Assembly (NCBI GenBank): GCA_030682135.1 | Contig: JAUXQT010000035.1 | Span: forward strand, 1,022-65,021 | Length of the DNA stretch: 64,000 bases | Direction of reading: 5' to 3' | DNA from: Nitrospirota bacterium | GTDB lineage: Bacteria; Nitrospirota; Nitrospiria; Nitrospirales; Nitrospiraceae | Shown here: in pieces, positions 1-64,000 of the stretch | Numbering within the stretch: position 1 is the stretch's first letter | Layout of the letters: each line of letters opens with the position of its first letter | Notes under the pieces: generated by a model | What the model saw: only the letters and a program-made list of their open reading frames with translations | The model's database searches: none | What the model was told of the DNA's origin: nothing | Position numbers and translations under genes: made by a program

Positions 1-504
1 GTGGGCCGCCTGAGCCGGATCCGCCCGATGCACGTCGATCTCGAGGTCACGCCCCAGACTCGCCAACTGATCGCCAGCTGCCGGGCGACGAGGATCCGCC
101 GCGACCAGAAGAACCCGTTTCCCCTGAGCCTTAAAATACCGACCGAGCTTACCGCAGGTCGTGGTCTTTCCGGCGCCTTGAAGCCCGACCATCATCACGA
201 CAGTGGGGGGATGCGAGGCTAGAGCCACTCCGGCTCGCTCGCTGCCCATCATCTCTCGCAGTTCGTCCCACACGACCTTGACCACTTGATGCCCGGGGGT
301 CAAACTCTGGAGAACTTCCTGCCCAACAGCCTTTACCCGAACCCGCTCGATGAAGTCCTTGACGATCTTGAAGTTGACATCGGCTTCGAGCAGCGCGAGG
401 CGAACTTCCTTCAAGGCTTCCGCGATGTTCTGTTCGGTGAGGACCCCAGAACCGCGTAGTTTCTTAAAGATCTTTTCGAATTTTTCGCTGAGCGCGTCCA
501 GCAT
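1..504 (-). CDS. ffh: signal recognition particle protein Ffh, N-terminal ~168 codons (gene continues past the window start)
   Basis: Absent from the ORF track. My reverse translation from the ATG at complement 502-504 reads MLDALSEKFEKIFKKLRGSGVLTEQNIAEALKEVRLALLEADVNFKIVKDF, later VMMVGLQGAGKTTTCGKL (SRP54 N domain plus GTPase P-loop). Confidence 0.85.
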   Translation of the reverse strand, partial: MLDALSEKFEKIFKKLRGSGVLTEQNIAEALKEVRLALLEADVNFKIVKDFIERVRVKAVGQEVLQSLTPGHQVVKVVWDELREMMGSERAGVALASHPPTVVMMVGLQGAGKTTTCGKLGRYFKAQGKRVLLVAADPRRPAAGDQLASLGRDLEIDVHRADPAQAAH

Positions 505-639
505 AACGTCACAAAGAAAAAGGCAATCGAAGCCTTAACCCCAGATCTCCGATCACCTCGAAAATTCTAGCAAAAGAGCATCGGGGAGTCTAAATGACCT
601 GGCAGGATGAAGTCAAGGGAGAGGAAGGCGGAGATATTA

Positions 640-668
640 TTGACATGTTCTCGACCTTTCGTTATGGT
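640..668 (+). promoter_or_regulatory. candidate sigma-70 promoter for the 716-976 gene
   Basis: TTGACA (640-645), 17-nt spacer, TATGGT (663-668), about 48 nt upstream of the GTG start. Confidence 0.35.
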
Positions 669-715
669 CCTACCGTTATCTCCGTGAGACTACGCAGAGT
701 TATGAGGCCGTTGCC

Positions 716-976
716 GTGAGAAAGTCACCCTGGATTCTGCTCATTTTCGTGCTCATCGGTGGACTCCTGGGCGGAGTACTGGGAGAAATCCTCAGAGTCA
801 TGGCTCCACAGGGCACCATTCAGGCGATATTCGCCAGCAACTTCACCCCCGGCATCAATCCCCCGCTGACGATCGACCTGGTCCTCCTCAAGTTTACCCT
901 CGGCTTTATCTTGAAGATTAACCTCCTCAGTCTCCTCGGGATGTTTCTGGGGATTTACCTCTACAAAAACGTCTAG
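716..976 (+). CDS. small membrane protein, DUF4321-like
   Basis: 86 aa with two hydrophobic segments (ILLIFVLIGGLLGGVLG, NLLSLLGMFLGIYLY); size and pattern recall DUF4321. Confidence 0.5.
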   Translation: MRKSPWILLIFVLIGGLLGGVLGEILRVMAPQGTIQAIFASNFTPGINPPLTIDLVLLKFTLGFILKINLLSLLGMFLGIYLYKNV

Positions 977-987
977 CAACTCTGGTC

Positions 988-1111
988 GGCTGCTGAAAAA
1001 GCCCGCCAGCTTCGTTCTCACCTCGAAAGCATCCTCAACGTAGCCAGAGGCTACGCCTCCGTTGCTTTCATCGGCTGCGGCCTTGCTGAACGGTCTTTTT
1101 GAGCAGCCTGC
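988..1111. repeat. RepA palindromic element, copy 1 (inverted relative to copies 3-6)
   Basis: GCTGCTGAAAAAGCCCGCCAGC...GCTGAACGGTCTTTTTGAGCAGCC; its reverse complement aligns with 28496-28626 along its whole length. Confidence 0.8.
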
Positions 1112-1186
1112 GAAACCGCTCCCCTCTTTTCCCTGACGTACAGGCTATTGAACCGCTGCTTGCCGGAACAATCTTTCCGCCAACTG

Positions 1187-3190
1187 CTAGATCTCAGATT
1201 TCAACTCTAACTCTCTCAACTTCAACGCGCGAATCTTATTGCGGAGAGCGGCGGCCCGCTCGAACTCCAACTCCTTCGCGGCGACCTTCATGTCCACTTC
1301 CAGCCGTTTGATGGTCTGCGCAGTAGACTCCTCAATTCCATAGCTGGCCGGCGTTTCGGCCGCCAAATCGAGCTGGACATAATCCAGCTCGGACACCGCA
1401 TATTCGAGGGACAAGACATCCTTTTTGATACTCGTCGGCACAATGCCATGCTTGGCATTATAGGCAGCCTGAATCGTGCGCCGCCGCCCGGTCTCATCGA
1501 TCGCCATTTGCATAGAAGCTGTCACCACATCGCCGTATAAAATCACGTGGCCACGAAGGTTCCTCGCTGCCCGCCCAGCCGTCTGGATCAAGGCCCGATA
1601 GGATCGCAGATATCCCTCCTTGTCTGCATCGAGGATCGCCACCAATGTGACCTCAGGAAGATCCAACCCTTCGCGCAACAGATTGATTCCCACCAGCACG
1701 TCGAACGTGCCGCGCCGCAAGTCCTGTAAGATCTCAGCCCGCTCCAATGTCTTAATATCAGAGTGCAGATACCGGACCTTGATGCCGAGGTCGTGATAGT
1801 ACTCGCTCAAGTCCTCCGCCATGCGTTTGGTTAAGGTGGTGATCAGCACACGCCCTCCCTGGGCCGTTTCAGTCCGCACTTCACCGAGAAGATGATCGAC
1901 CTGTCCTTTGGCCGGGCGCACCTCGATAACCGGATCCATGAGACCGGTCGGGCGAATGATCTGCTCGACGATCTCCCCCGCTGCATGCCCTAATTCATAG
2001 GGGCCGGGGGTTGCGGAGACGCAAACCACCTGTCTGAAACAGCGCTCGAATTCGGCGAACTTGAGTGGGCGATTGTCAACCGCCGACGGCAGTCGAAATC
2101 CATATTCGACCAAGGTGCGTTTTCGTGAGTAGTCGCCTTCGTACATCCCACCGACTTGGGGAATCGTCGCATGGGACTCGTCCACGATCAGCAAAAAGTC
2201 TTTGGGGAAGTAGTCGATAAGGGTGGGGGGCTGCTCACCGGCCGCACGACCGCTTAGATGCCGCGAGTAGTTTTCAATGCCATGGCAATAACCCATCGCC
2301 CTGATCATCTCCAGGTCGAACTTCGTCCGCTGCGCAATCCGCTGGGCCTCCACGAGCTGATTCTGCTTTTTGAAATAGGCGACACGCTCGTCCAGCTCTT
2401 CTTCGATACCGGTAATCGCCCGCTCATACCGGTCCGGCGCAATGAGATAATGCGTATTCGGATAGATCGCGACCTTCGGCAGCTTCCCCAGCGACTTCCC
2501 CGTGAGGGGGTCGATTTCGTGAATGGCATCGACCACATCGCCGAATAACTCGATGCGGACGGACACCGCGTCATTTGAAGCAGGAAAAACCTCGATGACA
2601 TCGCCGCGAGCCCGGAAGGTGCCACGGTGAAAATCCGTATCGTTACGGGCATACTGAATCTCGACCAGTTTCGCCAGAATCTTCTCCCGCCTGACCTCCA
2701 TCCCTTCCTCGAGAAAGACCACCATCTCGTGATAGACCTCGGGCGACCCCAGTCCGTAAATACAGGAGACTGACGAGACGATCAGCACGTCGTTCCGTTG
2801 AAGCAGCGCGGACGTCGCAGCATGCCGCATCTGATCGATCGCGTCGTTGACCGATGCATCCTTCGCGATGTACGTGTTGCTTTGGGGAATGTAGGCTTCC
2901 GGCTGGTAGTAATCGTAATAGCTGACGAAATACTCCACCGCGTTGCGGGGGAAAAACTGCTTGAACTCTTGATAGAGCTGGCTGGCCAGCGTCTTATTAT
3001 GAACGAGGACTAAGGTGGGCTTCTGCACCTGCGCCACCACGTTGGCCATGGTGAAGGTCTTGCCAGACCCGGTGACACCGAGCAGCGTTTGATGCTTCCG
3101 GCCAGCCGTAATTCCGGCCACCAACTTGTCGATGGCCTGGCCTTGATCTCCGCAGGGATTGAATGGGGCTTCGAGTTGAAACGGCGGCAT
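1187..3190 (-). CDS. uvrB: excinuclease ABC subunit B
   Basis: GVTGSGKTF Walker A, DESH box, C-terminal UVR coiled coil ([18 protein letters not shown]). Start placed at [10 protein letters not shown] (ATG at complement 3188-3190) rather than the ORF-track start. Confidence 0.95.
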
Positions 3191-3304
3191 GGACGACCTT
3201 TCGGCCGTTATCTTACCATCGAAAACAGCGTGGCGCACAGGGCAGGCAGTGACGGAATGACGAGCCGCCACCGGCCCCTTGCGGGACCGGCGGCGGCGGA
3301 TGGC

Positions 3305-4648
3305 TTAGTATCGTGAATGTCTGGAAGGCCCACCGACTGAGGCTCCTGGCCGATGAGCCGAACCACGGTTCTCACCCTGGCGGGATCGTCGACCAGCTGG
3401 TTCCGCGCCTCGGCGGGGCCGCGCGCGAGGATCCTGATAGTCGCTGGTCGGCATCGGGGCCGGAGCCGGAAGCGGAGCAAACACAGGAAGCGCGAGTTTC
3501 TTCGTCTCGATCTTCAACTGTCTCACCATGCGAAGATACTCTCGCTCTTCGGACTGAGACAGAATCAGGTAGGTCGACCCTTCCTTCTCTGCGCGGCCGG
3601 TCCGCCCTGTTCGGTGGACATACGAATTCGGGTTGGTCGGCAATTCATAGTGAATGACTTGCATGACATCCTGAATATCGAGGCCTCTGGCTGCCACATC
3701 GGTCGCCACAAGCGAGCGGATGTTGCCGGCCCGAAAGGCGCCGAGCGTCCGTTCCCGCTGCGCTTGGCTATGATTGCCGGTCAACGAACCGACCGAAGCC
3801 GGTTCTCCGCCCAAATGGGCCGCTAAGCGTCGCACCTTATACTTTTGATCACAGAACACCATCGACCGCTCCCCACCCTTCATGGTCTGGAGCAAGGTAT
3901 GCACCAGCTGCGTACGCACCTGGTCTCCTGGCACGACATAGTAGGCATGCACGATCGTGGTCGGGGTATTGATCCCGGGGTCGACAGAGATGCGCGCGGG
4001 ATCGCGCTGCATGCTCTGAGCGAGCGTCTGAATATCCCCTGAAAATGTCGCGGAGAACAACAGGGTCTGGCGCTCAGCCGGAAGGAGACGAATGATCCGT
4101 TGGATATCGCGCAGGAATCCGCGGTCCAACATCTGATCGGCTTCATCCATCACGAGAAACGTCACGCCACCCAACTTCAAGTGACCGGATCCGGCCAAGT
4201 CGAGCAACCGGCCTGGCGTCCCAACCACCACCATCGGCGGTCGTTGCAATGCACGGTACTGACGCTCGATCGGCGTCCCGCCATACACCGACATGGAGGT
4301 CACGGACGCTGGAGCATACTTGCGTAATTCCATTTCAATCTGCAGCGCCAGCTCCCGCGTGGGCGCCAGCACGAGAAACTTCGGTCCTGAAGAATGGCTG
4401 GGACCGGCAGACTTGACATAGGGGCCTGGCGCAGGCACCGAGGCCTCCCGACGCATGACCTGTTCGATAATCGGTAATAGAAACGCGAGCGTTTTTCCGC
4501 TCCCAGTTTTGGCTTGCGCCATAATATCCCGACCTTCCAGCGCCACGGGAATGGCAGCCTGCTGCACCGGGGTCGGTGTCGAGAGGCCTGCCTGTAACAG
4601 GCGCTGGGCAAGGGAAGGCTGTAGATTCATATCAGCAAACGTAGACAT
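3305..4648 (-). CDS. DEAD-box ATP-dependent RNA helicase
   Basis: Q motif (TPTPVQ), AKTGSGKT, MDEAD, SAT, HRTGRTGR, basic C-terminal tail. AAGGAG RBS ahead of MSTFADMNL. Confidence 0.9.
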   Translation of the reverse strand: MSTFADMNLQPSLAQRLLQAGLSTPTPVQQAAIPVALEGRDIMAQAKTGSGKTLAFLLPIIEQVMRREASVPAPGPYVKSAGPSHSSGPKFLVLAPTRELALQIEMELRKYAPASVTSMSVYGGTPIERQYRALQRPPMVVVGTPGRLLDLAGSGHLKLGGVTFLVMDEADQMLDRGFLRDIQRIIRLLPAERQTLLFSATFSGDIQTLAQSMQRDPARISVDPGINTPTTIVHAYYVVPGDQVRTQLVHTLLQTMKGGERSMVFCDQKYKVRRLAAHLGGEPASVGSLTGNHSQAQRERTLGAFRAGNIRSLVATDVAARGLDIQDVMQVIHYELPTNPNSYVHRTGRTGRAEKEGSTYLILSQSEEREYLRMVRQLKIETKKLALPVFAPLPAPAPMPTSDYQDPRARPRRGAEPAGRRSRQGENRGSAHRPGASVGGPSRHSRY

Positions 4649-4798
4649 AGAACTCCTTGTACGGGGCAAACTTCCAGGGACTGCACGGTCCGGCCTGATC
4701 AGAGGGCCGAGAAACGCATCGAGATGATGGGCAATTCAAGGAAGGAAAAGCGGGGCTGCCTGATAGGCAGCCCCGACGTGTCAAACACTCGTAACGGA

Positions 4799-5095
4799 TT
4801 AGTACCGGTCGCCGCCTCGGCCACCGCCACCACCACCGGTGCGCGGCTCCTGGGGACGCGCTTCGTTGACGGTCAACGTGCGACCACCCAACTCCGTGCC
4901 GTTCAATGCGGCCACTGCCGCCTGCGCTTCCGAATCCGAGGACATTTCCACGAATCCGAACCCGCGGGACTGGCCGGTGAACTTATCTGTGATGATTCTG
5001 GATGAAGCGACCGCTCCATGAACAGCGAACAAATCGCTCAGCTGTTGTTCAGTTGTAGAATACGGCAAACCACCGACGTAAATCTTAGAACCCAT
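4799..5095 (-). CDS. RRM-type glycine-rich RNA-binding protein
   Basis: RNP2 KIYVGGL, RNP1 RGFGFVEM, GGGGGGRGG tail. Confidence 0.9.
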   Translation of the reverse strand: MGSKIYVGGLPYSTTEQQLSDLFAVHGAVASSRIITDKFTGQSRGFGFVEMSSDSEAQAAVAALNGTELGGRTLTVNEARPQEPRTGGGGGGRGGDRY

Positions 5096-5143
5096 TGGGC
5101 TCCTCCTTTGAGAATATGTGTTGTCTTGGACTTGAGATCAAAG

Positions 5144-5232
5144 TGAGGAAGGAATGGGCCGAAGACGCAAACACCATGGCGACTCAAGGCTGGCTTCCGA
5201 TCAAATTCCTACACAAAACCAAAACAACATCT
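5144..5232 (-). promoter_or_regulatory. conserved 5' leader block shared with the second RRM gene
   Basis: GGGCCGAAGACGCAAACACCATGGCGACTCAAGGCTGGCTTCCGATCAAATTC matches 46729-46781 at 43 of 53 positions (manual alignment), while the flanking leader is dissimilar. Confidence 0.5.
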
Positions 5233-5361
5233 GTCTAAGGCCTTGTCACTCTCTGCGGTATCACCACCAGGCCTTGCGCGATGACACACAGGAGGTACTC
5301 TACTCCTCAACCCCCTCAATTGCAAGTGATGCCGCGAGCCTGCGCAATGCCATGCGCCGAT

Positions 5362-6141
5362 CTAATAGGCCGCTGGGGAAGACAGCGGCCGCTGAGAAAA
5401 CAGCGGGATGGCGTGCAAGCTGTCAAAATCTAACGCGCTTTGTCCACGAACCAAAAGCCCGACTTGACCGATCGCCAGCGATTGATCCTCAACCGTTACG
5501 GCCAGCTGCCCGTCAAAAAACGCTTCGATAAAATCCTTGCTGATGATGGTATTCCGCTGGATTCTCAGCGAATGCCAGGGAATCGCTTTGGGCGTAATTG
5601 CCGATCGCCCGAGCCTCGTCTCCTGCCCATCGATGATCCGACTGACGTCTAGCGTCTTCGCCGCAAGATTCACCACCACCGCATAGAAATGCGTGGCGTC
5701 CGTGACTCCAAATGCGATTCCGCCTACTCCCGTCACCGCGTCGAGCGGAAATCGCAACCTGACCGACACATCCGGATATTCGTACTGAAACCCGTTGGCG
5801 ACGATGAGTCGATAACAACTCACAGCCTGACAGGATGAGCTTACGGCGAGGACGTTGGAGGTTGACGGGGCGTCGGGATCTGATTTAATCGTCCAGTCCG
5901 CAACCGGCCCCTCGCCAAACCCCAGCATCGCAAATCCGAGAGGCGCCTCGCCCGGCTTTTGCTGATCGAACGTCCATCGATTAAACAAGCCCTCTCTGGC
6001 CTGAGCTTTCAGGTTGGCTTCTTTTTCCGACTGGCTCTCTGCCTGAATGGCATGGGACCGCTCGACAGAGACACCCCACTCGCCAGCCATCACAGCCACG
6101 GCAAGGAATACCGCCACGATACAGACAGGTTTATGCGTCAT
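5362..6141 (-). CDS. exported hypothetical protein (possible lectin/glucanase-like beta-sandwich)
   Basis: N-terminal signal-like segment PVCIVAVFLAVAVMAG. No motif I can name with certainty. Start chosen at MTHKP. Confidence 0.55.
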   Translation of the reverse strand: MTHKPVCIVAVFLAVAVMAGEWGVSVERSHAIQAESQSEKEANLKAQAREGLFNRWTFDQQKPGEAPLGFAMLGFGEGPVADWTIKSDPDAPSTSNVLAVSSSCQAVSCYRLIVANGFQYEYPDVSVRLRFPLDAVTGVGGIAFGVTDATHFYAVVVNLAAKTLDVSRIIDGQETRLGRSAITPKAIPWHSLRIQRNTIISKDFIEAFFDGQLAVTVEDQSLAIGQVGLLVRGQSALDFDSLHAIPLFSQRPLSSPAAY

Positions 6142-6184
6142 TGCACTCCCATGTTCACGCACCTCGATCCTCTCCATCTGCCTC

Positions 6185-6436
6185 CTACTTCGGCGACCGT
6201 TTCTTAATATCGAGAATATCCTGCTGAAACCGGTCGCGCGCCGCCGAGATGGCTTTTCTTCGTTGCCAGCGGTCCCAGGTCCACCAGCGAAGACGATCGC
6301 GAAACTTCACGACCGGCGGTTGCGCGCTTCCACCAGGCGCATGCTGAAACTCGTAGCCCTTATGCGACTCGCGATTGTCGAAAAAACGACGATAGAGATG
6401 ATCGTAGAGCCCTTTCCCCGAATCGCCTACACTCAC
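6185..6436 (-). CDS. small basic hypothetical protein
   Basis: 83-aa ORF lying 10 nt downstream of the 6447-8504 gene on the same strand; no recognisable motif. Confidence 0.3.
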   Translation of the reverse strand: MSVGDSGKGLYDHLYRRFFDNRESHKGYEFQHAPGGSAQPPVVKFRDRLRWWTWDRWQRRKAISAARDRFQQDILDIKKRSPK

Positions 6437-6446
6437 GGTGCCCTCC

Positions 6447-8504
6447 CTACAATAACAGGTCCAATTGCTGGCTCTCCGTCACCGGAGGCGAGCAGGTCTG
6501 CCGCTGACAGACATACGCAGTCGGCTGCCCGTTTACACTCGTCTTCCCCGCGGCCAGCGGCAAGTCAGAGTCTCCAGCACGAGCAGCTTCGACCACGAGC
6601 ACCGCACGATTCGGCAGATAGCGTCGATGGACCGTCGAGAGCAACGACTCCGTCATCGCCTCGCCGCGTGTGCCGACCACAACAATTTCTTGCGGTGTCG
6701 TCAGGTACCAGTCCAACGAACAGAGCAGAGCCGATGCGCCATAGGCGTTATGCTCCATGACGCTCCGGAACACCTGGAACTGGCGTTCAGCCAGATCATG
6801 ATACCGCTGCTCTCTTGTGAAAGAGAAGAGCCGCAACAAGACCGAGGCGACAATGGCATTACCCGAAGGGATCGCGCTATCGGTCCCGGATTTCATGCGA
6901 TGGAGCAGGACTTCGTGATCGCGGCTCGTATAAAAACACCCACCAGCAACCTCATCCCAATATCGTTCCAAGAAGCTGTCTGTCACGTCGCGGGCCTGAT
7001 CCAGATACCACCGGTGCGACGTCGCTTCAAATGCATCCAACAAGGCGGCAGCCAGACAGGCCGCGTCGTCTAAATAGCCGTTCAGGCGACCCTTTCCTGC
7101 CGTGACCGTCCGATAGACTCGCCCGCTTTCAACCGCATAGTCGAGCAGGAAGGTGAGCGCCCGCTCTGCTGCCGCCAGATAGGACGGAATCCCGAACGCA
7201 TGATAGGCATCGAGATAGGCGGACACCATCATCGCATTCCAACTTGTAAGAATGTTGTCGTCCCGCTGCGGCTTCACGCGTTGCTCCCGTACAGCGAGCA
7301 ACTTCACCCTGGCAGACCGCAACAACACCTCCAACTCCTCCTGAGCCTCGGAGGTGAGCGGAACGTCACCGAGCCGATTTAACACGTTCTTGCCTTCGAA
7401 ATTTCCGCTCTCTGTCACGCCATAATGCCGGCAGAACTGCTCAGCCAAGTCAGCGCCCAGCACCGAAGCAATCTCTCCAGGCTCCCAGACGAAATAGATT
7501 CCTTCACGCCCCTCGCTGTCGGCATCCTGCGCGGCAAAGAACGCACCGTCCGGATGCGTCAGTTCACGACGCACGTACTCCAGCGTCTCTTCCACGACTT
7601 CACGAAACCGAGGCTCTTTGGTCAGACGCCATCCATCGAGATAGATCCGCACCAACTGAGCGTTATCGTAGAGCATCTTTTCGAAGTGAGGAATCAGCCA
7701 TTGGCCATCCACGGAGTAGCGATGGAACCCGCCACCAAGATGATCGTAGATTCCTCCGGCTGCCATCGTTCTCAGCTGTAAGAGCACGTGCTCTTGATGC
7801 AAAGGGTCTTTCGTACGGGCCGTCTGACGCAGCAATAAGTTGAGCGGGGGGACCGTTGGAAATTTCTGGCCCTCCCCGAATCCGCCATGGACCGGATCGA
7901 AGAACTGCCCTAAGCTCTTCGCCGCTTCATCGAGCAATCGATCCGTCAAGGGATCGCCCGACGGCTTCGGCGTCCCCACCCGCAGCAACCCGGCCTTCAC
8001 CTTCTCCACATTCTTGCGGACATCGTCGCGATGATTCCGGTAGGCCTCGACGACCCCGTTCATGACTTCGGGAAATCCCGGCAAGTTGTAGCGGGGCGCC
8101 GGCGGAAAATACGTACCCCCGTAAAACGGTTCTTGATCGGGGGTGAGAAACATCGTCAACGGCCACCCACCACCCCGCCCCAAAAACACTTGCGCGGACT
8201 TTTGATAGATATCGTCCACATCCGGGCGCTCTTCGCGATCAACCTTCACGTTGATAAAGTGCCGATTCATGAGCTCGGCAATCTGGATATTGTCGAAGCA
8301 TTCATGGGCCATGACATGACACCAGTGGCAGGCCGAATACCCAATCGACAACAAAATCGGCTTGTCCTCTGCCTTCGCCCGCGCCAAGGCTTCCTCGCCC
8401 CAGGGATACCAATCCACCGGATTCGTCGCATGCTGCCGCAGATAGGGGCTGGATTCGGCAATCAGCCGATTGGGGGCACGGTCTGCTCTCGCTAAGTCTG
8501 TCAT
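6447..8504 (-). CDS. thioredoxin-domain protein, YyaL/DUF255 (SSP411-like)
   Basis: N-terminal [28 protein letters not shown]...[13 protein letters not shown] followed by a long alpha/alpha-toroid-like region. Confidence 0.85.
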
Positions 8505-8611
8505 CGATTGTCTATCCTCGTGGACAGGCATAGTACATGGCCGCAAAGCCGCTCTGCAACGGACCTGTCAGGCTATGGTATAGTCCTGCGGCACCTCGAA
8601 AGGCTCACCCT

Positions 8612-10168
8612 ATGAACGGCTCAACGTATCGCGGTTCTCGCTCCTGCATTGTCGTCACAGGTCTGGGAATCCTCCTCGTTCTGCTCTCTGTCGGTACACC
8701 CTGCTTCGCACAATCCGTGGAACATCATCCTGCATGGCTGCGCGCGCTCAACAGCCTCTCTCGTGAACGGATGCTGGCCGACATCACCATGCTCAGCAGT
8801 CCTTCATTCAACGGCCGTCAAACGGGCACGGCGAACGACGCCAGCTCGGCGGCATGGATCACGAAAAGGTTTCAGGAGTCAGGCCTCTCACCCGCGAACG
8901 CCGGCCTCGGTCCATTCATCCCTAGCGGGCCGGACCTTGGAGTCCTCAGCGGATTGATGACCGCAGTGGTCACAGCGTCGACCATTGCATCGGACCCCTT
9001 CCTCCGTATTTCATCGGGCAGTGACTCGCTCATCCAGCAACTCGGAACAGACTACCTCCCCATCCTCGATTCACCCTCCGCCGAAGTGCGCGGGCCGATC
9101 GTGTTTGTGGGTTATGGAATCGTGGACGCAACGCAAGGCATCGATGACTACGCCGGAGTCGATACGGCCAACGCCATAGTCCTCTTCCTCCGCGGCACGC
9201 CGACCCATTACAAGGGAACCGTCAGCCATGCAGACAAGGTGCGATTCGCACGACAGAAAGGCGCAATCGGCTATCTCACGGCCACTGGACCGATGCTCAG
9301 CTCCTATGAGTCGCGCCGCGGCGTCACGGGAAAGCCCGGAGCCTTTTATGGCCTCTCTCCTCGATCGGACACCATCCCGGGGGCCTGGATCAATACCGGT
9401 CTCGCCTTGCAGATCCTCACCGCTCCCGATCAGGCAGAACCAAATCGGCTGCAGGCCTTGCAAGAACAGTTGAATCGCTCCCCTGCCGTACAATCGATCA
9501 ACACCGGCCGCTACGCCTCTCTCGATTGGCAGACGCGCCTGGAAGAAGGCGTCCTCATGAACGTGCTCGCCCTCTTGCCCGGGAGCGATCCGCAAAAGAC
9601 AGATGAGGTCCTCGTGGTCGGTGCGCATCGTGACCATTTCGGACGGCAGTCAGGCTTGCTCTTTCCCGGCGCCGACGATAATGCCTCCGGCACGGCCGTG
9701 ATGTTGGAAGTCGCCCGCGCCATGGCCAACTCAGAAGTACGAAGCAAGCGGACGGTCTTGTTCGTCTCGTTTAGCGGAGAAGAACAGGGGCTCATCGGCT
9801 CTCGGCTCTTTCTCCAGCGGTCGGTCGTACCCATCGGCTCGACTAGAGCCATGATCAACATCGACCATGCGGGAATTGGAAACGGAAGGCTGACGGTCGG
9901 CGTAACAGGATTGGACAAGAGCCTCGCTGTAGAGGCGGGACAGACGGCAGGGCTGACCGACAAACTGGACCTCTATGGATTCTTCCCCGGCGGCGATCAC
10001 GTGCCGTTCAAAGAGGCGGGAGTCCCAACCATCACGGTCGTGAGCGGCGGAGTTCACCCACACTTCCATCAGCCCACCGACAGCGCCGACACAATCAATC
10101 AGGAAATTCTGCATAACGTGGCTCGCTATGTCCTCGCCCTCACCTGGCAACTGGCAAATACTGAATAG
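8612..10168 (+). CDS. M28 family metallopeptidase with signal peptide
   Basis: Signal peptide LGILLVLLSVGTPCFAQS. VVGAHRDH, GADDNASG, FSGEEQGL and final HPHFHQPTD match M28 zinc-ligand motifs. Confidence 0.8.
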   Translation: MNGSTYRGSRSCIVVTGLGILLVLLSVGTPCFAQSVEHHPAWLRALNSLSRERMLADITMLSSPSFNGRQTGTANDASSAAWITKRFQESGLSPANAGLGPFIPSGPDLGVLSGLMTAVVTASTIASDPFLRISSGSDSLIQQLGTDYLPILDSPSAEVRGPIVFVGYGIVDATQGIDDYAGVDTANAIVLFLRGTPTHYKGTVSHADKVRFARQKGAIGYLTATGPMLSSYESRRGVTGKPGAFYGLSPRSDTIPGAWINTGLALQILTAPDQAEPNRLQALQEQLNRSPAVQSINTGRYASLDWQTRLEEGVLMNVLALLPGSDPQKTDEVLVVGAHRDHFGRQSGLLFPGADDNASGTAVMLEVARAMANSEVRSKRTVLFVSFSGEEQGLIGSRLFLQRSVVPIGSTRAMINIDHAGIGNGRLTVGVTGLDKSLAVEAGQTAGLTDKLDLYGFFPGGDHVPFKEAGVPTITVVSGGVHPHFHQPTDSADTINQEILHNVARYVLALTWQLANTE

Positions 10169-10234
10169 AACAGGCACGAGGCTTGGGGTGAGAGGTTCCC
10201 CCCTCGCCTCTAGCCTCTCTCCCCGCACCTGAGA

Positions 10235-10633
10235 TTATGGGATATCGTCGAGAATAGTGGACTGAATCGATGGCAGTGGCGCGGTTTGGCGGGGAGGACC
10301 AGGGAGGACGAGCGCGCCCCCGCTTTGGTTCCCGCCTTGGATGAGCCCGATCGAGAGTTGCGGCCCGAGCGTGCTCACAGCCCCGCTCCAGGCCTGACCG
10401 GTCGTGGGGTTCCGAAAGCTGAAGGTTTGAAAATTATTCCCGGGATTGTAGAGAAATCCCTGTGTGCCTTGATTGTCGAGATAGAGATTACCCGGGCCGG
10501 TCAGATTGAACAGAGGCGCGACCCCCCCGTCGAATGAGCGGACACTGGAAACGGATTGAGCCCAGAGGGACGCATCCAGCGACGGGAGCGAGAACAGTGA
10601 GAGGACCAGCGCAGCAATCGCCAGAAGGCGCAT
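10235..10633 (-). CDS. secreted hypothetical protein
   Basis: MRLLAIAALVLSLFSLPSLDASLWA signal peptide; Gly/Asn/Gln-rich mature part. Confidence 0.5.
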   Translation of the reverse strand: MRLLAIAALVLSLFSLPSLDASLWAQSVSSVRSFDGGVAPLFNLTGPGNLYLDNQGTQGFLYNPGNNFQTFSFRNPTTGQAWSGAVSTLGPQLSIGLIQGGNQSGGALVLPGPPRQTAPLPSIQSTILDDIP

Positions 10634-10737
10634 CTTACTCCGGTGGCCCTGACCGTTGATTACACTTAGTCCATGACAGGCTTGCATAGATTCATTATAG
10701 TATGGGCCAATATTCTTTGTCGATCAAAGGGGGCGTT

Positions 10738-12303
10738 ATGGAGCAGGGTACCAGGACACAGAGATGGTGGCGCACATGCGGCTATGCCGTCGGCATAAGC
10801 CTGCTCCTGTCACCTGCCCTCAGTTGGGGGCTGGAGGTCGGGAAGACTCAACCGACTGAACGTCGGGAGACCATCTCCCTTGCCGACGCGGCGCTTCAAG
10901 CACTGAAACACAATCTAGACATCAATATCAGCCGCCAGACGAAGGAGAGCCGGCAGACTGACATTACGGTCGAACAAGCCAAGTTCGATCCGACGCTGAG
11001 CGTGAACGGTCAGTACAATCGAACGGTGAACCCGCTCAACCGGCCGGTGTTCGGTGGAACCGGCGGGGCGTTGAACGACATTACGACCTTCGACCAACGG
11101 AACCAATCCGTCACACTCGATGCCACGACGAACTTGCTCACCGGCGGCAACGTCGACCTGAACTATAGCCCGTCTCGAACAATCGTCAATCAGAATGTGG
11201 CCACCGGGTTCCTCTTCAACCCGGCCTATACAGGCGGCCTCGCACTGACGCTCACACAACCCTTGCTCCGCAACGCCGGCCTCGACGTCACCAAGACCTT
11301 TATTCGCGTGGCGCAGAACAATGCCATCGTCGAGGAACATATCTTTCGCGACCGCGTCCTCACTGTCCTGGCCACCGTGGAGCAAACCTATTGGGAAGTC
11401 GTCTTTGCCAACGAGAATCTAAAAGTCGCTGAGGCCGCCTTGAAAGCGGCACAGGAACTCCTGGCCAGCAACCGGGCGAAAGCGAAGGCCGGTATCATGT
11501 CGATCGTCGATGTCCTGCAAGCCGAAGCGGCCGTCGCGTCGCGGGTCGAGCAGGTGCTGGTTGCGGATAAAACGATTCGGGACCAGGAAGATCAACTGCG
11601 CCGATTACTCAACCCGGCGGAGGAGGATTTGCGTCAAGACTTGCGCCTGACCCCACTCGACCAACCGACCGTGACCCTCGAACCGATCAGCCTGCAGGAA
11701 GCCATCGACAAGGCGATCGAGCAGCGGCCTGAAATCGTCCAGGCAAAAAAGAATATGGAGACGAGCGATCTCAACACCAAATTTGCCAAAAATCAGATTC
11801 TCCCGACCCTCTCGTTCCAAGGCACCATGGGTATGGCAGGGCTGGGAAAAGACTACGGTGATTCGGTGAACAAGAACCTGAGCGGCGACTACTACAACTA
11901 TGGCGCGGGCCTCGTCCTCAGTTACCCCCTCGGCAACCGCTCAGCCTGGAGCACCTATAGCAAGCGGCAGCTCGAAGCGAAAAACGCCGAAGCTTCCCTC
12001 GTGAGCGTGCGGCAGCAGATCATCGTGGGTGTGCGCGAAGCGGTCCGCCGCGTCCAAACGGATTTCAAGCGGATTGAAACCACCAGATCGGCCAGAATCA
12101 TGGCCGAAAAACAGTTGCAGGCGGAGCAGGAGCGGCTGAAGGTAGGACTGAGCACCACTCGCTTCGTCCTCGACTTCCAGCGCGATCTTGCGACGGCCCA
12201 AGGCAATGAGTTACGCGCGACCGTCGACTACAATAAATCCCTCTCCAACCTCGCGCGGCACAAAGCCACCACGCTCGAACGCTATAATTTCCAACTGAAT
12301 TAA
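10738..12303 (+). CDS. TolC family outer-membrane efflux protein
   Basis: Two-repeat OEP pattern (LSLADAALQALKHNLDI, LSLQEAIDKAIEQRPEI), signal peptide, GGGGG RBS before the ATG at 10738. Confidence 0.85.
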   Translation: MEQGTRTQRWWRTCGYAVGISLLLSPALSWGLEVGKTQPTERRETISLADAALQALKHNLDINISRQTKESRQTDITVEQAKFDPTLSVNGQYNRTVNPLNRPVFGGTGGALNDITTFDQRNQSVTLDATTNLLTGGNVDLNYSPSRTIVNQNVATGFLFNPAYTGGLALTLTQPLLRNAGLDVTKTFIRVAQNNAIVEEHIFRDRVLTVLATVEQTYWEVVFANENLKVAEAALKAAQELLASNRAKAKAGIMSIVDVLQAEAAVASRVEQVLVADKTIRDQEDQLRRLLNPAEEDLRQDLRLTPLDQPTVTLEPISLQEAIDKAIEQRPEIVQAKKNMETSDLNTKFAKNQILPTLSFQGTMGMAGLGKDYGDSVNKNLSGDYYNYGAGLVLSYPLGNRSAWSTYSKRQLEAKNAEASLVSVRQQIIVGVREAVRRVQTDFKRIETTRSARIMAEKQLQAEQERLKVGLSTTRFVLDFQRDLATAQGNELRATVDYNKSLSNLARHKATTLERYNFQLN

Positions 12304-12311
12304 CGGCCTCC

Positions 12312-13028
12312 ATGATGGCGCCTGAGCCCGGTCTTCATGCGACAGCGGCTCAGGCCGACGAACGGGGAGCGGCCCTCGCGCTGCTTCCCATCGCCACGAC
12401 CCTCGCTTTCTACGCCCTCCCCGCCTCGCTTCAGGCACAACCATTTCTCCAATTCGCGCCGCAACTGATCGCGTATCTTGCCCTTGGCCTCTGGGCCTCG
12501 CGTAACCGCAACATCGTCTCTCGGCTGGGGCTGGAGAAAGAAAAGATAGGGAATGGTCTATGCTGGGGACTCATGACAGGCCTGCTGCTCGGTGGCCTGA
12601 ATACCTTCGTAATTCTCTCCGTCTATCCGCATCTGGGCTATGACATCAGTTTCCTTACTGCCACACCGCATGCCCAACTCCCTCTCCTCGTCATGGTCCC
12701 CTGGTTCATCTGCGGCATCGCGCTCTTTGTGGAACTGAACTTTCGAGGATTTATGCTGGGGCGACTGGCCACTCTTGAGTCGCAGCTTTGGAGATCCGAT
12801 CTTGCCTCCCGCCTCTCGCCCCTTGCCATTTTCACCAGCGCACTGATATTTGCTTTCGACCCCTTCATGGTGAATACGTTCCAGCACCTTCATTGGATCG
12901 CGCTATGGGACGGTCTCATCTGGGGAATCATCTGGCTCACAACCAAAAACCTCTATGTCACGATCGTCGCCCACGCGGTGGAGGTGTTGGTGATGTATGG
13001 TGCCATCCGTGCCACCTTGATGCCGTGA
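12312..13028 (+). CDS. CPBP (CAAX) family intramembrane metalloprotease
   Basis: Polytopic. VELNFRGF (EExxxR-like) and HAVEVLVMYG (HxxxN/D-like) motifs. Confidence 0.7.
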   Translation: MMAPEPGLHATAAQADERGAALALLPIATTLAFYALPASLQAQPFLQFAPQLIAYLALGLWASRNRNIVSRLGLEKEKIGNGLCWGLMTGLLLGGLNTFVILSVYPHLGYDISFLTATPHAQLPLLVMVPWFICGIALFVELNFRGFMLGRLATLESQLWRSDLASRLSPLAIFTSALIFAFDPFMVNTFQHLHWIALWDGLIWGIIWLTTKNLYVTIVAHAVEVLVMYGAIRATLMP

Positions 13029-13035
13029 GCGCCTC

Positions 13036-14055
13036 ATGAACCCATCATTTCCCAGCTTTCTGGTGAATGACGTCTTCGGGGACCCAGGAGTCTACGTGGA
13101 GATCCGCTGGACGAAGCGAGCCCTGCTATTTGATCTAGGCCACAACGACAGGTTGGGAGCAAAGAGGCTCCTGCGTGCCAGCGACATTTTCATTTCACAT
13201 ACACATGTCGACCATTTCATCGGATTCGATGCAGTGCTACGAGTAGCCTTGGGGCGAGGCAAGACGGTCCGACTCTTCGGCCCTCCCGGACTCATCAACA
13301 ATGTGCAGGGAAAATTGCAGGGCTACACATGGAATCTGGTTGATGGCTATCCGCTGACCCTCGACGTCCAGGAGTTTCACCCCCAGGAAATCAGGCGGGC
13401 ACTGTTCCGCGCAACCGACGGGTTCCGCCTGGATGAACAACCATCCCTCCCTCTCGTGCCGGAACCAGCCACAGGCCGATTCATTGTCCTCAACGATCCC
13501 ATGTTCACCGTGAGCGCGGTTTCCTTGAACCATCGCATTCCCTCGTTCGCCTATTCTTTGGAGGAACAGTTCCACATCAATGTGAATAAGCAGAAGCTCC
13601 ACGATGCGAACCTGCCGGTCGGTTTCTGGCTCAAAGACGTGAAACAGTACATCTGGCAGGGCCAGCCTGACGAGTTCCGCTTCACGGCCAGGCTCTATGA
13701 TGAGCACCGCCTCGAAGAACGGGAATTGATATTGGGCGAGATCAAAGAACGGTTCTGCACCATTTCACGCGGGCAAAAGATCGCCTACGTCGTCGATGCC
13801 AGGTTCGATGAAGAGAATGAAGCCAAAATCATTGCCCTCGCTCGCGGCGCAGACCTGCTCTACTGTGAATCGCCCTACCTGGACGTTGATGCAGCGAAAG
13901 CCCACAACCGGTATCACCTGACAGCCAGACAGGCTGGACTCATGGCACGCCAAGCCCAGGTGCGAGACCTGGTTGTCTTTCACTTCTCGCCCCGGTATAC
14001 CGGACAGGGCGAGGCCTTAGCCCTCGAGGCGGCGGAGGCATTTCATGGAACCTGA
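13036..14055 (+). CDS. MBL-fold metallo-hydrolase (ribonuclease Z-like)
   Basis: ISHTHVDH (HxHxDH) motif. Late motifs LLYCES and HLTARQA resemble RNase Z/ElaC. Confidence 0.75.
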   Translation: MNPSFPSFLVNDVFGDPGVYVEIRWTKRALLFDLGHNDRLGAKRLLRASDIFISHTHVDHFIGFDAVLRVALGRGKTVRLFGPPGLINNVQGKLQGYTWNLVDGYPLTLDVQEFHPQEIRRALFRATDGFRLDEQPSLPLVPEPATGRFIVLNDPMFTVSAVSLNHRIPSFAYSLEEQFHINVNKQKLHDANLPVGFWLKDVKQYIWQGQPDEFRFTARLYDEHRLEERELILGEIKERFCTISRGQKIAYVVDARFDEENEAKIIALARGADLLYCESPYLDVDAAKAHNRYHLTARQAGLMARQAQVRDLVVFHFSPRYTGQGEALALEAAEAFHGT

Positions 14056-14067
14056 GGAGACTACAGC

Positions 14068-14406
14068 GTGAATGAATTTGTGAAGTATACCGTGTATTTT
14101 CTATTGGGCGGCACCATCGTCAGTATCTCGACCTATCTCGGCTCGCAAGGCCGTTCGTTTCTCGCCGCCTTTGCCAGCACCTTTCCTGCCATCACGGGCG
14201 CGACGTTCATTCTGATCTATCTCAATGGGGGCAGCGAGTCGTTGGTGGGATACGCGAAGCATCTATTGTGGTTTGTGCCCCCTTGGATCGTATACGTCAT
14301 CACCATGATTCTTGGCGTCCCACGCGTCGGGTTCTGGCCAGCCATGGCCTTGTCTATGACATTGTATTTCAGTTGTATCGGGCTGCTGAAGCTCGCTATC
14401 CGATAA
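14068..14406 (+). CDS. small 4-TM membrane protein (DUF3147/GlpM-like)
   Basis: 112 aa, four hydrophobic helices, GTG start. Confidence 0.45.
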   Translation: MNEFVKYTVYFLLGGTIVSISTYLGSQGRSFLAAFASTFPAITGATFILIYLNGGSESLVGYAKHLLWFVPPWIVYVITMILGVPRVGFWPAMALSMTLYFSCIGLLKLAIR

Positions 14407-14550
14407 CCTCGCACGGAAGACCACGGCCGTTGTTAAATAGGGATTGAATCGAAGAGGACGAGGTTGTGGACAAGCAGGGCAGGAAAAACCATTTCGCGAC
14501 AGCAGAAATCCGATGGCTAGCTTGGCCTAAGCGACCAGCAGAGTGGGATG

Positions 14551-14690
14551 CAGGATGCTGCTAGCAGGCTGTTGATAAAGGCCGCCAGCGGCGTTCTCGC
14601 GGCGCGCAGAGGCTCAACGTACTGCCGCGAGTACGCTTCGCCTCTCCGCTTGCTGCGGCCTTGCTGAGCGGCCTTTCTGAACAGCCTGAG
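14551..14690. repeat. RepA copy 2, preceded by an extra solo terminus
   Basis: GCAGGATGCTG-CTAG-CAGGCTGTTGATAAAGGCCGCCAGC...GCGGCCTTTCTGAACAGCCTG; two RepA termini abut at a CTAG. Confidence 0.7.
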
Positions 14691-14766
14691 ACCACTGATA
14701 ACGACGTCTACAACTGTTCTGGCATGCGCATTTTTGCAGTGGCTTGGTATTGTTCTCAACAACCTG

Positions 14767-15345
14767 CTAGGCGAGATGGCTGAAGTGGAATCGGTTCATT
14801 TCACTCATGGCCGACACCAGCCGGTCGATCGCGACGGTGACGCAGTGACTCGCCTCGTGTGATGGCCCCTTGCCGCCGGCCCAGATATCGGGCGGCTGCT
14901 CCACTTCACAGACGTTCTGGCAAAACCTGGTAATAGACTGCTTCCAATAGGTCGGGTCCGCGGCTTCGTCGAGAAAGTGCTCCCGATCCTTCGTAAAGGG
15001 CGCATCGAACTGCTTGGCCCTCATCTGCCACATCTGCTCCATCGCGTTCTGCCGTTCCTGGCTAAACTCAAGCCCTCTGGCTTTTTCGTTCAACGCGGCG
15101 AACAGTCCCCCGATCACCCGTTCGACATGCGACTCGGGAAAGGCGCCGACACAGGCTTGCACGACGAGATATTTATGAAAAATAAAGACCTCGGCGCTGA
15201 TGCGGGCCTCGGTGGCCGAGGGATCGTAGGCCCGCGCCAGCTCTTTCATCGCATCGCCTGAGGCACTCTCAAGGCTCGCACCCAGCAACCCAGCCAGTTG
15301 ACGCCCCAGGCCCAAGTAATCCACCGGAATCGCAGCATGTGTCAT
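14767..15345 (-). CDS. hypothetical protein
   Basis: 192 aa from MTHAAIPVDY; good coding-like composition, no motif recognised. Confidence 0.5.
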   Translation of the reverse strand: MTHAAIPVDYLGLGRQLAGLLGASLESASGDAMKELARAYDPSATEARISAEVFIFHKYLVVQACVGAFPESHVERVIGGLFAALNEKARGLEFSQERQNAMEQMWQMRAKQFDAPFTKDREHFLDEAADPTYWKQSITRFCQNVCEVEQPPDIWAGGKGPSHEASHCVTVAIDRLVSAMSEMNRFHFSHLA

Positions 15346-15530
15346 GATCGATCGTCTCTTCCCGTGAGCCAAACTCACGCCGAGCGTAATCGAGGCAAAG
15401 AGAAATTGCCAGAAAATAGTCAGACGAATCCGTGAGGAACTGTTCTTGTTCCCCACCCGCGCGATCCGTCCTTGAACCCCTGCAGCCGGATTGTTACCAT
15501 GCCGCTTCTTCTTTTCCTCTCAACCGGTCT

Positions 15531-18338
15531 ATGGCACAGATCCGACAGCCACCTGCTCCGTCCCGCGATCTCATCGTCGAAGGCGCACGCCAAAACAACC
15601 TCAAGAACATCTCACTCCGTATCCCCCACAATCAGGTCACGGCCATCACGGGCGTCTCAGGATCGGGAAAATCCTCTCTCGCGTTCGACACGTTGTTCGC
15701 CGAAGGCCAATGGCGCTATGTGGAATCGCTCTCCATTTATGCCCGCATGTTTCTCGATAAGGTCAACCGGCCCGATGTCGACCGGATCATCAACGTTCGG
15801 CCCGCCATTGCGATTGAACAGAAGAATCCCATCCGCACCGCCCGCTCGACGGTCGGAACCACGACCGAAATTGCCGACCTCTTGCGCCTCCTGTTCGCCA
15901 AAGTGGGCCATCCGGTCTGCCCCGATTGTTCTATCGATGCACGCAGCTTTCATCCTGGCAGCGTCGCCGACGACCTCCTGAGTCATTGCGCCGGCACACG
16001 AGCCATGATCCTCTTTCCGGTCAAAGCACCGGCGCCGAAACAGGACCAGGCCTTTCTCCAATCGCTGTTGCTCCGCGGCTTTACCAGAGTGCAGTGCGGC
16101 GAGGCCATCCTCGACCTCCACGACACACTCGGCCTTCCCATAGTCAGGCCGGACCAACTGTATGTAATCCTCGACCGGCTCGTGATCCGGGAAGACAACC
16201 GATCCCGCCTCGTCGAAGCGATTGAAACCGCCTTTCGCGAAGGCGAGGGCCAATGCCGCGTGGAGGTCATCGACCAGGGCCCACGAATCTACAGCACAGA
16301 TTTTCGCTGCCAACAATGTGGCAGAACCTTCGAACCGATTCGGCCCGTCCTCTTTTCCTTCAACCATCCGCTCGGTGCCTGTCCCGAATGCAAAGGGTTC
16401 GGCAATATTCTGCGGTACGATCCCGCCCTCGTCATCCCCGACCACGACAAGTCGTTGGCCCAAGGCGCGATTGAACCCTGGAGCAAACCCAGCGGCGATT
16501 GGTGGCAAAAGCAAATGTTCCTCGCCATGAAGCGGCGTGGAGTCGACCTCACGATCCCCTACAAAGACCTGCCACAGACGATCCAGCAGATCCTCTGGCA
16601 GGGAGAAGGCAAACTGGAGGGCGTACAACAATTCTTCGAATACTTGGAGGGAAAGCGCTACAAACTACATGTGCGCGTGATGCTCAGCCGCTACCGGACA
16701 CCGGTCTCCTGTCCGACCTGTCAGGGGTCTCGCCTCAGACCGGACGCGCGGTATGTGAAGATCGCGGGCACTGACATTCATGAGCTCTCTTCACTCACGA
16801 TCGAAGCGACTGCCGCTTGGGTCACGTCTCTCCCCCTCTCTCCCTATGAAGAACAGGTCGCCCGCGACATCCTCAGACAGTTAACAGCCAAGCTCGGCTT
16901 TCTCCTCCGCGTGGGCCTCAGCTACCTCACCCTTTCCCGTCAAACCCGCACGCTCTCGGGAGGAGAGGCTCAGCGCGCAACCTTGGCCAACCAACTCGGT
17001 GCCCGTCTAGTCGGTACGCTCTACGTCCTCGACGAACCGACCATCGGACTCCATCCCCGTGACACCGCCACACTCGCCGGCATCATGCGAGAGCTGGCGA
17101 GCCAGGGTAATACGGTCGTCGTCGTGGAACATGATCGCCAGATGATGTTGGCAGCCGACTATCTCGTCGAGATGGGCCCCTTGTCCGGCGAAAAAGGCGG
17201 CGAGGTGATCTGCGCAGCGCCCAGACAGGAATTCATCGCGGACCGGCGGTCGATCACGGCACGCTACCTGCGTAACGAAGACGAGATTGCCACGCCACGC
17301 GCCCGACGGAAAGGGAATGGGAAATTTCTTGTCATCGCCGGAGCCTGCGAGAATAACCTCAAAGATCTGTCCGTCCGTATTCCGCTCGGCATGCTGGTTT
17401 GCGTCACCGGCGTCTCAGGATCCGGCAAAAGCACCTTGGTCGAAGACACGCTGTATCGCGCCATCGCCAGAGCCTTTCGTATTGAGTCACTGCCCATGGG
17501 CAAGTTTTGCGCGATTAAAGGAGTCGAACATCTCACCGGCATCAAACTCATCGATCAAGAACCGATCGGCCGAACGCCACGCTCGAATCCGATCACCTAC
17601 CTGAAAGCGTTCGATGAAGTTCGCGCCCTCTTCGCGTCCGAACGCGAGGCCCTCAGAAGCGGGCTCACGCCTGGGCACTTCTCCTTCAATACCATCGGAG
17701 GCCGGTGCGAGAAATGCGAAGGAAGCGGCGTCGAAAAGCTGGAGATGTACTTCTTCGAAGATATCTATGCGACCTGCGAAGCCTGCGACGGGAAGCGATT
17801 TAAACCGAACGTCCTCTCCATTCGTTATCGCGGGAAAACGATTCATGATGTGCTGCAAATGACCGTCGACGACGGGCTGGGATTTTTCAGCGGCTCACCC
17901 AAGCTCACCGAGAAACTCCACCTGCTCTCCTCCATCGGGCTGGGCTATCTCCGGCTCGGCCAAGCCGCCACGACCCTTTCAGGCGGCGAAGCCCAGCGGT
18001 TGAAAATCGCCGCCGAGCTCAAAGTCTCGTCTGCGAAAAATGTGCTCTACATCATGGATGAACCGACCACCGGACTGCATGTCGAAGATATTAAGAAGCT
18101 CCTCGCAATGCTGCAGAAACTGGTGGGTAGCGGCCATACCGTGGTGGTGGTCGAACATAACCTCGACGTCATCAAATCGGCGGATTGGATTATCGACTTA
18201 GGGCCGGAAGGCGGCTCGGCAGGTGGACAGATCGTGGCAGAAGGACGACCGGAACAGGTGGCGAAGATAGCGGCGTCCCACACTGGGCGATTCCTCGCAG
18301 GCGCGCTCATGCCGGCCATTGATAACCTTGGTCACTGA
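15531..18338 (+). CDS. uvrA: excinuclease ABC subunit A
   Basis: Two ABC modules (GVSGSGKSS twice, LSGGEAQR twice), zinc-finger CxxC pairs. Start at MAQIRQPPAP (ATG 15531). Confidence 0.95.
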   Translation: MAQIRQPPAPSRDLIVEGARQNNLKNISLRIPHNQVTAITGVSGSGKSSLAFDTLFAEGQWRYVESLSIYARMFLDKVNRPDVDRIINVRPAIAIEQKNPIRTARSTVGTTTEIADLLRLLFAKVGHPVCPDCSIDARSFHPGSVADDLLSHCAGTRAMILFPVKAPAPKQDQAFLQSLLLRGFTRVQCGEAILDLHDTLGLPIVRPDQLYVILDRLVIREDNRSRLVEAIETAFREGEGQCRVEVIDQGPRIYSTDFRCQQCGRTFEPIRPVLFSFNHPLGACPECKGFGNILRYDPALVIPDHDKSLAQGAIEPWSKPSGDWWQKQMFLAMKRRGVDLTIPYKDLPQTIQQILWQGEGKLEGVQQFFEYLEGKRYKLHVRVMLSRYRTPVSCPTCQGSRLRPDARYVKIAGTDIHELSSLTIEATAAWVTSLPLSPYEEQVARDILRQLTAKLGFLLRVGLSYLTLSRQTRTLSGGEAQRATLANQLGARLVGTLYVLDEPTIGLHPRDTATLAGIMRELASQGNTVVVVEHDRQMMLAADYLVEMGPLSGEKGGEVICAAPRQEFIADRRSITARYLRNEDEIATPRARRKGNGKFLVIAGACENNLKDLSVRIPLGMLVCVTGVSGSGKSTLVEDTLYRAIARAFRIESLPMGKFCAIKGVEHLTGIKLIDQEPIGRTPRSNPITYLKAFDEVRALFASEREALRSGLTPGHFSFNTIGGRCEKCEGSGVEKLEMYFFEDIYATCEACDGKRFKPNVLSIRYRGKTIHDVLQMTVDDGLGFFSGSPKLTEKLHLLSSIGLGYLRLGQAATTLSGGEAQRLKIAAELKVSSAKNVLYIMDEPTTGLHVEDIKKLLAMLQKLVGSGHTVVVVEHNLDVIKSADWIIDLGPEGGSAGGQIVAEGRPEQVAKIAASHTGRFLAGALMPAIDNLGH

Positions 18339-18354
18339 CACCTGTGTTCCCACC

Positions 18355-18651
18355 TCACTTCGTCTGTTGCTCCAACAGGGACGGCTTACGAGAACCATGA
18401 AACACAGCCAACACAACGATGCTCAGTTCCCGCTCGCGAAAATAGACGCAAAAAGGAAATCGTCGTGCGACAGCCTTGCGCACATCGCGGTGCACAATTG
18501 GAAATTGTTCAGGGTGACTGGCTATGCGATCAATCACACTCTGAATTTCAGCGAGAAAGTCTGCTCCAAGCCCTGCACGTTCCTTCTCATACCAATCACC
18601 AGCCTGATCAAACTCGCGGCGCGCCTGTTGCCGAAAAACAACCTGACGCAT
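18355..18651 (-). CDS. type II toxin, RelE/ParE family (ParE-like)
   Basis: 98 aa; ...FPIVHRDVRKAVARRFPFCVYFRERELSIVVLAVFHGSRKP; TAATG overlap with the upstream antitoxin. Confidence 0.8.
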   Translation of the reverse strand: MRQVVFRQQARREFDQAGDWYEKERAGLGADFLAEIQSVIDRIASHPEQFPIVHRDVRKAVARRFPFCVYFRERELSIVVLAVFHGSRKPSLLEQQTK

Positions 18652-18881
18652 TATTTTTTCCAGCGTGATTGCGAGTCAGACTTGATGGTATCCCAAGAAA
18701 TCGTGTCATCCGGTGCAGCCTCATCATCGGCAAGGCGACGATCGATCTCTGCTTTCTCAGATGGACTGGGTGGGAGGAGTCCAACTTCAATGGCGACCGA
18801 ATCCCAAATATCCTGAGCCAAGGCGATGCGGTCTGCGACGCTCATGCTGTCAATGCCCAGTGTGTGTAGTGCTTGCCCCAT
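18651..18881 (-). CDS. addiction-module antitoxin (TIGR02574-like)
   Basis: 76 aa; SVADRIALAQDIWDSV...EKAEIDRRLADDEA...ISWDTIK pattern; AGGAGG RBS before the ATG at complement 18879-18881. Confidence 0.7.
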   Translation of the reverse strand: MGQALHTLGIDSMSVADRIALAQDIWDSVAIEVGLLPPSPSEKAEIDRRLADDEAAPDDTISWDTIKSDSQSRWKK

Positions 18882-19161
18882 AAATGCCTCCTTTATCAGC
18901 GCATATTCTACATCATTGATTGAATATCCCTCTACCATCCCCTCGCAGACAAACTGGCAGAGAGGGTGCTGCACTCATGGTAACCGAGTTATCAGGGACG
19001 AAGCTCACGCACTGCCCCCTGCTGCAGCAATTCAGGAAGCTTGATTTTTGCTTCATACGAACCGACTGCAATCTTCATGACGTTATTCCTGCCTTACAGA
19101 CTCATTGAGTCCAGCATATAGACCAGTCTAAATTGAATCAACGATCCCGACGAAAGGCCGT

Positions 19162-19423
19162 ATGAACGCAACCGCCGAACTGCATGTCGAAGATATTAAG
19201 AAACTCCTCGCGATGCTGCAGAAGCTCGTGGGTAGCGGCAATCTCGTCATCGTGGTGGTGAAACACAACCTCAACGTGATTAAAAATGGCAGGCTGGATT
19301 ATCAACCTAGGCCCGGGAAGCAGCTCGGCAGACGGACAGATCGCGGCAGAAGGGAGACCGGAGCAGGTGGCGAAGGCAACAGGCTCATTTACGGGGCAAT
19401 TCTTGGCCAAGGCTTTACCGTAG
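19162..19423 (+). pseudogene. uvrA: diverged, frame-broken duplicate of the uvrA 3' end
   Basis: Aligns at nucleotide level with uvrA ~18056-18338 (LHVEDIKKLLAMLQKLVGSG...). A 1-nt indel near 19285-19295 shifts the UvrA-like reading (ADWIINLGPG..GQIAAEGRPEQVAKA) out of frame. Confidence 0.8.
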
Positions 19424-19698
19424 TAATGCAAGCCAAAGTCCCAACAATTTGGCGAGATACTTGATGACCATGATTTGCTCTCGTACACTTAACCAAAGAC
19501 AGCACGTTTACTAGTCCGTTGGACGGAATGTAAATTCACTCAACGAGTTGGCATTACGCTAATCTGCATAAGATTTAGCAGAAAATTGTTCTAGCGCTCC
19601 AGCTGATTGTTATAAAAATGCTTCGGGCGTATTATCCGGAAAAATCGATAGCGTATCACACGGATAGAAAATCGAAGAACCAGCTCTTACACGGATCC

Positions 19699-19716
19699 GC
19701 CTAATCATTATTAGGC
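19699..19716. promoter_or_regulatory. perfect 7-bp inverted repeat in the AT-rich spacer
   Basis: GCCTAAT-CATT-ATTAGGC, 32 nt upstream of the ATG at 19748. Confidence 0.3.
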
Positions 19717-19747
19717 GCACTCGCGCACTGTAACCACACGACACCAG

Positions 19748-20920
19748 ATGGATGCCAATCCTGAATTTGATATCCGTACACCGTTAGGCCGCGAGAGACT
19801 GGCTCAATACCACGTCGCGTCCGGCAGACAGGACCAGCTGGCCCTGACGGAGATCGTCGACGCTCTAGAGTCGCTCGTGCACCGCCTCGGCACACGGGAC
19901 TGGATGATCTGGCGCTACGGTGGTTTCATTATTCCAACAGGTGATAAGAGCCAGCGATTGGTTGATGTTGTGGAGGCCGTTGACCTCGGCCACACACTCG
20001 CGATTCTCGCTCAATGCGATGGATTCAATGAACTTCTCAGAGGATTTGACAACCCCTCACAGTTCGATGACTCGATATTCGAGGCCCAGATGGCACGGTG
20101 GTGTCTTGATCAACCGCACATCAAGGCACTACGATTTGCACCGAAGTACACCGTGCTTGGGAGAGATAAACGGCCGGACTTCGAGTTGAATACCCCAATT
20201 GGCCGCCTTGTCTGCGAGTGCAAGCGGCTCCACCTTCGCACTCAAGAGTGGGCAAGCCGTCTGATTCGTATTACCGATGCCTTCGACACCGCGATGCATG
20301 CAACGGGGATTCCACAGGATGTGCGACTCGAAGTGACTGTCAACGGAACGATTCGTGGTGATCTGCGAGTTACTGCCGAGCATGCATGTCGCGAGGTGCA
20401 GAATGGATCCGCGGGAACAACGATGGAACACGGCCCCTTCTCCTTGAGAATTTCTCCGATTGGATCAGAGATTGCTTCGAACGGCTGCATCGTTAAGTAC
20501 GGAAGGATTCGGGTCGGCTCAACACCGACCGAAATCAAACCAGAGAATTACTATTTACGCCTCTCCAGCCCGTGGATGGAGCGCGCCATCTTTCGTACTA
20601 TTGGAGCCGTCATCAATGCCGCACATCGACAACTCCCTGCAGATCATGACTCCGTGATCTTCGTCGATGGCCCTCAGCTCGAAGGTCGGAGGGCAGCGGC
20701 GGCGAGGCTTCTGCAATCGGAATATACTCACTGTCTTGCGGTCTCGGTCGTTCGAGGAGGCAAGGCGGAGTTCTCACAGCGAAGTATCAACAAAGAAGTG
20801 GTCGATTGGATTTTCCTCGGCAAGGCACCTACTCTGATCCGCCGTCTGCTATATATTTTCGCTTGGAGGTTGGGGCTGCGGCGCGCACTGCTACGCAAGC
20901 TAACACGGGCCACTACTTAG
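19748..20920 (+). CDS. hypothetical protein with PD-(D/E)xK nuclease-like signature
   Basis: FEAQMARW ... KRPDFEL ... GRLVCECKRL gives E / PD / ExK spacing typical of the restriction-endonuclease fold. The remaining ~220 aa are unassignable. Confidence 0.6.
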   Translation: MDANPEFDIRTPLGRERLAQYHVASGRQDQLALTEIVDALESLVHRLGTRDWMIWRYGGFIIPTGDKSQRLVDVVEAVDLGHTLAILAQCDGFNELLRGFDNPSQFDDSIFEAQMARWCLDQPHIKALRFAPKYTVLGRDKRPDFELNTPIGRLVCECKRLHLRTQEWASRLIRITDAFDTAMHATGIPQDVRLEVTVNGTIRGDLRVTAEHACREVQNGSAGTTMEHGPFSLRISPIGSEIASNGCIVKYGRIRVGSTPTEIKPENYYLRLSSPWMERAIFRTIGAVINAAHRQLPADHDSVIFVDGPQLEGRRAAAARLLQSEYTHCLAVSVVRGGKAEFSQRSINKEVVDWIFLGKAPTLIRRLLYIFAWRLGLRRALLRKLTRATT

Positions 20921-21155
20921 TGATGCGAGCGGCACCTAACAAAGGTAAGGCCTCGCAAAGGAGTGGATAGCATTTGCGGGAAACCAGCAGTCGATAAATG
21001 ATTCCTGTTCCCTTCAGTTTCCCAGAAGAAAACTCGAGAGCATTTCTGCTTCGGGCATACCCCCGCGAGGGATCCGAGGACTTCACCAACAGCACCCCGC
21101 GTGCCCACTCACAGAGTTTGCCGAAACGAACCGACGGTCGCAAGATCTCCGACAA

Positions 21156-22382
21156 TCATAACCCCGGTCTCGACCCCGCTACGATGCTGAGCTCCAACGG
21201 AGCGCCGGCTCGCCTGATGTCGAGCTTCAAGGTCTGCCCTGTCTCAACCTGACAGAGCCGTTTCGCGTCCCGATCAGACGATACCGCCGAGAGCGCTGCA
21301 CCATTACAGGCCACGACTCGATCACCGACTTTGAGACCCGCTTTCTCTGCAGGCAGGCCGCTCCGGAGTTCCCGCACGAAGTAATAACGAGCCCCGGCGA
21401 TTTCTTGCAACTCCCAATTAACGCCAATTCGTCCCGACCCGATCAAGCCGGTTTGCGAACCGAACCGGGCGAGAATGCGATGGGCAATGACGCGGGCCAA
21501 ACCCTCGGGATCATCGGCCGTGGCATCGGAACTATGCCCCTCGCCATTAAACAAAACCACACCGCTTTCCACGTCGATCATCCGAAAAGCCAGCGACACG
21601 CGGCTGACTTGCTCCCCCTCGGTTCGCTCCCATTGCTGGACTTCACCCACAATAATCGCATGGGCGCCGACAAGCTTCCCGACTTTCAGCACCTCGGCAT
21701 CGTCGGCATACTTGAGTTGGATGACCTGCTCCTTGAACACTTCGTCGAGCTTGGCTCGCTCGACAATATTGATATCCAGATCCAAGAGTAAGGTCGTCAT
21801 GATCCCGGCGGCACGCGAACCGGATCCCGGGGTGGTTCCCGCATCGACGAACGGCATCACGGCCATCGTGCGATAGCGATCGATCATATCCCGATTGATT
21901 GGCCCGACGCCGGTGACCACCGGCTCAGGACGTCCGAGCATGCCGCCAGTGCCCAGAGCAGCTGTGCCGGACGAGGCACAGGCTCTGCGCCGTTGGAGAA
22001 TCGCCGAGGGCGCGCCCCAGGCGCAGAGTTCGTCGTTCACCAGCACGATGTGATAGGGATACTCGCGTTGATGTTCTGACGCAACGTTGGTGAAGGGATA
22101 GAAAATGCAGCCGCCGATCCAGACCGAGATCGGGCAAAACGCCAACTCATAGAGCCATTGCTTGCGGGCCGTGAGGGAATATTCCCAGACCAGCAGACGG
22201 CCATCGTCGCGCAACACGCGATCCGGCCGACCGACCTGTTCGATCACCTCGGTCTTCGTCATCGGTACAGCCAGCCGGTCCAGCTTGGATTCCGACTTCA
22301 CCACGGTATAGAGGACGCCGCAGCCGGAGCAGGCACCGGCAAGGAGCACCAGCCCCATCCAACAGCCAATCCGTTTGAGCAT
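21156..22382 (-). CDS. lipoprotein with BamE-like, CsgG-like and PDZ regions
   Basis: Lipobox LLAGACSGCG; MTKTEVIEQVGRPDRV (SmpA/OmlA-like); AVMPFVDAG...IVERAKLDEVFKEQ...GAHAIIVGEV (CsgG-like); GLPAEKAGLKVGDRVVACNG (PDZ). Confidence 0.65.
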   Translation of the reverse strand: MLKRIGCWMGLVLLAGACSGCGVLYTVVKSESKLDRLAVPMTKTEVIEQVGRPDRVLRDDGRLLVWEYSLTARKQWLYELAFCPISVWIGGCIFYPFTNVASEHQREYPYHIVLVNDELCAWGAPSAILQRRRACASSGTAALGTGGMLGRPEPVVTGVGPINRDMIDRYRTMAVMPFVDAGTTPGSGSRAAGIMTTLLLDLDINIVERAKLDEVFKEQVIQLKYADDAEVLKVGKLVGAHAIIVGEVQQWERTEGEQVSRVSLAFRMIDVESGVVLFNGEGHSSDATADDPEGLARVIAHRILARFGSQTGLIGSGRIGVNWELQEIAGARYYFVRELRSGLPAEKAGLKVGDRVVACNGAALSAVSSDRDAKRLCQVETGQTLKLDIRRAGAPLELSIVAGSRPGL

Positions 22383-22504
22383 ATCGGGCGACTCCGGGAA
22401 ACTAACCGCACGAGGACGCAGGGTACCACCCTGCGCAAGGAGGCTGCAATGGAATGGGAAAAAGGAGAAGACGATCAGATAACTTCCTAGTAGCCATCCC
22501 TCAC

Positions 22505-22672
22505 GCAGGATGCTCAGACAGGCCGTCCAGCAAGGCCGCAGCGAAGCTCTCACTAGGGGTGGATGAGATGATCCCAACTGCGCGCGTCGAACGAGGGCCT
22601 TCTGAGGCCGCGCGTTCCGCGAGCAAAGGGATCGTCCCATCCACCCCGCTCACTTTTTCAGCATCCTGCTAG
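22505..22672. repeat. RepA copy 3 with a RepB unit nested in its centre
   Basis: Termini GCAGGATGCTCAGACAGG / CACTTTTTCAGCATCCTGCTAG; inner palindrome GGGGTGGATGAGATGATCCC / GGGATCGTCCCATCCACCCC; core 22577-22628 is RepB in reverse orientation. Confidence 0.8.
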
Positions 22673-23229
22673 TTCAGGGAGGGATCGAAGGGCATATCCG
22701 CATAATGGCGGTAATCGTCACCCAATGTGCTCACAATGTCGGGCCAGATACGGGTGGGATCTTTGTCGAACACAGCATTGGGATCTGCCGGAATGGTAAA
22801 CCAGGAACCGGTCTGCATTTCAGACTCCAATTGCCCTGGGCCCCAGCCGGAGTACCCGAGGTAGGCGCGGAATGCATCGTGCCCTCCGCTGTTGGTCAAG
22901 ATACGATCGACCAGGTCTGTATCCCCGCCGAGGCAGATCCCATCGAACACATGATGAGAATTCTCAGGCAATTGATCCAAGCGATACAACATCATCACTT
23001 GGTTCGTTTGCACCGGCCCTCCGGAGAAGAGGACGTGCCGTTGCCCCTCGAGGATCGGCACTTGAGGTAACGCTTCCGAGACCGACATCGCCGTCGGGCG
23101 ATTGACGACGACACCCAATGCGCCTTCGGCCCCGTGTTCGCAAAGCAATACGACGGTCTGGCGAAAGTTCGGATCGCGCAAAGAGGGTGCGGCAATGAGG
23201 AAGATGCCTTTTCCCAGTGGAGCCTTCAT
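22669..23229 (-). CDS. YqgE/AlgH family protein (UPF0301)
   Basis: GIFLIAAPSLRDPNFRQTVVLLCEHGAEGALGVVVNRP...GGPV; start at MKAPLGKG. Confidence 0.85.
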   Translation of the reverse strand: MKAPLGKGIFLIAAPSLRDPNFRQTVVLLCEHGAEGALGVVVNRPTAMSVSEALPQVPILEGQRHVLFSGGPVQTNQVMMLYRLDQLPENSHHVFDGICLGGDTDLVDRILTNSGGHDAFRAYLGYSGWGPGQLESEMQTGSWFTIPADPNAVFDKDPTRIWPDIVSTLGDDYRHYADMPFDPSLN

Positions 23230-23300
23230 AAATATGATCCTACCGTGCGGACATGTGAGGCGCAAGCGGCATAGAAAACTAAACCCTACAGATGGGACGC

Positions 23301-23430
23301 GCAGGATGCTGAAACAGGCCGTTCAGCAAGGCCGCAGGCGAGTCGAAACCGGAGACGTAGCCCCTGGCTACGTTGAGGATTTCGATGAGCCGAGAACGAA
23401 GCTAGCGGCCTGTTTCAGCATCCTGCTAGC
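23301..23430. repeat. RepA copy 4
   Basis: GCAGGATGCTGAAACAGGCCGTTCAGCAAGGCCGCAGG...GCGGCCTGTTTCAGCATCCTGCTAGC. Confidence 0.85.
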
Positions 23431-24214
23431 GGTAGAGGGATTCGCGGCGGTCACGGAGCAGATCGTTATAGGGAGTAAGAGCCTTGTTTCTCGCCTCGGC
23501 AGGATCAATCTCGACAACATGGAGTTCTTGTTGGTCACGCGGCGCACGATGCAGAATCGCCCCGCGTGGAGCGACGATCTCGCTATTTCCGATAAAGGTC
23601 AACGGATCTTTTCCGCTTCGCGCTTCGATCCCGATCCGATTGCTCGTGACGGCAAACACTCGATTCTCCCGGCACCGAACCGGCATCGAATCCGGGCAAT
23701 CCGGCAATACGAGGTTCGAGGGATGGCAGATGATCTCGGCTCCCTTGAGTGCCAATGTGCGAGCCGCCTCAGGATAGTACCAATCGAAACAGATCATCAC
23801 GCCGATTTTAGCCGAGCCGATATCCCACACCTGAAATCCCGTGTCGCCTGGCGCAAAGAATAATGTTTCTTCAAAAAACAGATGGGTCTTGCGATAACAA
23901 CCGATGAATCCGGACGGGCCGACCACCACGGCAGAGTTATAACAAACAGACCCGGCACGCTCAGGAAGGCCGGCAACGATCACCATCCGTCGCCTCTTCG
24001 CGAGGTCGATCAACCGTTGCGTCGTAGGGCCATCCGGCACCGACTCCGACAGTGTCAGCACTTCTTGTTGCGACACAAACTGATATCCAGAGGCGCACAA
24101 CTCAGGCAACACGATCAGGTCGGCCTCAGCCCGATCGAGTGTCTCCACAATCGTATCGAGATTGCGCGAGACCTCGCCGAACTCTGGGGCGAACTGAAAA
24201 TACCCGACTCGCAT
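23426..24214 (-). CDS. carbon-nitrogen hydrolase (nitrilase superfamily)
   Basis: LIVLPELCASGY (Glu), YRKTHLF (Lys), GVMICFDWYYPE (Cys) catalytic triad context. Confidence 0.85.
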   Translation of the reverse strand: MRVGYFQFAPEFGEVSRNLDTIVETLDRAEADLIVLPELCASGYQFVSQQEVLTLSESVPDGPTTQRLIDLAKRRRMVIVAGLPERAGSVCYNSAVVVGPSGFIGCYRKTHLFFEETLFFAPGDTGFQVWDIGSAKIGVMICFDWYYPEAARTLALKGAEIICHPSNLVLPDCPDSMPVRCRENRVFAVTSNRIGIEARSGKDPLTFIGNSEIVAPRGAILHRAPRDQQELHVVEIDPAEARNKALTPYNDLLRDRRESLYR

Positions 24215-24315
24215 AGATTATAGGGCTAGCGGCATGAGGCAAGGGTCCAGGGGGAAAACGAGGGGCAAGAGACAAAGGCCGCAGATCGCCCCTCGCCTCT
24301 TGCCCATAGCCTAAA

Positions 24316-24663
24316 TTACTTCACTTCGGACAAATGGGTCACCGCACCTTCGGCATGTTGGGTGGCCACATCGGCATGACCGGCCTTGCCATGGGCCACG
24401 GCTTCCTTGAGATGTTTGACGCCTTCATCCAGATGCGGATTCTTCACGCCAGCCGCCTCGGCATGCTTGAGGGCACCCTCAGCATGCTGCACCAGGGCAT
24501 CGGCATGTCCCTGCTTGCCATGCGCCACCGCTTCTTTGGCATGCTCCACGGCTTCGCTCACATGCTTGTTATCGGCAAGCGCGAGCCCACTGAACAGCGG
24601 GAAACCAACAAGCGCGGCAACCGCTGCGACGACCAATGCTCCGCGATGGGTTCTCATTTTCAT
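24316..24663 (-). CDS. smbP: small metal-binding protein SmbP-like
   Basis: Signal peptide, then repeated H-rich helices: EAVEHAKEAVAHGKQGHADALVQHAEGALKHAE...GVKHLKEAVAHGKAGHADVATQHAEGAVTHL. Closely resembles Nitrosomonas SmbP as I recall it. Confidence 0.75.
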   Translation of the reverse strand: MKMRTHRGALVVAAVAALVGFPLFSGLALADNKHVSEAVEHAKEAVAHGKQGHADALVQHAEGALKHAEAAGVKNPHLDEGVKHLKEAVAHGKAGHADVATQHAEGAVTHLSEVK

Positions 24664-24755
24664 GGAGTCCTCCTCAGTGGTTAAAATTCTTTCGACGTGC
24701 AAAAGAGATCCGCAGTATCTTCGGTCCTTCACCTTACACAGCCGGTTTTTGACTG

Positions 24756-25634
24756 TCAAGAAGCTCTGACTTGCGGATCGACGTTCAAGATATGCTGCAA
24801 TCCCTTGGCGTCTTTTTCCACTGGACAGGCAAAATCCCGGCTCCACTCCCACCAGGATCCCGGATAGTTGCGCACATTGCGATAGCCTGCAAGCCTGAGG
24901 ACGAAATAGAGCCAGGCAGAACGGACGCCGCCGGTGCAATAACAGATCACTTCTTGATCCTGCTTGAGACCTTTGTCGGCCAAGCTCTCGGTGATCGTCA
25001 CCAAATCTTTCACCGTGGCATTCGGCTGAAGAAACCCCGTCCAGGCCAGATGGATCGACGTGGGAATGTGCCCGGGCCGAGGGATCCCCGACACCTCTTT
25101 CCCGAGGTATTCTTCGAGGCTGCGCGCATCGACGATCACGGTGCCAGGATGCGGTTGCTTCACGAGCTGCTTCAATTCGTCTTTCGCGGCAATCACGGCA
25201 GCGACCGGCTTGACGGTAAACGTCCCGAGCTTGGGCGTGACGCACCCATGTTCGAACGGGCGTTTCTCTTGCACCCACTTAACCCACCCGCCGTCGAGAA
25301 TGCGCAGCTTCGTATGTCCAAAATATTCCAACATCCAGAACATGCGGCCTTCGTCACCCCAGTTGTCGAACGGGTTCGAGTAGATCACCACATCGCTGTC
25401 CGAACTGATACCCAGCGCGCGAATCTTCTGCTCCATGAATACGCGATCGGGATTGAGCAATCCTTTCGGCACGGCCTGGGGATCGCTGTACTCATGCCAA
25501 GTCGAATGCACGGCGCCTGGAACATGGCCGCCGAATTCATAGGCTGCCCGCCCACGCACATCGATAATCACCAGGCCTGGCTGCCCCAGGTTCTGTTGGA
25601 GGGTTTCAGTATCGATCAACAACGGGTGTGTCAT
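24756..25634 (-). CDS. thiosulfate/3-mercaptopyruvate sulfurtransferase (tandem rhodanese)
   Basis: Two rhodanese domains; active-site loop CYCTGGVRSA in the second. Confidence 0.85.
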   Translation of the reverse strand: MTHPLLIDTETLQQNLGQPGLVIIDVRGRAAYEFGGHVPGAVHSTWHEYSDPQAVPKGLLNPDRVFMEQKIRALGISSDSDVVIYSNPFDNWGDEGRMFWMLEYFGHTKLRILDGGWVKWVQEKRPFEHGCVTPKLGTFTVKPVAAVIAAKDELKQLVKQPHPGTVIVDARSLEEYLGKEVSGIPRPGHIPTSIHLAWTGFLQPNATVKDLVTITESLADKGLKQDQEVICYCTGGVRSAWLYFVLRLAGYRNVRNYPGSWWEWSRDFACPVEKDAKGLQHILNVDPQVRAS

Positions 25635-25666
25635 GTCGTTCCTTTTGTGGTGTGAGCTTTGAGCGA

Positions 25667-26953
25667 TCAGCCCTCAGCTCCGGCCTTACAACTTACCCCC
25701 TCAGGCTGACGGCTGGTTGCCGAGAGCTGATTGCTCTCGCTCAGCGACGCCGCCAGCGCACCGGACAGAGGAAACTCTCGCTCGTACACGACGAATTGAT
25801 AGGGGTCGTTCCCCGTCAGTCCATATTTGGCCTGCAACATCTCATGCTGCTTATCGGTCAAGATGTGGTACTGCACGCGAGTCTTTACTTTCAAGCCCTC
25901 GGCCTGCGCCGGCAGTTGGTACACAAACTGGTATTCCCGGCTGGCCAATGGCAACAGACGGTTATCATACAACTCCACGATGGCCGGCTGCCAGAGAATC
26001 CAACGGCCCATCGTCGACGTTTGCCGATCGAGGATCTTTCCCTGCCGATCTTCCACGGAAAACTCCACGGTGAAATACCGATCGGGATCGCCCGTCGGAA
26101 TCTTATGCCCGGCTCCTGCATTGATCAAGGTGAGCGTAAATCCGACGCGATCGCCCGGTTTAGGCGAAACGGTATCGGCCCGTACCTGGATTCCCACCGC
26201 CCGCTTCACCATATCGGGATCGTGCCCGCCGCGCCAGAGATGCTGGCGGCCACGCCGGATCGGACCATTCGTCGCCACCGGCCGATCGATCTCAGGCATG
26301 TGGCAACTCTGGCAGATGAAGCCCCGCTCCTGCATGAAGAACTTGCCTTCGTATTCCGCATAGGTCCCGCAAGGGCCGACCTTGTAGAATTGCGCCGGGC
26401 CGGACACCACGTTATGGCAACGCTGGCAGACCTGCGCGGTGCGAAAGTTCGGATCGAACTTGGTCGGATGGGGCGCGGCGGAATCTTCGAACGGGCCGTA
26501 GATGACGCCGTCCCGCACGTGGCAGGCCGCACAGGTGACCGATTCTTTCTGATATTCAGGATCGTAGTGGGGATTAGGCTCTTGGACTGCCTTCTCCACC
26601 CGCCCCCGCGGAATCTGTTTCACCAACGTCGGCTGCTGATTTTCTAACGGGGTGTGGCAGTTCAAGCAGACCCAGATATTCTGATCCTTTTTCCAATAGG
26701 CTTGAAAAAACGGATCTTCATACGCATGGGCATGGATACTCGTCTTCCATTCGTCGTAGATCTCGCGGTGGCATTGACCGCAAGACTCGGCCTTCAGGCT
26801 CGTCAGACCCTCCGGAATCTGTTGAAGCGGAATCGCATGGGCATATTCGTCGCGCAGCCCGAAAATCACAACCGGTTTCACTTCGGTGTAATACAGATAC
26901 AGGAATACACCGGCCAGGACGGACCCGAGCAAAATTTTGAGTGGCGTCTTCAT
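25667..26953 (-). CDS. pentahaem c-type cytochrome, membrane-anchored or exported
   Basis: Five CxxCH motifs (CGQCH, CLNCH, CAACH, CQRCH, CQSCH) after an N-terminal hydrophobic segment. Confidence 0.85.
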   Translation of the reverse strand: MKTPLKILLGSVLAGVFLYLYYTEVKPVVIFGLRDEYAHAIPLQQIPEGLTSLKAESCGQCHREIYDEWKTSIHAHAYEDPFFQAYWKKDQNIWVCLNCHTPLENQQPTLVKQIPRGRVEKAVQEPNPHYDPEYQKESVTCAACHVRDGVIYGPFEDSAAPHPTKFDPNFRTAQVCQRCHNVVSGPAQFYKVGPCGTYAEYEGKFFMQERGFICQSCHMPEIDRPVATNGPIRRGRQHLWRGGHDPDMVKRAVGIQVRADTVSPKPGDRVGFTLTLINAGAGHKIPTGDPDRYFTVEFSVEDRQGKILDRQTSTMGRWILWQPAIVELYDNRLLPLASREYQFVYQLPAQAEGLKVKTRVQYHILTDKQHEMLQAKYGLTGNDPYQFVVYEREFPLSGALAASLSESNQLSATSRQPEGVSCKAGAEG

Positions 26954-27894
26954 GCTGCCAACAAGGCCTGAATGTGTCGTTCGACCGACGAGGCCAAGGA
27001 GGTCAGATGATATCCGCCTTCGAGCGAGGAGAGGATGCGCCCGTGGGCATAGCGCATGGCGATGCCGGCCACAATGCCAGTGAGGTCCGCGTAGCCCTCC
27101 TCGGTCAGCCCCATGCTCGCAAGAGGATCGTCCCGATGCGCATCGAAGCCGGCTGAGATGATCACGAATTCCGGCTTGAAGGCATCGGCCGCCGGCACCA
27201 ACGATTTCTGAAAGACGGCACGATACTCCTCATCGCCCTCACCCGCTTCCATCGGCACATTGATCGTAAACCCTTCCCCCGCCCCTCTGCCCCGCTCCGT
27301 CGCCCGGCCCGTGCCAGGATAGTGCGGAAACTGATGCGTGCTGAAGAACAGCACGGAAGGATCGGCTTCAAAGCTATGTTGCGTACCGTTCCCGTGATGC
27401 ACATCCCAATCGACAATCAGTACGCGCGCGAGGCCATGCTTTTTCTGCACATAGCGTGCAGCGATCGCCACATTATTGAAGAGGCAGAAACCCATCGCGC
27501 GCCCAGCCTCGGCATGATGCCCGGGCGGTCGCACGGCACAGAAGACATGATCCACGTTGTTAGACATGATCGCATCGACCGCGGCCAACGCCCCACCGGC
27601 TGCCAAATAGGCGGCAGTCAACGAACCGGGAGACATGGAAGTATCGGGATCGAGCGAGATCCGCCCATTGGCCGGTGCGTGAGACTTGAGCATCGCAAGA
27701 TACGACGGCTCGTGGATCTGCGTGATCCACTCGTCTTCAGCAGCTCGCGGTTCAATTCTGGTCAGCCGGGCCGCCGTGCCACCCTGCTCCAGCCGCTGCA
27801 TGATGGCACGCAGCCGATTGGGCGACTCAGGATGTCCTGCACCCATATCGTGTTCGAGATATGCCGGATGGTACACGAGACCAGTCTTAGCCAT
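26950..27894 (-). CDS. histone deacetylase family protein (AcuC/Aph-like)
   Basis: RPPGHHA, DWDVHHGNGTQ, SAGFDAH, GGY motifs. ATGA overlap with the cytochrome gene. Confidence 0.9.
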   Translation of the reverse strand: MAKTGLVYHPAYLEHDMGAGHPESPNRLRAIMQRLEQGGTAARLTRIEPRAAEDEWITQIHEPSYLAMLKSHAPANGRISLDPDTSMSPGSLTAAYLAAGGALAAVDAIMSNNVDHVFCAVRPPGHHAEAGRAMGFCLFNNVAIAARYVQKKHGLARVLIVDWDVHHGNGTQHSFEADPSVLFFSTHQFPHYPGTGRATERGRGAGEGFTINVPMEAGEGDEEYRAVFQKSLVPAADAFKPEFVIISAGFDAHRDDPLASMGLTEEGYADLTGIVAGIAMRYAHGRILSSLEGGYHLTSLASSVERHIQALLAA

Positions 27895-28061
27895 GCATGA
27901 ATCCAGTGATCGGTGATCAGTGATGGGTGATCGGTGATGGGCAAGAGCCGGGAACGTCCCGACTCATCACCCTTCACGCATCACTCATCACATGTGCGAA
28001 TCGTAGCATGCAGGAAAGCGCATAGACAACGAGCGCTTGCCGCTGCTATCGTCACGCATAC

Positions 28062-28391
28062 GTGGAGGAAGACATGGCAAATCGCCGCATCGAACCGCTC
28101 AAAAAAGTGTTGGCCATTGATCCGAACGACGAGGTGGCCTGGTTTGGTCTGGGGAAAGCTTATATGGAAGATGAGAACTTCGAAGAAGCGGCCAAAGCCC
28201 TGCAACAATGCGTCATCGTGAAGCCCACCTACTCAGCCGCCTACTATGCCCTGGCCCAATCCCTTCACAAGCTCGGGCGCATCGAGGAATGCCGAACCGT
28301 CTGCGCGACCGCCATCGATGTGTCCACGAAAAACGGCGACATGATGGTGACGAAAAATCTCGAACTGCTCACAAGCTCGCTGCCTGCCTAA
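28062..28391 (+). CDS. tetratricopeptide-repeat protein
   Basis: AWFGLGKAYMEDENFEEAAKALQQCV and AAYYALAQSLHKLGRIEEC are TPR-like units. Confidence 0.65.
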   Translation: MEEDMANRRIEPLKKVLAIDPNDEVAWFGLGKAYMEDENFEEAAKALQQCVIVKPTYSAAYYALAQSLHKLGRIEECRTVCATAIDVSTKNGDMMVTKNLELLTSSLPA

Positions 28392-28495
28392 AGTTACAGC
28401 CCTACTGAATGGCCTTACTCTTCATGAATGACAATGCTAGACCAGGCTGCCTGGATCCAATCCTCTACCTGTTCATGACAAGAAAACACGGCCCC

Positions 28496-28626
28496 GCAGG
28501 ATGCTCAAAAAGGCCGTCCAGCAAGGCCGCAGCCGATGGAAGCACCGGAGGCGTAGCCTCTGGGCTACGTTGAGGATGCTTTCGAGGCGAGAACGCCGCT
28601 GGCGGGCTTTTTCAGCATCCTGCTAG
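28496..28626. repeat. RepA copy 5
   Basis: GCAGGATGCTCAAAAAGGCCGTCCAGCAAGGCCGCAGCC...GGCGGGCTTTTTCAGCATCCTGCTAG. Confidence 0.85.
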
Positions 28627-28961
28627 ACCGGCTCTGCGTCGTCATCATCGTCATCATCATCGGATGAGAGGCCGAGGGCTTCCGGTTGGCGCTTGGCAAT
28701 TTCCTCGTATACTTCGTCGAGCCAGCGGCTGGCACAACCAAGGATCTCTCTGACTAACGGTTCCGGCTGGGCCGTGCGTTTGATGGTCCATTGGCACACA
28801 TATTCCAACAGCACATCCCGTTCGAACCGTTCCGACGATTCCGTCGCCAGCGCAGTCATTTCGCTCAGCCCAGTTTTGAGAATATCCGCCACCATGTCGC
28901 GCCCGTAGGACGTGCTGGCGGTAACATATTGGACAGCCCGATTGAGTTCCTGGTCGGTCAT
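28623..28961 (-). CDS. hypothetical protein with poly-Asp C-terminus
   Basis: 112 aa ending SSDDDDDDDDAEPV; its stop codon lies in the RepA terminal CTAG. Confidence 0.5.
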   Translation of the reverse strand: MTDQELNRAVQYVTASTSYGRDMVADILKTGLSEMTALATESSERFERDVLLEYVCQWTIKRTAQPEPLVREILGCASRWLDEVYEEIAKRQPEALGLSSDDDDDDDDAEPV

Positions 28962-29133
28962 GACGTCTCCATTAATCTTGTCGCATCATACCGAGAATGC
29001 CATCGCGAGGGAAGATTCTCTCCGTCTGAGGCATGAGAAATTTCCCCCGACCGGATCGGCTGGAATGGTATGATCCTAGCCGCACGAGCCCAACCGCCTG
29101 ATCCGTACGAGCACGACCAAGGAGATGCGACCT

Positions 29134-30957
29134 ATGCCAGTGAAGACCGGCCGGAAAACTAAGACCGCGCGCAAGACTTCTTCCGCGAAGCAGCAGAAAT
29201 CCGCCTATGCCGAGCGCTGGGACCTCGCCCATTTGGCCAAGGATCCGGTGAAACATTTCGAGACCCTGCTAGGCGAAATCGACATCAACGTCGCGAAATT
29301 TGAAGCGGCGCGTCCCCAGTTCAGTCCGACCATGGAGACAGCCGTCTTCCACCCGCTGCTGACGCTGAGTGAACATATCGCGGCTGCCTCATCCAAGCTC
29401 AGCGCCTACGCCTACCTCTGGTTCTCCGAAAACACCAAAGACCTCGCCGCTCGCTCGTTTAAGGACAAGGTCGAGGAGCGGCTCACCGCGCTCCAAAATC
29501 GAATGGTGTTTTTCGACCTCTGGTGGCAGAGCGTCGATGAGGGGAATGCGAGCAGGCTCATGGCCGGAACCGGCTCGCTCCGGTATCACCTCGAAACCAT
29601 TCGCCGGTTTCAACCCCATACGCTGTCCGAACCGGAAGAGAAGATCGTCAACATCAAGAACATCACAGGCCGCAGCGCCGTCCATTCGCTGTACGATGTC
29701 GTGACGAACGCCTTCACCTTCACGCTCACCGTCAACGGCAAGCGGAAAACGATGGCGCGCGAGGAACTGACGGCGTATCTCCGCCATGCGCAAGGCCGGC
29801 TGCGTGAAGCCGCCTATCGAGAGTTATACCGCGTCTATGCCGATCACCACGATCTGCTGGGCGAAATCTACAAGACCCTGGTCAATGACTGGAAAGCTGA
29901 AAATCTTCAACTGCGCCACTTCACCAGCCCGATTGCCACCCGCAATCTGGGCAACGACATTCCCGATGCAGCCGTGGCATCGCTCCTCAAGGTCTGTCAA
30001 AAAAACGCGGGCATCTTCCAGCGCTACTTCCGTATCAAGGCGCGCCTCTGCAAGATCACACCGATGAGCCGTTATCACATCTATGCGCCACACCGCACAG
30101 AGCAAAAATCCTACCGCTATCAGGATGCCATCAAGATGGTGCTGGATGCGTACCGGGGATTCTCACCGCAATTAGCCGACTTGGCGGAGCGAGTCATTCG
30201 TGAATGCCATATCGATGCACGGGCGAGGCCCGGGAAAATCGGCGGCGCCTATTGTTACAGCGTCGTCCCTGGCATGACCCCCTATGTGCTGCTCAACTTC
30301 ACCGGCGAGGCGCGCGATATTGCGACCATGGCCCATGAACTCGGCCATGCCGTCCATGGTATGTTGGCGTCCCACCATTCCATGTTTACCTTCCATTCCA
30401 CCCTTCCGCTGGCGGAGACAGCCTCGGTGTTCGGGGAGCGCATCCTGTCCGATGCCCTCATGAACCAGGAACGGGACAAGAAGGTACGGCAGGGACTCCT
30501 GCTCAACCAACTGGACGACATCTATGCCACGGTCCTCCGGCAGGCCTATTTCGTTCAATTTGAAAATCAGGCCCATGACATGATCGCCCAGGGTGCGACC
30601 GTGAAAGATCTGGCCAAGACCTATCTGGCCGAGGTGCGGCAGCAGTTTGGAAAGGGCATCAAGGTTCCGGATGAGTTTCAATGGGAATGGCTGACCATTC
30701 CCCATATTTTTGCCAGCCCCTTCTATTGCTACGCCTACAGCTTCGGGAACTTATTGGTCCTCGCCCTCTACCGGATGTATCAGAAAGAAGGGGCCACATT
30801 TGTCCCTAAATATCTGGAACTGCTGAGTACCGGAGGGTCAGAGGCGCCACAGACGATTCTCGCCAAAGTCGGAGTCGACATGGCTTCTGAAGACTTCTGG
30901 CAATCGGGGTTCGATACGATCCGCGAGATGGTCGACCAGCTGGAGCAAACGCTCTAA
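29134..30957 (+). CDS. pepF: M3B oligoendopeptidase F family
   Basis: HELGHAVH zinc motif plus downstream LAETASVFGE. Start ambiguous (29125 or 29134). Confidence 0.85.
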   Translation: MPVKTGRKTKTARKTSSAKQQKSAYAERWDLAHLAKDPVKHFETLLGEIDINVAKFEAARPQFSPTMETAVFHPLLTLSEHIAAASSKLSAYAYLWFSENTKDLAARSFKDKVEERLTALQNRMVFFDLWWQSVDEGNASRLMAGTGSLRYHLETIRRFQPHTLSEPEEKIVNIKNITGRSAVHSLYDVVTNAFTFTLTVNGKRKTMAREELTAYLRHAQGRLREAAYRELYRVYADHHDLLGEIYKTLVNDWKAENLQLRHFTSPIATRNLGNDIPDAAVASLLKVCQKNAGIFQRYFRIKARLCKITPMSRYHIYAPHRTEQKSYRYQDAIKMVLDAYRGFSPQLADLAERVIRECHIDARARPGKIGGAYCYSVVPGMTPYVLLNFTGEARDIATMAHELGHAVHGMLASHHSMFTFHSTLPLAETASVFGERILSDALMNQERDKKVRQGLLLNQLDDIYATVLRQAYFVQFENQAHDMIAQGATVKDLAKTYLAEVRQQFGKGIKVPDEFQWEWLTIPHIFASPFYCYAYSFGNLLVLALYRMYQKEGATFVPKYLELLSTGGSEAPQTILAKVGVDMASEDFWQSGFDTIREMVDQLEQTL

Positions 30958-31013
30958 AACCATAGACTTCGCAACGCCTTAGCCGTCCACTCCTCCATCA
31001 AGCTCTCTCCACG

Positions 31014-31045
31014 CCCTTCCTCTCTTGACAGAAAGAGAGGAAGGG
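31014..31045. other. perfect 12-bp stem-loop after pepF
   Basis: CCCTTCCTCTCT-TGACAGAA-AGAGAGGAAGGG; no U-tract follows, so it is not a canonical intrinsic terminator. Confidence 0.6.
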
Positions 31046-31053
31046 CATATGAT
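31025..31053 (+). promoter_or_regulatory. candidate sigma-70 promoter of bfd
   Basis: TTGACA (31025-31030, inside the hairpin loop), 17-nt spacer, TATGAT (31048-31053). Confidence 0.45.
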
Positions 31054-31063
31054 TCGTTCAGTT

Positions 31064-31082
31064 GATAACGGTTATCATAATC
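31064..31082 (+). promoter_or_regulatory. Fur-box-like operator
   Basis: GATAACGGTTATCATAATC matches the 19-bp GATAATGATAATCATTATC consensus at 15/19 positions. It sits just downstream of the -10 and upstream of bfd. Confidence 0.5.
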
Positions 31083-31128
31083 GTTACTGGCGAGAGAGAA
31101 TTCTACTGACCGATAAGGAGTACAACCC

Positions 31129-31335
31129 ATGTACCTCTGCCTCTGTAAGGGAATCACCGATTCAGATGTCCGCGAAGCCGGACGAAACGGCATCGTCATG
31201 CCCTGCCAGCTCAAAGCGAAGTTTGGACTCAAAGAGGTAGGTTGTTGTGGTCGCTGCTCGAAGAATATCCACGAGTATGTGCAGATCGCGACGAGCGCCT
31301 GCCAAGCGCCTTCCCCCAACGCCGTGCGGAACTAG
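31129..31335 (+). CDS. bfd: bacterioferritin-associated ferredoxin, (2Fe-2S)-binding
   Basis: MYLCLCKGITDSDV...GCCGRCSK: the four-Cys Bfd pattern. Confidence 0.8.
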   Translation: MYLCLCKGITDSDVREAGRNGIVMPCQLKAKFGLKEVGCCGRCSKNIHEYVQIATSACQAPSPNAVRN

Positions 31336-31417
31336 GCAGAGCCAAGCTTCGCGCCTCTACTCCACAAGACCGTGCGACACCTCGTCAACTCGCGATTGAA
31401 ATAACGCGTCCATGTCC

Positions 31418-34400
31418 TCAGGATGCATTCGGCGAGAGTAGAAATTCAAAATCTGACTTGCTCAAGACCCCTTGCCCTGATCCGCGCACCACACCACGCA
31501 TCACCGCATCGTATAGATCGAGCTTCCGCTGCTTGAGCGCCATCATCTTTTCCTCAATGCTATGACGCATGAGAATCCGCACGATCGAAACCGTCCGCTG
31601 CTGTCCGATCCGGTGCGCGCGATCCGAGGCCTGATTTTCCACCGCCGGATTCCACCAGGGGTCCAGATGGAACACATAACTCGCTTTGGTGAGGTTCAGC
31701 CCCTGCCCCCCCGCCTTGAGACTGAGGAGAAACACGCCAGGCTGTTTGCCGCCTTGAAACGCCGCCACGCGAGTTTTGCGCGCGGTGGCCACCGTAGAGC
31801 CATCCAACCGGTGATACGGCAGTCCGTGCCGGACACAGGATTCCTCCACCAGATCGAGAAAGCTGGTGAACTGGGAAAACACCAGCGCACTGTGCCCCTC
31901 GTCCAGCAATACCTGTAATCGTTCTATCAAGAAACTGATTTTTGGAGAGGACTCCTCGTCCCGGTTCGTCAGCAAGCGAGGCGAGAGGCAGACCTGGCGG
32001 AGCTTGAGGATCGCCGTCAGCGCGATGAACTGCGCCTGGCCGGACGTCTTCGTCCGGTAGGCCTCGTCGATCGTGGTGCGGACCTGAGCGACCGTCTGCT
32101 GGTACATGGCCTTTTGCCGATCGGTCAAGTCGAGGAACACCTCGCTCTCGATCTTCGGCGGCAAGTCGTGGAGCACCTCTGCCTTGGTCCGCCGCAAGAT
32201 GAAGGGCTTAGTCCGGCGAAGCAACTGCTCCAATGCCGCGCCCTGAACACGTTTGAGACCGGCCTTGAACCGGCTATACTCGCCGAGCAATCCAGGCATG
32301 CAGAGGTCGATCACAGAGAAATACTCGCCGAGATGGTTTTCGAGCGGGGTGCCGGTCAGCGAGATTTTAAATCGTCCGGCGAGACGGCGGGCGGCGCTCG
32401 TCGTGTCGGCCTGAATATTCTTCACGGCCTGTGCCTCGTCGAACACGATGACATGGAAGGCCAAACGCTCCAATCGTTCGATGTCACGGCGAATCAGCCC
32501 ATAGGTCGTGATCACGACCTCGCCATCCTTGGCATCGAACGTCCGCTCACTGCCGCTATAGACATGAACTTTTAATCCTGGCGCAAAGCGTGCCAGTTCC
32601 TGCTCCCAGTTGAAGAGCAGACTCGTCGGCACGACAACCAGATGGGGGCCCTTCACTCCCACCGCCGTCTTGATGTGCCCGTCCTGAATGGCAGCCAGGA
32701 GGCAGATCGCCTGAAGCGTCTTGCCCAGCCCCATGTCATCGGCCAAACAGGCGCCGAAACGGTGCTCGTAGAGAAAGGCGAGCCAGGCATACCCATCCCG
32801 TTGATAGGGGCGAAGCGTCGCTTGCACACCCTCCGGCAGAGGACGTGGGGCAATCTGCGTAAATCCCATAAGACGCGCCAGCACGGCCTCGTCTTCGGCA
32901 GGCAACGAGACCCTAATCCCCTGCTCCCGCAATGCCAGCCAGTCGAGGATCTGCAGGCGCGGCACATGCACAATCTTCGTGGTGCCCTGATCTGCCAGCG
33001 GCTCGCCGGTCAAGGCGAGGATCGCACGCAGCCGTTCCATCGTCTGGCGATCCAGCACCCGTAACCCACCTTGGGCATCGATCAACCCACCCTGCAGGAA
33101 AGCCGCCCGCCATTCCGATTCGTCCAGCACCACGCCGTTGCACCGGATTTCAGGACGGATTTCAAACCAGTCGATGCCACTCCCTTCAGGCTCGATATGA
33201 TCGACCTGGGCGGAACAATCCCACTGAGCAGGCTTGATAGGCTGATCCTGATACAGCAATTCGATGCCAGCGATTGTCAGTCTGTCCAGGAGAGCCGGCA
33301 ACCCTTGGAACAACTGCGGCCCATCGACCGTCATCTCATCGTAGCGCGGCATGCCTCGAAAGACCTCCGGGCCGAATACCTCGAACGGGATCCTGTACAG
33401 CTGCGCCTCGCGGGCCTTGTCCACCGGCTGCAGTTCCCATCGCCCTGCGTGAACCTGCAGCCGCACGACTGCCCTGGCATAACCGGAGAGATGCTGATTG
33501 AGCCACTGTGCCGCCTCGTCGCTGACGGCACGTGGCCAACCGTCCAGGCCGAGGGCCATTTTGATACGTTGGTCTCGCACCTTCGCCTCACGCACAGACA
33601 GCAGGCTAAAGAAGGTCTCGTACATCAGGGTTTTTCGTTTGGATGTGCGTAACGCGCCGGACAGGGTCAGGCCCTGTCCCAGCGCCGAAAGACACCCGAA
33701 CGTTGCGAGGCTCGGAGCAAACCGGAAATCGCCGCGACGACATTGCGCCTGCAGCGTCCATGAGGTCGATGGATGGCCTTCGGTGCCGGACGGAGGATTC
33801 AGAATCAGGGCATATGCATGGGCATCATCCGCAGGCGAAAGCTCAGGCCGATGGACCGGCAGATCCTGGCCCTCCACTTTCAGCCGCAGATCGCGCACGA
33901 TCCGATTGATCTGTTTGTATGCCAGATCGATTTGTGCGGGCTGAAACTCCTCCAGCGACAGCGTGAATTCCGTATCCTCATCCGCTCCTTGCGATCGCCC
34001 GTACCCCGACTCATCTGATGACGGCGCCGCACGCGCCCCCTCCTCAAGATCGGCATAGGGATCGACAAACGGCTCACCCCCCTTGAAACGTTGCCGCAAC
34101 GAGCGGAACAACGCCCAGCCCTGCTCGTCTTTCAAATAGAGCAGCCTCCCTCCATTTATATCGGCCACAAACGTCCTGAAACGGACGATCCGCTCAAGGG
34201 GGATCTCATCGGCAAGACAGACAGCGCGGACCCGGATCTGGTCGCCAGCGAGATCGATCTCCGTCTTACTCCGGCACTTGACCGACTGACTCCAGTGAAG
34301 CGGGATCGATTCGTCGCCGGCGACCAACAGGATTGGATAGGGACTGTCGTGCACTCTGAGATAGTGCAGCAAGGGGTCTTCCCCGAACCCGGACATGTGC

Positions 34401-35050
34401 CGGGACACATTGAGAAGAGGAACCAGGTCGGACGGAATGTCAGAGCCCCATTCCCCGGAAAGTGGCACCCCATGTTTCCGGATCAGAAGCTGCGGAGGCA
34501 GATGGCTGGCATCAATGACGATCTCATAGGCCGATTCCTTGCGGGCCGCTCCGGTGGAAGCCGGCTTGACCGCCCTGACCGGCTCCGGGATGTTGCCGAG
34601 CAATTCAGCCTGGAGCCCAAGCAGCTCATTGTGATGACCTCCCGGCAATCTGAATAGCTGCGGTGAGAGCACATGTTTGGTCGTGAAATAGGCGCACAAC
34701 ACATGTTTGCACAACCAGCCGGGGTCCCATGCCGGGCAATCGCAGGAGGCCGACAAGAACCCGTCGACGATAGAGAAGACGACCTCGTAGAGTCTGGTCC
34801 CTTCCACCTGCGCCGTCAGCGTTGTGCGGTCCTGGCTCCAGACATAATGCTGGAGCCGCTGCTCTTGATAATAGTCGTAGCCCTTGAGGACAGAGGCCTT
34901 CGGAGCCATCGTGTAGACCGCATTCGCCGATATGGCGCGAAAGGCGGCCAAGAGCGCAGCTGATTCGGGGGTAGGACGCGGAAGGACCATCCCCTGTTCA
35001 GACATGGGACGATCCCCCTGCCCGCGACGGGATGAGGTCTTTTTCCGCAT
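31418..35050 (-). CDS. SWIM zinc-finger / SNF2-family helicase
   Basis: N-terminal CDCPAWDPGWLCKH (SWIM); C-terminal LADDMGLGKT, DEAQAVKN, helicase C motifs (QASDRAHRIGQ). Confidence 0.85.
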   Translation of the reverse strand: MRKKTSSRRGQGDRPMSEQGMVLPRPTPESAALLAAFRAISANAVYTMAPKASVLKGYDYYQEQRLQHYVWSQDRTTLTAQVEGTRLYEVVFSIVDGFLSASCDCPAWDPGWLCKHVLCAYFTTKHVLSPQLFRLPGGHHNELLGLQAELLGNIPEPVRAVKPASTGAARKESAYEIVIDASHLPPQLLIRKHGVPLSGEWGSDIPSDLVPLLNVSRHMSGFGEDPLLHYLRVHDSPYPILLVAGDESIPLHWSQSVKCRSKTEIDLAGDQIRVRAVCLADEIPLERIVRFRTFVADINGGRLLYLKDEQGWALFRSLRQRFKGGEPFVDPYADLEEGARAAPSSDESGYGRSQGADEDTEFTLSLEEFQPAQIDLAYKQINRIVRDLRLKVEGQDLPVHRPELSPADDAHAYALILNPPSGTEGHPSTSWTLQAQCRRGDFRFAPSLATFGCLSALGQGLTLSGALRTSKRKTLMYETFFSLLSVREAKVRDQRIKMALGLDGWPRAVSDEAAQWLNQHLSGYARAVVRLQVHAGRWELQPVDKAREAQLYRIPFEVFGPEVFRGMPRYDEMTVDGPQLFQGLPALLDRLTIAGIELLYQDQPIKPAQWDCSAQVDHIEPEGSGIDWFEIRPEIRCNGVVLDESEWRAAFLQGGLIDAQGGLRVLDRQTMERLRAILALTGEPLADQGTTKIVHVPRLQILDWLALREQGIRVSLPAEDEAVLARLMGFTQIAPRPLPEGVQATLRPYQRDGYAWLAFLYEHRFGACLADDMGLGKTLQAICLLAAIQDGHIKTAVGVKGPHLVVVPTSLLFNWEQELARFAPGLKVHVYSGSERTFDAKDGEVVITTYGLIRRDIERLERLAFHVIVFDEAQAVKNIQADTTSAARRLAGRFKISLTGTPLENHLGEYFSVIDLCMPGLLGEYSRFKAGLKRVQGAALEQLLRRTKPFILRRTKAEVLHDLPPKIESEVFLDLTDRQKAMYQQTVAQVRTTIDEAYRTKTSGQAQFIALTAILKLRQVCLSPRLLTNRDEESSPKISFLIERLQVLLDEGHSALVFSQFTSFLDLVEESCVRHGLPYHRLDGSTVATARKTRVAAFQGGKQPGVFLLSLKAGGQGLNLTKASYVFHLDPWWNPAVENQASDRAHRIGQQRTVSIVRILMRHSIEEKMMALKQRKLDLYDAVMRGVVRGSGQGVLSKSDFEFLLSPNAS

Positions 35051-35190
35051 AGTGCATCACTATAAGGGGGAGAGAGGAGCGGCATCAAGGCACGAAAACA
35101 GAAGACGACTCGATCTGCAATCTATCTGGCTCCTTCGTCCGTCCGGCCGCTCACCGCTCGAAACAGGGAGTGGGAGCCATACGGAAGACT

Positions 35191-35826
35191 CTACTTGGCT
35201 GAACCGGCCTTGAATCTCGCCGCAACCTCGGCCACACGCCGGCCCAACGCCTTGGCGTCGGCCAATTCCTGATTGTCGATGCCCGGGCTGTTACCCTCAG
35301 TGGTGGCAGAGGCGCCGAACGCCCCGCCTCCGCTGACAACAATCATCTGGTTGCCCAACATCGCGGCAAGGATCGTCAGCATCGTCACTTCCTTCCCGCT
35401 GGACACCTGCCCACCCGTGGCAAAGGCTGCGCCGACCTTGTTCTTCATTTTCAACTCAGGAAACACCCCGAATTTAAACTGCCAGTTATCGAAGAAGGTC
35501 TTCACCTCACCAGACATATTCGACCAATAGACCGGCGAGCCGACCACGACCGCATCGGCAGAAAATAGCTCATCCGCCGTCACCTGGCCCACGCGTTTGA
35601 GCAGCACCTCGGTGCCGGGAATGCTCTTGGCACCTTCAACCACCGCCTCAGCCATGCGTTCGGTATTGCCTGAATGTGAATGGTAGGTGACGAGCACCTT
35701 CACCGGAGAAGCCGGCTCTTCGGCCAAAGCCTCACCAGATCCAACGCCCGGTATCAACAGAAGGAGACAAAGAAATAGCGTGCTAGGCAAGCGGAGTCGT
35801 GAACCGGAGGGGAACTCGGAACGCAT
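35191..35826 (-). CDS. flavodoxin-like NAD(P)H:quinone oxidoreductase (WrbA-like) with N-terminal signal-like peptide
   Basis: VLVTYHSHSGNTERMAEAV and VVGSPVYWSNMSG flavodoxin motifs, preceded by LFLCLLLLIPGVGSGEALA. Confidence 0.7.
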   Translation of the reverse strand: MRSEFPSGSRLRLPSTLFLCLLLLIPGVGSGEALAEEPASPVKVLVTYHSHSGNTERMAEAVVEGAKSIPGTEVLLKRVGQVTADELFSADAVVVGSPVYWSNMSGEVKTFFDNWQFKFGVFPELKMKNKVGAAFATGGQVSSGKEVTMLTILAAMLGNQMIVVSGGGAFGASATTEGNSPGIDNQELADAKALGRRVAEVAARFKAGSAK

Positions 35827-35870
35827 CGACGTACAACGAGCAGAACAGGGCGCGCAGAATCGGCGCCTGA

Positions 35871-36056
35871 TCAACGCCGGACGATTTCCTCTTCCATCCG
35901 CTCTTCGACGGAGACGTCCGTCAATGCCCCACGATAGTCGCACTTGTGGCAGCGAACACGCCATGCTTCGATCCATTTTTCCTGCACATACGACTGTCTG
36001 CAGGTTGGACAGACAAACACACCCTTGACGTAATGGACTTTTCGTACCTCTTTCAT
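35871..36056 (-). CDS. small zinc-ribbon protein
   Basis: 61 aa with CPTC...CHKC; only the last third of the 218-aa track ORF looks coding. Confidence 0.4.
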   Translation of the reverse strand: MKEVRKVHYVKGVFVCPTCRQSYVQEKWIEAWRVRCHKCDYRGALTDVSVEERMEEEIVRR

Positions 36057-36189
36057 GCGCCCCTCCCTTGCATAAGCTGGCCGAGGATGCCATAGCCAAC
36101 CGCGCGATTGCAAGATGCCCCCAGCCGCCAGAGGCCCAGAATAGAGCAACCGGCTTGACTCACTCCTGCCTCGCCGATAGGATGCACCG

Positions 36190-36657
36190 ATGCAACAACT
36201 ACGGCTACTGACGCTGCTATTCACCCTCTTCCTGCCCTTCCCCGGCTCAACCCAAGCAGGAACTGATCCGGTGATACCGGGGCTCATCCCGATTACCATC
36301 CCAGGGGGCATCATGATCCATGCGGAGTTAGCCGACACGCCCCAAAAACGCGCCGAAGGATTGATGTACCGGGAACACCTCGGCGCCGATCGCGGCATGC
36401 TTTTCACGTTCTTACAGGCACAGCCCTGGACCTTCTGGATGAAGAACACCAAGATCCCGCTCGATATTATTTGGATGAACGAAAAGAAACAGATCGTCCA
36501 CATCGAACAGAATGTCCCGATCTGCACGAGAACGGACGACAGTTGCCCGCAATATCGTCCGAATGACGAGTCGCTCTATGTCCTGGAACTCGCCGGGGGC
36601 CGGGCAGAGAGTTTGAAGTTGCAGCGGGGATCGAAGCTTCAGTTCAAGGTTCCCTAA
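36190..36657 (+). CDS. DUF192 domain protein
   Basis: Signal peptide; GLMYRE...GMLF...FWMKNTKIPLDIIWMN...YVLELAGG pattern. Confidence 0.75.
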   Translation: MQQLRLLTLLFTLFLPFPGSTQAGTDPVIPGLIPITIPGGIMIHAELADTPQKRAEGLMYREHLGADRGMLFTFLQAQPWTFWMKNTKIPLDIIWMNEKKQIVHIEQNVPICTRTDDSCPQYRPNDESLYVLELAGGRAESLKLQRGSKLQFKVP

Positions 36658-36667
36658 TGGGCGGAAC

Positions 36668-36766
36668 GGGTCTCTCTGGTTCATCTGGTCTGTCACGTCT
36701 GTCTGGTTGGTCTCAGGCAACCAAACAAACCAGATAGACCAAATAGACATCTGAACAAGACAGACG
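36668..36766. repeat. RepC 9-mer palindromic array, copy A
   Basis: TCTCTGGTTCATCTGGTCTG..TGTCTGGTTGGTCTCAGG / CAACCAAACAAACCAGATAGACCAAATAGAC; lies between two convergent gene ends. Confidence 0.7.
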
Positions 36767-36767
36767 C

Positions 36768-38948
36768 TTAGGATCGTTCCTGCCAGGCCCGCATGCGCCT
36801 GGCGGTAATGACTCCATCGACCCGCTCAACCGCTTTCAGAACCTGATCGAGATGCTGAGTGCCTGAGACTTCCACGACGAAATCCAGCACGGCCTTCTGA
36901 TCCTCTCGCGTCGTAATCTCGGCGCGGCTGATATTGGCATGACATTCAGCAATCGCGGAAGACACATTCGCCAGTACACCGGTCTTATCGACGGCCACAA
37001 TAGACATTTTCACCGAATGGGTACCGGGCGTGGCCGAGTCCCACTCCACTTCCACCAACCGCTCTTTGTCGTAGTCCAACGCCACAAGATTCGGACAATC
37101 GACGGCATGGATCGTCAGCCCGCGGCCACGAGTGATATAGCCGAGGATGCGATCGCCTGGCACGGGATGACAACAGCGCGACAGCTGCATCAACAGATCG
37201 CGCGACCCTTTGACCTGTACGCCCGTGTCGTCGCTCTTTCCACCCACCGATTTGTGCGGGGCAGAACGCTCCTGAACCGGTTCCGGTGTTCCAACCGGCG
37301 GGACGATGAGTTTGCCAATGACCTGCGATGTCGCCAGGCTGCCGAAGCCCACGGCGGCAGTCAACTCCTCGGTGCTCTCGAATCCAGACTGCCGAGCCAC
37401 GTCCAACAGCTCCGCCGACTTGAACATCTGCGCCGGGGCCATCCCCTGACGCCGGAATTCAGACTCCAGCAAACGACGGCCGATCTCAATGCTCCGCTTC
37501 TGTTCTTCGAGCTTGATCCAATGTTTAATTTTGGTCTTTGCGCGCGAAGTGCGGACAAACTTCAGCCAGTCCTTGTGCGGCGTTTGCGTCGATGAGGTCA
37601 AAATTTCAACCATATCTCCGCTGGCCAGTTCATGCTTGAGGGGCACGATCTTTCCATCCACCTTGGCGCCGACACAATGGTCTCCGACTTCGGTGTGAAT
37701 CGCGAAGGCAAAATCGACAGGCGTCGACCCTTTCGGTAATTCTTTCACAATCCCTTTGGGCGTGAACACGTAGACCACATCGTGAAAAAGGTCGAGCTTC
37801 ACCGAATCCATGAACTGCCGGTTGTCGGATAAATCTTCGTGCCATTCGACGAACTGGTGGAGCCAGCCGAAGGCCTTGGTGTCGCGATCGGCGACCTGTC
37901 CCTGCTCCTTGTACTTCCAATGCGCGGCGATGCCATGCTCGGCGATACGATGCATGTCCTCCGTACGGAGCTGGAATTCGACGTGTTCTCCTTTCGGACC
38001 GACCACCGTCGTATGCAGCGACTGATAGAGGTTGGATTTCGGAATCGCGATGTAGTCTTTAAAACGCCCCGGCACAGGCCGCCAGAGAGAATGGATGACG
38101 CCGAGCAGGGCATAACAATTCATCTTCGTGTCGGTCACGATCCGCAACGCCGTCAGGTCGTACACCTCTTCGAAGGTAATCGACTGCTTACTCATCTTTT
38201 GATAGATGCCGTAGAGATGTTTGGGCCGGCCGTAGACCTGTCCGGCCAATCCGTTCTCTTGCATGGCCTTCTGCATGAGGTGGCCGACTTCCTCGATATA
38301 TTGCTGCCGGTCTTCGTCCCGTTTCGCGACACGAACGCGCAATGCCTCGTACACCTCCGGCTTGAGATGCTTGAGACAAAGATCCTCCAGTTCGTTTTTG
38401 ATCCACCCGATCCCAAGGCGGTTCGCCAGCGGCGCATAGATCTCCAGCGTCTCCTGGGCGATCTCCTTCCGCTTGGGTGGGCTGAGATGTTCCAAGGTGC
38501 GCATGTTGTGGAGCCGGTCTGCCAGTTTGATGAGGACGACCCGGATGTCGTCCGCCATCGAGAGCAGCATTTTGCGGAAATTTTCCGCCTGCTTTTCTTC
38601 ATAACTCCGAAACGTGATCTTGCCGATCTTGGTCACCCCGTCGACCAGATGCACGACGTCTTTCCCGAACTCCCGTTCGAGTTCGTCAGCCGTGGCGACG
38701 GTATCTTCGAGGGTATCGTGCAGGAGCCCCGCAACGATGGCGACCACATCCGTTTTGAGGGAAGAGAGCACACCGGCGACGGCGATGGGATGTTGCAGGT
38801 AGGGTTCTCCGGACCGCCGGAGCTGCCCTTCATGCGCTTTGGCAGAAAAGTCGTAGGCCTTGCGGACTAGGCCGAGGTCGGCATCGGCAGCATAAGTTCT
38901 GATCCGATCCAACAGCTGGTCGAGGTCTGTGACGGTTTCGTACACCAT
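36768..38948 (-). CDS. spoT: bifunctional (p)ppGpp synthetase/hydrolase
   Basis: HD domain (HPIAVA..LHDTLEDT), RelA_SpoT synthetase, TGS and ACT regions. Confidence 0.95.
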   Translation of the reverse strand: MVYETVTDLDQLLDRIRTYAADADLGLVRKAYDFSAKAHEGQLRRSGEPYLQHPIAVAGVLSSLKTDVVAIVAGLLHDTLEDTVATADELEREFGKDVVHLVDGVTKIGKITFRSYEEKQAENFRKMLLSMADDIRVVLIKLADRLHNMRTLEHLSPPKRKEIAQETLEIYAPLANRLGIGWIKNELEDLCLKHLKPEVYEALRVRVAKRDEDRQQYIEEVGHLMQKAMQENGLAGQVYGRPKHLYGIYQKMSKQSITFEEVYDLTALRIVTDTKMNCYALLGVIHSLWRPVPGRFKDYIAIPKSNLYQSLHTTVVGPKGEHVEFQLRTEDMHRIAEHGIAAHWKYKEQGQVADRDTKAFGWLHQFVEWHEDLSDNRQFMDSVKLDLFHDVVYVFTPKGIVKELPKGSTPVDFAFAIHTEVGDHCVGAKVDGKIVPLKHELASGDMVEILTSSTQTPHKDWLKFVRTSRAKTKIKHWIKLEEQKRSIEIGRRLLESEFRRQGMAPAQMFKSAELLDVARQSGFESTEELTAAVGFGSLATSQVIGKLIVPPVGTPEPVQERSAPHKSVGGKSDDTGVQVKGSRDLLMQLSRCCHPVPGDRILGYITRGRGLTIHAVDCPNLVALDYDKERLVEVEWDSATPGTHSVKMSIVAVDKTGVLANVSSAIAECHANISRAEITTREDQKAVLDFVVEVSGTQHLDQVLKAVERVDGVITARRMRAWQERS

Positions 38949-38955
38949 GGTTCAC

Positions 38956-40653
38956 TCACTCCATCACACTCGGTCGAACATCGCGAATGCGGAGCTGAAT
39001 CCGGTCACGGCCGTTCCAATGGTTCAATTCAGGCGTGAAGGCCAGATCGACCGGGGTCCGAGACGGAATACCCCGCTCCAGCAACGACTTCATCCCGAAG
39101 GCAATACTGTCGAACGGCAGCGAGGTGCCTTGCCGCACCGTCATTTTCAAATGTTTCTCACCGACCGTGCGCGCATCCAGCACTTCAAGACGGGTCACGG
39201 CAAACGTGGGTTCCGGATTACCCGCCCCGAACGGATGTAGGGAACCGATTTCCTGGAGCAACTGCAGATTCACATCGTTCAACCGCACCTCGGCATCGAC
39301 GTTCAAAGTCGGAACCTTGGCGCCTTCATGATTCCACCCTGCCACCACGCCGGAGAACTTCGCACGAAACTCGTCGATCCGGGACTCGCGAATCGTCACC
39401 CCCGCAGCACTGGGGTGCCCGCCGAACGCCTCCAGCATCTCCCTGCAGGACGCCAATCCTTGATAGAGATCGAACCCGCCGGTCGTCCGCGCCGAACCCT
39501 TGGCAATACCCTGCTCGTTGATCGCCATCACAATCGCCGGGCGCTGAAACCGATCGACCAGACGCGCGGCGACAATGCCGACCACCCCGAGATGCCAATG
39601 CCGAGAAGCCACGATCAAGGCGGGCGGCAGCTCTTGATCCTTCAGCGAGGCCAGCGCCTCCGCCATGATATCCACTTCGATGCGCTGCCGTTCCCGATTC
39701 AGTTGCTCAAGCCGGTCGGCCAACTGCTGCGCCTCGACCGGATTGTCGGTCGTCAACAACCGCACGCCCAGCATGGCATCGTCCAATCGCCCTGCGGCAT
39801 TGATACGCGGCGCCAGCTTGAAGGCGATGGTTTCCGCCGTACAGTCCCGCGTCACCCCCGCCACCTGCTTCAACGCCCGAACCCCGCAGCGCGCGCCACG
39901 CGACAACTGCACAAGCCCTTCGCGCACAAAATTCCGATTCTCATCGTGGAGCGGCACCACGTCGGCGACCGTCGCCAAGGCCACGAGATCGAGCAACGAC
40001 TCCAACGGCACCCCGGCGACACCGTAGCGCAGCTGGTAGGCCTGCGCTACCTTGTAGGCCAGCGCGGCGGAACAGAGACCGCGAAACGGATAGAGTGCCC
40101 CGACTCGATGAGGATTCAACACCGCCACAGCCGGCGGCATCTGCTCATCGCTCTGATGATGGTCGGTCACCACCACATCCATACCGAGCTGCGCCGCCAA
40201 CGCGATTTCTTTATGTGAGGTCGTGCCGCAATCGGACGTCACCAAGAGCGAGATGCCTTCGTCATGCAACCGCTGCACGGCGCCGATGTTGAGGCCATAC
40301 CCTTCGCGGAGCCGATGCGGAACATAGGCGCGAACCTTGGCACCCAACCCGCCAAAGAACGACATGTAGACGCTGGTCGCCGTAATGCCATCGACATCGT
40401 AGTCGCCGTAAAAACAGATCGGCTCCTGAGTCGTGACGGCGCGGTGGAGCCGCTCGACCGCCTGTTCCATATCGGGAATTAAAAACGGATCGTGCGGTGA
40501 TTGCAGCGACATCCACGACGTCGCTTCATCAGGTGTTGTCACACCGCGAGCCAGGAACAACGAGGCGGTAGCAGGAGAAATCGAGAGGGCCCGAACCAAC
40601 GAAGCCTGCTGCAACAGATTGATATCACGGAAGACCCAAAGCTTGGACTTCAT
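38956..40653 (-). CDS. recJ: single-stranded-DNA-specific exonuclease RecJ
   Basis: DHH (GDYDVDG, VVVTDHH) and DHHA1 (GGHPSAAG) motifs. Confidence 0.95.
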   Translation of the reverse strand: MKSKLWVFRDINLLQQASLVRALSISPATASLFLARGVTTPDEATSWMSLQSPHDPFLIPDMEQAVERLHRAVTTQEPICFYGDYDVDGITATSVYMSFFGGLGAKVRAYVPHRLREGYGLNIGAVQRLHDEGISLLVTSDCGTTSHKEIALAAQLGMDVVVTDHHQSDEQMPPAVAVLNPHRVGALYPFRGLCSAALAYKVAQAYQLRYGVAGVPLESLLDLVALATVADVVPLHDENRNFVREGLVQLSRGARCGVRALKQVAGVTRDCTAETIAFKLAPRINAAGRLDDAMLGVRLLTTDNPVEAQQLADRLEQLNRERQRIEVDIMAEALASLKDQELPPALIVASRHWHLGVVGIVAARLVDRFQRPAIVMAINEQGIAKGSARTTGGFDLYQGLASCREMLEAFGGHPSAAGVTIRESRIDEFRAKFSGVVAGWNHEGAKVPTLNVDAEVRLNDVNLQLLQEIGSLHPFGAGNPEPTFAVTRLEVLDARTVGEKHLKMTVRQGTSLPFDSIAFGMKSLLERGIPSRTPVDLAFTPELNHWNGRDRIQLRIRDVRPSVME

Positions 40654-40807
40654 GAGGACCCCTTACACGATTCAGAGGCGAAAGAGCGGCTAACTATCTG
40701 AGAATTAAAGGGATACTAGCCTCTCAGCTCTCTGTTGTCAAACGCAGGGATGTGAGGTTTGCGGATGCGGGACGAAAGAACGCCTGATTCGAAAGGCGCT
40801 GCAGGGG

Positions 40808-40852
40808 AATAAAAAAGAGGGAGCAGCCTGCCAGAATCCTGGAGCTACTCCC
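40808..40852 (-). terminator. intrinsic terminator of pup
   Basis: RNA GGGAGUAGC...GCUGCUCCC (one mismatch) followed by UCUUUUUUAUU. The 5' stem arm overlaps the last Gly-Glu-stop codons. Confidence 0.6.
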
Positions 40853-41042
40853 CCCCTTTTTGCACGTAGTTTTTAACGAATTCTTCCGCGTTCTTTTCGA
40901 GCACGTCGTCGATTTCATCGACCAGCTTGTCGATGTCTTCCTTCATCTTCTTGCCGGCCTCGACGACCTTGGGATTGGCCTTAACGTCTTCTTTCCCCTG
41001 CGGCTCACGCCTGGGTTCCTGCTTGCGCTCCTGTTTCTCCAT
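40845..41042 (-). CDS. pup: prokaryotic ubiquitin-like protein Pup (GGE C-terminus)
   Basis: KLVDEIDDVLEKNAEEFVKNYVQKGGE, versus mycobacterial DLLDEIDDVLEENAEDFVRAYVQKGGQ as I recall it. Confidence 0.85.
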   Translation of the reverse strand: MEKQERKQEPRREPQGKEDVKANPKVVEAGKKMKEDIDKLVDEIDDVLEKNAEEFVKNYVQKGGE

Positions 41043-41246
41043 CCGAGCACCTCCCGTGTTTCTGGGAAACCCTCGTGGATCAGCACCAACGTGATCCCTG
41101 CGATCACCTTACTCCAGGGTCATTTCAGCCGTCAAGCCAAGCAAAGAAACGTGAAGTGGCGTCGGTCCGTAGCTATCAGTCATCAGCACGGATCTGAATG
41201 CTGATGGCTTCCGTGCTCGCCCTTCACGAGCGCCGACAACCACTCC

Positions 41247-41370
41247 CAGGATGCTCAAAAATTCCGTCCAGCAAGGCCGCAGGCGAATCGAAACCGGAGG
41301 CGTACCCTCAGGGGTACGTTGAGGATTTCGATGAGCCGAGAACGAAGCTGGCGGACTTTTTCAGCATCCT
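41247..41370. repeat. RepA copy 6
   Basis: CAGGATGCTCAAAAATTCCGTCCAGCAAGGCCGCAGGCG...GGCGGACTTTTTCAGCATCCT; ends 1 nt before the hppA stop codon. Confidence 0.85.
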
Positions 41371-41371
41371 C

Positions 41372-43423
41372 TTAAACGATCAGCGACACGATGAGCAAAG
41401 CCACAATGTTAATGACCTTGATCATCGGATTGATCGCCGGACCGGCCGTATCCTTATAGGGATCGCCGACCGTGTCTCCCGTCACTGCCGCCTTGTGCGT
41501 ATCCGTCCCCTTCAGGCCCTGCTCTTCAATATACTTTTTGGCGTTGTCCCAGGCGCCGCCGCCGCTCGTCATCGAGATCGCGACGAAGAGACCGGTCACA
41601 ATACTGCCGACGAGCATGCCGCCCAAGGCCTGCGGCCCCAGGATCATGCCGACGAGAATCGGCGAGACGACCGGGATCAATCCCGGCACCATCATCTTCT
41701 TGATCGCCGCCTGCGTCACGATGTCTACGCAGGTCCCGTATTCCGGCTTGCCGGTGCCTTCCATAATCCCTTTGATCGTCCTGAACTGCCGCCGCACTTC
41801 TTCCACCACGAGACCGGCTGCCTCTCCCACGGCTTTCATGCAGAGAGCCCCGAAGATAAAAGGCAGCATCCCGCCCAGAAAGAGCCCGACTAGAACGGAA
41901 GGATTGGACAAGTCGAAGGTGCTCGCCCCACTCCCTTTTGCCACCTCACGCGCATATTCCGCGAACAACACGACCGCCGCAAGACCGGCCGATCCGATCG
42001 CATAACCCTTGGTCACTGCTTTCGTCGTGTTGCCGACCGCATCCAAGGGATCGGTGATGTCCCGCACCTCTTTGCCGAGATGGGCCATCTCCGCGATGCC
42101 ACCCGCATTGTCCGTGATCGGACCGAACGCATCGATCGCCACCACGATACCGGCCATCGACAACATCGAGACCGCTGCAGTGGCCACGCCGTACAAACCA
42201 CCCGAAGCCGCGCCGCCGCAAATCCAGTAGCTCGTGAGAATCGCGCCGCCGATCACCACCACCGGCAAGGCCGTCGACTCCATCCCCACCGCCAACCCGG
42301 CGATGATGTTGGTCGCATGGCCCGTTTCACTCGCCTTGGCAATGGCCTTCACCGGCGCATAACTCTTGGAAGTGTAGTAATCGGTGATAAAGACGAGGGC
42401 AAGCGTCACGGCCAAGCCGATCAACGAAGCGAGGTAGTAGCTCATGCCACTCACTCCACCCACACCGGACATGATCGTCGTCGTCACGGGATAGAAGGCT
42501 ACCGCCGCAATGCCGCCCGCCACAAACAAGCCCTTATAGAGCGCCGGCATGATCCCGCCGCCCGGACTCACCTTCACGAAAAAGATACCGATGATCGTCG
42601 CGAAAATCGTCACGCCGCCTAACGCCAGCGGATACAGAATCGGCGCGCTCACTCCCTTGAACAGGGTGAAGGCCAAGACCATCGCCGCCACCGTCGTCAC
42701 CGCGTAGGTCTCGAAGAGGTCCGCGGCCATACCGGCGCAGTCGCCGACATTGTCACCCACGTTGTCCGCAATGACCGCCGGATTGCGCGGGTCGTCTTCA
42801 GGAATTCCCGCTTCGACTTTCCCCACCAGGTCTGCGCCGACGTCCGCCGCCTTCGTATAGATACCGCCGCCCACCCGGGCAAACACCGAAATCAAACTTC
42901 CACCGAACCCGAGACTGAGCAAGGCATGGATCGCCTTCTCCTGCCCTGAAATCTGCGAGGCCACCACATAGAAGAGCGTAATCGCCAGCAGGCCTAAGCC
43001 GATCAACAACAGTCCCGTCACAGCGCCACCGCGGAACGCCACGGTCAGCGCCGCATTCATGCCCTGATGGGCCGCCTGGGCCGTCCGCACGTTGGCCCGC
43101 ACCGCGATGACCATGCCCACATACCCGGCCAACGACGACGCGCCTGCACCAATCAAAAATCCAATCGCGGTCAGCAAGCCGAATTTATCGGAGATCGCTC
43201 CTGCGCCCCACAACATAACGAAGAGCACGGCTGCGACCACGCCGACGGTCCGATATTGGCGATTCAAATAGGCGCTCGCGCCTTCCTGAATCGCCTTCGC
43301 GATTTCCTGCATCTTCGGATTGCCGGCGTCCAGCTTGAACACCCACATAGCCAAATAGAGGCCGTAGGCAATGCCGGTCACCGCCGCCACTAACGCAAAG
43401 GTAATGATGGATGAGTCGCTCAC
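41372..43423 (-). CDS. hppA: membrane-integral proton/sodium-translocating pyrophosphatase
   Basis: [45 protein letters not shown]-type motifs; about 16 TM helices. Confidence 0.95.
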
Positions 43424-43627
43424 TGTGGTCTCCTCCTGTTAGGGGTGTTGGGGGACACCCATTTCCTCTGGCTTCCATCCATCACGATCACGTGTTCGAT
43501 GGGAAACCTCGAAGTATTACAGAATCGATCCGTACAGCTAACTACCTGAAAAGTTGGGCCATTCTATACAGGTGGGAGAGGGGGATCAAGGACGAAAAAG
43601 GGGGGAAGGGAGCAGGCAACCGTCCTT

Positions 43628-43685
43628 CTTGCTCGCAGAACGCGCACAATCGGAATGTGCTCGTCCGATGCGCGCAGTGAAGGAC
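43628..43685. repeat. RepB unit
   Basis: CTTGCTCGCAGAACGCGCACAATCGGAATGTGCTCGTCCGATGCGCGCAGTGAAGGAC. Confidence 0.65.
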
Positions 43686-43718
43686 AGTGTGCCTACTCCC
43701 TATAGAGAAGGTGAAGAA

Positions 43719-43772
43719 TCAGAAGGCCCTCGTTGGACGCGCGCAGTGGAAGATCAATCAGCCCCCATCCCT
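43719..43772. repeat. RepB unit (right half plus tail)
   Basis: CAGAAGGCCCTCGTTGGACGCGCGCAGTGGAAGATCAATCAGCCCCCATCCC. Confidence 0.65.
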
Positions 43773-43825
43773 TGAGAGAGGTACCGAGCGAGCTGGGAGG
43801 GAGGAAGAGGACGCCTGCGTCGGTT

Positions 43826-43883
43826 CTTTGCTCCCGGAACGCGCGCCCTCAGAAGGGCCTCGTTCGACGGCCTCAGTAGAACC
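43826..43883. repeat. RepB unit
   Basis: TTTGCTCCCGGAACGCGCGCCCTCAGAAGGGCCTCGTTCGACGGCCTCAGTAGAACC. Confidence 0.7.
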
Positions 43884-43947
43884 GACAGCAGGCATCCGCC
43901 TAGGAAATGTGGAAAGGAAGGCTGAGAAAGATGCCCGATGATCTTTT

Positions 43948-44015
43948 GGATGAATGTCCAGTCCAGCCAACCAGACAAACAAATCAGACGAGAGAGACCA
44001 GAGAAACCATCCAGC
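43948..44015. repeat. RepC half-copy B (AACCAGA arm only)
   Basis: GGATGAATGTCCAGTCCAGCCAACCAGACAAACAAATCAGACGAGAGAGACCAGAGAAACC; compare copy C. Confidence 0.6.
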
Positions 44016-44021
44016 CGAGTC

Positions 44022-44249
44022 TCAGCCTCCAATCTTGAGCCAGACATAGGGCGTCAGATAATAGGCCGCGATGGACAGCAGCACACCAATCCCTGCTCCG
44101 AGCAACCCGGTCACATAGACCCCGGCGAAGGGAGAGAAGAGCACGACGAGAATCATGAGGATCGCAAGGAACCGATGGCGCTCATAGAAGATCTGGCGTC
44201 GCTCACTGGTGAGCGACTCGGCGAAAGATAGATCGGAAGGAGGCAGCAT
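44022..44249 (-). CDS. small 2-TM membrane protein
   Basis: 75 aa from MLPPSDLSF; two hydrophobic helices. Confidence 0.4.
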   Translation of the reverse strand: MLPPSDLSFAESLTSERRQIFYERHRFLAILMILVVLFSPFAGVYVTGLLGAGIGVLLSIAAYYLTPYVWLKIGG

Positions 44250-44321
44250 AGACGGAGTATAGAAGAAGCACCGAGTGGAGAACAACGCGAGGGGATAGGA
44301 AGGAGAAAACGGGCAACCTGG

Positions 44322-44482
44322 TCGCCCTCCTGCTCGCGGAACGCGCATAGGCTCGCCTGTCTGGTTCTTCCGGATGAATTTCCGGTCCAATCAACCAGAC
44401 AAACCAGATAGACGGGATAGACCAGATGAACCTGCCACCGTTCGACGCGCGCAATGGAAGATCACTCAGGCCCCATCCCTAC
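44322..44482. repeat. RepB unit split by RepC copy C (44357-44432)
   Basis: CTGCTCGCGGAACGCGCATAGG | TGTCTGGTT...AACCAGACAAACCAGATAGACGGGATAGACCAGATGAAC | GTTCGACGCGCGCAATGGAAGATCACTCAGGCCCCATCCC. Confidence 0.7.
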
Positions 44483-44621
44483 GAGACAGCAAGCGATCTT
44501 GGAGGGAGCATCTGTTGCCTTGTTTGACGCCGAAGTGGGACCAACATGGTGCCCTTCCTGGAGAGGAAAAGCGCGCGAGCTTGAAGGGAATGTGAGGAGG
44601 CAGGCTAGACAAGCTCCTATG

Positions 44622-44649
44622 TTGACAACTCATATAGGCACAATGTAAT
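44622..44649 (+). promoter_or_regulatory. candidate promoter/operator of mazEF
   Basis: TTGACA (44622-44627), 16-nt spacer, TGTAAT; overlaps the palindrome GTAATTAC. Confidence 0.35.
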
Positions 44650-44685
44650 TACACGATAGAATTACCTTGAATGTGAGGGGACGGC

Positions 44686-44940
44686 ATGAAGGCACAGGTC
44701 GTGCGAATCGGAAACTCCAAGGGAATCAGGATTCCCAAATCCGTCATCGAGCAATGTCAGTTGCACGGGACGATCGATCTCATTGTGCAACAAGGACAAC
44801 TGCTCGTTCGCTCAGCGACCAAAGCACGGGCAGGCTGGGACCAGGCCTTCGAGCAGATGCATCGCCACGGAGATGACCAGCTTATAGATCGTGAAACAGC
44901 AGCCACGTCTGAGTGGGATCGGAAAAACTGGACGTGGTAG
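44686..44940 (+). CDS. mazE: AbrB/MazE/SpoVT-family antitoxin
   Basis: MKAQVVRIGNSKGIRIPKSVIEQ swapped-hairpin motif. Confidence 0.85.
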   Translation: MKAQVVRIGNSKGIRIPKSVIEQCQLHGTIDLIVQQGQLLVRSATKARAGWDQAFEQMHRHGDDQLIDRETAATSEWDRKNWTW

Positions 44941-45257
44941 TCGCCCGATTCGAGGTATTTCTCGTACGCCTCGCCCCCACTGAGGGCCGTGAAATCCGCA
45001 AGACCCGCCCCTGCCTCATCATTTCCCCTGACGAAATGAATCACCATATCGACACCGTCATCGTAGCCCCCATGACCACAAAAGGCCGCCCCTACCCCAC
45101 CCGCGTCCCAGTTCGATTCAAGGGAAAATCTGGGCAGATCGTGCTGGATCAGATCAGAACCGTGGACAAGGCTCGATTGGTCAAGCGCGTCGGCAAGATC
45201 GGCGCAGTGACCAGAGCGCAGGTCCTCACCCTCCTCGCAGAACTCTTCGCCCCCTAA
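44913..45257 (+). CDS. mazF: MazF/PemK-family endoribonuclease toxin
   Basis: GREIRKTRPCLIISPDEMN...VIVAPMTTKGRPYPTRV...VLDQIRTVDKARL. Start uncertain (ATG 44913 or GTG 44934). Confidence 0.85.
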   Translation: MGSEKLDVVVARFEVFLVRLAPTEGREIRKTRPCLIISPDEMNHHIDTVIVAPMTTKGRPYPTRVPVRFKGKSGQIVLDQIRTVDKARLVKRVGKIGAVTRAQVLTLLAELFAP

Positions 45258-45288
45258 AAGAAGAGCGGCTGGAGGCTGATGATCTTCG

Positions 45289-45345
45289 GTGCTCGCGCAA
45301 CGCGCGGCCTCAGAAGGCCCTCGTGCGATGCGCACAGTTGCTCAC
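45289..45345. repeat. RepB unit
   Basis: GGTGCTCGCGCAACGCGCGGCCTCAGAAGGCCCTCGTGCGATGCGCACAGTTGCTCAC. Confidence 0.7.
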
Positions 45346-45408
45346 AACATAATGTCTGAGCGCAAGCGGGTGAGAACATGTTCCTCCTCCCCGCGTGATC
45401 GCCAGCCC

Positions 45409-46272
45409 TTACTTATTGTCGCTGGAGGCCGTACGTAACGAGTGGGCCAGGCCGAGGAGGGAGAGCGTGAAGATCAGCCACTTCGACGGGTCGAAGTTGT
45501 ACCAGCGTGGGCCATTGCGGTAATCGCTTTGATAGCTATGGTGATAGTTATGGTAGCCTTCGCCAAAGGTCAGGAGCGAGACCAACCAGCTATCCCGGCT
45601 GGAATCAGCCTGACCATGTGGTTGGCTTCCCCAGAGATGGCAGACCGAATTAATGCAAAATGTCGAATTGAGTACGGCAAAGGTTCGTCCGACGCCGGCA
45701 AGCAGAAAACATCCCAGCCCCCCGATCCAGCCGTTGTACAGAAATCCCACCACGAACGGGAGCGCCAAACCTGAGAGGACGATGGGCAGGTAGTAGCGGT
45801 GCTGCCACATCACGAGGGGGTCTTGTCGCAAACGCGACGCGTATTTGTCATCCGCATGGGTATCCTTGATGAACAGCCATCCGCAGTGGCTGTACCAGAA
45901 TCCCCGCTGGGCGTTATACGGATCGGCCTCTTGATCGCAATTCGCATGGTGGCGGATATGGTCCGCGGCCCACTTCAGCGCCGAGTTTTCGAGCGCCCAT
46001 CCCCCGGCGATGAGTAATCCCGCCTTCACCCAAGGAAGGCAATCGAAGCTGCGGTGCGCCAGCAGACGGTGGTAGCCAACAGTAATGCCCAAACCGGTCA
46101 CGACATACAGCACGGCGAACATGGTCCAGTCCAGCCAGGTGAATCCATACGAGTAGGCAAAGACTGGAACTCCAATCAGCGCGCCACACGCGACGAGACC
46201 AAACAGGAACGTGGTCAGATAATTCGGGGTGGCCTCTGTACGCGGCAATGCTGGCTGCTGTGACTGTGTCAT
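45409..46272 (-). CDS. acyl-CoA/acyl-lipid delta-9-type fatty-acid desaturase
   Basis: Histidine boxes HRLLAHRSF, DHIRHHANCD, HNYHHSY in a 4-TM protein. Confidence 0.9.
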   Translation of the reverse strand: MTQSQQPALPRTEATPNYLTTFLFGLVACGALIGVPVFAYSYGFTWLDWTMFAVLYVVTGLGITVGYHRLLAHRSFDCLPWVKAGLLIAGGWALENSALKWAADHIRHHANCDQEADPYNAQRGFWYSHCGWLFIKDTHADDKYASRLRQDPLVMWQHRYYLPIVLSGLALPFVVGFLYNGWIGGLGCFLLAGVGRTFAVLNSTFCINSVCHLWGSQPHGQADSSRDSWLVSLLTFGEGYHNYHHSYQSDYRNGPRWYNFDPSKWLIFTLSLLGLAHSLRTASSDNK

Positions 46273-46341
46273 GGATGTGATCCTCTGGGTGAAGGTGGGG
46301 CGCCTCGGATGAGACGCCCCGCTCGTTGCATCGCGGAGTGC

Positions 46342-46662
46342 CTAGAACCGGCTGCGACCGCCGAAATCGTTGCCGCCACGTCCGCCGCCGCCACCACCGC
46401 CGCCGGTGCGGGGTTCTTGTGGCTTGGCTTCGTTCACAGTCAACGGGCGTCCGTCCATCTGTGTGCCGTTCAAGGCGGAAATCGCCGCCTGACCTTCTGC
46501 CTGCGTGGCCATTTCGACGAAGCCGAAGCCTCGCGACTGTCCGGTAAACTTGTCGGTGATCACACGCGCGGACTCGACGGTCCCGTGTGCTGCGAACAAG
46601 GTGGTGAGCTGCGATTCAGTTGCCGCATAGGGCAACCCGCCAACATACAGTTTGGAACCCAT
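46342..46662 (-). CDS. RRM-type glycine-rich RNA-binding protein (paralogue of 4799-5095)
   Basis: KLYVGGL, RGFGFVEM, GGGGGGGGRGG tail; start at MGSKLYV. Confidence 0.9.
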   Translation of the reverse strand: MGSKLYVGGLPYAATESQLTTLFAAHGTVESARVITDKFTGQSRGFGFVEMATQAEGQAAISALNGTQMDGRPLTVNEAKPQEPRTGGGGGGGGRGGNDFGGRSRF

Positions 46663-46715
46663 GGGGGTCCTCCTTCTGAAAATTGATATTGTGGGGAACA
46701 CGAGAACAACTTCAC

Positions 46716-46799
46716 GAGGGGAAGGAGAGGGCCGAAGGCGCAAACAACAAGGCGACCTAGGTCAGACTTCCGATCAGATTCTCGGGAACAACAACATCC
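46716..46799 (-). promoter_or_regulatory. conserved 5' leader block (second copy)
   Basis: GGGCCGAAGGCGCAAACAACAAGGCGACCTAGGTCAGACTTCCGATCAGATTC; see 5144-5232. Confidence 0.5.
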
Positions 46800-46904
46800 G
46801 AAATGGGCCGTGTGATGTGATGTTTCATGCGAGGCCCGCCGCCATGAGACACCTTCACTCTACCATGCATCCGCATGAATAGCCATTCACGGTCATTGGA
46901 CAGG

Positions 46905-47100
46905 CTAGCCCGCATTATTCATGAGCACTTCTGCTGCAATCGCGGATTCGCGGCTACGACAAGCCTTCGGCTGGCAGGCTCGCCGTTCGTTCCCTCGACG
47001 TACTGTTCAAGTACGCCTCGGGCTCTCACGGCTCCGCGTGCCCGTCTCGCGACGCGACTACGCGATTTCGCGACGAACCGTCATGAATAATGCGGGCTAG
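46905..47100. mobile_element. RepD, 196-bp MITE-like element, copy 1
   Basis: Perfect 20-bp terminal inverted repeats CTAGCCCGCATTATTCATGA / TCATGAATAATGCGGGCTAG; no ORF. Confidence 0.8.
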
Positions 47101-47222
47101 ATGAGCGAGAGCCGGTGAGACTACGGGAAATGGAAGTTCGTAACGGCGGCGGTGACGACACAGGCTGGATTGTTAGTGCTCTTCTCGACAAACACGGATG
47201 AATTACGCGATGAAGAATATTC

Positions 47223-47516
47223 CTATGTTTTCGTTTCGAACCGGCAGAATCGAGCGAAGATCAGTGGGAGTGAAGCAGCTGCGCCTGCGCAGAAAAGAAA
47301 GAGTCCGAGCTGCGGAACCTGAAGATATTCGAGCAGGGCGCCAGGAAGCCCTACAGCCGCAGCCCAGCCAAGAACGATTCGCATGCCATTGCTCGGTGGA
47401 ATGACGGACTCACCACCGCAGTCTGGACAGCGATAGGGCGTACGTCTGCTGACGCGCAGGACGCCCAGAGCGCGAATACCTGCTCCGCAGTGGGGACATA
47501 ACCCGGCACTAGTCAT
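47223..47516 (-). CDS. zinc-ribbon membrane protein
   Basis: CPHC...CPDC followed by two TM helices. Confidence 0.45.
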   Translation of the reverse strand: MTSAGLCPHCGAGIRALGVLRVSRRTPYRCPDCGGESVIPPSNGMRIVLGWAAAVGLPGALLEYLQVPQLGLFLFCAGAAASLPLIFARFCRFETKT

Positions 47517-47761
47517 GAGATGTAAGGGCCGCCTTGTTGATTGAATCCAGCTGCTCCAACTACCTTAACGGTACCATACCGATGCACTTTCGTCCCGCGA
47601 TCGGGTCGCCACACATGGGCGCGTGGCGGTCCAGCGTTCTTTGTCCATCCACTCCACTATGTACTCCTCATCCCATACCCTCCGCTGCTCGCGCCCCTCG
47701 CTTCACGGAGCAGCCATAGACCCGCCAAGCCCTGACAACGTAGAATGAGCTGGCTTCATCG

Positions 47762-48046
47762 ATGGGGGAAATCAGAATGGAAGAAGCCCGCTCTGTCGAA
47801 ATTATGGAGATTGTCGTCTGTGCGAGCGGCGGCGTCTATGGCGCAGTATTGGCCTACGGCCTGAGACAGCAGTGGCGCTGGATGACCGATCCACCGGAAT
47901 GGACATCGGTGATCTACTTTCCCACAGTGGTCAAGATGATTTGGGGGCCCACACATGTTCGGACCTTTGCCTATCTGACAGCCTACGGTTCCTTCGCGAT
48001 GAGTCTCTTTTGTCTTGCCCAAGCCGTGGTGGCTTCCTTCAGCTAG
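47762..48046 (+). CDS. small membrane protein
   Basis: 94 aa, 3 hydrophobic segments; its TAG stop lies in the CTAG end of RepD copy 2. Confidence 0.35.
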   Translation: MGEIRMEEARSVEIMEIVVCASGGVYGAVLAYGLRQQWRWMTDPPEWTSVIYFPTVVKMIWGPTHVRTFAYLTAYGSFAMSLFCLAQAVVASFS

Positions 48047-48238
48047 CCCGCATTATTCATGAGCACTTCTGCTGCAATCGCGGATTCGCTGCTATGACAA
48101 GCCCGCGGCGGGCAGGCTCACCGTTCGTTCCCTCGGCGTACTGTTCAAGTACGCCTCGGGCTCTCACGGCTCCGCGTGCCCGTCTCGCAACGCGACTGCG
48201 CGATTTCGCAACGAACTGTCATGAATAATGCGGGCTAG
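48043..48238. mobile_element. RepD, 196-bp MITE-like element, copy 2
   Basis: Same length and orientation as copy 1; about a dozen substitutions by eye. Confidence 0.8.
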
Positions 48239-48247
48239 ATGGTCTCC

Positions 48248-48338
48248 TGTGCTCGCGCAACGCGCAGACCGGTTTATTTAGTTCTTTTAGTTTCTCTCGT
48301 TCAAACAACCAAAAAACGAGATAGACCAGATGAACCAG
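48248..48338. repeat. RepB left half joined to degenerate RepC copy D
   Basis: GTGCTCGCGCAACGCGCAGACC then GGTTTATTTAGTTCTTTTAGTTTCTCTCG / CGAGATAGACCAGATGAACCAG. Confidence 0.55.
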
Positions 48339-48391
48339 CTCCCGCTCGATCGGTGCTTGCGTGAGCCAGGCGAAATAGCTATCCTTCTGGC

Positions 48392-48916
48392 GTGAATCTG
48401 CACGATGAGCACAGCTCAATATCGAACAGACTGCTTGGGATTGTCCTCTGTCTCCTGCTCAGTGCCTGCAGCGCGTCACCCAAGACAGCAACCACTGAAG
48501 AACGAACCGTGGGCCAGGATCGTGCAGCCGTTGAGAACAATGGCGTACAACCTCCCGCAGGGACCACCGAGGGGCAAGCAGCCGTCACTCGACCAGGCGC
48601 GAGATGCACCACGCAGCTGAAACAGGGCTATGCACTCAGAGAACGCATCGATAAGGAGTACTGGCAGAGCAGAAGAGCCGGAACATTTCGAGATCAGAGA
48701 GATGCATTCATCGCGCGATGGGAAAAAGAAGCAGGAAAATGGGCCGCAGAGACCAAAACCGTGCTGCTACACATTGGCGGACCGGCCGCGAGGGACCGTT
48801 TCCAGAATGCACAAACACCGATCGGCATGGTGAGCGGCGATGTGCAGTGGAACAACATCAGAAATTATCTTCGGACCAGATTGGCCGCCCTCGATTCGAT
48901 CTGCAAGATGCCCTAA
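48392..48916 (+). CDS. hypothetical lipoprotein
   Basis: Lipobox LLLSACS; no other motif. Confidence 0.5.
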   Translation: MNLHDEHSSISNRLLGIVLCLLLSACSASPKTATTEERTVGQDRAAVENNGVQPPAGTTEGQAAVTRPGARCTTQLKQGYALRERIDKEYWQSRRAGTFRDQRDAFIARWEKEAGKWAAETKTVLLHIGGPAARDRFQNAQTPIGMVSGDVQWNNIRNYLRTRLAALDSICKMP

Positions 48917-48985
48917 CCTCCCCGACAGCAACAGACTCCCGGCACAGGTTCCTTCTTCGAAGCCCCTCGCGCCCGCGTTGCAGCC

Positions 48986-49261
48986 CTACCGAGGAAGGTC
49001 CTCACCCGACAAGAGACGTTGCGCCTGGGTGATCGCTGCCAGGAGCGCATCCCGTTCTTCTTGGCTCTTCTTCGATGCAGGCACAATCGCCACAAACCCT
49101 TTCGCGGCGGCCGTCAGAGTCTGCAGCGTCTCCGCCATGTCACCCTGCAGAGGAACCTGCGACGTCGACGCCGCACGGGCGAGCCTCCGCCGGGGCCCGA
49201 CATACATTTGCGGCGCAACCGGATTATCCTTTATCAACTCGGGTCGACGAAATACTCCCAT
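48986..49261 (-). CDS. hypothetical protein
   Basis: 91-aa ORF, helical-looking C-terminal half; no motif. Confidence 0.35.
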   Translation of the reverse strand: MGVFRRPELIKDNPVAPQMYVGPRRRLARAASTSQVPLQGDMAETLQTLTAAAKGFVAIVPASKKSQEERDALLAAITQAQRLLSGEDLPR

Positions 49262-49356
49262 GATGCCTCCTCACCAACAAACAAAGACAAATGATCCGCA
49301 CACTCTACTCGATTCGCCGCGGGAATTGCATCGGGACGTGAGTTCAGGAGCAAGCC

Positions 49357-49500
49357 GTTTGGTTTATCTGGTTGGTCTGGTCTGTTTGGTTGGTTTCGCG
49401 ACGTGAACTAGAGAAACGAAATGAACCAGAAGAACCAGGGAAACCAGACACACGAGATAGACCAGTCGGCGGCCTGCGGGAACGGACCGTCAGATTCGGA
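49357..49500. repeat. RepC copy E
   Basis: GTTTGGTTTATCTGGTTGGTCTGGTCTGTTTGGTTGG / AACCAGAAGAACCAGGGAAACCAGACA...GACCAGTCGGCGGCC..GGACCGTCAGATTCGG. Confidence 0.8.
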
Positions 49501-49505
49501 TGAGG

Positions 49506-49832
49506 TTAGGAGGATTCAGGGTGTGAGGTCGCCGGACGGATGCGGATGCGCCCTGGCTCAACAGTCACAATCGCTCCCGCCTGCAATTCTGCCCCGTAGC
49601 GATTGAGGGCCATTACGCAAGCGGTCGCTTGTTGAGAAGCCGACAAGATCACCAGCTGGATAATTCCGGCATGCGCCTGTTCTCGCACCACAGCCAGCTC
49701 ACCGAAATCCTTGTCGAGGGTAATGAGGATACGGCCTTCCAGAGAGGCCCGCGCCAAGATTTCATCGTGCCCGGCTGCCATCAGTGGGGCAACTGTCCCA
49801 CCTGCGATGCAGGTATCCAGGAGAAGTTTCAC
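49506..49832 (-). CDS. DUF5615-type PIN-like toxin (Mut7-C-like)
   Basis: MKLLLDTCI...ILITLDKDFGEL; 4-nt overlap with the upstream DUF433 gene. Confidence 0.7.
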   Translation of the reverse strand: MKLLLDTCIAGGTVAPLMAAGHDEILARASLEGRILITLDKDFGELAVVREQAHAGIIQLVILSASQQATACVMALNRYGAELQAGAIVTVEPGRIRIRPATSHPESS

Positions 49833-50101
49833 GAGGCAGTTTCAAGAGGAAACGGTTCAATTCGCTCGTGACCGACAATCCGATGCGCGTAGGCCAGACA
49901 GGCCTGAATATCCTCGCGCTCCAGCCATGGATAGCCATGAAGAATCGTGTCCGTCGTATCCCCGGCCGCCAGCATGCCGAGCACATGTTCCACGGCAAGG
50001 CGGCGGCCCCGGATAATCGGCTTTCCACCGAAAATCTTCGGGTCGACCGTAATACGTTTAAGAAGGAGTTGCTCATCCATCATAGGCCACCTCACATGCA
50101 C
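49829..50101 (-). CDS. DUF433 antitoxin-like protein
   Basis: ITVDPKIFGGKPIIRGRRLAVEHVLGMLAAG...ILHGYPWLEREDIQACLAYA. Confidence 0.75.
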   Translation of the reverse strand: MHVRWPMMDEQLLLKRITVDPKIFGGKPIIRGRRLAVEHVLGMLAAGDTTDTILHGYPWLEREDIQACLAYAHRIVGHERIEPFPLETAS

Positions 50102-50166
50102 GCATGATAGCGCACTTGTAGGGAGAAGAAAACCAATGGGAGCAGATCACACCACGCGCATGGGAT

Positions 50167-50326
50167 GGTTTGTCTGGTTCCTCTGGTCTTTCTGGTTTGT
50201 TTTGTTTGTCTGGTTGGTCTGGCTTGTTTTATTCAGTGAACCAGAGAAACCAGATCAACCAGAAGAACCAGACAAACCAGATAAACCCATCGGCGGCCAA
50301 TAGGGACGGACCGTCAGATGCGGGAG
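50167..50326. repeat. RepC copy F (best-preserved)
   Basis: Six units NNTCTGGTT, spacer ATTCAGTG, then GAACCAGAGAAACCAGATCAACCAGAAGAACCAGACAAACCAGATAAACCC, tail ATCGGCGGCC..GGACCGTCAGATGCGGG. Confidence 0.85.
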
Positions 50327-50477
50327 GGGCGATGAAACATGGCGAATGGCCGGTGTGTTCTTCCCATCAGTCCATTGTGTTAGCCTGTGAGGGAAAGGGA
50401 TCGATCCCATCAACCAGTGTGCTACCGGCTTTGGCCGAGTGCCCGGCCCGACAAAAGCGGGAGGGAGATCTGGATAG

Positions 50478-51164
50478 ATGATACGTCTTGTCTTGCTGGT
50501 GCTCCTGGCCGCGGTGGTCATTGTAGGTCCGCAGCTCTGGACCAGGCGGGTCTTTGCCCGGCATAGTGCGCCCCGCTTGGACTACCCAGGAACCGGCGGA
50601 GAGTTAGCCCGGCATCTGCTCAATCGGTTCAACATGCAACACATCACAGTCGAACCGACCGAGTTGGGGGACCACTACGATCCTGTGACCAAAGCCGTCC
50701 GCCTGACGCCCGATATTTTCGGGGGAAAATCGCTCACGGCCATTACCGTGGCAGCCCACGAAGTCGGGCATGCCATGCAAGACCATATGGGCTACCAACC
50801 GCTCGCGGAGCGGACCAGGCTCGTGCGGATCGCGCAGGGAGCGGAAAAGGTCGGAGTGATCATTATGATGGGCATTCCAATCGCGGCGGCAGTCGCGCGA
50901 ACCCCGGTCGCGGGTGTCGTCGTCATGGTGGCCGGATTGGCGACGATGGGAATCTCCACGCTGGTCCACCTCGTCACGCTCCCGGTCGAGTGGGACGCCA
51001 GTTTCAGACGTGCCCTGCCCGTACTCCGGCAAGGTAGTTACCTGTCGCCTGAAGACGAGCAAGGAGCTCGCCGCATCCTCACCGCAGCCGCGCTCACCTA
51101 CGTGGCTGCCTCCCTAGCCAGCCTGCTCAACCTCTGGCGCTGGCTCGCCTTCCTCCGGCGATAG
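50478..51164 (+). CDS. YugP-like membrane zinc metallopeptidase
   Basis: N-terminal TM, AHEVGHAMQ (HExxH), C-terminal TM helices. Confidence 0.75.
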   Translation: MIRLVLLVLLAAVVIVGPQLWTRRVFARHSAPRLDYPGTGGELARHLLNRFNMQHITVEPTELGDHYDPVTKAVRLTPDIFGGKSLTAITVAAHEVGHAMQDHMGYQPLAERTRLVRIAQGAEKVGVIIMMGIPIAAAVARTPVAGVVVMVAGLATMGISTLVHLVTLPVEWDASFRRALPVLRQGSYLSPEDEQGARRILTAAALTYVAASLASLLNLWRWLAFLRR

Positions 51165-51277
51165 GCTCCACCCCTTTACGCACCCTTGCACAGTCAACGG
51201 GATTGTGTGCTGCGAGAAGAGAGTCCGGCACCTTCTCGTTTTATACATGGCCTGAAGCGGTCTGCCGGTCGAAACTC

Positions 51278-51306
51278 AGCGAGTCTCTTGCGTATATGCC
51301 AAATAT
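51278..51306 (+). promoter_or_regulatory. candidate promoter/operator of higBA
   Basis: TTGCGT, 17-nt spacer, TAATAT. The inverted repeat TATGC-N8-GCATA spans the spacer and the -10. Confidence 0.4.
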
Positions 51307-51345
51307 AGCATAATATAGCTCGGGATGGCCGCGTAGAGGTGCGGG

Positions 51346-51684
51346 ATGAAGTCGATTCATTTTGTCGGAACGTCACGGGATGATATTCGCGAACTTCCCG
51401 ACAGCGCACAGGAAACGGCTGGCTTTCAGTTATTCAAAGTTCAGCAAGGCAAAGAAGCGGATGATTGGAAGCCGATGCCGACGGTCGGACCTGGAGTTCG
51501 GGAAATTCGGGTCAGGGATGAAAGCGGGGCCTATCGAGTCTTCTATGTGGCCAAGTTCGAAGAAGCCGTGTATGTGCTCCATGTGTTTGAGAAGCGCTCA
51601 CAGAAGACTGCGAGGGCGGATCTAGAACTCGGACAGAGCCGATATGCCGAACTGCTCAAGTGGAGAAGGGAGGAAGGCCTATGA
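51346..51684 (+). CDS. higB: RelE/ParE-superfamily toxin, HigB/Gp49-like
   Basis: IRELPDS...VREIRVRDESGAYRVFYVAKFEEAVYVLHVFEKRSQKT. Confidence 0.8.
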   Translation: MKSIHFVGTSRDDIRELPDSAQETAGFQLFKVQQGKEADDWKPMPTVGPGVREIRVRDESGAYRVFYVAKFEEAVYVLHVFEKRSQKTARADLELGQSRYAELLKWRREEGL

Positions 51685-52037
51685 AACGTGCCACGGTGAC
51701 AAAAGGCAGTGGAAATATTTTCCGCGATCTAGGGTTTTCCGAAGAACGGTCCGCGGAGCTGATTCTGAAAAGCAGTTTATTGCAGGCGCTTCAGGACACG
51801 ATCAGAGGACGAGGCTGGAAGCAGGCGGAAGCGGCAACCCAACTCGGCATTGACCAAGCCAAGATCTCGAAACTACTCGCCGGCCAGATGGCCGGGTTCT
51901 CGGTCGAACGGCTGGTTCATTTTCTGTCCTTGTTGGGCCAGGATGTCGAAGTCACCGTGCGGCAAGCTCCTCGCGGGCGACGCTATGGAACCGTCCTCTC
52001 TAATCTACCCAAGAAGCTCGTCAAGCGCCCGGGATAG
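51681..52037 (+). CDS. higA: XRE-family HTH antitoxin, HigA-like
   Basis: ATGA overlap with higB; GNIFRDLGF...WKQAEAATQLGIDQAKISKLLAG. Confidence 0.8.
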   Translation: MKRATVTKGSGNIFRDLGFSEERSAELILKSSLLQALQDTIRGRGWKQAEAATQLGIDQAKISKLLAGQMAGFSVERLVHFLSLLGQDVEVTVRQAPRGRRYGTVLSNLPKKLVKRPG

Positions 52038-52096
52038 AAGCCTGACTACCGCTCCGGCGAGAAAAGATCCCCGGCACCGTTTGCTTCCTGAGGGAG

Positions 52097-52312
52097 TTAC
52101 TCGCCAGCGACAAGTTCAGCTTCCAAGGGATGGTCTTTGCGAAATCGACTGACGCCAAGCACGCTAAACCCCAGCACGTGGCCCTGCTCATCGACCCGCT
52201 CCATGAGCGCATCATGTGCCGTGGCCCGCATGAAACCCGGGGCCTCACGGAACTGGACTTCAAGATAGTCCGCCTCGGGATCAAACCAGACCTTTACCTT
52301 TTCGGCCATCAC
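52097..52312 (-). CDS. DUF2283 protein (copy 1)
   Basis: KVWFDPEADYLEVQF...GHVLGFSVLGVS. Confidence 0.7.
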   Translation of the reverse strand: MMAEKVKVWFDPEADYLEVQFREAPGFMRATAHDALMERVDEQGHVLGFSVLGVSRFRKDHPLEAELVAGE

Positions 52313-52363
52313 AGCTCTCCCGCCTGATCGGGGATTAGGCAGAACAGATCACCTCGCGTTGCA

Positions 52364-52603
52364 TCACCCAGCCTTGGGCAGGTGAAACTCAGCGGTGACC
52401 GGCAAGTGGAACGTCTCCCCCTTAGCGACACGGGATGAGAAGAAGAGGATTTCGAGATTCTCAAGATCGTGAGTCTGTGGATTGAGTCGCGCAATGACCC
52501 CGTAGTCCAACTCCTCAGAGTCCTGCTCCGGATAGGCTTTGGTTTTACCGAGGTACAAAATATCGCCGGTCTTGTCGTATTCAACTGTCAGGCCCGTTTC
52601 CAT
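52364..52603 (-). CDS. DUF2283 protein (copy 2)
   Basis: LTVEYDKTGDILYLGK...LENLEILFFS; start uncertain (52603 or 52615). Confidence 0.65.
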   Translation of the reverse strand: METGLTVEYDKTGDILYLGKTKAYPEQDSEELDYGVIARLNPQTHDLENLEILFFSSRVAKGETFHLPVTAEFHLPKAG

Positions 52604-52753
52604 ATCACAATTCATCCTGAAAGTTGCCGAGCCACATACGCGGTCACAATCCAATGCCAATCAGTCAAAACTCAGGCCTGCCCCTCAATCTCCCTCTCTA
52701 CCTCTCGACAGAAACGAAGAAAAGACGGCGCAGTTGCCGAAAGCAGGCGGGCG

Positions 52754-52954
52754 CTATCCAGTGGTTTGGAACTCGACCTTCCGTGCTTCCGTCACCCGCT
52801 TGGAGGCATCCAGAATTTCAATGGAGACAAGATTGCCAGCCACATCATAATCCAGAATCACACCAGGCTTATCTTCGTCGCTTTCCGCAACAGGCGTATT
52901 GTCCTTCAGGATCATGCTCAGCGTATCGCTCGTTTTGTCGTACGACACCTTCAT
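52754..52954 (-). CDS. DUF2283 protein (copy 3)
   Basis: MKVSYDKTSDTLSMIL...GNLVSIEILDASK; ATGA overlap with the DUF4258 gene. Confidence 0.7.
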   Translation of the reverse strand: MKVSYDKTSDTLSMILKDNTPVAESDEDKPGVILDYDVAGNLVSIEILDASKRVTEARKVEFQTTG

Positions 52955-53232
52955 GGATTCCTCCAGTATTTCTCGATCTTGCTGGTCAGACATGCGGTCA
53001 CCACCTGTGCCGGGCGCCGATCGACATCCACAAAGACACGAATCAGAAACACCGTTCCAGGCGGTCCTGAAGAAACTTTCGATTGAAGGACCACGCGGCC
53101 AGGTCGAACGTCAATGCGTTGCCCCGGTGAGAGAAGTATCGCACGGACGGTCTCCTCGCTCAAGCCTCGCCGCATTAGTTCAAACCGAGCATGGTCACTG
53201 AACACATAATCTGTAATGGGCTGTGCACTCAC
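52951..53232 (-). CDS. DUF4258-type toxin-like protein
   Basis: FSDHARFELMRRGLSEETVRAIL...VFVDVDRRPAQVVTA. Confidence 0.65.
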   Translation of the reverse strand: MSAQPITDYVFSDHARFELMRRGLSEETVRAILLSPGQRIDVRPGRVVLQSKVSSGPPGTVFLIRVFVDVDRRPAQVVTACLTSKIEKYWRNP

Positions 53233-53305
53233 GAGCCGTACTCCACGGATCTACAGGCCACCTCGGAAACGAGCATGAGCAACAGCATCGGCCTTCACTG
53301 CGGCA

Positions 53306-53585
53306 GAATACATCGGTATCAATATTTTGTGAAGCGCCTGATGGCGGGATGGTCTGTCTGGTTTGTTTTGTTTGTCTGGTTGGATTAGTTTTTCTGGTTT
53401 TTCCGGTTGTGGTTTCCATCCGGCCAACCAGCCAGGCTCATCCCATGCCGTGCCTCTCGCCTTTCCCGCACGTCCCGCTCGCGCTCCTCATCCAACCAAA
53501 TGCACCACATGAACCAGAAGAACCGGACAAACCAGAGAGACCAGTCGGCAGCGTGATAGGTACAGTCAGTCAGAGGAGAGTCGGT
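53306..53585. repeat. RepC composite copy G (~280 bp)
   Basis: GAATACATCGGTATCAATATT...TCTGGTT arm, inner module CCGGCCAACCAGCCAGGCTCATCCCATGCCG..CCCGCACGTCCCGC, AACCAGA arm, tail CCAGTCGGC. Confidence 0.85.
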
Positions 53586-53603
53586 TGATGGCGCAATCCG
53601 CGC

Positions 53604-54992
53604 TCATCGCGCGAGCTTCTTTTTGATAGCAGCCAGGTTCTCAGGGGTCGAGCGCACCCGTATCGTGAGTCCCTCGGCATCATAGGCTTCGGACAAGATC
53701 CGCATCTTGGCACGGATCTCTGCCACGACCCCTTGAGCCGTAAACGGAATATGCAATTCCTCATCGACCATCTCGCTCTCAAAGAACCGCATAATGCGCT
53801 CACGGAGCGCCTGCAGATCGTCCTTGCTTCTCGTAGACAGAAAAAAGGCGTCCGGATATTCCGCCTTCAGGGCCGCGAGCTCGTCCGGTCCGAGACGATC
53901 TTGTTTATTCAACACCACGAGGCTGGGAATATCCGTGGCGCCGACTTCGGCTAACACCGTCCGCGTGACGTCGAGCTGGGACCGAAAGGAGGGATCTGAG
54001 GCATCGACGACAAACAGCAACAGCGAGGCACTGGCCGCTTCATCCAGCGTCGACTTGAACGACGCCACCAGGTCATGCGGGAGCTTTTTGATGAATCCCA
54101 CCGTATCGCTCATGAGCACTTTGGGACGCGTGTCAGGATACAGGGGCCGGATCGTGGTATCGAGTGTGGCGAACAGCTTGTCGGCCACGAGCACATCGAT
54201 GCCCGTCATCGCGCGCATCAGCGAGGATTTACCGGCATTGGTGTACCCGACGAGCGCGACCGTCAATTCGTGTTCCCGTCTCGCGCGGCGCGTCTGATGC
54301 TCGTCCCCGATCGACGCCAATTCGGTCCTGAGTTCTTTCAGGCGATCGCGGATTCTGCGCTTATCGAGCTCAAGACTCGTCTCTCCTGACCCTTTGGCTC
54401 CGACCCCCCCGCCTTGCCGCTCGCTGCCACCACCGGTTTCCCGCAAACGCGGCGCAAGATAATTAAGCCTCGCGATCTCCACCTGGAGCCGGGCCGCTCT
54501 GGTCCGCGCGTGCCGGCTGAAAATCTCAATGATGACGCCGGTACGGTCGAGCACAGGAACCCCGGCGGCACTTTCAAGATTTTTCAACTGGGACGGCGAC
54601 AGATCACAGTCCACGATGACGATCTGCGCCTGCTCGCGAGGGCCAGGTGCGGCCTCGCCGGTGTCATCCGATTCGTCGTCTTCCGATTCCTCCGTGACGT
54701 CCGAGGCCGCAGCCTCGCGCTTCGACGCCGCTTTGTGCATCGGCCGTTCAAACGCCACCGCGACTGTCCCGGAACCACCGGTCCACTGTGCCAATTCGGC
54801 GAGTTTTCCCTGACCCAGGACCGCCGCATATTTATCGGAACTACGTTTTTGCGTCACCTGGCCCACGACATGGTGCCCGAGGGTGTTCACCAGACGGGTG
54901 AGCTCTTGCAGCGAACTCTCCAGCTCCTCCACGGTCACGCGAGGGGTGCGGATCGCGACAAGTACGGCATTCGATTGTGCGGGCGTCGACAT
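53604..54992 (-). CDS. hflX: GTPase HflX
   Basis: HflX N-domain, then GYTNAGKSSL (G1), DTVGF (G3), NKQD (G4). Start uncertain (54992 or 55094). Confidence 0.9.
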   Translation of the reverse strand: MSTPAQSNAVLVAIRTPRVTVEELESSLQELTRLVNTLGHHVVGQVTQKRSSDKYAAVLGQGKLAELAQWTGGSGTVAVAFERPMHKAASKREAAASDVTEESEDDESDDTGEAAPGPREQAQIVIVDCDLSPSQLKNLESAAGVPVLDRTGVIIEIFSRHARTRAARLQVEIARLNYLAPRLRETGGGSERQGGGVGAKGSGETSLELDKRRIRDRLKELRTELASIGDEHQTRRARREHELTVALVGYTNAGKSSLMRAMTGIDVLVADKLFATLDTTIRPLYPDTRPKVLMSDTVGFIKKLPHDLVASFKSTLDEAASASLLLFVVDASDPSFRSQLDVTRTVLAEVGATDIPSLVVLNKQDRLGPDELAALKAEYPDAFFLSTRSKDDLQALRERIMRFFESEMVDEELHIPFTAQGVVAEIRAKMRILSEAYDAEGLTIRVRSTPENLAAIKKKLAR

Positions 54993-55329
54993 CGATGGAT
55001 TATCCTTGGCTACAGGTTGGTGAGGAATGTTCATGTTAACAGGGACGTTCGTGGTAAGGCGAGCACGCATCGCAGGATCTCTATAGACGCCCAACGATCA
55101 TTCCCGTGCCAACCTTGATAAGGATGAGATGGCCCGGAGAGGACAAGGCAGGCAGAGGCCATTGCAGGCGATGAGTGAACAGGCGCGATTGGCGGGAAGC
55201 CATCCGATTTGGGATTCGCCATCGGCGGCGCGGTGGGGACGAAAACTCAGATGCGGGCGTTACGTGAGGCGGCGTGACTGACGGGACGGCTTCGAATTAA
55301 GTAGCCTGGCCCCTTTTCTTCTTCGAGCT

Positions 55330-56142
55330 TTACTCCTCAGATCCCTCTGTGATCGGCCGGCGGCAGTGCTGCGTCAGAGCATGGGATACCGCATTGATGG
55401 CGTCAGTCGACAGGACCTGCGGCTCGTGGTCGAGAAATTTCCCCAGAGCCTTTGGATTGAGCACCCACACATCTTGCATGCTTCGAGGCCCAGTCCTCTC
55501 CACATACCATTCAGGAAACACCACAACCGGTCGGACCGTAAAGGTTGTTCCCCGACCATCATTCAGCAAATTGGCGAGCCACTGAGCTTGAGCGCGCGCT
55601 TGTTTGAGCGGCTTTTGAAACGAACGGCCATCCTCAAGACGAATGGCCTGACCGTCATAGAACATTTTATGGCTGCCACCCGTTAATTTGCTTCTCGTTT
55701 TCGTTTCAATCATGAAAATGCCTGCAGGCCCCACAATGGCATGGTCGATATTGAAGTTCGCACCAGGGATATCATGAAAGACCCTATAGCCCTTTCCCCG
55801 AAGCGGCTCCAACAGCTCTCCCACTACCCGTTCTCCATCTCGGCCTAATCGGAGGTTCCTGATCATCGACACAAAAGGGAGTCTCTTCCTCCAGGTATAA
55901 ATGATGGCAGCAACCGCCAGCGTGGTTGACGGGAATGGATTGGACGGAGTCGGCATCCACCAACGCAACCATTCGATACCTGCGATAAGGATCAAGAATA
56001 CCGTGACGATCGAGTCCTGCATAAATGTATCTTGCAGCTCGCTGATGCGTTCTTCTAGTGACTGTCCAGGCAGCCGGAGCGGTGGGGTCTTAAGCTGAGA
56101 GCGACGTAGTTGACGATTGGTGTTCCATGCTGAAACAGACAT
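55330..56142 (-). CDS. membrane-anchored NERD-domain protein
   Basis: Two N-terminal TM helices, then GERVVGELLEPL..GYRVFHDIP..FNIDHAIVGPAGIFMIETKT (NERD motif). Confidence 0.75.
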   Translation of the reverse strand: MSVSAWNTNRQLRRSQLKTPPLRLPGQSLEERISELQDTFMQDSIVTVFLILIAGIEWLRWWMPTPSNPFPSTTLAVAAIIYTWRKRLPFVSMIRNLRLGRDGERVVGELLEPLRGKGYRVFHDIPGANFNIDHAIVGPAGIFMIETKTRSKLTGGSHKMFYDGQAIRLEDGRSFQKPLKQARAQAQWLANLLNDGRGTTFTVRPVVVFPEWYVERTGPRSMQDVWVLNPKALGKFLDHEPQVLSTDAINAVSHALTQHCRRPITEGSEE

Positions 56143-56580
56143 ACGCTGATTCCCCCTCTTCGGATGACGAATGAGGATTCATTCTATATCGGCTAGATGT
56201 TTAGGCGTAGATAAGACACGATTCAGACTAAGAGAGTAGCAGCGGGGCGCTTAGGCGTCTGGGGGAGAAGAACGATCGGCTGAGGATCGGCCCGGTCCCA
56301 TGGCGAAACACAGGAGATTGCCAGCCTTATCCGTATGGGGATGGAAGCTGAGATGCGGGCGGTGCGCAGAGCGGCGCGACTTGCGGCGAAAGAGGAACAG
56401 GCCACCCAGCAGCGCCATTCCGAAGAGCACCCCAGCAACCTATTTCATCGTGACAGCTTCTGTTAAATGGGCCTCGCTCAGCAGAGGCGAAATCAGAAGA
56501 AGTGCGACACTGAGGCGACACGATTACCGACAGAAACGACTCCCGGGAGCGCTCCCTCTTCCTGGCAACAGGATCACTCA

Positions 56581-56790
56581 TCACGCAGGCTGATAATGCA
56601 AAACAAGCAGTTGGCGGGTATTCAACGGGACAGTCGCGTAGGTTCGTCCCTCATTATCCACAAACTCCACCTCAAACACATCCGGACCAAGTGACTCAAC
56701 CACGGTCCCCACTTGCCCACGCAGTAAGCCGCGATCAGGGATATCCTCGGTCAGAGCCACTACATCGAGTACACGAATTTCTCGATTCAT
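56581..56790 (-). CDS. DUF4926 protein
   Basis: VVALTEDIPDRGLLRGQVGTVVE...VFEVEFVDNEGRTYA. Confidence 0.65.
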   Translation of the reverse strand: MNREIRVLDVVALTEDIPDRGLLRGQVGTVVESLGPDVFEVEFVDNEGRTYATVPLNTRQLLVLHYQPA

Positions 56791-56805
56791 GATGCCTGCT
56801 CCCTG

Positions 56806-57138
56806 CTAAAGAACAAAACAAGAGGTGAATCGTGGGAAGTCCTCGCCGTGTCGAATGATCCACAAACTCCGTACCATTGCCACTTTCCCCGTACCCTGTG
56901 CCAGAAAGTCTAACGCATACCGCTGTCCATAGTCATCTGCACCGAGAAAACCAGCTTCATCGCGCAGGGCAGCCTCTAAGAGCTGGTGGCGTACGTCTTC
57001 TGCCTGGTCAGCCGTCCACCCCAATGCACGGTTAAAGACGCGAGCCTTATGCTGACCGCGAGGATGTTCGGCACTGAAACAGTAGTCGCGCAGTTTTCGC
57101 ACATCCACGAAGGCCTGTTCAGCATTGGGAAGTATCAT
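56806..57138 (-). CDS. DUF6883 protein
   Basis: KLRDYCFSAEHPRGQHKARVF...LGWT; commonly paired with DUF4926 as I recall. Confidence 0.6.
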   Translation of the reverse strand: MILPNAEQAFVDVRKLRDYCFSAEHPRGQHKARVFNRALGWTADQAEDVRHQLLEAALRDEAGFLGADDYGQRYALDFLAQGTGKVAMVRSLWIIRHGEDFPRFTSCFVL

Positions 57139-57248
57139 GTCGATCAGTCATCCAGTGCGCTCTCAGAGACATCCCGTTACAACGTGAACATGTATATCGT
57201 ATGGCGAAGGGAGATCAATCGCGTGTATGTGAGTGAATCGCCGAATAA

Positions 57249-57504
57249 GAATACATCGGCATCAATATTTCTGGAAGTGCCTGATGGCGGGAGGGTCGGT
57301 CTGGTTTGTTTCGTTTTTCCGGTTGTGGTTTCCAACCGGCCGGCCAATCAGCCAGGCTCATCCCATGCCGCGCCTCTCGCCTTTCCCGCACGTCCCGCAC
57401 GTCCCGCACGCCCCTCATCCAACCAGATCAACCAGAAGAACCAGACAAACCCAATAGACCAGTCTGCGGACTGTGGGGATGGACCGTCAGCTGCTGGCGA
57501 GGTG
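57249..57504. repeat. RepC composite copy H (~255 bp)
   Basis: Colinear with copy G; the inner module has CCCGCACGT repeated three times. Confidence 0.85.
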
Positions 57505-57555
57505 TAGAAATGTGCGACAGGCGGCGAAAGAGGAGAAGACTGCTTGCCCCAACTC

Positions 57556-57825
57556 CTAGCGAAGCGTCCGATAGACCTCACGCCGGTGGCGGACATAGTG
57601 CACCGTAATCTGTCCGGCCTCGCAATCGACTTCATAGACGATCCGATAATCGCCCACACGCAGACGATACAGTCGTTCAGCACCTTACAACTTCGTAGAC
57701 TGCGGTGGATTAGGATGAGCCGGCAAGCGGTCGATCCGGTCAAGAATGCGAGAGGCAATGGAACGCGGAATAGACTGAAGATCTTTCTCGACGGAGGGCT
57801 TGAAGCTGAGGCTATACGAGGCCAC
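57556..57825 (-). pseudogene. relE: RelE/ParE-family toxin with in-frame TAA
   Basis: My translation: VASYSLSFKPSVEKDLQSIPRSIASRILDRIDRLPAHPNPPQSTKL*GAERLYRLRVGDYRIVYEVDCEAGQITVHYVRHRREVYRTLR. The stop codon is at complement 57685-57687. Confidence 0.8.
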
Positions 57826-58027
57826 GTTTCTGAAGCCGCTTTCTCATGTCGTCAGCGCTCACGGGCTTTTCAGCCCGCCGTTCAGCCACCACCGCGAGAT
57901 CGTGCAAGTCTTCCATCAGACGAGAATACCGCTTGAGCGACAGCACCACCCCGGTTCGTTTCCCCGCGCGGTCGGTCACGTACCGTGGCCGAGGTGCCGG
58001 TGCTTTTGCAGATCGTTTAGCCAACAT
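57812..58027 (-). CDS. Phd/YefM-like antitoxin
   Basis: 71 aa; YVTDRAGKRTGVVLSLKRYSRLMEDLHDLAVVAERRAEKPVS; overlaps the toxin GTG start. Confidence 0.7.
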   Translation of the reverse strand: MLAKRSAKAPAPRPRYVTDRAGKRTGVVLSLKRYSRLMEDLHDLAVVAERRAEKPVSADDMRKRLQKRGLV

Positions 58028-58117
58028 AGTGATCTTATAACTCACTGAGGAAAGGTTGTCGAGAAGCCAGCCTACTCCACGTCCGAAGAAGAGCGCAAGC
58101 AGGACTGGCGAGGCCGA

Positions 58118-58230
58118 TTGGTCTGTCTGGTTCTTCTGGTCTATCTGGTTTCTCAGGTTGGATTTCCGGGCCGGCCAACCAGCCAGGCTCATTCCATGCC
58201 GTGCCTCTCGCCTTTCCCGCACGTCCCGCA
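58118..58230. repeat. RepC composite, truncated copy I (left half)
   Basis: TTGGTCTGTCTGGTTCTTCTGGTCTATCTGGTTTCTCAGG..CCGGCCAACCAGCCAGGCTCATTCCATGCCGTGCC..CCCGCACGTCCCGCA. Confidence 0.8.
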
Positions 58231-58526
58231 CAGACCCAAGGTCCAGCCTGCAACAGCGTAGCGCAGAGCGCGATGAGACGTTGATTCATCCACGTTCTAA
58301 TCTCAGCACTCAGAACCCAGAACTCAGAACTCAGCACTCTCAAAGATCAGCCCCTTCACGCCCCCTCGCACATCATCGTACCTGGGCTAAAGCGGCTTCG
58401 AGGTCGTCGGTGATGGCGTGCGGCGAGAAAAGATTCCCGAGCCCTTTGTTTTGTTCTAAAGAGAGTGATGGAGAAATAGAATACCCCATCACAAGTGGAG
58501 CGATGAGACCTTCTTGGCATCTCCGA

Positions 58527-61500
58527 TTACTTTTTCCCAGCAGCACTTTCAACAATCGACGGGATATCAGAAACTTTCTTGACGATGGCAAAACACCAAT
58601 GTCCATACGTACCGTCAGCATTCACCGCAGCAACCCACCGGTCAGCTGCTGCTCGCTTCACCTCTTCAAGAGGATCATACCCCTTCGTCTCCAAAATTAG
58701 ATGACAAGCTGACTCACCAGTAAGCCGAACAATGAAATCTGGCACGTAGTCGTGCATCTGCCCATTGTGCAAGTAGGGAATCGCGAACCCAAGCCCGGAG
58801 TTTTTAACAAATGCCTCGACAGTCCTATCCTTGTCCAGGTAATAGGTCGCCGATTGTTCCCATTGTTTGGTGTCCGCCACCACGTAGTTAAGATGAGACT
58901 TATTGACTTCACGCACGTCACGGCTCGTCCAAAAATCCACATCCCCAGTAGAACCTGGTCCGCGAGTTGCTTCGTACCGAGGAATTTCTGGAGCTTCCCC
59001 TTGTGTGGTATCAGGTCGAATAGCTTCCAATAACCGTTCAATGACCCACCCATAGTACGGAGCGAGAAAAAGATCTTTTTTGTCAGACGGTGGCCGAGCC
59101 TCGACTTTCGTATCAAGGTACAACTGGATGATATTCGCGAGCTGAGGGAACAGTTTGTGCGGCGGAATCGTGCACTGTTTCTGAGCGGTATACTCTCGCG
59201 CGACCGTCTTCGCGAGATCAAACACCAGCTCCTGCATGCGACGTTTTGCACGAAACTCGTTTAGGGTAACCTCATCCGCTCGTCCAGGCCCACTGAGAGT
59301 GAGCTTGCCCCCCGTGGTAACATGAAGCCCTTTCACATCTACCTCAGGCGGTATTCGGCCTGGCTCCAGGACGAGAGAGGGAACACTCCCCCAGTCCACC
59401 GTCACCCGATTGCGAATGGCTTGGGTATAGCCTTCAACCCGCGGATATGTAATTTCAAACTGTGCCTTCGCTGGGATGGCGTGCACATGATAGCGCTTGA
59501 CGCGCGGCGGCGGCTGACCCTGTGGATTGGCCTTGAATGGGATTACTTCAAAGGGAACACCAAAAACCTTCGCCACTTCCTCTGTAAGCTTGCCGTCGGG
59601 ACCAACGTCATAGTTGGCTCGTCTCAAGCCTCGCCCCACAACCTGCTCGCACAGTAACTGCGACATGAAAGGACGAAGACCGATGATGTGCGTCACCGTG
59701 TTGCAGTCCCATCCCTCCGTGAGCATGCCCACACTGATAATGCACCGCACATCACGACCTGGTGGATGGTCTGGGCGGCCCAGTTTGTCGGCCAATTCCT
59801 TGAAGCCTTCCGGATAGAGAGGCCTTCCTAACCGATCCGCCGGCCAAGTAATCTTCCCCACCGTATCGAGCGTGAATCGCATCCAACGCACTTCGTCATT
59901 CTTCGCTTCACCGGAATCCGATTCAGCAACCACTTTAGAGTCCACGCGAATCGTGTTCTGTCGGCCATTAATATTCTTAAATCCTTCGATCTTCACAGGC
60001 GGAATCCCTGTCGGTGCCTTATCTTCCGCCAGCCATTCGTAGAGGACCTTGGCAATCTGAGTGTTCTTGCACACCAGAATGAACACTGGCGGACGTGGCT
60101 CATCGCGATGGGATACCCACTCGTCCCGTTCCTTCTCCCATAGGCCACCCAACATCGCGATAGGATGATGTGCGTACTTAAGAATGGCCTCAGGCTTAGG
60201 ACTCGCCTTTTTCCCGCCACGTTCAGCCGGAGTAAGCTGTGGCAAAATCCAATGCCAGATGTTGAAGTAACCAGGAATCTCCTTGCCGGTCGCATCACGA
60301 ACAGCCAGCTGAGGAATTTTCACCAAGCCAGACTCAATCGCATCGATGAGCCCGAAGTCGCTCACCACCCACGGGAATGGTCGATTGGTGTCCTGGCCAA
60401 CTCGACCGAGAAAGTACGGAGTAGCGGAGAGATCTAGACAGACGTTAATGCCACGCAATTTCTGAATGCGATCCAGCCCGTTAATCCAGACCGTCGCCTC
60501 TTTGAAGAAATCTTCAGCTTCTTCGTCTTCCCCAAAGAGATCGTCCTCATTCTCCTCGCGTTCCTCACGCACGATACGATAGGCATGATGCGCTTCATCA
60601 TTCATCACGAGGATGTTCTGCTTCCCCCCCACTTCGCGGCCAAGAACGCGATTCACGAGAGCCGTATCGCTCTCAACATACCGTCTCGACTCCACCGTGA
60701 CCTTCTTCAGCGCCCCATCTTTCTCCCGTTCCTCTGTAATCACCATCAACAAACCAGCAGCAACCTGCCGCTCAAAATCTTCCAACGTGAGATAGCGTGT
60801 GCCGCGAGCTGTCGTGGTTTTCGAACTAATAGTGATGGTCTCTCGTGTCCGAACTTCTACGCCTGCCTTATTCACCCTCCCGCCGACCCCGCCCGTTTGA
60901 ATGGCCTGAGGTTCGAATACATGCCAATTGGTGACAAGCACTCGGCCTTGCGAAAGCAGCGGCATCAAGTGAGACGGAACGAGATCACGAGTGCGATACA
61001 GACTCGCTTCTCCTCCTTCGGGAGCCAGCTCCCGAAGCCGATTACGAATCGTCACGTTGGGACAGACCACTAACACGACGTCAGAGAATCGCGCGTCGCT
61101 TCGGTCATTAACCTTGTTGAGTATGCTCCACGCCGCCAGCATACCCATCACAGTGGTCTTGCCGGACCCTGTCGCCATCTTGCTCGCATATCGCCGAAAC
61201 CCCGCGAAGCCTTGCGCGCGTTTCTCAGCGCTGATCTCTTCTTGCGGCACATCGATGCCTTGCCGCAAATCTCCACGAGCCTCAATGAGAAAGATGATCG
61301 TTTCAACCGCATCGAGTTGTGCGAAAAACAGACGCTGCGCTCGCCCATCTCGCCGCCACCACTGCAACAGCTCATGGGTCGTTCTCGTCACGCCCGGATA
61401 GCCATCCGATCGCCACTTCTTAACCTGCGCCCTGATGCGGTTGACCAGCTTCAGCTCAATGGCAGTGCCAGCAACGGTGCCATATTCTTTTTCTGGTTTC

Positions 61501-61643
61501 GCCTTGGGATCACGATAGAAATACATCGACGGTCGACGTCCGAGCCGTTGCTCGGGCATTTCGCCCTCGACGATATGCCAATGCTCTTGAGGTTCTTCGA
61601 AGGGGGAATTCAGGATGGGCTGTGGGACTTCGTAAGCGCTCAT
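58527..61643 (-). CDS. res: Res-type restriction helicase-endonuclease (type III-like R subunit)
   Basis: KMATGSGKTTVMG (Walker A), VMNDEAHHAY (DEAH), helicase C motifs (TEGWDC, QVVGRGLRR), C-terminal nuclease YVPDFIV...LILETKG. Confidence 0.85.
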   Translation of the reverse strand: MSAYEVPQPILNSPFEEPQEHWHIVEGEMPEQRLGRRPSMYFYRDPKAKPEKEYGTVAGTAIELKLVNRIRAQVKKWRSDGYPGVTRTTHELLQWWRRDGRAQRLFFAQLDAVETIIFLIEARGDLRQGIDVPQEEISAEKRAQGFAGFRRYASKMATGSGKTTVMGMLAAWSILNKVNDRSDARFSDVVLVVCPNVTIRNRLRELAPEGGEASLYRTRDLVPSHLMPLLSQGRVLVTNWHVFEPQAIQTGGVGGRVNKAGVEVRTRETITISSKTTTARGTRYLTLEDFERQVAAGLLMVITEEREKDGALKKVTVESRRYVESDTALVNRVLGREVGGKQNILVMNDEAHHAYRIVREEREENEDDLFGEDEEAEDFFKEATVWINGLDRIQKLRGINVCLDLSATPYFLGRVGQDTNRPFPWVVSDFGLIDAIESGLVKIPQLAVRDATGKEIPGYFNIWHWILPQLTPAERGGKKASPKPEAILKYAHHPIAMLGGLWEKERDEWVSHRDEPRPPVFILVCKNTQIAKVLYEWLAEDKAPTGIPPVKIEGFKNINGRQNTIRVDSKVVAESDSGEAKNDEVRWMRFTLDTVGKITWPADRLGRPLYPEGFKELADKLGRPDHPPGRDVRCIISVGMLTEGWDCNTVTHIIGLRPFMSQLLCEQVVGRGLRRANYDVGPDGKLTEEVAKVFGVPFEVIPFKANPQGQPPPRVKRYHVHAIPAKAQFEITYPRVEGYTQAIRNRVTVDWGSVPSLVLEPGRIPPEVDVKGLHVTTGGKLTLSGPGRADEVTLNEFRAKRRMQELVFDLAKTVAREYTAQKQCTIPPHKLFPQLANIIQLYLDTKVEARPPSDKKDLFLAPYYGWVIERLLEAIRPDTTQGEAPEIPRYEATRGPGSTGDVDFWTSRDVREVNKSHLNYVVADTKQWEQSATYYLDKDRTVEAFVKNSGLGFAIPYLHNGQMHDYVPDFIVRLTGESACHLILETKGYDPLEEVKRAAADRWVAAVNADGTYGHWCFAIVKKVSDIPSIVESAAGKK

Positions 61644-63298
61644 AAACTAAAAGCGCGCTGAATAGCGTCGAGCTTCTCTATGACTTCAGGATGAATCTCC
61701 TCCGGTAGCATGACGGAGGCAATCTCATTGAACCGAGTATAGGGAAAAGCATGCAGCCCAGCCGCAGCGAGGATCGGAGGAAGCACCTCGGTCCTCGCTT
61801 TCCGCTGCTGCAAGTACGCGTCCACTAGAGGGTTCGGCCTCAATGGGTCCTGAAGAAATGCCGAGGTGAAGGTTTCCCCCAAATAAGCTTTCATATCCTT
61901 CTTGGCTTCTACAGATTGCGCACCAGCACCTACCTCTTTTTCCACAAAGCGTTCTAATGTAGCTGGATGAATGAGATAGCTTTCAATCTCATAGCGCCGC
62001 CATCGGAGCCGTTGTAACCCTTGGCCCGTGATTGGAGTTTCTGGGACCCGCGGGTTGTCATCCCCATCAAGCAACATCAAGCCTGGGAGTCCGGAAAGAA
62101 CAAGTTGAATGGCTTGGTAATGATCCTCTGCTTTCACACCATGGGCTCCTGGTCGAGGCTCCCACACCGAAGGCCTCCAGAACAGCCTTGTCGTCAACGT
62201 CTGGTAAGCCGGATGGCCGAGAATCTTGGCCCACTCAATGAGTATGTTGATGTCGGTATAACCTTCGACATACAAAATGCCGGGGGCGTCCTGGGCCAGC
62301 ATAATATCTGTGTGAGTCAGAATCCCTAGTGAATCCGCAAGACGTGTGCGCTCGACCACACTGTCGAGTAATCTCGGATGATTCAGGAGCATGCAAAGCT
62401 CTCTTGGATCCACAGAATTGATGATGACTTCCGAGTGCGTGGAAATTATCAATTGAGAGCTGGTCTTGGCTGCCACTGATCGCAGTTCACCATAAATCGC
62501 ATCTTGCAAGATGACGTGCAAATGGGCATCTGGTTCGTCCAGCAATAAGGTCGATCCAGGCCGGGCATGGAGGAATGTGAGAAGCATCAAGACCTGCTGA
62601 AACCCACTGCCGGCATTAGCGATGTCGAGCCGAGGTCCATTAGTTTGAAAACGGTACTCCGCGATGATATCGGCTCCACTCGAATCGGGAGGGAGGATTT
62701 CATAGTTGAAAAGACGACGTATAGAATCTTCGATCTTCGTCCATGCAGAAGACTGGTGGGCCTCCGCCAGCAGGTTACGAATGACATCGCCGGGCTTCCC
62801 CTGGCCTAAAAGCTGATCAACTTTAGGCCGTTGATACACGGGCTCAGCTGTACTGAGACCGGTCATCGGAGGAACAAAGACCGTTTTCAGTTCAGCCTGC
62901 CGCACCATTTCAGGATCGGCATCGGGCTTGGGACGAACATAGACCTGCTCGGTACTGTCGGCCATCAACTCCATCGTCACCCACCAACCCTTGGAGTGAC
63001 GGATTTCGATCTCGATGGAGCCTGAATAGGTACGATTATTCCAAAGAAGATCAAAGGCTCGTAACGGGACCGCGGTGAATGCTTGTCTCGCGATGGGAGC
63101 CTTGGTATAGAACCCTCGGTGGCGCTGATAATCGTGGAGCTGCTTCCAGCGAGTGAGTGCAAGATCCCAGGCCGCGATGGCCTGGAGCATGGTCGTCTTG
63201 CCACAATTGTTTGGCCCTGCCAGGACAATATGGCCTGGGAGATTAAATGTCACATCCTGAAAGCGTTTGAATCGTCGGATTGTGACCCGTTCAATCAT
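61640..63298 (-). CDS. fused ABC-type ATPase / Toprim (DUF4435-like) protein, OLD/PARIS-like
   Basis: LAGPNNCGKTT (Walker A), GSGFQQV, LLLDEPDAHLH (Walker B), IISTHS, then ILYVEGYTDINIL and LMLLDGDDN (Toprim Glu and DxD). ATGA overlaps on both sides. Confidence 0.7.
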   Translation of the reverse strand: MIERVTIRRFKRFQDVTFNLPGHIVLAGPNNCGKTTMLQAIAAWDLALTRWKQLHDYQRHRGFYTKAPIARQAFTAVPLRAFDLLWNNRTYSGSIEIEIRHSKGWWVTMELMADSTEQVYVRPKPDADPEMVRQAELKTVFVPPMTGLSTAEPVYQRPKVDQLLGQGKPGDVIRNLLAEAHQSSAWTKIEDSIRRLFNYEILPPDSSGADIIAEYRFQTNGPRLDIANAGSGFQQVLMLLTFLHARPGSTLLLDEPDAHLHVILQDAIYGELRSVAAKTSSQLIISTHSEVIINSVDPRELCMLLNHPRLLDSVVERTRLADSLGILTHTDIMLAQDAPGILYVEGYTDINILIEWAKILGHPAYQTLTTRLFWRPSVWEPRPGAHGVKAEDHYQAIQLVLSGLPGLMLLDGDDNPRVPETPITGQGLQRLRWRRYEIESYLIHPATLERFVEKEVGAGAQSVEAKKDMKAYLGETFTSAFLQDPLRPNPLVDAYLQQRKARTEVLPPILAAAGLHAFPYTRFNEIASVMLPEEIHPEVIEKLDAIQRAFSL

Positions 63299-64000
63299 CG
63301 CCTAGCCCCGTTGAGCTTCTTCACGACCAGCAACTCATTGCCCCGATCGTCGATCACTTTGACGGCAATCTGCTTGTGCTCGCCCGCTTGGAACGGCGCG
63401 CTCGTCGCCCCGGAAAGATGATCCCACACGGATTCTTCATACTCGCCTTTGAGCGCTTTCTTCAGATTGTCCCAGGCGCTGGTACGAGGGAAGAAGGCTT
63501 GCGAGACATGGAAGCAGAGATCGTTGTAGTCCGTATCGAGGAACCAGGCCGGCACATCGTCACCGCTTCGATGCGTTACGTCCATGGTGATGGGATCGAA
63601 CACATCCAGACCGAGTAGCTCGACTCGATAGAGATCCTCCCCACCTTTCACCTTTTCCTTTTCACGTTTCACGCTTATTTCCGGTTGCCCACACACGCTG
63701 AAAATCTGGCTCGATCGCATGTTCTTGAGCAGATCGCCCATCATGAGGTCTGGCGTCGCCTGGACGTAGGTGGCAGGGACGCCCATCACATCGGCGCACT
63801 TGTCCACGAGAGTGCGTGCGTTGGGTTGAATGGCGAAACCGATCACATAGAGATGGGTGTAATTCTTTGCGTGGGCCTCGCGCGCCGCCTCATACACCAG
63901 CTTCTCGCTGACGGCGCCATTCTCCGGGCCGAAGACAAAGGCGACAGGCTTCTCCTGGCCATTGGTGACCAACGCTTCAGCGGATAGCGACAGCGTCTTC
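63295..64000 (-). CDS. mod: C-terminal part of a putative Mod-type DNA methyltransferase (5' end beyond the window)
   Basis: The frame stays open to position 64000 (the track's start is an internal TTG). The tail ...QIAVKVIDDRGNELLVV recalls methylase C-terminal regions. The catalytic motifs would lie outside the window, so the call rests on context. Confidence 0.45.
   Translation of the reverse strand, partial: KTLSLSAEALVTNGQEKPVAFVFGPENGAVSEKLVYEAAREAHAKNYTHLYVIGFAIQPNARTLVDKCADVMGVPATYVQATPDLMMGDLLKNMRSSQIFSVCGQPEISVKREKEKVKGGEDLYRVELLGLDVFDPITMDVTHRSGDDVPAWFLDTDYNDLCFHVSQAFFPRTSAWDNLKKALKGEYEESVWDHLSGATSAPFQAGEHKQIAVKVIDDRGNELLVVKKLNGARR

Follow-up and report, generated by a model that had tools for sequence, protein, structure and literature searches.

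Acquired DNA accumulates at the 3′ end of genes in several integrative systems, such as ICESt and CIME at fda of Streptococcus thermophilus, tRNA-anchored islands and tycheposons, and these systems need short att cores and a tyrosine recombinase that can be identified. In chromosomal integrons, small cassettes, mostly of one operon each, form ordered arrays, and many of them are toxin-antitoxin (TA) cassettes. Insertion with long target duplication of complexes of restriction-modification (RM) genes was reportedly described by Nobusato et al. in 2000 (Gene 259:99). RM modules devoid of mobility genes are reported to be inserted with target duplications of 46-423 bp (PMC2853133; PMC3874152), and a life cycle in which the repeats are used for amplification, release and re-invasion has been proposed (PMC2853133). 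The 2013 review gives this mode for RM only (PMC3874152), and a literature search for TA cassettes with duplicated gene ends returned nothing specific.

Here we analyzed the 3′ end of uvrA in a window (the whole stretch of 64,000 nucleotides) from a genome that is a Nitrospira, using numbered uvrA loci of relatives (L001, L081 and so on) for comparison. We consider it fairly probable that the locus belongs, as a single unit, to a recombinase-less array of TA cassettes building up at this gene end in Nitrospira, and not the single element that an earlier, sequence-only reading of the window had proposed. As in the RM insertions (Furuta, Abe & Kobayashi 2010, PMC2853133), a few-gene addiction-type module lies at a gene end between long direct repeats whose length varies (46-423 bp for RM, about 190-285 bp in the present case), an insert-free relative has one copy of the repeat, and transposase and integrase are absent from the insert. 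Unlike in those insertions, the cargo consists of type II TA pairs, toxin genes were swapped within a cassette, one gene tail was reused to give ordered arrays with up to three tails, and the repeated stretch belongs to the coding part of an important repair gene. The Kobayashi group defines the class by an empty site, repeats longer than 30 bp, an insert shorter than 20 kb with no mobility gene, and R and M genes (PMC2853133). For the window, L081 supplies the empty site and carries the repeats in single copy, and the insert of 2.8 kb has no recognised mobility gene, but its cargo is ParE, an antitoxin, and Phd and PIN fossils. The insert therefore works like this class, yet is no member of it as defined, because R and M genes are lacking.

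The likeness to integrative-element accretion lies in tandem units parted by copies of the target gene's 3′ end, in the intact gene, and in cargo that outlasts mobility genes, whereas the difference lies in the failure to find a recombinase gene in any array and in long repeats with a cassette-dependent 5′ boundary. As in a chromosomal integron, new cassettes appear to enter nearest the anchor. Unlike in an integron, the loci hold no intI, and no attI/attC hairpins were noticed; the separators are fossil gene tails, and the cassettes lie on either strand with their own promoter/operator regions.

The uvrA 3′ end and the DNA behind it

The features of the locus are as follows.

15432-18338, plus strand: uvrA, intact; TIGR00630 1087 bits (cut-off 729.8), model positions 2-924 of 924
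18053-18338, plus strand: functional tail A, the 3′ end of uvrA
18339-18354, plus strand: native 3′ flank of uvrA, 16 nt, CACCTGTGTTCCCACC, part of the repeated tail unit
18355-18651, minus strand: ParE/RelE-family toxin, 98 aa, intact; full-length PF05016 match, E = 7.1e-9, 36.6 bits (gathering score 23)
18651-18938, minus strand: antitoxin of the Unstab_antitox/TIGR02574 family, intact; PF09720 E = 1.8e-10, 41.1 bits (23.3); TIGR02574 54.6 bits (31.9)
18983-19018, minus strand: fossil of a PIN (VapC-type) toxin gene, first 12 codons, VSFVPDNSVTMS
19019-19078, minus strand: fossil of a Phd/YefM-like antitoxin gene, first 20 codons of an 80-aa gene
19079-19161, no strand assigned: conserved flank upstream of the Phd start, up to the junction with the tail copy
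19162-19423, plus strand: tail B, frame-broken, displaced copy of the last ~94 uvrA codons, a pseudogene
19424-21155, plus strand: further inserted DNA, an AT-rich spacer and ORF390, absent from L081 and L163-L186
19748-20920, plus strand: ORF390, no family match
21156-22640, minus strand: CsgG/LpoB-PDZ lipoprotein gene, the native convergent neighbour; PF17820, PF13180, PF03783

The full-length TIGR00630 match, including the C-terminal ABC module, identifies the gene product as UvrA (excinuclease ABC subunit A). Its amino acid identity to Nitrospira UvrA is 81-95%, and the real start codon probably lies downstream of 15432. The conserved core of UvrA ends with ...SHTGRFL, and cassettes would enter immediately behind it. 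The 16-nt flank is also present behind the downstream tail copies of L169, L170 and L171 and behind the uvrA stop in L186.

That DNA was inserted at this gene end, as the sequence-only reading proposed, is borne out by L081, the closest cassette-free relative, in which a single uvrA tail abuts the next gene, the stop codons of uvrA and of the convergent lipoprotein gene overlapping. In the window, 2,817 additional bases lie at this point, and the L081 flanks align on both sides of the insert at 83-86%. The insert has a total length of 2.8 kb, of which 1.1 kb lies between the tails, and reaches past tail B; synteny of the lipoprotein gene is found in L081, L082, L004 and L163. The GC content of 19424-21155 is 45-56%, versus 57-63% in the flanks. 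ORF390, for which searches of Pfam, NCBIfam, PADLOC and PHROGs gave zero matches, is an additional, presumably later insertion; it may hide a cryptic recombination function, in the window only, as it is absent from every other array.

The toxin and antitoxin already named as a ParE pair between the copies were confirmed by the family matches listed above. The antitoxin stop overlaps the ParE start at 18651, and the pair qualifies as a type II TA system, with ParE above the PF05016 gathering score and an adjacent, overlapping upstream antitoxin of the family, both intact. ParE shows a weak PDB match to ParE2 (8c26), its homologues with 82-90% identity occupy the same place beside uvrA in L163-L179, and the antitoxin is 90-92% identical at the amino acid level in relatives. 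This pair looks like the only part that is functional today, and it presumably acts as an addiction module resisting its own deletion.

The PIN fossil was recognised by alignment to the PIN gene of L186, where 4097-4141, the stretch holding the start of that gene (MSFVLDNSVTMR...), is 89% identical to window 18973-19018; PIN genes of relatives were recognised by precomputed Pfam hits. The Phd fossil aligns with intact genes in L163, L169, L170 and L171 (70% over 20 aa by tblastn), and about 170 nt of it were deleted at a CTGCC microhomology. The intact relative itself scores 25.2 bits with PF02604, below the gathering score of 29.8, and 20.4 bits with TIGR01552, just below the cut-off of 20.8. 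The Phd/YefM-like identity of this remnant, proposed earlier, is retained; given earlier as 26 codons at 18998-19078, it is a 28-codon ORF at 18992-19078 on the minus strand, of which the first 20 codons match the intact gene. The flank at 19079-19161 is homologous in L163, L169, L170, L175 and L186 up to ...CCGTATG(G/A)ACG and is presumably the promoter region of the cassette; a sigma-70 promoter scan between the Phd fossil and tail B gave no convincing or strong match. In the window's clade, the PIN toxin was swapped for ParE and its antitoxin within an older Phd-PIN cassette. The ParE module, to which the sequence-only reading had attributed the duplication, is therefore not its maker, as the 12-codon PIN fossil attests.

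The displaced copy of the uvrA tail

The last ~285 nt of uvrA (from 18053/18056) are repeated at 19162-19423 with about 80% identity. This diverged recurrence, the starting point of the sequence-only reading, gave 81.8% over 214 nt by BLASTN (E = 7e-53) and 78.9% over an aligned core of 242 nt, and a repeat search of the window returned the tail copies as repeat families D1 and D2. The frame-shifting 1-nt indel described earlier is a 1-nt insertion near 19285, and two more insertions, of 1 nt near 19168 and 3 nt near 19245, were found; the copy's own stop codon is present at 19421-19423. Substitutions unique to tail B fall on the three codon positions in the ratio 12:9:10, the ratio for the functional branches being 9:2:27 (Fisher p = 0.0013). 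The three indels, together with substitutions spread evenly across codon positions, indicate that tail B is a pseudogene. It decays neutrally and has no function.

Two strain variants of the uvrA tail chained into one contig might produce such a repeat, and the samples do contain several Nitrospira strains with variant sequences at the locus. Nevertheless, one run yielded a Logan contig of 4,869 nt that matches window 17016-21884 at 100% identity, and another study a contig of 3,062 nt that matches the window at 99.97%; both span the two tails at uniform depth, and one of the runs may be the window's own source. Since two metagenomes assemble the identical structure, there is no misassembly at the contig level (contigs, not reads). 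The repeated structure is also present in more than 10 related contigs from other samples and in the complete genome CP092079.1, and an assembly artefact can practically be dismissed.

Tail B shares its 5′ boundary and C-terminus type with the in-frame tail B1 of L186 and is the positional counterpart of this first tail. Markers of the window's own lineage are present in both tails A and B, and therefore a foreign replacement end, supposed earlier to have come with the insert, is unsupported for the window. Lineage-specific bases are common to the two tails as far as 18216, so that if B is the displaced resident tail, either gene conversion at a later time or a crossover within the first ~30 nt is needed. 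A search of 19424-21260 for a third tail remnant (BLASTN with word size 7, TBLASTN) found none.

Cassette arrays in related Nitrospira

The order in L186 is uvrA, PIN<-Phd, in-frame tail B1, vapBC and tail B2, where B1 and B2 are 89% and 85% identical in nucleotides to the genome's own uvrA tail. L180 has uvrA, Phd-ParE, a decayed tail, vapBC and a tail, L001 and L181 have uvrA, vapBC and a tail, and L175 holds remnants of three cassettes. Each cassette of the multi-cassette arrays has its own tail. A duplication tied to vapBC alone was rejected, because L186 and L180 show one tail per cassette. A secondary deletion junction at the 5′ edge of tail B, suggested by L175, which shares ...CCGTATGGACG and then diverges, was also rejected, because the boundary in L186 is the original one and it is L175 that has suffered the deletion.

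In a set of 160 uvrA loci, a second tail always came with inserted genes (L001, L120), and no cassette-free relative examined has a second tail, so that the downstream fragment in TA-less relatives, which would have contradicted an insertion, was not encountered. These counts bear on the possibility that the uvrA tail was duplicated in situ by replication slippage and that cassettes landed between the copies later by chance. This possibility agrees with the window tails being sisters relative to L081 (shared derived sites 8:3:1), with branch lengths that fit a single split in which B is neutral and A constrained, and with the single C-terminus type on both tails of L169, L170 and L171. However, slippage does not account for the fact that none of more than 170 loci has a second tail lacking inserted genes between the copies, nor for the separate tail of every cassette in an array, and comparing L180 with L001 associates the new tail with an arriving cassette. 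We regard slippage as very improbable.

The decayed tail of L180 retains the C-terminus of L001 (RFLTNALARASSID) and the L001 spacer before vapB, while the working uvrA of L180 ends in new codons, unlike that of L001. The idea of a replacement end brought by the insert, unsupported in the window, thus holds for L180 compared with L001. In L186 and L180, the corresponding tail still precedes the spacer and vapBC found behind the working uvrA of L001 and L181. This alignment of related loci, which the sequence-only reading had called for, indicates that the downstream copy is, by position, the earlier functional end. In L169, L170, L171 and L175, the downstream and working tails agree in C-terminus type and 16-nt flank, whereas the type in the window and L186 is a different one; for these types to be reconciled, gene conversion, unequal crossing-over or a transfer from one lineage to another is needed.

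Routes of insertion and spread

The arrays could also be remnants of site-specific integrative elements (CIME-like or tycheposon-like), whose tyrosine or serine integrase would have recognised a core in the uvrA 3′ end and whose attP would have carried a replacement tail; after repeated integration and decay, or mobilisation in trans, only TA cargo with attL/attR-like tails would be left. Direct repeats of a gene 3′ end around acquired DNA, in tandem arrays, are the classic signature of att-site accretion, and the new C-terminal codons on the working uvrA of L180 after insertion are consistent with it. The cassette-to-tail junction is constant per cassette type across lineages, as a cassette-borne attP would give, and a highly conserved ...ADWIIDLGPEGG... 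stretch common to all tail copies could hold the core. Nevertheless, integrase, transposase and resolvase domains were not found in the window insert (Pfam, NCBIfam, PADLOC, PHROGs), the precomputed Pfam lists for L163, L169-L171, L175, L180-L182 and L186 name no recombinase, and no such gene was recognised in the window insert or in and beside about 10 annotated Nitrospira arrays. The earlier statement that no integrase remains is correct for the present insert, and there is no hint that one was once there. In addition, the units are just 0.7-1.1 kb, and the repeats measure 190-285 nt, their 5′ boundary lying at about -285, -235 or -215 to -190 nt relative to the stop, depending on the type of cassette; typical att cores are shorter and less variable. 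IMG/VR viral contigs, scanned for lone tails as possible attP, held no relative of this uvrA tail.

The tails themselves carry signs of homologous exchange. The two tails of L001 do not differ over their first 80 nt, a block that starts exactly at the 5′ edge of the repeat, as homologous exchange would give, and this argues against site-specific integration; 25 of the 42 differences beyond it are at third codon positions, indicating two functional alleles joined at a breakpoint. The window tails show the same trend, with 91.5% identity in the first 59 nt versus about 75% afterwards (p = 0.006), and every downstream tail is closest to the functional tail of its own genome. On balance, we consider integrative-element remnants unlikely. 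Separately, a joint from 18235 to 19346 in Logan contigs (run X3) was considered as an excision and rejected, as it came from a low-depth relative's contig mapping across both similar tails.

We favour insertion that needs no recombinase and causes a long target duplication, with spread through homologous recombination, although an integrase supplied in trans could conceivably play a part. The anatomy, the empty site, the arrays of relatives, the neutral decay of tail B and the toxin swap are observed, and from these loci we infer the following mechanism and order of events. A cassette would enter behind the conserved uvrA core (...SHTGRFL) with duplication of about 190-285 nt of the tail; uvrA would remain intact because the insertion duplicates the gene tail, and the former tail would be pushed downstream and then decay. 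Once between two tails, the cassette could move to another Nitrospira by homologous recombination, with the homology arms provided by uvrA on the left and by the tail copy downstream on the right, or, with the same product, by excision as a circle and single-crossover re-entry. New cassettes would thereby come to lie beside uvrA, with a tail between successive cassettes, and hybrid tails would arise. Points against this reading are that the first tail duplication still needs an illegitimate event and that the tails need the additional exchanges named above. In the window lineage, a Phd-PIN cassette would have been inserted first by the tail-duplication route, the PIN toxin would next have been replaced by the antitoxin-ParE pair, and the orphaned Phd gene would have been shortened by its ~170 nt; farther downstream, an older vapBC cassette either was lost or had never been present, and ORF390 would have been inserted later.

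A broader proposal is more tentative: the uvrA 3′ end in Nitrospira might anchor a recombinase-free, integron-like platform for cassette capture, in which the tail copy is a portable homology arm and cassettes spread by homologous recombination, are stacked in the order in which they arrived and swap toxins where they sit. The same may apply in other phyla at uvrA and other housekeeping genes, to judge by the one non-Nitrospira locus included here.

For annotation, short 'UvrA-like' ORFs downstream of uvrA should be taken as fossils and not as genes, and tail insertion may explain the hypervariable C-terminal extension of UvrA in Nitrospira. How chromosomal TA modules move with neither transposases nor integrases has long been unclear, and this locus, at which toxin exchange inside a resident cassette (PIN to ParE) is seen, offers with its relatives a concrete, testable route: a duplicated tail would keep the conserved gene intact and then act as a homology arm, giving rise to an ordered array behind a core repair gene.

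The duplicated uvrA tail and its empty counterpart

The window is Nitrospira DNA and carries a complete uvrA, whose product finds its closest counterparts over the final 300 residues in Nitrospira MAGs (76-84%); behind it lie a toxin-antitoxin cassette and a second copy of the uvrA 3′ end.

Features of the locus in the window
15432-18338, + strand: uvrA, complete (TIGR00630, 1087 bits against a cut-off of 729.8, whole model covered)
18053-18338: tail A, the working uvrA 3′ end
18355-18651, - strand: ParE toxin gene, intact (PF05016, above the gathering score)
18651-18938, - strand: antitoxin gene, intact (PF09720, TIGR02574)
18992-19078, - strand: 28-codon ORF
19162-19423: tail B, the displaced copy
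19748-20920: ORF390, located after tail B and an AT-rich spacer and before the native lipoprotein gene

BLASTN aligns 214 nt of the two tails at 81.8% identity (E = 7e-53), and their aligned core of 242 nt is 78.9% identical. Three insertions, two of 1 nt and one of 3 nt, and a separate stop mark tail B, confirming the diverged, frame-broken second tail with its own stop described in the sequence-only reading. Misassembly, which that reading proposed to exclude, does not account for the structure: one public run contains a 4,869-nt contig that matches 17016-21884 without a difference, and in a contig of 3,062 nt assembled from a different study a single base departs from the window. This check used contigs, and the window itself may derive from one of the two runs.

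The closest cassette-free relative (L081), with nucleotide identity of 83-86% on both sides, has a single tail, and there the stop codon of uvrA (7475-7477) shares bases with that of a convergent CsgG/LpoB-PDZ lipoprotein gene, indicating that the window has 2,817 extra bases (18339-21155). Relatives without the module had been suggested as a check, and L081 indeed carries no downstream fragment. Its empty site could, alternatively, be a secondary loss by recombination between tails. GC content is 45-56% at 18.3-21.0 kb and 57-63% in the flanks on either side. Search of 19424-21260 for a third tail remnant found none. For ORF390, searches of Pfam, NCBIfam, PADLOC and PHROGs gave no family, and none of the related loci contains it; it was inserted separately and later. 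A survey of 160 uvrA loci, drawn from genomes and metagenomes, showed a downstream second tail only with extra genes between the copies, in L001 (Nitrospira) and L120 (non-Nitrospira).

Many Nitrospira have a conserved gene of about 460 aa that separates uvrA from the lipoprotein or DUF179 genes; uvrA abuts the lipoprotein gene in the window's clade and in L081 because this gene is missing there. A fragment neighbouring its region in L180 matched DUF3422.

Positions of the gene of about 460 aa
L004: 5949-7439
L082: 5971-7350
L083: 7212-8600
L084: 7776-9176
L001: 8471-9850

Cassettes and arrays in relatives

ParE homologues of 82-90% identity occupy the same site, convergent with uvrA, in more than 12 metagenomic contigs (L163-L179), which are 85-93% identical to the window in nucleotides and keep an 80-aa Phd-like gene intact. 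In the window this gene has lost about 170 nt at a CTGCC microhomology, and 20 codons are left. Window 18973-19018 matches 4097-4141 of L186, covering the first 12 codons of the PIN toxin of that locus (VSFVPDNSVTMS versus MSFVLDNSVTMR), which indicates that the window's clade once had a Phd-PIN cassette whose PIN gene gave way to the antitoxin-ParE pair. It follows that Phd would have been orphaned by the replacement and truncated later. Strains with the PIN version are present in the same metagenomes as the window (loose ends at 18976).

L180, L181, L186 and further loci were reached through VapC homologues.

Arrangement of arrays at related loci (Phd80, Phd93 and ParE124 are named by length in aa)
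L186: uvrA, PIN<-Phd80, tail B1, 85-nt spacer, vapB-vapC, tail B2; UvrA 89% identical to the window's
L180: uvrA, Phd93->ParE124, decayed tail, spacer, vapBC, tail; 92.8% identical in nucleotides to L001
L001 and L181: uvrA, vapBC, tail; the L181 genome is complete (CP092079.1)
L175: remnants of each of the three cassette types
L163-L168: tail replaced by a 5′-truncated VapB, 88% identical to that of L001

In L186, B1 is in frame and 89% identical in nucleotides to the locus's own tail, and B2 is 85% identical. The junction from the vapC stop to the tail is identical in L001, L181, L186 and L187, and the same vapBC pair with its promoter/operator region is found elsewhere, in L183 and L184, there without a tail. 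At 1166-1324 of L175 (reverse complement), a 52-aa ORF corresponds to an internally deleted form of the 93-aa Phd-like antitoxin of the Phd-ParE cassette of L180, which shows that the window's clade also has a third type of cassette.

L181 also holds a DUF5615/DUF433 toxin-antitoxin pair (6277-6894) between its vapBC-tail unit and the lipoprotein gene. A palindromic repeat family present in the window adjoins the cassette hot spot in several strains; the copy at 4154-4202 of L170 (reverse complement), just downstream of the tail array, corresponds to window 22555-22602. In L120 (Ga0207677_10001525, 3138-7977), uvrA is followed by a 251-aa gene with a candidate C-terminal PEP-CTERM-like motif, read by eye, and then by a repeat of the final ~784 nt of uvrA, 89.9% identical in nucleotides and with an open frame of 264 aa. 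This layout indicates the same kind of tail duplication with cargo other than toxin-antitoxin genes in another phylum.

Age and decay of the downstream tails

In L186 and L180, the spacer and vapBC still come after the tail that lies behind the cassette nearest to uvrA, whereas in L001 and L181 the same spacer and vapBC follow the working uvrA; this position indicates that the downstream tail once served as the working end. Moreover, the displaced tail of L180 keeps the C-terminus of L001, RFLTNALARASSID, and the working uvrA of L180 ends in new codons (GKIFGADGS). The earlier proposal that the downstream tail is the displaced end is thus upheld by position. As for sequence in the window itself, markers particular to its lineage occur in both tails, which points either to gene conversion between the repeats or to capture of the resident tail. 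In the core region, the closest match of every downstream tail examined was the working tail of the same genome.

Tail A, tail B and L081 were compared with nine outgroups, and A and B shared 8 derived sites, against 3 and 1 for the other groupings. The 31 substitutions unique to tail B were distributed over codon positions as 12:9:10, compared with 9:2:27 on the functional branches (Fisher, p = 0.0013). Judged from these sites and substitutions, tail B is a pseudogene in decay that belongs to the lineage of the window. Its 5′ boundary is that of B1 of L186 (...CCGTATG(A/G)ACG, 84-94 nt from the Phd start), and the C-terminus type is common to the two. L169, L170, L171 and L175 have a shortened downstream tail whose C-terminus type (..ALMPATDNNGS) and 16-nt flank are those of the working tail, a type other than that of the downstream tails of the window and L186. 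The matching C-termini could come from unequal crossing-over, gene conversion or between-lineage transfer.

The UvrA C-terminus past ...SHTGRFL (window 18290-18338) is hypervariable among Nitrospira lineages and among the tail copies of one genome, and other strains from the same metagenomes diverge from the window exactly at 18298. Repeated insertions past this motif may generate the variable UvrA extension.

Probable insertion with long target duplication

The repeats are 190-285 nt long, and their 5′ edge is set by the cassette type, at about -285, -235 and -215 to -190 nt from the stop. The L001 tails are identical over the first 80 nt, and beyond that 25 of 42 differences are at third codon positions, which is the pattern that two functional alleles joined at a crossover would leave. 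A similar but weaker step is seen in the window tails (91.5% versus about 75%, p = 0.006).

Restriction-modification modules are known to insert with long target duplications, giving 46-423-bp repeats without mobility genes (PMC2853133; PMC3874152). The repeats in the window and the arrays resemble these in their length and lack of mobility genes, and differ in the toxin-antitoxin cargo. The array features fit such an insertion, and also fit later spread by ordinary homologous recombination. The cassette would enter by insertion with long target duplication of the uvrA tail and would later spread by homologous recombination, with uvrA and the downstream tail copy as arms; the same product would result if a circle formed between the repeats and re-entered through one crossover. 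The main rival, which we consider rather improbable, invokes an integrase supplied in trans, or elements with an integrase that were lost long ago, their cargo alone remaining. The first reading had noted that no integrase remains; domain searches found no integrase, transposase or resolvase in the window insert or in the annotated arrays, and no lone uvrA tail of this kind was found in IMG/VR. The initial interpretation, an element integrated into the 3′ end of uvrA with a replacement end, is partly supported overall. We conclude that the locus is probably a case of insertion with long target duplication by an addiction module, here with toxin-antitoxin cargo, repeated use of one gene tail and formation of arrays.

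Follow-up and report, generated by a model that had tools for sequence, protein, structure and literature searches.

Mosaic intergenic repeats with variable internal sub-repeats are exemplified by the pneumococcal BOX elements (boxA-boxB(n)-boxC) and the enterobacterial BIME and ERIC elements, and the cyanobacterial STRR heptamers are intergenic heptamer repeats comparable to those built from TAACTGA. Direct repeats of the TAACTGA heptamer occupy intergenic sites in Beggiatoaceae, cyanobacteria and Bacteroidetes (MacGregor 2015, PMC4679880), while REP/REPIN elements are mobilised by RAYT transposases (Bertels & Rainey 2011, PMC3116915). The array family described here, found at nine sites in a 64,000-nt stretch of Nitrospirota DNA (the window, from whose first letter all positions are counted), is tentatively read as a variant of the palindromic mosaic repeats already known, and its copies mark places where close strains differ by gene-cassette insertions.

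Nine palindromic arrays of phased heptamer units

A sequence-only reading of the window had claimed nine sites at which TCTGGTT units are followed by their reverse complement, and all nine proved to be real: phased 9-nt units are present at each, and TCTGGTT/AACCAGA occurs 37 times in the 64 kb compared to an expected 6.52 ± 2.5, a count reached in 0 of 100 shuffles. Occurrences are confined to 36.6-58.2 kb of the window, and phased-unit clusters were detected at all nine sites and nowhere else in the 64 kb, namely at 36675-36760, 43969-44002, 44360-44426, 48295-48339, 49358-49448, 50173-50281, 53357-53536, 57300-57445 and 58126-58183 (copies 36668, 43948, 44357, 48271, 49357, 50167, 53306, 57249 and 58118, respectively). 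Each unit comprises the conserved heptamer TCTGGTT and two freer bases, giving a period of 9 nt that was also detected by TRF, and an array of forward units (F arm) precedes an array of reverse-complement units (R arm, AACCAGA). Since the units are contiguous and lack unique spacers, the earlier rejection of a CRISPR array was upheld; such an array would be expected to have 25-40-nt direct repeats with unique spacers of similar length rather than mirror-image arrays of 9-nt units.

The 9-mer profiles of the two arms are identical, with the heptamer conserved. Part of this conservation reflects ascertainment, as units were found by heptamer similarity; however, the array at 50239-50281, in the R arm of copy 50167, holds five perfect AACCAGA heptamers with five different spacers, and here conservation goes beyond ascertainment alone. 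Adjacent units nearly always differ in spacer and retain the heptamer, and the arms pair via their heptamers only (spacer complementarity of 0.336 vs. 0.377 ± 0.037 by chance).

Structure and setting of the copies

Homology extends along the entire length of the copies, which can be sorted into two sub-families (alpha and beta). Within each of these, the asymmetric apex and the succession of spacers are retained, and the array copies therefore descend from one another. About six units per arm had been reported for a full copy, which applies to 50160-50295 (5-6 units per arm) and not to the half, truncated and degenerate copies elsewhere.

The best alpha copy (50160..50323, + strand) consists of an F arm (50166-50227), an R arm (50239-50287) and a tail (50286-50323), and its neighbours are a divergent DUF433/DUF5615 toxin-antitoxin pair (- strand) and a Zn-peptidase gene (+ strand). 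A further alpha copy (49357..49499, +) has an F arm at 49357-49387, the apex GGTTGGTTTCGCGACGTGAAC at 49388-49408, an R arm reaching 49461 and a tail (T) at 49462-49499, with a short T-like sequence immediately to its left (49332-49350). Two composite + strand copies share the same build. In copy 53306 (53306..53576), located just downstream of the hflX 3' end (53604, - strand), a shared left flank (53306-53327) is followed by the F arm (53357-53410), apex (53398-53425), insert Z (53432-53478), R arm (53494-53540) and a diverged tail (53541-53576). The corresponding parts of copy 57249 (57249..57494) are a left flank at 57249-57270, a short F arm at 57300-57330, the apex at 57314-57341, insert Z at 57352-57398, the R arm at 57421-57458 and the tail at 57459-57494; a 9-nt repeat of its own, TCCCGCACG x3.4 at 57384-57414, was assigned to insert Z. 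This insert of ~50-70 nt between the arms is common to both composite copies and to the truncated copy 58118 (58118..58229, +), in which an F arm (58126-58159), the apex and insert Z (58183-58229) are present, and the R arm and tail are missing. Sub-family beta includes a half copy (43948..44010, +) made up of just the apex GGATGAATGTCCAGTCC (43948-43964) plus an R arm, as well as two copies associated with another hairpin (see below). Lastly, a degenerate copy to which no strand was assigned (36668..36765; ~3 F and ~3 R units) fills the gap between convergent DUF192 (36190-36657, +) and SpoT/RelA (36768-38948, -) genes.

When copies were folded, as the sequence-only reading had suggested, stable DNA hairpins were obtained for 50160-50295 (z = -6.75), copy 49357 (z = -4.23) and copy 36668 (z = -3.31), but the degenerate copies 44357 and 48271 alone folded no better than shuffles (z = -1.17 and -0.08). 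The conserved tail of the earlier description (~38 nt) was found in four copies of one sub-family, diverged in copy 53306, and is missing from the rest; what had been overlooked is that it constitutes a separate module that also occurs without arrays.

All copies had been placed in one orientation because the TCTGGTT arm invariably lies on the low-coordinate side. That argument is void, as (TCTGGTT)n...(AACCAGA)n is its own reverse complement and arm order cannot show orientation; judged instead by the tail (4 copies) and the two apex types, at least eight of the nine copies are nevertheless on the + strand. All tails point in the same direction, and of the 12 array and X copies in the window whose orientation can be read, 11 lie on the + strand, although some could be local duplications and such co-oriented copies are possibly non-independent. 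The order of the arms is itself fixed, with F→R and R→F found 19:0 in 0.9 Mb of Nitrospira DNA. The copies are intergenic, as had been stated, relative to every family-supported ORF, but several unsupported ORFs run across them (56986-57507, 53223-53588, 57812-58231 and 50136-50303).

Host hairpins and neighbouring repeats

The earlier reading had also missed the nesting of arrays in other hairpin repeats, here termed X and Y. X is a second hairpin repeat of ~95-100 nt with compensatory covariation, its core halves are inverted copies of each other (hairpin z = -4.3 to -5.4), and some arrays occupy its apex. Plain X copies are found on the + strand at 43605..43700 (DNA fold z = -5.38), where the outer stem is variable but complementary and the conserved core reads TGCTCGCRGAACGCGC - short apical hairpin - CTCGTYCGAYGCGCGCAGT; at 43800..43900 (z = -4.34), which belongs to another sub-family with the compensatory core variant GCTCCCGG...GACGGC; and at 45265..45340. 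The sole X copy of opposite orientation (22568..22665, -) is flanked by half of a Y palindrome (22653-22669), Y being terminator-like (A-tract, GC stem, T-tract) and enclosing some arrays in other Nitrospira. At 44310..44475 (+) the X hairpin has a beta array as its apex, comprising the X left core (44331-44346), one F unit (44360-44366), the array apex (44372-44388), the R arm (44393-44426) and the X right half (~44433-44470), while at 48250..48345 (+) an X left core (48250-48265) is followed by a degenerate beta array (48271-48345). Overall, arrays are often nested in the apices of X or Y and host the small insert Z themselves, and the heptamer occurs in three host contexts (X, Y and stand-alone) across Nitrospira lineages.

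An element of ~196 bp with perfect 20-bp terminal inverted repeats is present at 46905-47100 and 48043-48238, one copy lying 12 nt from an X with its array. As this element shares the stretch with the arrays, the array region is a sink for small mobile DNA.

Variation among relatives

A search of related genomes recovered arrays in Nitrospira, including at orthologous sites, but their distribution is patchy: they are absent from most relatives' orthologous loci, and among 80 loci located by way of the orthologous Zn-peptidase gene only ~10 have them, mostly in the closest relatives. At two orthologous array sites in two species (88-93 % nucleotide identity) the number of units differs, and orthologous copies change in steps of approximately one or three units, as in the L121 ortholog of copy 48271 (+9 nt in the F arm and +28 nt, ~3 units, in the R arm). 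Copy 43948 is 93 % identical to its ortholog in L124, with no indel. Elsewhere, arm lengths can be unequal (14 vs. 3 units in L080) and recent higher-order duplications are evident in the arrays of L117, and insert Z, which sits inside arrays, is inverted in L135.

Relatives of ~90 % identity differ by cassette-sized indels, one of them a toxin-antitoxin pair, that start or end at these modules. In L135, ~0 nt stand in the place of the segment 49340-50312 (array, toxin-antitoxin pair, array), and L124 has an unrelated sequence of 122 nt there. Another three indels start or stop at an array, X or tail; the X copies at 44331 and 45265 bracket a 942-nt segment (44348-45289) that is missing in L124, where a single hybrid X takes its place. 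One site has received three different inserts (array only; toxin-antitoxin pair plus array; the unrelated 122 nt), each of which starts with GTSAR and ends in a related ~40-nt tail, ...GGGA..GAMC, at the junction with GTCAGAT, and in L135 the same site is uninterrupted (CGGGAT joined directly to GTCAGATGCG). The tail also closes an unrelated, array-less toxin-antitoxin cassette in L124 and L135, and one cassette is found with its array at a different position in L135. In the window, the tandem units at 49338-50323 end in the tail, and core genes separate the tail sites. The sole candidate for a target-site duplication is an imperfect 5-nt GTGAG/GTCAG around one composite insertion.

In other Nitrospira, arrays lie among ordinary genes and lack the tail, and many begin 5-15 nt past a stop codon, filling convergent-gene gaps. 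The gene context of 34 arrays was convergent for 11 (the commonest single class), divergent for 9 and tandem for 14, with no consistent polarity.

Searches for enzymes, RNA families and coding capacity

The earlier statement that the 64 kb contain no transposase or integrase was confirmed, as none was found among the ~60 window ORFs scanned for domains, nor was a Phage_integrase or other recombinase domain. No IS or transposase adjoined 37 arrays elsewhere, no RAYT gene was seen in window ORFs or among genes beside arrays elsewhere, and the 136 ORFs next to arrays in other genomes contained no recurrent family beyond the anchor Zn-peptidase and common dehydrogenase domains. Rfam gave no match at gathering threshold in the whole 64 kb and none to X; at E <= 1, only sub-threshold eukaryotic miRNA hairpin models appeared, on 50187-50285. 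An intrinsic terminator was rejected, as arrays lack a T-run after the stem and the terminator scan flagged only small flanking hairpins; fold energy and G·U content of arrays showed no strand asymmetry.

ORFs through the arrays have no Pfam match, the frame offset between arms is unconstrained (0:15, 1:12, 2:21), and start codons are missing and frames differ among homologous copies. By these measures, the arrays are non-coding.

Discussion

Tentatively, and with somewhat less than even confidence, the nine sites are interpreted as a lineage-specific, non-coding, non-autonomous mosaic repeat of the REP/BIME/BOX/MITE kind, in which the heptamer is the recognition site of a putative factor. Among the options raised by the sequence-only reading, a MITE comes closest, given full-length homology, dispersal, presence or absence at ~90 % identity and the lack of a partner enzyme nearby, although the classical hallmarks were not seen at the copies analysed. 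The family would be spread or reshuffled in trans, either by an enzyme whose gene lies elsewhere or through recombination of one repeat module with another. Hairpin or single-stranded intermediates are probably involved, which would account for arrays being nested in hairpin apices and locally co-oriented. The heptamer, rather than the hairpin itself, seems to be what is kept and would therefore be the recognition site of a mobilising enzyme or host factor, and the effect on the host may lie mainly in recombination and insertion hot spots in the flexible genome. Several observations weigh against a mobile repeat: no mobilising enzyme was found among window ORFs or ORFs beside arrays elsewhere, terminal inverted repeats of a known IS and a clean target-site duplication were not seen at the copies analysed, and homologous recombination between repeat modules explains the indels equally well, without transposition. 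That two species have retained arrays at orthologous sites would agree with a host function as well, and a heptamer conserved between free spacers suggests a reader that recognises the sequence, whether or not it is a mobility enzyme. A further reading, decidedly unlikely, is that the heptamer arrays serve as a docking platform for a putative sequence-specific protein, which would bind with one subunit to every 9 nt and act on single-stranded DNA or extruded hairpins. The elements would then represent a new class of mobile DNA that enters the apices of other hairpins and, together with the tail, drives cassette exchange; if this were true, cassettes, toxin-antitoxin pairs included, would be exchanged at fixed positions in the chromosome with neither an integron integrase nor attC sites.

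Two alternatives assign the arrays a function in the host. As cis-acting RNA elements, they would be transcribed in 3'/5' untranslated regions as stabilising or terminating hairpins or as (UCUGGUU)n platforms for RNA-binding proteins, and with F→R order a transcript from either side would carry the U/G-rich array first. Consistent with this, the best copies are very stable hairpins, orthologous sites have kept their arrays in two species, the region includes a gene for an RRM-domain RNA-binding protein (46342-46743), and arrays of other Nitrospira occur just past stop codons in convergent gaps or inside the Y palindrome, which resembles a bidirectional terminator. We nonetheless consider an RNA role somewhat unlikely: the divergent and tandem arrays give no consistent polarity, copy 50167 lies between two gene starts, no T-tract follows the array stem, array presence varies between near-identical strains, and the hairpin is not optimised, since spacers are not complementary. 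With neither strand asymmetry nor an Rfam relative, the structured RNA proposed earlier received no specific support. Non-complementary spacers, identical arm profiles, heptamer conservation with free spacers and the single relative arrangement of the arms (19:0) would instead suit a protein-binding array in double-stranded DNA, an option that stays plausible, in which each 9-bp unit (sequence AACCAGANN) binds one subunit of a cooperative host protein spreading outward both ways from the centre as an operator, insulator, nucleoid-associated or centromere-like element. A second palindromic array of like design and different unit (GTGAT+NN x5 ... NN+ATCAC x4) just upstream of a gene start at 27905-27995 points the same way, as do one-sided arrays of the present unit between a hairpin and a canonical TTGACA-N17-TATAAT promoter in an unclassified MAG. 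This alternative is judged unlikely, as no candidate binding protein recurs beside arrays, a register of 9 bp does not match the helical repeat, the genes on either side are unrelated in function, many copies are degenerate or halved, and absence from most relatives' orthologous sites would be odd for a regulator of housekeeping genes.

In an integron-like system, mobile cassettes would carry at their 3' end an attC-like site formed by the tail, alone or together with the array hairpin, and the recombinase would be encoded elsewhere. The three inserts at one site, the array-less cassette closed by the tail, the relocated cassette in L135 and the co-directed tails would be accommodated by such a system, and the core GTCAGAT matches 6/7 positions of the attC R' consensus GTTRRRY. 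It is very improbable all the same, for no integrase is encoded among the ~60 ORFs and the attC boxes, R''(RYYYAAC)-L''...L'-R'(GTTRRRY), could not be recognised: the junction core GTSAGAT has no complementary upstream R'' partner, and in the arrays GTT precedes AAC, the reverse of attC. Furthermore, the 'cassettes' are separated from each other by conserved housekeeping genes (H+-PPase, Zn-peptidase, HflX), tail-less arrays sit among ordinary genes in other Nitrospira, IntegronFinder 2.0 has only two integrase-less attC clusters in the phylum (PMC9024848), and homologous recombination between repeated tails gives the same junctions. We give equally little credence to arrays as a neutral by-product, i.e., slippage-prone minisatellites grown in existing hairpins by replication slippage and template switching between arms, neither mobile nor read by any factor. 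Indels of approximately one or three units, the unequal arms of L080, the duplications of L117 and simple 9-mer minisatellites with the same core, sporadic in unrelated taxa, would fit, but neighbouring units nearly always differ in spacer with the heptamer kept, the heptamer recurs in all three host contexts, and switching between arms would yield the complementary spacers that are not seen; in addition, dispersed copies that are homologous from end to end imply that the element was duplicated or transferred as a whole. Most remote is the proposal that the arrays are genes for small membrane peptides, e.g., type I toxins, with a T/G-rich arm encoding a hydrophobic helix and an A/C-rich arm a polar tail. 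A 9-nt period equals three codons, open frames cross several copies, the frame at 50136-50303 (MGADHTTRMGWFVWFLWSFWFVLFVWLVWLVLFSEPEKPDQPEEPDKPDKPIGGQ) in copy 50167 has an ATG preceded by a Shine-Dalgarno-like GGGAG, and copy 48271 and its L121 ortholog both start with ATG and read M(V/I)xCAR(A/T)TRR before a hydrophobic stretch. Such 'proteins' arise automatically, however, as the F arm is hydrophobic and the R arm polar in any frame on both strands. The inter-arm frame offset is random, and start codon, ribosome-binding site and frame are not conserved among homologous copies: a start codon is lacking in copy 49357, the frame of copy 50167 is interrupted by a stop in copy 53306, and the 28-nt indel between orthologs alters the C-terminus, in addition to the lack of a Pfam match.

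Comparison with known systems

Like integron attC sites (Neron et al. 2022, PMC9024848), the modules include co-oriented imperfect palindromes that end variable, often toxin-antitoxin cassettes, with a conserved 7-nt core at cassette boundaries; unlike them, they come with neither IntI in the window ORFs nor R''/L''/L'/R' boxes, the 'cassettes' are interspersed with core genes, and arrays in other genomes show no cassette association. Heptamer direct repeats such as TAACTGA similarly form short tandem arrays (2-40 units), intergenic and of patchy phylogeny, for which a sequence-specific binding protein has been proposed, but their 7-mers follow one another without a gap, share one orientation and mostly lie immediately before start codons, whereas the present arrays have a period of 9 (7+2), form mirror pairs of fixed relative order and take mixed positions relative to genes.

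With MITEs, the arrays share small size, lack of coding capacity, dispersal in multiple copies, an inverted-repeat build and presence/absence polymorphism between strains. They differ from a classical MITE, such as the ~196-bp element of the same region, in that no IS-related terminal inverted repeats and no clean target-site duplication were seen at the copies analysed, and their 'inverted repeat' consists of tandem motifs with non-matching spacers. BOX, BIME and ERIC elements resemble the family in being modular, intergenic, species- or genus-restricted and capable of forming stem-loops, with a variable copy number of an internal module and internal insertions that make larger versions. They differ in that the sub-repeat here is only 9 nt long and arranged in two mirror-image arrays, with no sequence similarity; to our knowledge, nesting inside two other hairpin families is undescribed for BOX, BIME or ERIC.

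REP/REPIN elements have a GTAG-type head that the arrays lack and a single palindrome of ~25 nt where the arrays have arms of 3-14 tandem 9-nt units, and a variable, compensating outer stem is peculiar to X. As in REP/REPIN, however, the repeats are short, extragenic, non-autonomous and multi-copy per genome, with lineage-specific blooms, and a further likeness would be mobilisation in trans by an enzyme encoded at another place in the genome. Both also rest on two inverted copies of a conserved sequence that pair into a long hairpin: a doublet of exactly this kind makes up the X core, whose halves are inverted and lie outside genes, and the arrays are mirror pairs.

Number, folding and orientation of the array copies

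The 64-kb window holds 37 occurrences of TCTGGTT or its complement where 6.5 ± 2.5 are expected, and none of the shuffles came to 37. With one mismatch allowed, clusters of phased units were found at nine places (36675-36760, 43969-44002, 44360-44426, 48295-48339, 49358-49448, 50173-50281, 53357-53536, 57300-57445 and 58126-58183) and nowhere else in the 64 kb, exactly the nine sites named in the sequence-only reading, and Tandem Repeats Finder returned a period of 9 for the arrays. The array feature is real and no artefact. Folding of each copy had also been proposed; compared with dinucleotide shuffles, the best copy (50160-50295) reached -32 kcal/mol as single-stranded DNA (z = -6.75) and copies 49357 and 36668 likewise gave significant DNA folds (z = -4.23 and -3.31), while the degenerate copies 44357 and 48271 were not significant by folding alone. 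The full layout described earlier, with an F arm of TCTGGTT units, a short spacer and an R arm of AACCAGA units, is borne out by the best copy, but 43948 consists of an apex and R arm and 58118 of an F arm and insert, with nothing else in either, and 44357 and 48271 are degenerate. Similarly, the conserved tail is real in four copies but absent from the other five of the nine.

A TCTGGTT array followed by an AACCAGA array is identical on both strands, so a TCTGGTT arm on the low-coordinate side tells nothing of orientation. The original argument for a single orientation was therefore uninformative, but the orientation itself largely stands, as the asymmetric marks (the tail and two kinds of apex) place at least eight of the nine copies one way. 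Arm order was fixed: across 0.90 Mb of Nitrospira sequence, all 19 paired arrays ran F→R and none ran R→F, with the AACCAGA array first, while 31 further arrays were one-sided or half-degenerate.

A conserved heptamer in a 9-nt register

Units pooled from Nitrospira sequence (200 of F arms, 136 of R arms) gave a 9-mer profile common to both arms, R-T-Y-T-G-G-T-T-B, with at least 94 % conservation at T1, T3, G5 and T6 and weak constraint at the two "spacer" positions. Conservation of the heptamer is partly ascertainment, since units had been picked through it. The pattern is not ascertainment alone, because arrays such as 50239-50281 (five perfect heptamers, five different spacers) keep the heptamers and vary the spacers. 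Complementarity between the spacers of paired units was 0.336 and not above chance (0.377 ± 0.037), whereas the cores of paired units matched at 82 %; the arms therefore pair through the heptamers only. What is preserved is an oriented motif array rather than an optimised stem.

Alignments showed that the dispersed copies are homologous and not independent motif arrays, as spacer order and asymmetric apices were kept in two sub-families. Sub-family alpha (apex GGTTGGTTTCGYKACGTGAAC) comprises copies 49357 and 50167, the R arms of 53306 and 57249, and copies in the relatives L124 and L135, and its tail reads TCGGCGGCC...GGACCGTCAGAT. Sub-family beta (apex TTCCGGATGAATTTCCGGTCC) comprises copies 43948, 44357 and 48271 together with L121 and L137.

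Two further modules accompany the arrays. Insert Z (CCAGGCTCATYCCATGCCGYGCCTCTCGCCTTTCCCGCACGTCCCGC...), of ~50-70 nt, lies between or within the arms of the 53306, 57249 and 58118 copies (53432-53478, 57352-57398 and 58183-58229, respectively) and has an internal 9-nt tandem repeat (TCCCGCACG x3.4 at 57384-57414). In L135 (~6990-7050), a Z-like sequence is inverted and occupies another position within the array; Z was also seen in L127 and L121, and both orientations were found across genomes. Tail module T (..GGGRAYGGAMMGTCAGATGCGGG..) is located at 49332-49350, 49462-49499, 50286-50323, 53541-53576 and 57459-57494 in the window and, among relatives, at 9470-9525 and 11150-11195 of L124, 1480-1500 and 3820-3865 of L135 and 400-430 of L137. 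This module, which contains a small palindrome (GACGGACCGTC), was repeatedly observed at cassette boundaries with or without arrays, and the form at an uninterrupted site in L135 is 6 nt shorter. It is a possible recombination site.

Arrays are nested within two other hairpin families

The conserved short sequence to the left of several copies is part of a second repeat family, X, a hairpin of ~95-100 nt (with RNA parameters, the sense strand folds at -46 to -72 kcal/mol; DNA z = -4.3 to -5.4). Its outer stem is sub-family-specific yet complementary, and its core is a conserved inverted doublet (TGCTCGCGSAACGCGC ... CTCGTTCGACGCGCGCAGT) topped by a short apical hairpin. Compensatory changes were found at 10 of 17 consensus pairs (e.g., G-C x12 vs A-U x6, G-C x14 vs C-G x3), and no Rfam relative was found when X alone was searched with lax filters. 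X could be a so far undescribed structured RNA or a REPIN-like DNA element. Plain copies lie at 22568-22665 (- strand), 43605-43700, 43800-43900 and 45265-45340, three of the four pointing the same way as the array copies; outside the window, X was seen at ten loci (L023, L033, L083, L103, L124, L142, L152, L154, L159 and L184). In four instances (44310-44475 and 48250-48345 of the window, L121:9692 and L137:40), a beta array sits exactly at the apex of X, whose right half then continues after the array.

A third palindrome, Y (CAGGATGCTGAAAAAG(G)CC ... GG(C)CTTTTTCAGCATCCTG), encloses arrays in other Nitrospira lineages. Y (GCAGGATGCTSAAAAAGGCC ... GGGCTTTTTCAGCATCCTGC) combines a GC stem with an A-tract and a T-tract and resembles a bidirectional intrinsic terminator. 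The window holds a full Y at 28485-28632 (DNA fold z = -6.1), which surrounds a different structured insert, and a half copy at 22653-22669; further copies were seen in L064, L070, L074, L080, L096 and L159. Set within X and Y, the arrays are thus one layer among hairpins nested in hairpins.

Gene context and content of the window

With a crude ORF caller (at least 80 aa, GC3 at least 0.60), 11 arrays were in convergent, 14 in tandem and 9 in divergent contexts, and a single transcriptional logic is thus absent. Copy 50167 is flanked by two gene starts, and in several genomes an array occupies the entire gap, from 5-15 nt past a stop codon or up to near a start codon. When 136 ORFs from other genomes, all up to 2.5 kb from an array, were scanned in batch with Pfam, the result was unrelated housekeeping genes, no recurrent partner and, among the families listed, no transposase or integrase; only domains of the anchor Zn-peptidase and common dehydrogenases recurred.

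The window is ordinary bacterial chromosome, with genes for UvrA, UvrB, SpoT/RelA, RecJ, H+-pyrophosphatase, HflX, an RRM protein and the Zn-peptidase, two toxin-antitoxin pairs (Gp49(HigB-like)/HTH_37 and DUF433/DUF5615), a NERD nuclease-related protein and, at the right end, defence-type helicase and ATPase genes. The earlier statement that the 64 kb lacks a transposase or integrase held in a domain scan of ~60 ORFs, which found neither these nor other recombinase domains. The 302-aa ORF beside the first copy encodes a flavodoxin/FMN-reductase-like protein. The array-rich stretch has a flexible, defence-like character (49506-50101, 51346-52037, 55330-56142, 56806-57138 and 58527-63972) and, besides the two toxin-antitoxin pairs and the NERD protein, encodes DUF6883, a 1038-aa ResIII helicase-like protein, a 552-aa AAA_21/AAA_15 ATPase and a 225-aa ORF without a family.

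Two other tandem repeats were observed. Immediately beyond the right end of the truncated copy 58118, a CTCAGAA heptamer is repeated x5.4 (58302-58339). Another palindromic array, alike in design but with a different unit and a period of 7, (GTGAT+NN) x5, a 30-nt centre and (NN+ATCAC) x4, lies at 27905-27995 (z = -4.6), directly upstream of the start of a histone-deacetylase-family gene (26950-27894, - strand); in core and period it may be akin to the heptad operators of the omega repressor of inc18 plasmids.

Turnover and indel boundaries in relatives

With the Zn-peptidase ortholog (76-97 % amino-acid identity) as anchor, 80 metagenomic loci were obtained, of which about ten, mainly the closest relatives, carried arrays. 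Point changes separate copy 48271 from its L121 ortholog, as do indels of about one or three units (+9 nt and +28 nt), and another orthologous pair was 93 % identical and indel-free. In two Nitrospira species (88-93 % nucleotide identity), arrays occupy the same pair of intergenic sites, and the number of units per arm differs.

When the window was compared with relatives at ~90 % identity, cassette-sized indels started or stopped at array, X or tail modules. The segment 49340-50312, made up of one array, the DUF433/DUF5615 pair and a second array, has a counterpart of ~0 nt in L135, where the uninterrupted site reads CGGGAT|GTCAGATGCG, and one of an unrelated 122 nt in L124, with the same tail at the end. 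The indel 44348-45289 is bracketed by two X cores, with a single hybrid X in L124. The R arm of the 48271 copy marks the end of indel 46899-48343, and that of the 53306 copy, together with its tail, the end of indel 51235-53547; at the counterpart of the latter, L124 and L135 carry a different, array-free toxin-antitoxin cassette with the same tail at its end. One segment together with its array occupies another position in L135. Relatives were also seen to hold other toxin-antitoxin cassettes at the same sites as the window.

A classical MITE-like element of ~196 bp with perfect 20-bp terminal inverted repeats (CTAGCCCGCATTATTCATGA) is present as two closely similar copies at 46905-47100 and 48043-48238, the second of which stops 12 nt before an X and array. 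A third copy, 74-76 % identical, was seen at L135:7206-7408, and in L080 and L096 the end sequence of the element directly adjoins Y or arrays.

Distribution across genomes

A search of related genomes for the unit, which the sequence-only reading had suggested, was run for three perfect units with one genome per species (at least 120 loci). Many Nitrospira and Nitrospirota MAGs were among the matches listed, and mirror-image arrays were, among these, almost exclusively from Nitrospira/Nitrospirota, with a similar-looking delta-proteobacterial locus (L090). Most of the non-Nitrospira matches listed were unrelated, being Asn/Gln-rich small ORFs (gut Clostridia), coding repeats (actinomycetes) or identical-unit minisatellites; a few MAGs of the same style outside Nitrospira were also listed, namely GMC4, a WOR-3 bin and L090. 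In the MAG "bacterium GMC4.concoct.256_sub" (GC ~0.43; L009, L065, L073, L081 and L115), one-sided intergenic arrays of this 9-nt unit with varying spacers were observed, as were one-sided arrays in L024 (WOR-3) and L090. Their recurrent layout is a [..CTGAA-loop-TTCAG.. hairpin], (AACCAGANN)5-9, a canonical TTGACA-N17-TATAAT promoter and a gene, in one case with an aspartokinase-like start downstream (MSVVVVKFGGTSLA). This suggests that the heptamer array exists beyond Nitrospira and does not require the palindrome.

Rival readings

The 9-nt period equals three codons, so uninterrupted frames extend across the copies; six-frame translation gives a hydrophobic F arm and a polar R arm whichever frame or strand is read. 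Small membrane peptides are nevertheless a very improbable explanation. ORF 50136-50303 (55 residues, MGADHTTRMGWFVWFLWSFWFVLFVWLVWLVLFSEPEKPDQPEEPDKPDKPIGGQ) has a GGGAG Shine-Dalgarno-like sequence upstream and encodes a hydrophobic, Trp-rich helix with an (E/K)P(D/E) tail after it, and it is the sole copy with a full gene-like layout, probably a fortuitous outcome of repeat composition. Coding was rejected because its homologues lack the start codon, are interrupted by a stop in this frame or use a different one, the arm-to-arm frame offset is unconstrained (0:15, 1:12, 2:21) and orthologs are set apart by a 28-nt indel; the commonest arm-to-arm gaps, 1 and 10 nt, merely reflect palindromic symmetry. 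ORFs running through copies had no Pfam match. A cis-acting RNA element, to which the significant folds could belong, is unlikely but worth keeping in mind: Rfam gave nothing usable at gathering thresholds over the whole window or in E-value mode over 36-59 kb, neither fold energies nor G·U counts showed a consistent strand preference when both strands were compared, and a consensus terminator scan did not flag the arrays.

The conserved heptamer would also suit an array bound by a host protein on double-stranded DNA, a reading we consider somewhat less probable again. Neutral slippage could yield steps of whole units and an integron-like recombination system could be built on the tail at cassette boundaries; both are improbable, the former set beside the homology of dispersed copies and the latter beside a window in which ~60 scanned ORFs held no integrase domain. 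As the best-supported reading we tentatively favour a non-autonomous mosaic repeat, specific to the lineage and akin to REP/BIME/BOX/MITE elements. Its copies are homologous, turn over in about one- or three-unit steps and nest in other hairpins; they are polymorphic for presence and tied to indel boundaries, and they have neither coding capacity nor a local enzyme. Such a repeat may spread or reshuffle in trans via hairpin or single-stranded intermediates, which are proposed because arrays nest in hairpin apices and are locally co-oriented, and the heptamer may be the recognition site for the mobilising protein or a host factor.

Significance and comparison with known systems

Nitrospira are key nitrifiers known mostly from metagenomes, in which a dense family of nested hairpins accounts for assembly breaks and strain-level indels, and the family marks hot spots for the exchange of accessory cassettes such as toxin-antitoxin pairs and nuclease-like genes. 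In this unusual palindrome a 7-nt motif, rather than base pairing, is kept in both arms, which implies a sequence-specific reader. A recombinase or transposase as reader would make this a new way of exchanging cassettes, and a host protein that binds DNA or RNA would make the arrays a regulon-like set of intergenic sites. Demonstration of a specific reader or of hairpin-targeting mobilisation would sharply raise the importance of the arrays.

Full-text literature searches found no published description of these Nitrospira repeats. By the defining tests the arrays do not qualify as CRISPR, which the sequence-only reading had also rejected, nor as attC/integron sites, members of any Rfam family, protein-coding genes or intrinsic terminators; for the phylum, IntegronFinder 2.0 reported no more than two attC clusters lacking an integrase (PMC9024848). 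In its workings the element described here comes closest to REPIN/REP doublets and to BOX, BIME and ERIC, which are modular intergenic repeats with a variable internal module; by sequence it belongs to none of these families. In the sequence covered here, neither a RAYT partner nor IS-related terminal repeats with a clean target duplication were found. The intergenic TAACTGA heptamer direct repeats of Beggiatoaceae (PMC4679880) are a looser parallel. Unusual here are the mirror arrays, in which a conserved heptamer recurs every 9 nt between spacers that do not pair, the invariable F→R order of the arms and the nesting inside two further hairpin families.

Follow-up and report, generated by a model that had tools for sequence, protein, structure and literature searches.

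A type III-like restriction-modification (R-M) operon, complete with both of its enzymes, occupies positions 58527-64000 of the window (the whole stretch of 64,000 nucleotides of Nitrospirota DNA that was analysed), and it probably holds an autonomous OLD-family defence gene that is stably embedded between mod and res and co-expressed with them. The domain architecture of the middle protein and its intact catalytic residues, its coupling to and co-inheritance with the neighbouring genes, its dispensability for the R-M family and its persistence where R-M has gone are documented below. In this best reading, the locus adds a variant to the known theme of embedded defence (PrrC, HEC-04) and thereby extends defence-within-defence nesting to a host system and a family of nucleases that are both new to it, in a trio that has been kept together across many bacterial phyla.

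Organization of the Operon

In the list of open reading frames, three genes follow one another on the minus strand over 58527-64000, mod, a 552-aa ABC-ATPase gene and res, and both junctions have the stop/start overlap that the preliminary description had reported.

63295..64000, minus strand: 3' part of mod (last 234 codons and stop), its frame open to the window edge
63298-63295, minus strand: ATGA overlap of mod and the middle gene
61640..63298, minus strand: middle gene, 552-aa OLD-family-like protein, ABC ATPase fused to a predicted Toprim-like domain (open reading frame, HMM and fold)
61643-61640, minus strand: ATGA overlap of the middle gene and res
58527..61643, minus strand: res, 1038 aa, putative SF2 helicase with C-terminal PD-(D/E)xK nuclease, BPTD_3080 family (NCBIfam, Pfam and motifs)
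58483..58509, minus strand: terminator-like hairpin directly 3' of the res stop, possible operon end

Judging by these overlaps, the middle gene is translationally coupled on both sides and shares one transcript with the R-M genes. The hairpin is weak evidence for the end of that transcript, since terminator-like sites around the operon are no commoner than in shuffled sequences.

The upstream gene had been taken for the C-terminal part of a Mod-type methyltransferase, and the fragment in the window indeed matches PADLOC MTase_III (2.8e-25). Positions 58200-64000 of the window are matched with 100% identity by a Logan contig, L001, that runs beyond the window edge, and this allowed the N-terminus to be recovered and the full Mod of 897 aa to be completed. 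This protein matches MTase_III at 7.2e-171 (PDLC03632) and Pfam N6_N4_Mtase at 1.7e-27, and its DPPY199, invariant in 34 loci, precedes the AdoMet motif GSGTT495. Its sequence marks Mod as a type III-class, beta-group N6/N4 (adenine/cytosine N-) DNA methyltransferase, and the beta-class Mod of a type III system is thus present.

The downstream gene had been described as a Res-type helicase-nuclease, and the 1038-aa product bears this out, with a score of 1059.1 bits against NCBIfam NF046055 (BPTD_3080 family restriction endonuclease; cutoff 800) over residues 7-1032, a Pfam ResIII match above cutoff and a weak match to RE_endonuc (0.0022). The type III Res models barely register, with 1.3e-8 for PADLOC REase_III (46 residues covered) and 16.5 bits, at a cutoff of 564, for NCBIfam PRK15483. 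Of the motifs below, whose coordinates were checked, GSGKT, DEAH and PD..ExK do not vary across 34 loci and the others vary little or not at all; together they point to an SF2 helicase with an attached PD-ExK nuclease.

61155-61169, minus strand: GSGKT
60588-60599, minus strand: DEAH
59706-59720, minus strand: TEGWD
59622-59636, minus strand: GRGLR
58734-58742, minus strand: nuclease motif PDF
58680-58691, minus strand: nuclease motif ETKG

Domain Architecture of the Middle Protein

The middle protein divides into an ATPase head and a C-terminal tail; the coordinates of the head motifs and of the first two tail motifs were checked.

62384..63298, minus strand: ABC-ATPase head, residues 1-305 (Pfam AAA_21, AAA_15, SMC_N)
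63191-63217, minus strand: Walker A, GPNNCGKTT
62588-62614, minus strand: signature, AGSGFQQVL
62516-62551, minus strand: Walker B, TLLLDEPDAHLH
62426-62443, minus strand: H-loop, STHS
61643..62311, minus strand: predicted Toprim-like C-terminal region and helical tail, residues ~330-552 (AF2 model, Foldseek, conservation)
62252-62278, minus strand: tail motif ILYVEGYTD (E345, D349)
62057-62074, minus strand: tail motif LLDGDD (D411, D413)
61964-62005, minus strand: tail motif RWRRYEIESYLIHP (E437, E439), with near-invariant acidic residues

The head is securely recognised, as had been proposed, by AAA_21 (5.5e-20, 73.1 bits) and AAA_15 (5.5e-19, 69.5 bits) as well as SMC_N, and the motifs quoted earlier lie where they had been placed. 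The best match of the protein in the PDB is 6p74, the Thermus scotoductus (Ts) OLD, by sequence (2.8e-6) and by fold (2e-10); the top Foldseek matches of the head are 6p74, PtuA and GajA, and PADLOC finds NsnB, AriA (2.9e-22), GajA and Old in the ATPase region. K34, D254, S231, G232 and H288 are each present in 71 of 71 relatives. The protein thus has the N-terminal ABC ATPase of the OLD family, with Walker A, Walker B, signature and H-loop.

The Toprim-like nature that had been ascribed to the tail holds at the level of fold and finds no counterpart in the Toprim and DUF4435 HMMs. The AF2 model of residues 307-552 has a pLDDT of 89.3, and its top five Foldseek matches in the PDB are C-terminal regions of class 2 OLD proteins (6njv/6nk8; E 5e-4 to 3.5e-3, prob 1.00, TM 0.39-0.49), followed by AriB (8ux9_A), 6p74, 8v46_D and GajA. 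E345, D349, D411, D413, E437 and E439 are near-invariant among the 71 relatives, and the ATPase motif residues together with these six acidic residues are conserved in 63-71 of the 71 sequences. A Toprim/OLD-type fold is predicted by structure only, and so is the combination of a C-terminal Toprim fold with acidic metal-site residues that is found in OLD proteins; the tail is recognised by none of the family HMMs (Toprim/DUF4435, Old, GajA, AriB). Taken alone, it has no match in Pfam (E<10), PADLOC v2 or NCBIfam, and a profile search against the PDB (profiles A2 and A5) returned no Toprim protein. Pfam DUF4435 is matched by 3 of 53 distant full-length relatives, counted per whole protein and not placed on the tail. 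The moderate TM-scores, on a predicted structure with no HMM link, were counted against a reading of the protein as an OLD-type defence factor.

Co-Inheritance and Orphan Copies

A survey of relatives covered 80 species-level genome loci with a relative of the middle gene, from many phyla. Mod, OLD-like gene and Res stay together in 51 of the 80, and one of the two R-M genes lies beside the middle gene in 15 more. Of the junctions between Mod and the middle gene, 36 of 58 show the 4-nt overlap, as do 44 of the 57 between the middle gene and Res; given this recurrence and the frequency of the triad, the arrangement is not due to chance. Pairwise distances of the three genes are strongly correlated (Mantel r 0.89 for middle and Res, 0.82 for middle and Mod, 0.94 for Mod and Res; p=0.001 each), the middle protein is at least 65% identical across phyla, and co-inheritance of the three genes over a long time is supported. 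Over the phyla, the middle gene is distributed patchily, in a way that suggests horizontal transfer. In contrast to P2 Old and PARIS, the family is all but missing from viral contigs, an observation that was also counted against the OLD-defence reading.

The middle gene also occurs without Mod or Res, in 14 of the 80 loci, mostly among housekeeping genes, and at loci L034, L053 and L081 an intact copy stands beside mere fragments of Mod or Res. Such orphans are dispersed among the embedded copies in the tree and have kept all catalytic residues. Conversely, the gene is missing from every one of the 11 inspected plasmid loci whose Res belongs to this family, where Mod and Res adjoin or are split by unrelated small genes; in one case, a Mycobacterium avium plasmid, a close Res relative (58% identity) forms a two-gene Mod/Res operon with an overlapping junction. 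The same junctions in relatives take AbiL/PDC-M38-like, HEC-01-like and PD-T4-4-like ATPase cassettes with DUF3226 or DUF4276 partners, and other guests in the Res family are toxin-antitoxin pairs, DUF3800 and hypothetical proteins. Because of the plasmid loci, the orphans and the alternative cassettes, the middle gene is accessory, dispensable for the R-M family, and this Res family usually appears to work as a two-gene Mod/Res pair. The earlier statement that the gene is not a passenger therefore stands as regards expression and linkage, and yields to the plasmid loci and the intact copies without R-M as regards dependence.

Proposed Role and Alternative Explanations

As an embedded but autonomous defence gene, the middle gene would encode a self-contained sensor-effector, made from the R-M transcript via the two-sided translational coupling. 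Sensing of an infection cue would fall to the ABC-ATPase head, with R-M inhibition, an anti-restriction protein or DNA ends as candidates, and the cleavage of nucleic acid, possibly DNA (as by OLD and GajA) or tRNA (as by AriB), to the fused Toprim nuclease. By analogy with PrrC, PARIS and HEC-04, we infer that it is carried along with R-M as an additional layer of defence and acts as its backup. PARIS is triggered by anti-restriction proteins such as Ocr, and its effector AriB cleaves tRNA-Lys. The suggestion that Ocr or another anti-restriction protein also triggers the present protein is speculative and purely inferential, since type III enzymes are not known as classic targets of Ocr-type mimics.

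The main rival, which we consider fairly unlikely, makes the OLD-like protein an integral third subunit, in complex with Mod and/or Res and needed for, or regulating, modification or restriction. It could then be a PrrC-like latent nuclease, masked by R-M and freed on inhibition, or an ATPase loader or activator like MtsA in MANTIS. The ATGA overlaps on both sides in most species-level loci would fit stoichiometric co-production, the strong correlation of the three distance matrices is what a true subunit would show, and high identity across phyla points the same way; there is also precedent in PrrC, an ABC-type NTPase-nuclease in an R-M operon that is masked by R-M, and in MANTIS, whose ATPase is required for methylation. 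Against these stand the two-gene operon of the close Res relative on the M. avium plasmid and the lack of the gene in every inspected plasmid locus, and catalytically complete copies have outlasted repeated, independent loss of Mod and Res, while other cassettes insert between the middle gene and Mod or Res with both genes kept. A small chance is likewise left, for this sub-clade, to the trio being a restriction machine with three genuine components, or an R-M system made "self-guarding" by physical coupling, in which the OLD-like protein binds Mod/Res; it may be latent until the complex is disabled, as a type III counterpart of PrrC-EcoprrI with a Toprim effector, or may act as a second nuclease or loader for restriction. 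This is compatible with the coupling conserved on both sides and with the co-divergence (r=0.89 with Res); its likelihood is lowered by the orphans and by the relatives that have Mod and Res alone. If true, the trio would define a further class of OLD proteins by genetic context.

Looser ties than those of an embedded, co-inherited defence gene can also be imagined. The gene might be a defence or selfish OLD gene that stands alone, as in Class 1, and uses the mod-res junction only as a safe and well-expressed harbour, with no R-M cross-talk and with overlaps that are mere compaction; the many unrelated genes accepted by the junctions of this R-M family and the apparent viability of orphan copies agree with such a hitchhiker, which is nevertheless unlikely, as 51 of the 80 relatives lie beside both Mod and Res of one R-M family and 15 more beside one of them, and such fidelity at phylum-level distances, together with co-divergence, exceeds what a random harbour would give. 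It is highly improbable that the protein has no part in defence and is instead a DNA-repair or chromosome-maintenance ABC ATPase-nuclease (RecF/SbcC/Cran1-like) with a fortuitous link to R-M, for example in processing breaks made by Res in host DNA. The SMC_N/RecF-type head, the orphans among housekeeping genes and the reported cell-cycle, rather than defence, role of Cran1, an archaeal OLD-family ATPase, are in keeping with that function, but the patchy and apparently horizontally transferred distribution, the tight linkage to R-M and other defence cassettes, and best matches that are all defence ATPases (NsnB, AriA, GajA, PtuA, Old) argue against it.

Relationship to Known Systems

The layout had been likened to OLD, GajA or PARIS, and fold matches to OLD, AriB and GajA agree, whereas the published PARIS detection rule does not accept the protein. 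Like the Class 1 OLD proteins (P2 Old; Thermus scotoductus OLD, 6p74), it is one polypeptide, of the ~520-590 aa class, with an ABC ATPase and a predicted C-terminal Toprim nuclease, and its orphan relatives are single genes; unlike theirs, its tail matches no Toprim/OLD HMM and most members of its family sit in an R-M operon. By definition, Class 1 comprises single genes without other defence genes beside them (PMC10568477), a context from which the present gene departs, as it overlaps mod and res and no more than 14 of 80 relatives stand alone. Gabija (Class 2 OLD) would require an adjacent UvrD/PcrA/Rep-like GajB, where the neighbours here are Mod and an SF2 ResIII-type helicase-nuclease, and PADLOC GajA models cover ATPase segments only. 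No reverse transcriptase or ncRNA of a retron (Class 3) is adjacent, Mod and Res taking both flanks, and models of retron effectors fall well short of their cutoffs (23.9 bits for NF038234, cutoff 250). With PARIS (AriA and AriB, or fused AriAB, Class 4 OLD), of which fused forms are known, the protein shares an AAA_15/AAA_21 ABC ATPase with a predicted Toprim-like nuclease, and three of its distant relatives match DUF4435. The PARIS rule asks for AAA_15 (threshold 32 bits) or AAA_21 (27 bits), either of which is found here, plus DUF4435 (PF14491), for which the tail has no match even at E<10, and so the rule is failed; the PADLOC model of fused AriAB covers residues 2-44 only. PARIS is typically phage- or satellite-borne, whereas the present gene is chromosomal and embedded in R-M.

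PrrC in the type Ic system EcoprrI comes closest in the arrangement of its genes: it joins an ABC-type NTPase to a nuclease, is encoded amid R-M genes, is masked by the R-M complex and serves as a backup when R-M is inhibited; PrrC and PARIS have been described as "guardians" of R-M. The differences are that its host is type I (hsdMSR), that its effector is an anticodon nuclease domain and not Toprim, and that it is almost exclusively embedded, whereas the present family has orphans that appear viable; by its predicted Toprim-like tail fold and type III-like host operon, the locus does not fit a PrrC system. HEC-04, a fused ATPase-TOPRIM embedded in Hma, needs its Walker A and metal-site residues for defence, and the survey by Payne et al. 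that applied this "guilt-by-embedding" logic dealt with Hma, BREX, DISARM and type I R-M, and not with type III (bioRxiv 10.1101/2024.01.29.577857). HEC-04 and its kin are likewise embedded ABC-ATPase/TOPRIM systems, but their embedding is sporadic where that of the present gene is ancient and co-diverging, and the tail here lacks any PADLOC v2 match. The novelty first accorded to a Mod/OLD-like/Res unit is softened by these precedents, PrrC in EcoprrI and HEC-04 in Hma.

The host operon itself is not Hma, as no Hma model occurs among the seven PADLOC matches of Res, all of them R-M or Pbe models, or among those listed for Mod (the best 25 of 30), all of them MTase_II, MTase_III or orphan-MTase. 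MANTIS/Gao_RL combines an AAA+ ATPase (MtsA), MtsB, a PglX-like methyltransferase and a helicase-nuclease (MtsD); here, the ATPase is ABC-type, Mod is of the N6_N4_Mtase beta class, a fourth gene is lacking and Res has no MANTIS/Gao_RL match in PADLOC. Classical type III R-M (EcoP15I, EcoP1I) hemimethylates asymmetric sites and requires ATP and inversely oriented sites to cleave. The operon resembles it in its mod-res order, in a Mod of the beta class whose DPPY precedes the AdoMet motif, and in a Res that appears to join an SF2 helicase to a C-terminal PD-(D/E)xK nuclease, and differs in a Res that belongs to BPTD_3080, a Mod that is ~250 aa longer, and the presence of a third gene.

The operon and its restriction-modification genes

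The minus-strand operon at the window edge had been described as a mod gene, a res gene and an OLD/PARIS-like gene locked between them, and ORF calling returned three minus-strand ORFs at the places named in the preliminary description:

58527..61643, minus strand, res, 1038 aa
61640..63298, minus strand, middle (OLD-like) gene, 552 aa
63295..>64000, minus strand, mod fragment, open to the window edge

Both junctions do read as ATGA stop/start overlaps on the minus strand (63298-63295 and 61643-61640), and the motifs quoted from the proteins were found on translation at the expected coordinates. The missing 5' part of mod, for which an extension of the contig had been advised, was supplied by L001, a Logan metagenome contig that is 100% identical to window 58200-64000 and continues 2.2 kb past the window edge, giving a complete Mod of 897 aa. 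Promoter and terminator scans of the operon gave counts no better than shuffled sequence. Eighteen nucleotides past the res stop is a terminator-like hairpin with a T-rich tail (58483-58509, minus strand); such sites are not enriched over shuffled sequence in the region.

The Mod-type and Res-type identities first proposed for the two outer genes were borne out by profile searches. The Mod fragment in the window matches the C-terminal third of the PADLOC long type III methyltransferase profile (2.8e-25), and the full-length protein matches the same profile at 7.2e-171 and Pfam N6_N4_Mtase at 1.7e-27. Its DPPY199 comes before GSGTT495, the beta-class order that type III Mods typically show, and the DPPY is invariant in 34 relatives. 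Res matches NCBIfam NF046055, the "BPTD_3080 family restriction endonuclease", over residues 7-1032 with 1059 bits (cutoff 800), and its Pfam ResIII match exceeds threshold. The SF2 motifs GSGKT159, DEAH349, TEGWD642 and GRGLR670 and the C-terminal nuclease motif PD968..E985-x-K are invariant or nearly so across 34 loci. Classical type III Res models are barely fitted, with PADLOC REase_III at 1.3e-8 over 46 residues and NCBIfam PRK15483 at 16.5 bits against a cutoff of 564. [quoted passage not shown] A literature search for "BPTD_3080" returned zero papers on that Res family.

An ABC ATPase joined to a Toprim-like tail

Residues 1 to ~305 of the middle protein are an ABC ATPase by Pfam (AAA_21 5.5e-20, AAA_15 5.5e-19 and SMC_N), with K34, D254, S231, G232 and H288 each present in 71/71 relatives. 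PADLOC matches to the protein, namely NsnB (Menshen), AriA, mad3, GajA, PtuA and Old, are confined to this ATPase region. The closest solved structure by sequence is 6p74, the Class 1 OLD nuclease of Thermus scotoductus, which is also the top match (2e-10) of the AlphaFold full-length model (pLDDT 79), followed by PtuA and GajA.

The tail alone (residues ~300-552) gave zero matches in Pfam at E<10, PADLOC and NCBIfam, and PDB profile searches with 14 close tails (alignment A2) or 29 diverse tails (alignment A5) returned only noise and no Toprim protein. An AlphaFold model of residues 307-552 alone (pLDDT 89.3) has a beta-alpha-beta-alpha-beta-beta core, and a Foldseek comparison with the PDB placed at the top the C-terminal Toprim regions of class 2 OLD proteins from Xanthomonas and Burkholderia (6njv, 6nk8; E 5e-4, probability 1.00, TM 0.39-0.49), with PARIS AriB (8ux9_A), Ts OLD, AriA-AriB and GajA next. 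The putative Toprim metal-site residues sit at strand ends in this model and are near-invariant in the 71 relatives: E345 (63 E, 7 D), D349 (70), D411 (68), D413 (70), E437 (70) and E439 (71). The proposal of an ABC head and a Toprim tail in one polypeptide is thus upheld by HMM for the head and by predicted structure for the tail fold, while the Toprim or DUF4435 HMM match expected on the tail did not appear. We conclude that the middle protein is a predicted OLD-family-type fusion of ABC ATPase and Toprim, from a branch overlooked by current models.

When 1.84 billion representative proteins were searched by profile, the tail turned up in 533 clusters (50% identity). Of the full-length proteins among the matches listed (150 of the 533), nearly all have 540-610 aa with the tail at the C-terminus, and an ABC-ATPase head precedes the tail in 53/53 full-length members scanned. 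Pfam DUF4435 was matched somewhere in 3 of 53 distant full-length members (best 7e-6); two re-scans of 16 members, run to place the match, missed these three. With hhalign, the tail and the DUF3226 protein of a related locus aligned at the first motif only (VEGYTD/VEGYSD, probability 7%), which is a lead and not evidence, and no match to viral structures (BFVD) was significant in Foldseek, an RloB-like protein ranking fourth at E 0.7.

Two proteins depart from the common layout. The best tail-profile match, P0121 (588 aa), joins the N-terminal part of a DPPY methyltransferase straight to the Toprim-like tail, without a Walker A; this chimera is probably the product of a deletion that joined mod to the OLD-like gene's 3' half, a real Mod-Toprim fusion being conceivable as well. 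P0187 (806 aa), a distant family member, carries a Multi_ubiq (multiubiquitin) domain N-terminal to the ATPase-Toprim body, pointing to a possible connection with ubiquitin-like defence modules.

Conservation of the three genes

Relatives of the middle protein were surveyed with one genome per species, yielding 80 loci of 40-98% identity that span Nitrospirota, Acidobacteriota, Planctomycetota, several proteobacterial classes, Spirochaetia, Verrucomicrobiota, Gemmatimonadota, Margulisiibacteriota, a Heliomicrobium and others. The three-gene order, whose survey in relatives had been recommended, is widely kept: both a BPTD_3080-type Mod and Res stand beside the middle gene in 51 of the 80 loci, and six further loci cut by a contig end have one partner present. 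One relative with the three-gene operon, L043, comes from the complete genome of Betaproteobacteria bacterium UKL13-2. The 4-nt overlap seen in the window recurs at 36 of 58 junctions between Mod and the middle gene and at 44 of 57 between the middle gene and Res. Across 34 complete triads, the distance matrices are correlated (middle-Res r=0.89, middle-Mod 0.82, Mod-Res 0.94; Mantel p=0.001 each), the middle gene evolving slightly faster (mean distance 0.44 versus 0.37-0.38 for Mod and Res). The triads, shared overlaps and correlated distances show that the trio has long been inherited, and horizontally transferred, as one unit.

The middle gene as a probable accessory

Four observations argue that the middle gene is an accessory to the R-M enzyme, namely that the Res family is mostly without it, that orphan copies survive, that the junctions of the trio take other cargo and that viral contigs are essentially without the family. 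None of the 11 plasmid-borne BPTD_3080-family loci inspected carries the middle gene, and no close relative of it was found on any plasmid in the collection searched, so this Res family usually does without it. In six of the 11 loci Mod and Res are directly adjacent, including a Mycobacterium avium plasmid where mod and res overlap and Res is 58% identical to that of the window; in the other five they are separated by small genes, which comprise a toxin-antitoxin pair, a DUF3800 gene and genes for hypothetical proteins. Mod-Res pairs that never carry the middle gene, which had been expected to speak against an integrated trio, are what the 11 plasmid loci show.

The middle gene stands without Mod and without Res at 14 of the 80 loci, and at L034, L053 and L081 it is intact beside mere fragments of Mod or Res. 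The orphans are scattered among the embedded copies in a neighbour-joining tree, which indicates that R-M has been lost around the middle gene repeatedly and independently. Among the orphan copies checked, every catalytic residue is kept in all except L064, which has substitutions at four sites. The idea that orphans adjoin another R-M type was rejected, as their neighbours are mainly housekeeping genes, with two N6_Mtase matches and one McrBC match in 81 neighbouring ORFs.

Some relatives have extra two-gene cassettes at the Mod/OLD-like or OLD-like/Res junction:

L058, 6375-7995
L059, 6015-7953
L054, 6075-7983
L074, 6173-7935
L056, 10573-12544
L061, 9647-11486

Each pairs an ABC ATPase with a small partner, the types being AbiL/PDC-M38-like with DUF3226, HEC-01A-like, an ATPase with DUF4276, and PD-T4-4_A-like with an unassigned 152-aa protein as the partner. 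The operon thus behaves as a hotspot for ATPase/Toprim-like systems. At L056, a 309-aa duplicate of the Res N-terminus (9644-10573) precedes the cassette and a complete res (12614-15730) follows it; the duplicate looks like a scar left when the cassette recombined into the 5' end of res. In viral contigs, where the family is essentially absent, one weak relative with an ATPase-only match was seen.

Possible function

With its architecture, intact catalytic residues, coupling and co-inheritance with R-M, dispensability for the R-M family and persistence without R-M all in evidence, the middle gene is best read as encoding an autonomous sensor-effector stably embedded in, and co-translated with, a type III-like R-M system. 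Made from the R-M operon together with Mod and Res, the protein would use its ABC ATPase to control the fused Toprim nuclease and would form a second defence layer travelling with R-M. Such a carried-along layer, with defence as its function and backing up R-M as its role, is most likely by analogy with PrrC in EcoprrI, PARIS, and HEC-04 in Hma systems. In the main rival reading the protein would be a genuine third subunit, or else a latent nuclease of the PrrC kind bound by the Mod/Res complex. Overlaps conserved on both sides and co-divergence with Mod and Res keep this rival in play, and MANTIS offers an earlier case of a methyltransferase that depends on an ATPase; overall, the rival seems rather unlikely. 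As for what might activate an embedded second layer, the Ocr-type trigger raised in the preliminary description gains no support from the present analysis and is further weakened by the fact that the classic targets of Ocr-like mimics are type I enzymes.

Relation to known systems

The published OLD classes comprise single genes (class 1), genes with GajB (class 2), genes with retrons (class 3) and PARIS (class 4) (PMC10568477), and a further class, archaeal and related to the cell cycle, is that of Cran1. An R-M-embedded, co-diverging OLD fits none of the published classes. PrrC is the closest analogue in gene layout, and Class 1 OLD and HEC-04, a fused ATPase-TOPRIM embedded in Hma systems and experimentally validated (bioRxiv 10.1101/2024.01.29.577857), are the closest in domain content. 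The systematic "guilt-by-embedding" survey took in Hma, BREX, DISARM and type I R-M, with type III outside its scope (bioRxiv 10.1101/2024.01.29.577857). Membership of Hma, MANTIS/Gao_RL, Gabija, retron or Menshen systems was rejected on gene content or because matches were partial and ATPase-only, and the tail of the family matches no PADLOC v2 model. The principle of embedding is established. Nothing in the searched literature matches the host system, the nuclease branch or the depth of the association, which to that extent are new.

The locus is a defined and widespread example of "defence within defence" that has apparently gone unstudied. It is set apart from the literature cases by a host of the type III-like R-M family BPTD_3080, by a guest OLD branch invisible to current Toprim/DUF4435 HMMs and PADLOC v2, which defence-annotation tools will therefore miss, and by an embedding that is ancient and co-diverging, not sporadic. 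This last trait makes it a good test bed for asking whether co-regulation is all that ties embedded ABC-ATPase nucleases to their host system, or whether the two are functionally wired together. The locus also bears on the role of single-polypeptide (Class 1-like) OLD proteins in cells, a question raised in a review of the family (PMC10568477), and an HMM from alignment A3 or A5 would give defence finders a new family. A conceptual surprise would follow only if the integral-subunit reading were true; otherwise, the locus offers a good testable system and exposes a gap in annotation tools.

Surroundings of the operon

An intergenic repeat of ~110-250 nt occurs in three copies that are 67-87% alike (53305-53545, 57248-57462 and 58118-58229) and contains AACCAGAAG-like sub-repeats with a period of 9 nt. 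Small toxin-antitoxin-like ORFs are flanked by the first two copies, and the third sits immediately 3' of the res stop; the repeat may be a MITE/REP-type element marking island edges. Downstream of the operon are an HflX-type GTPase gene (53604-55094, minus strand), 86% identical to a gene of locus L002 with GTP-bdg_N, GTP-bdg_M and MMR_HSR1, and a 270-aa ORF (55330-56142, minus strand) that by eye looks like a putative membrane-anchored NERD-type nuclease, with several toxin-antitoxin-sized ORFs between these two and the operon. On a Shinella plasmid (L088, 1-10114), a phospholipase D family gene and a large helicase-related gene immediately precede the BPTD_3080-family Mod and Res, giving a four-gene layout that is DISARM-like.
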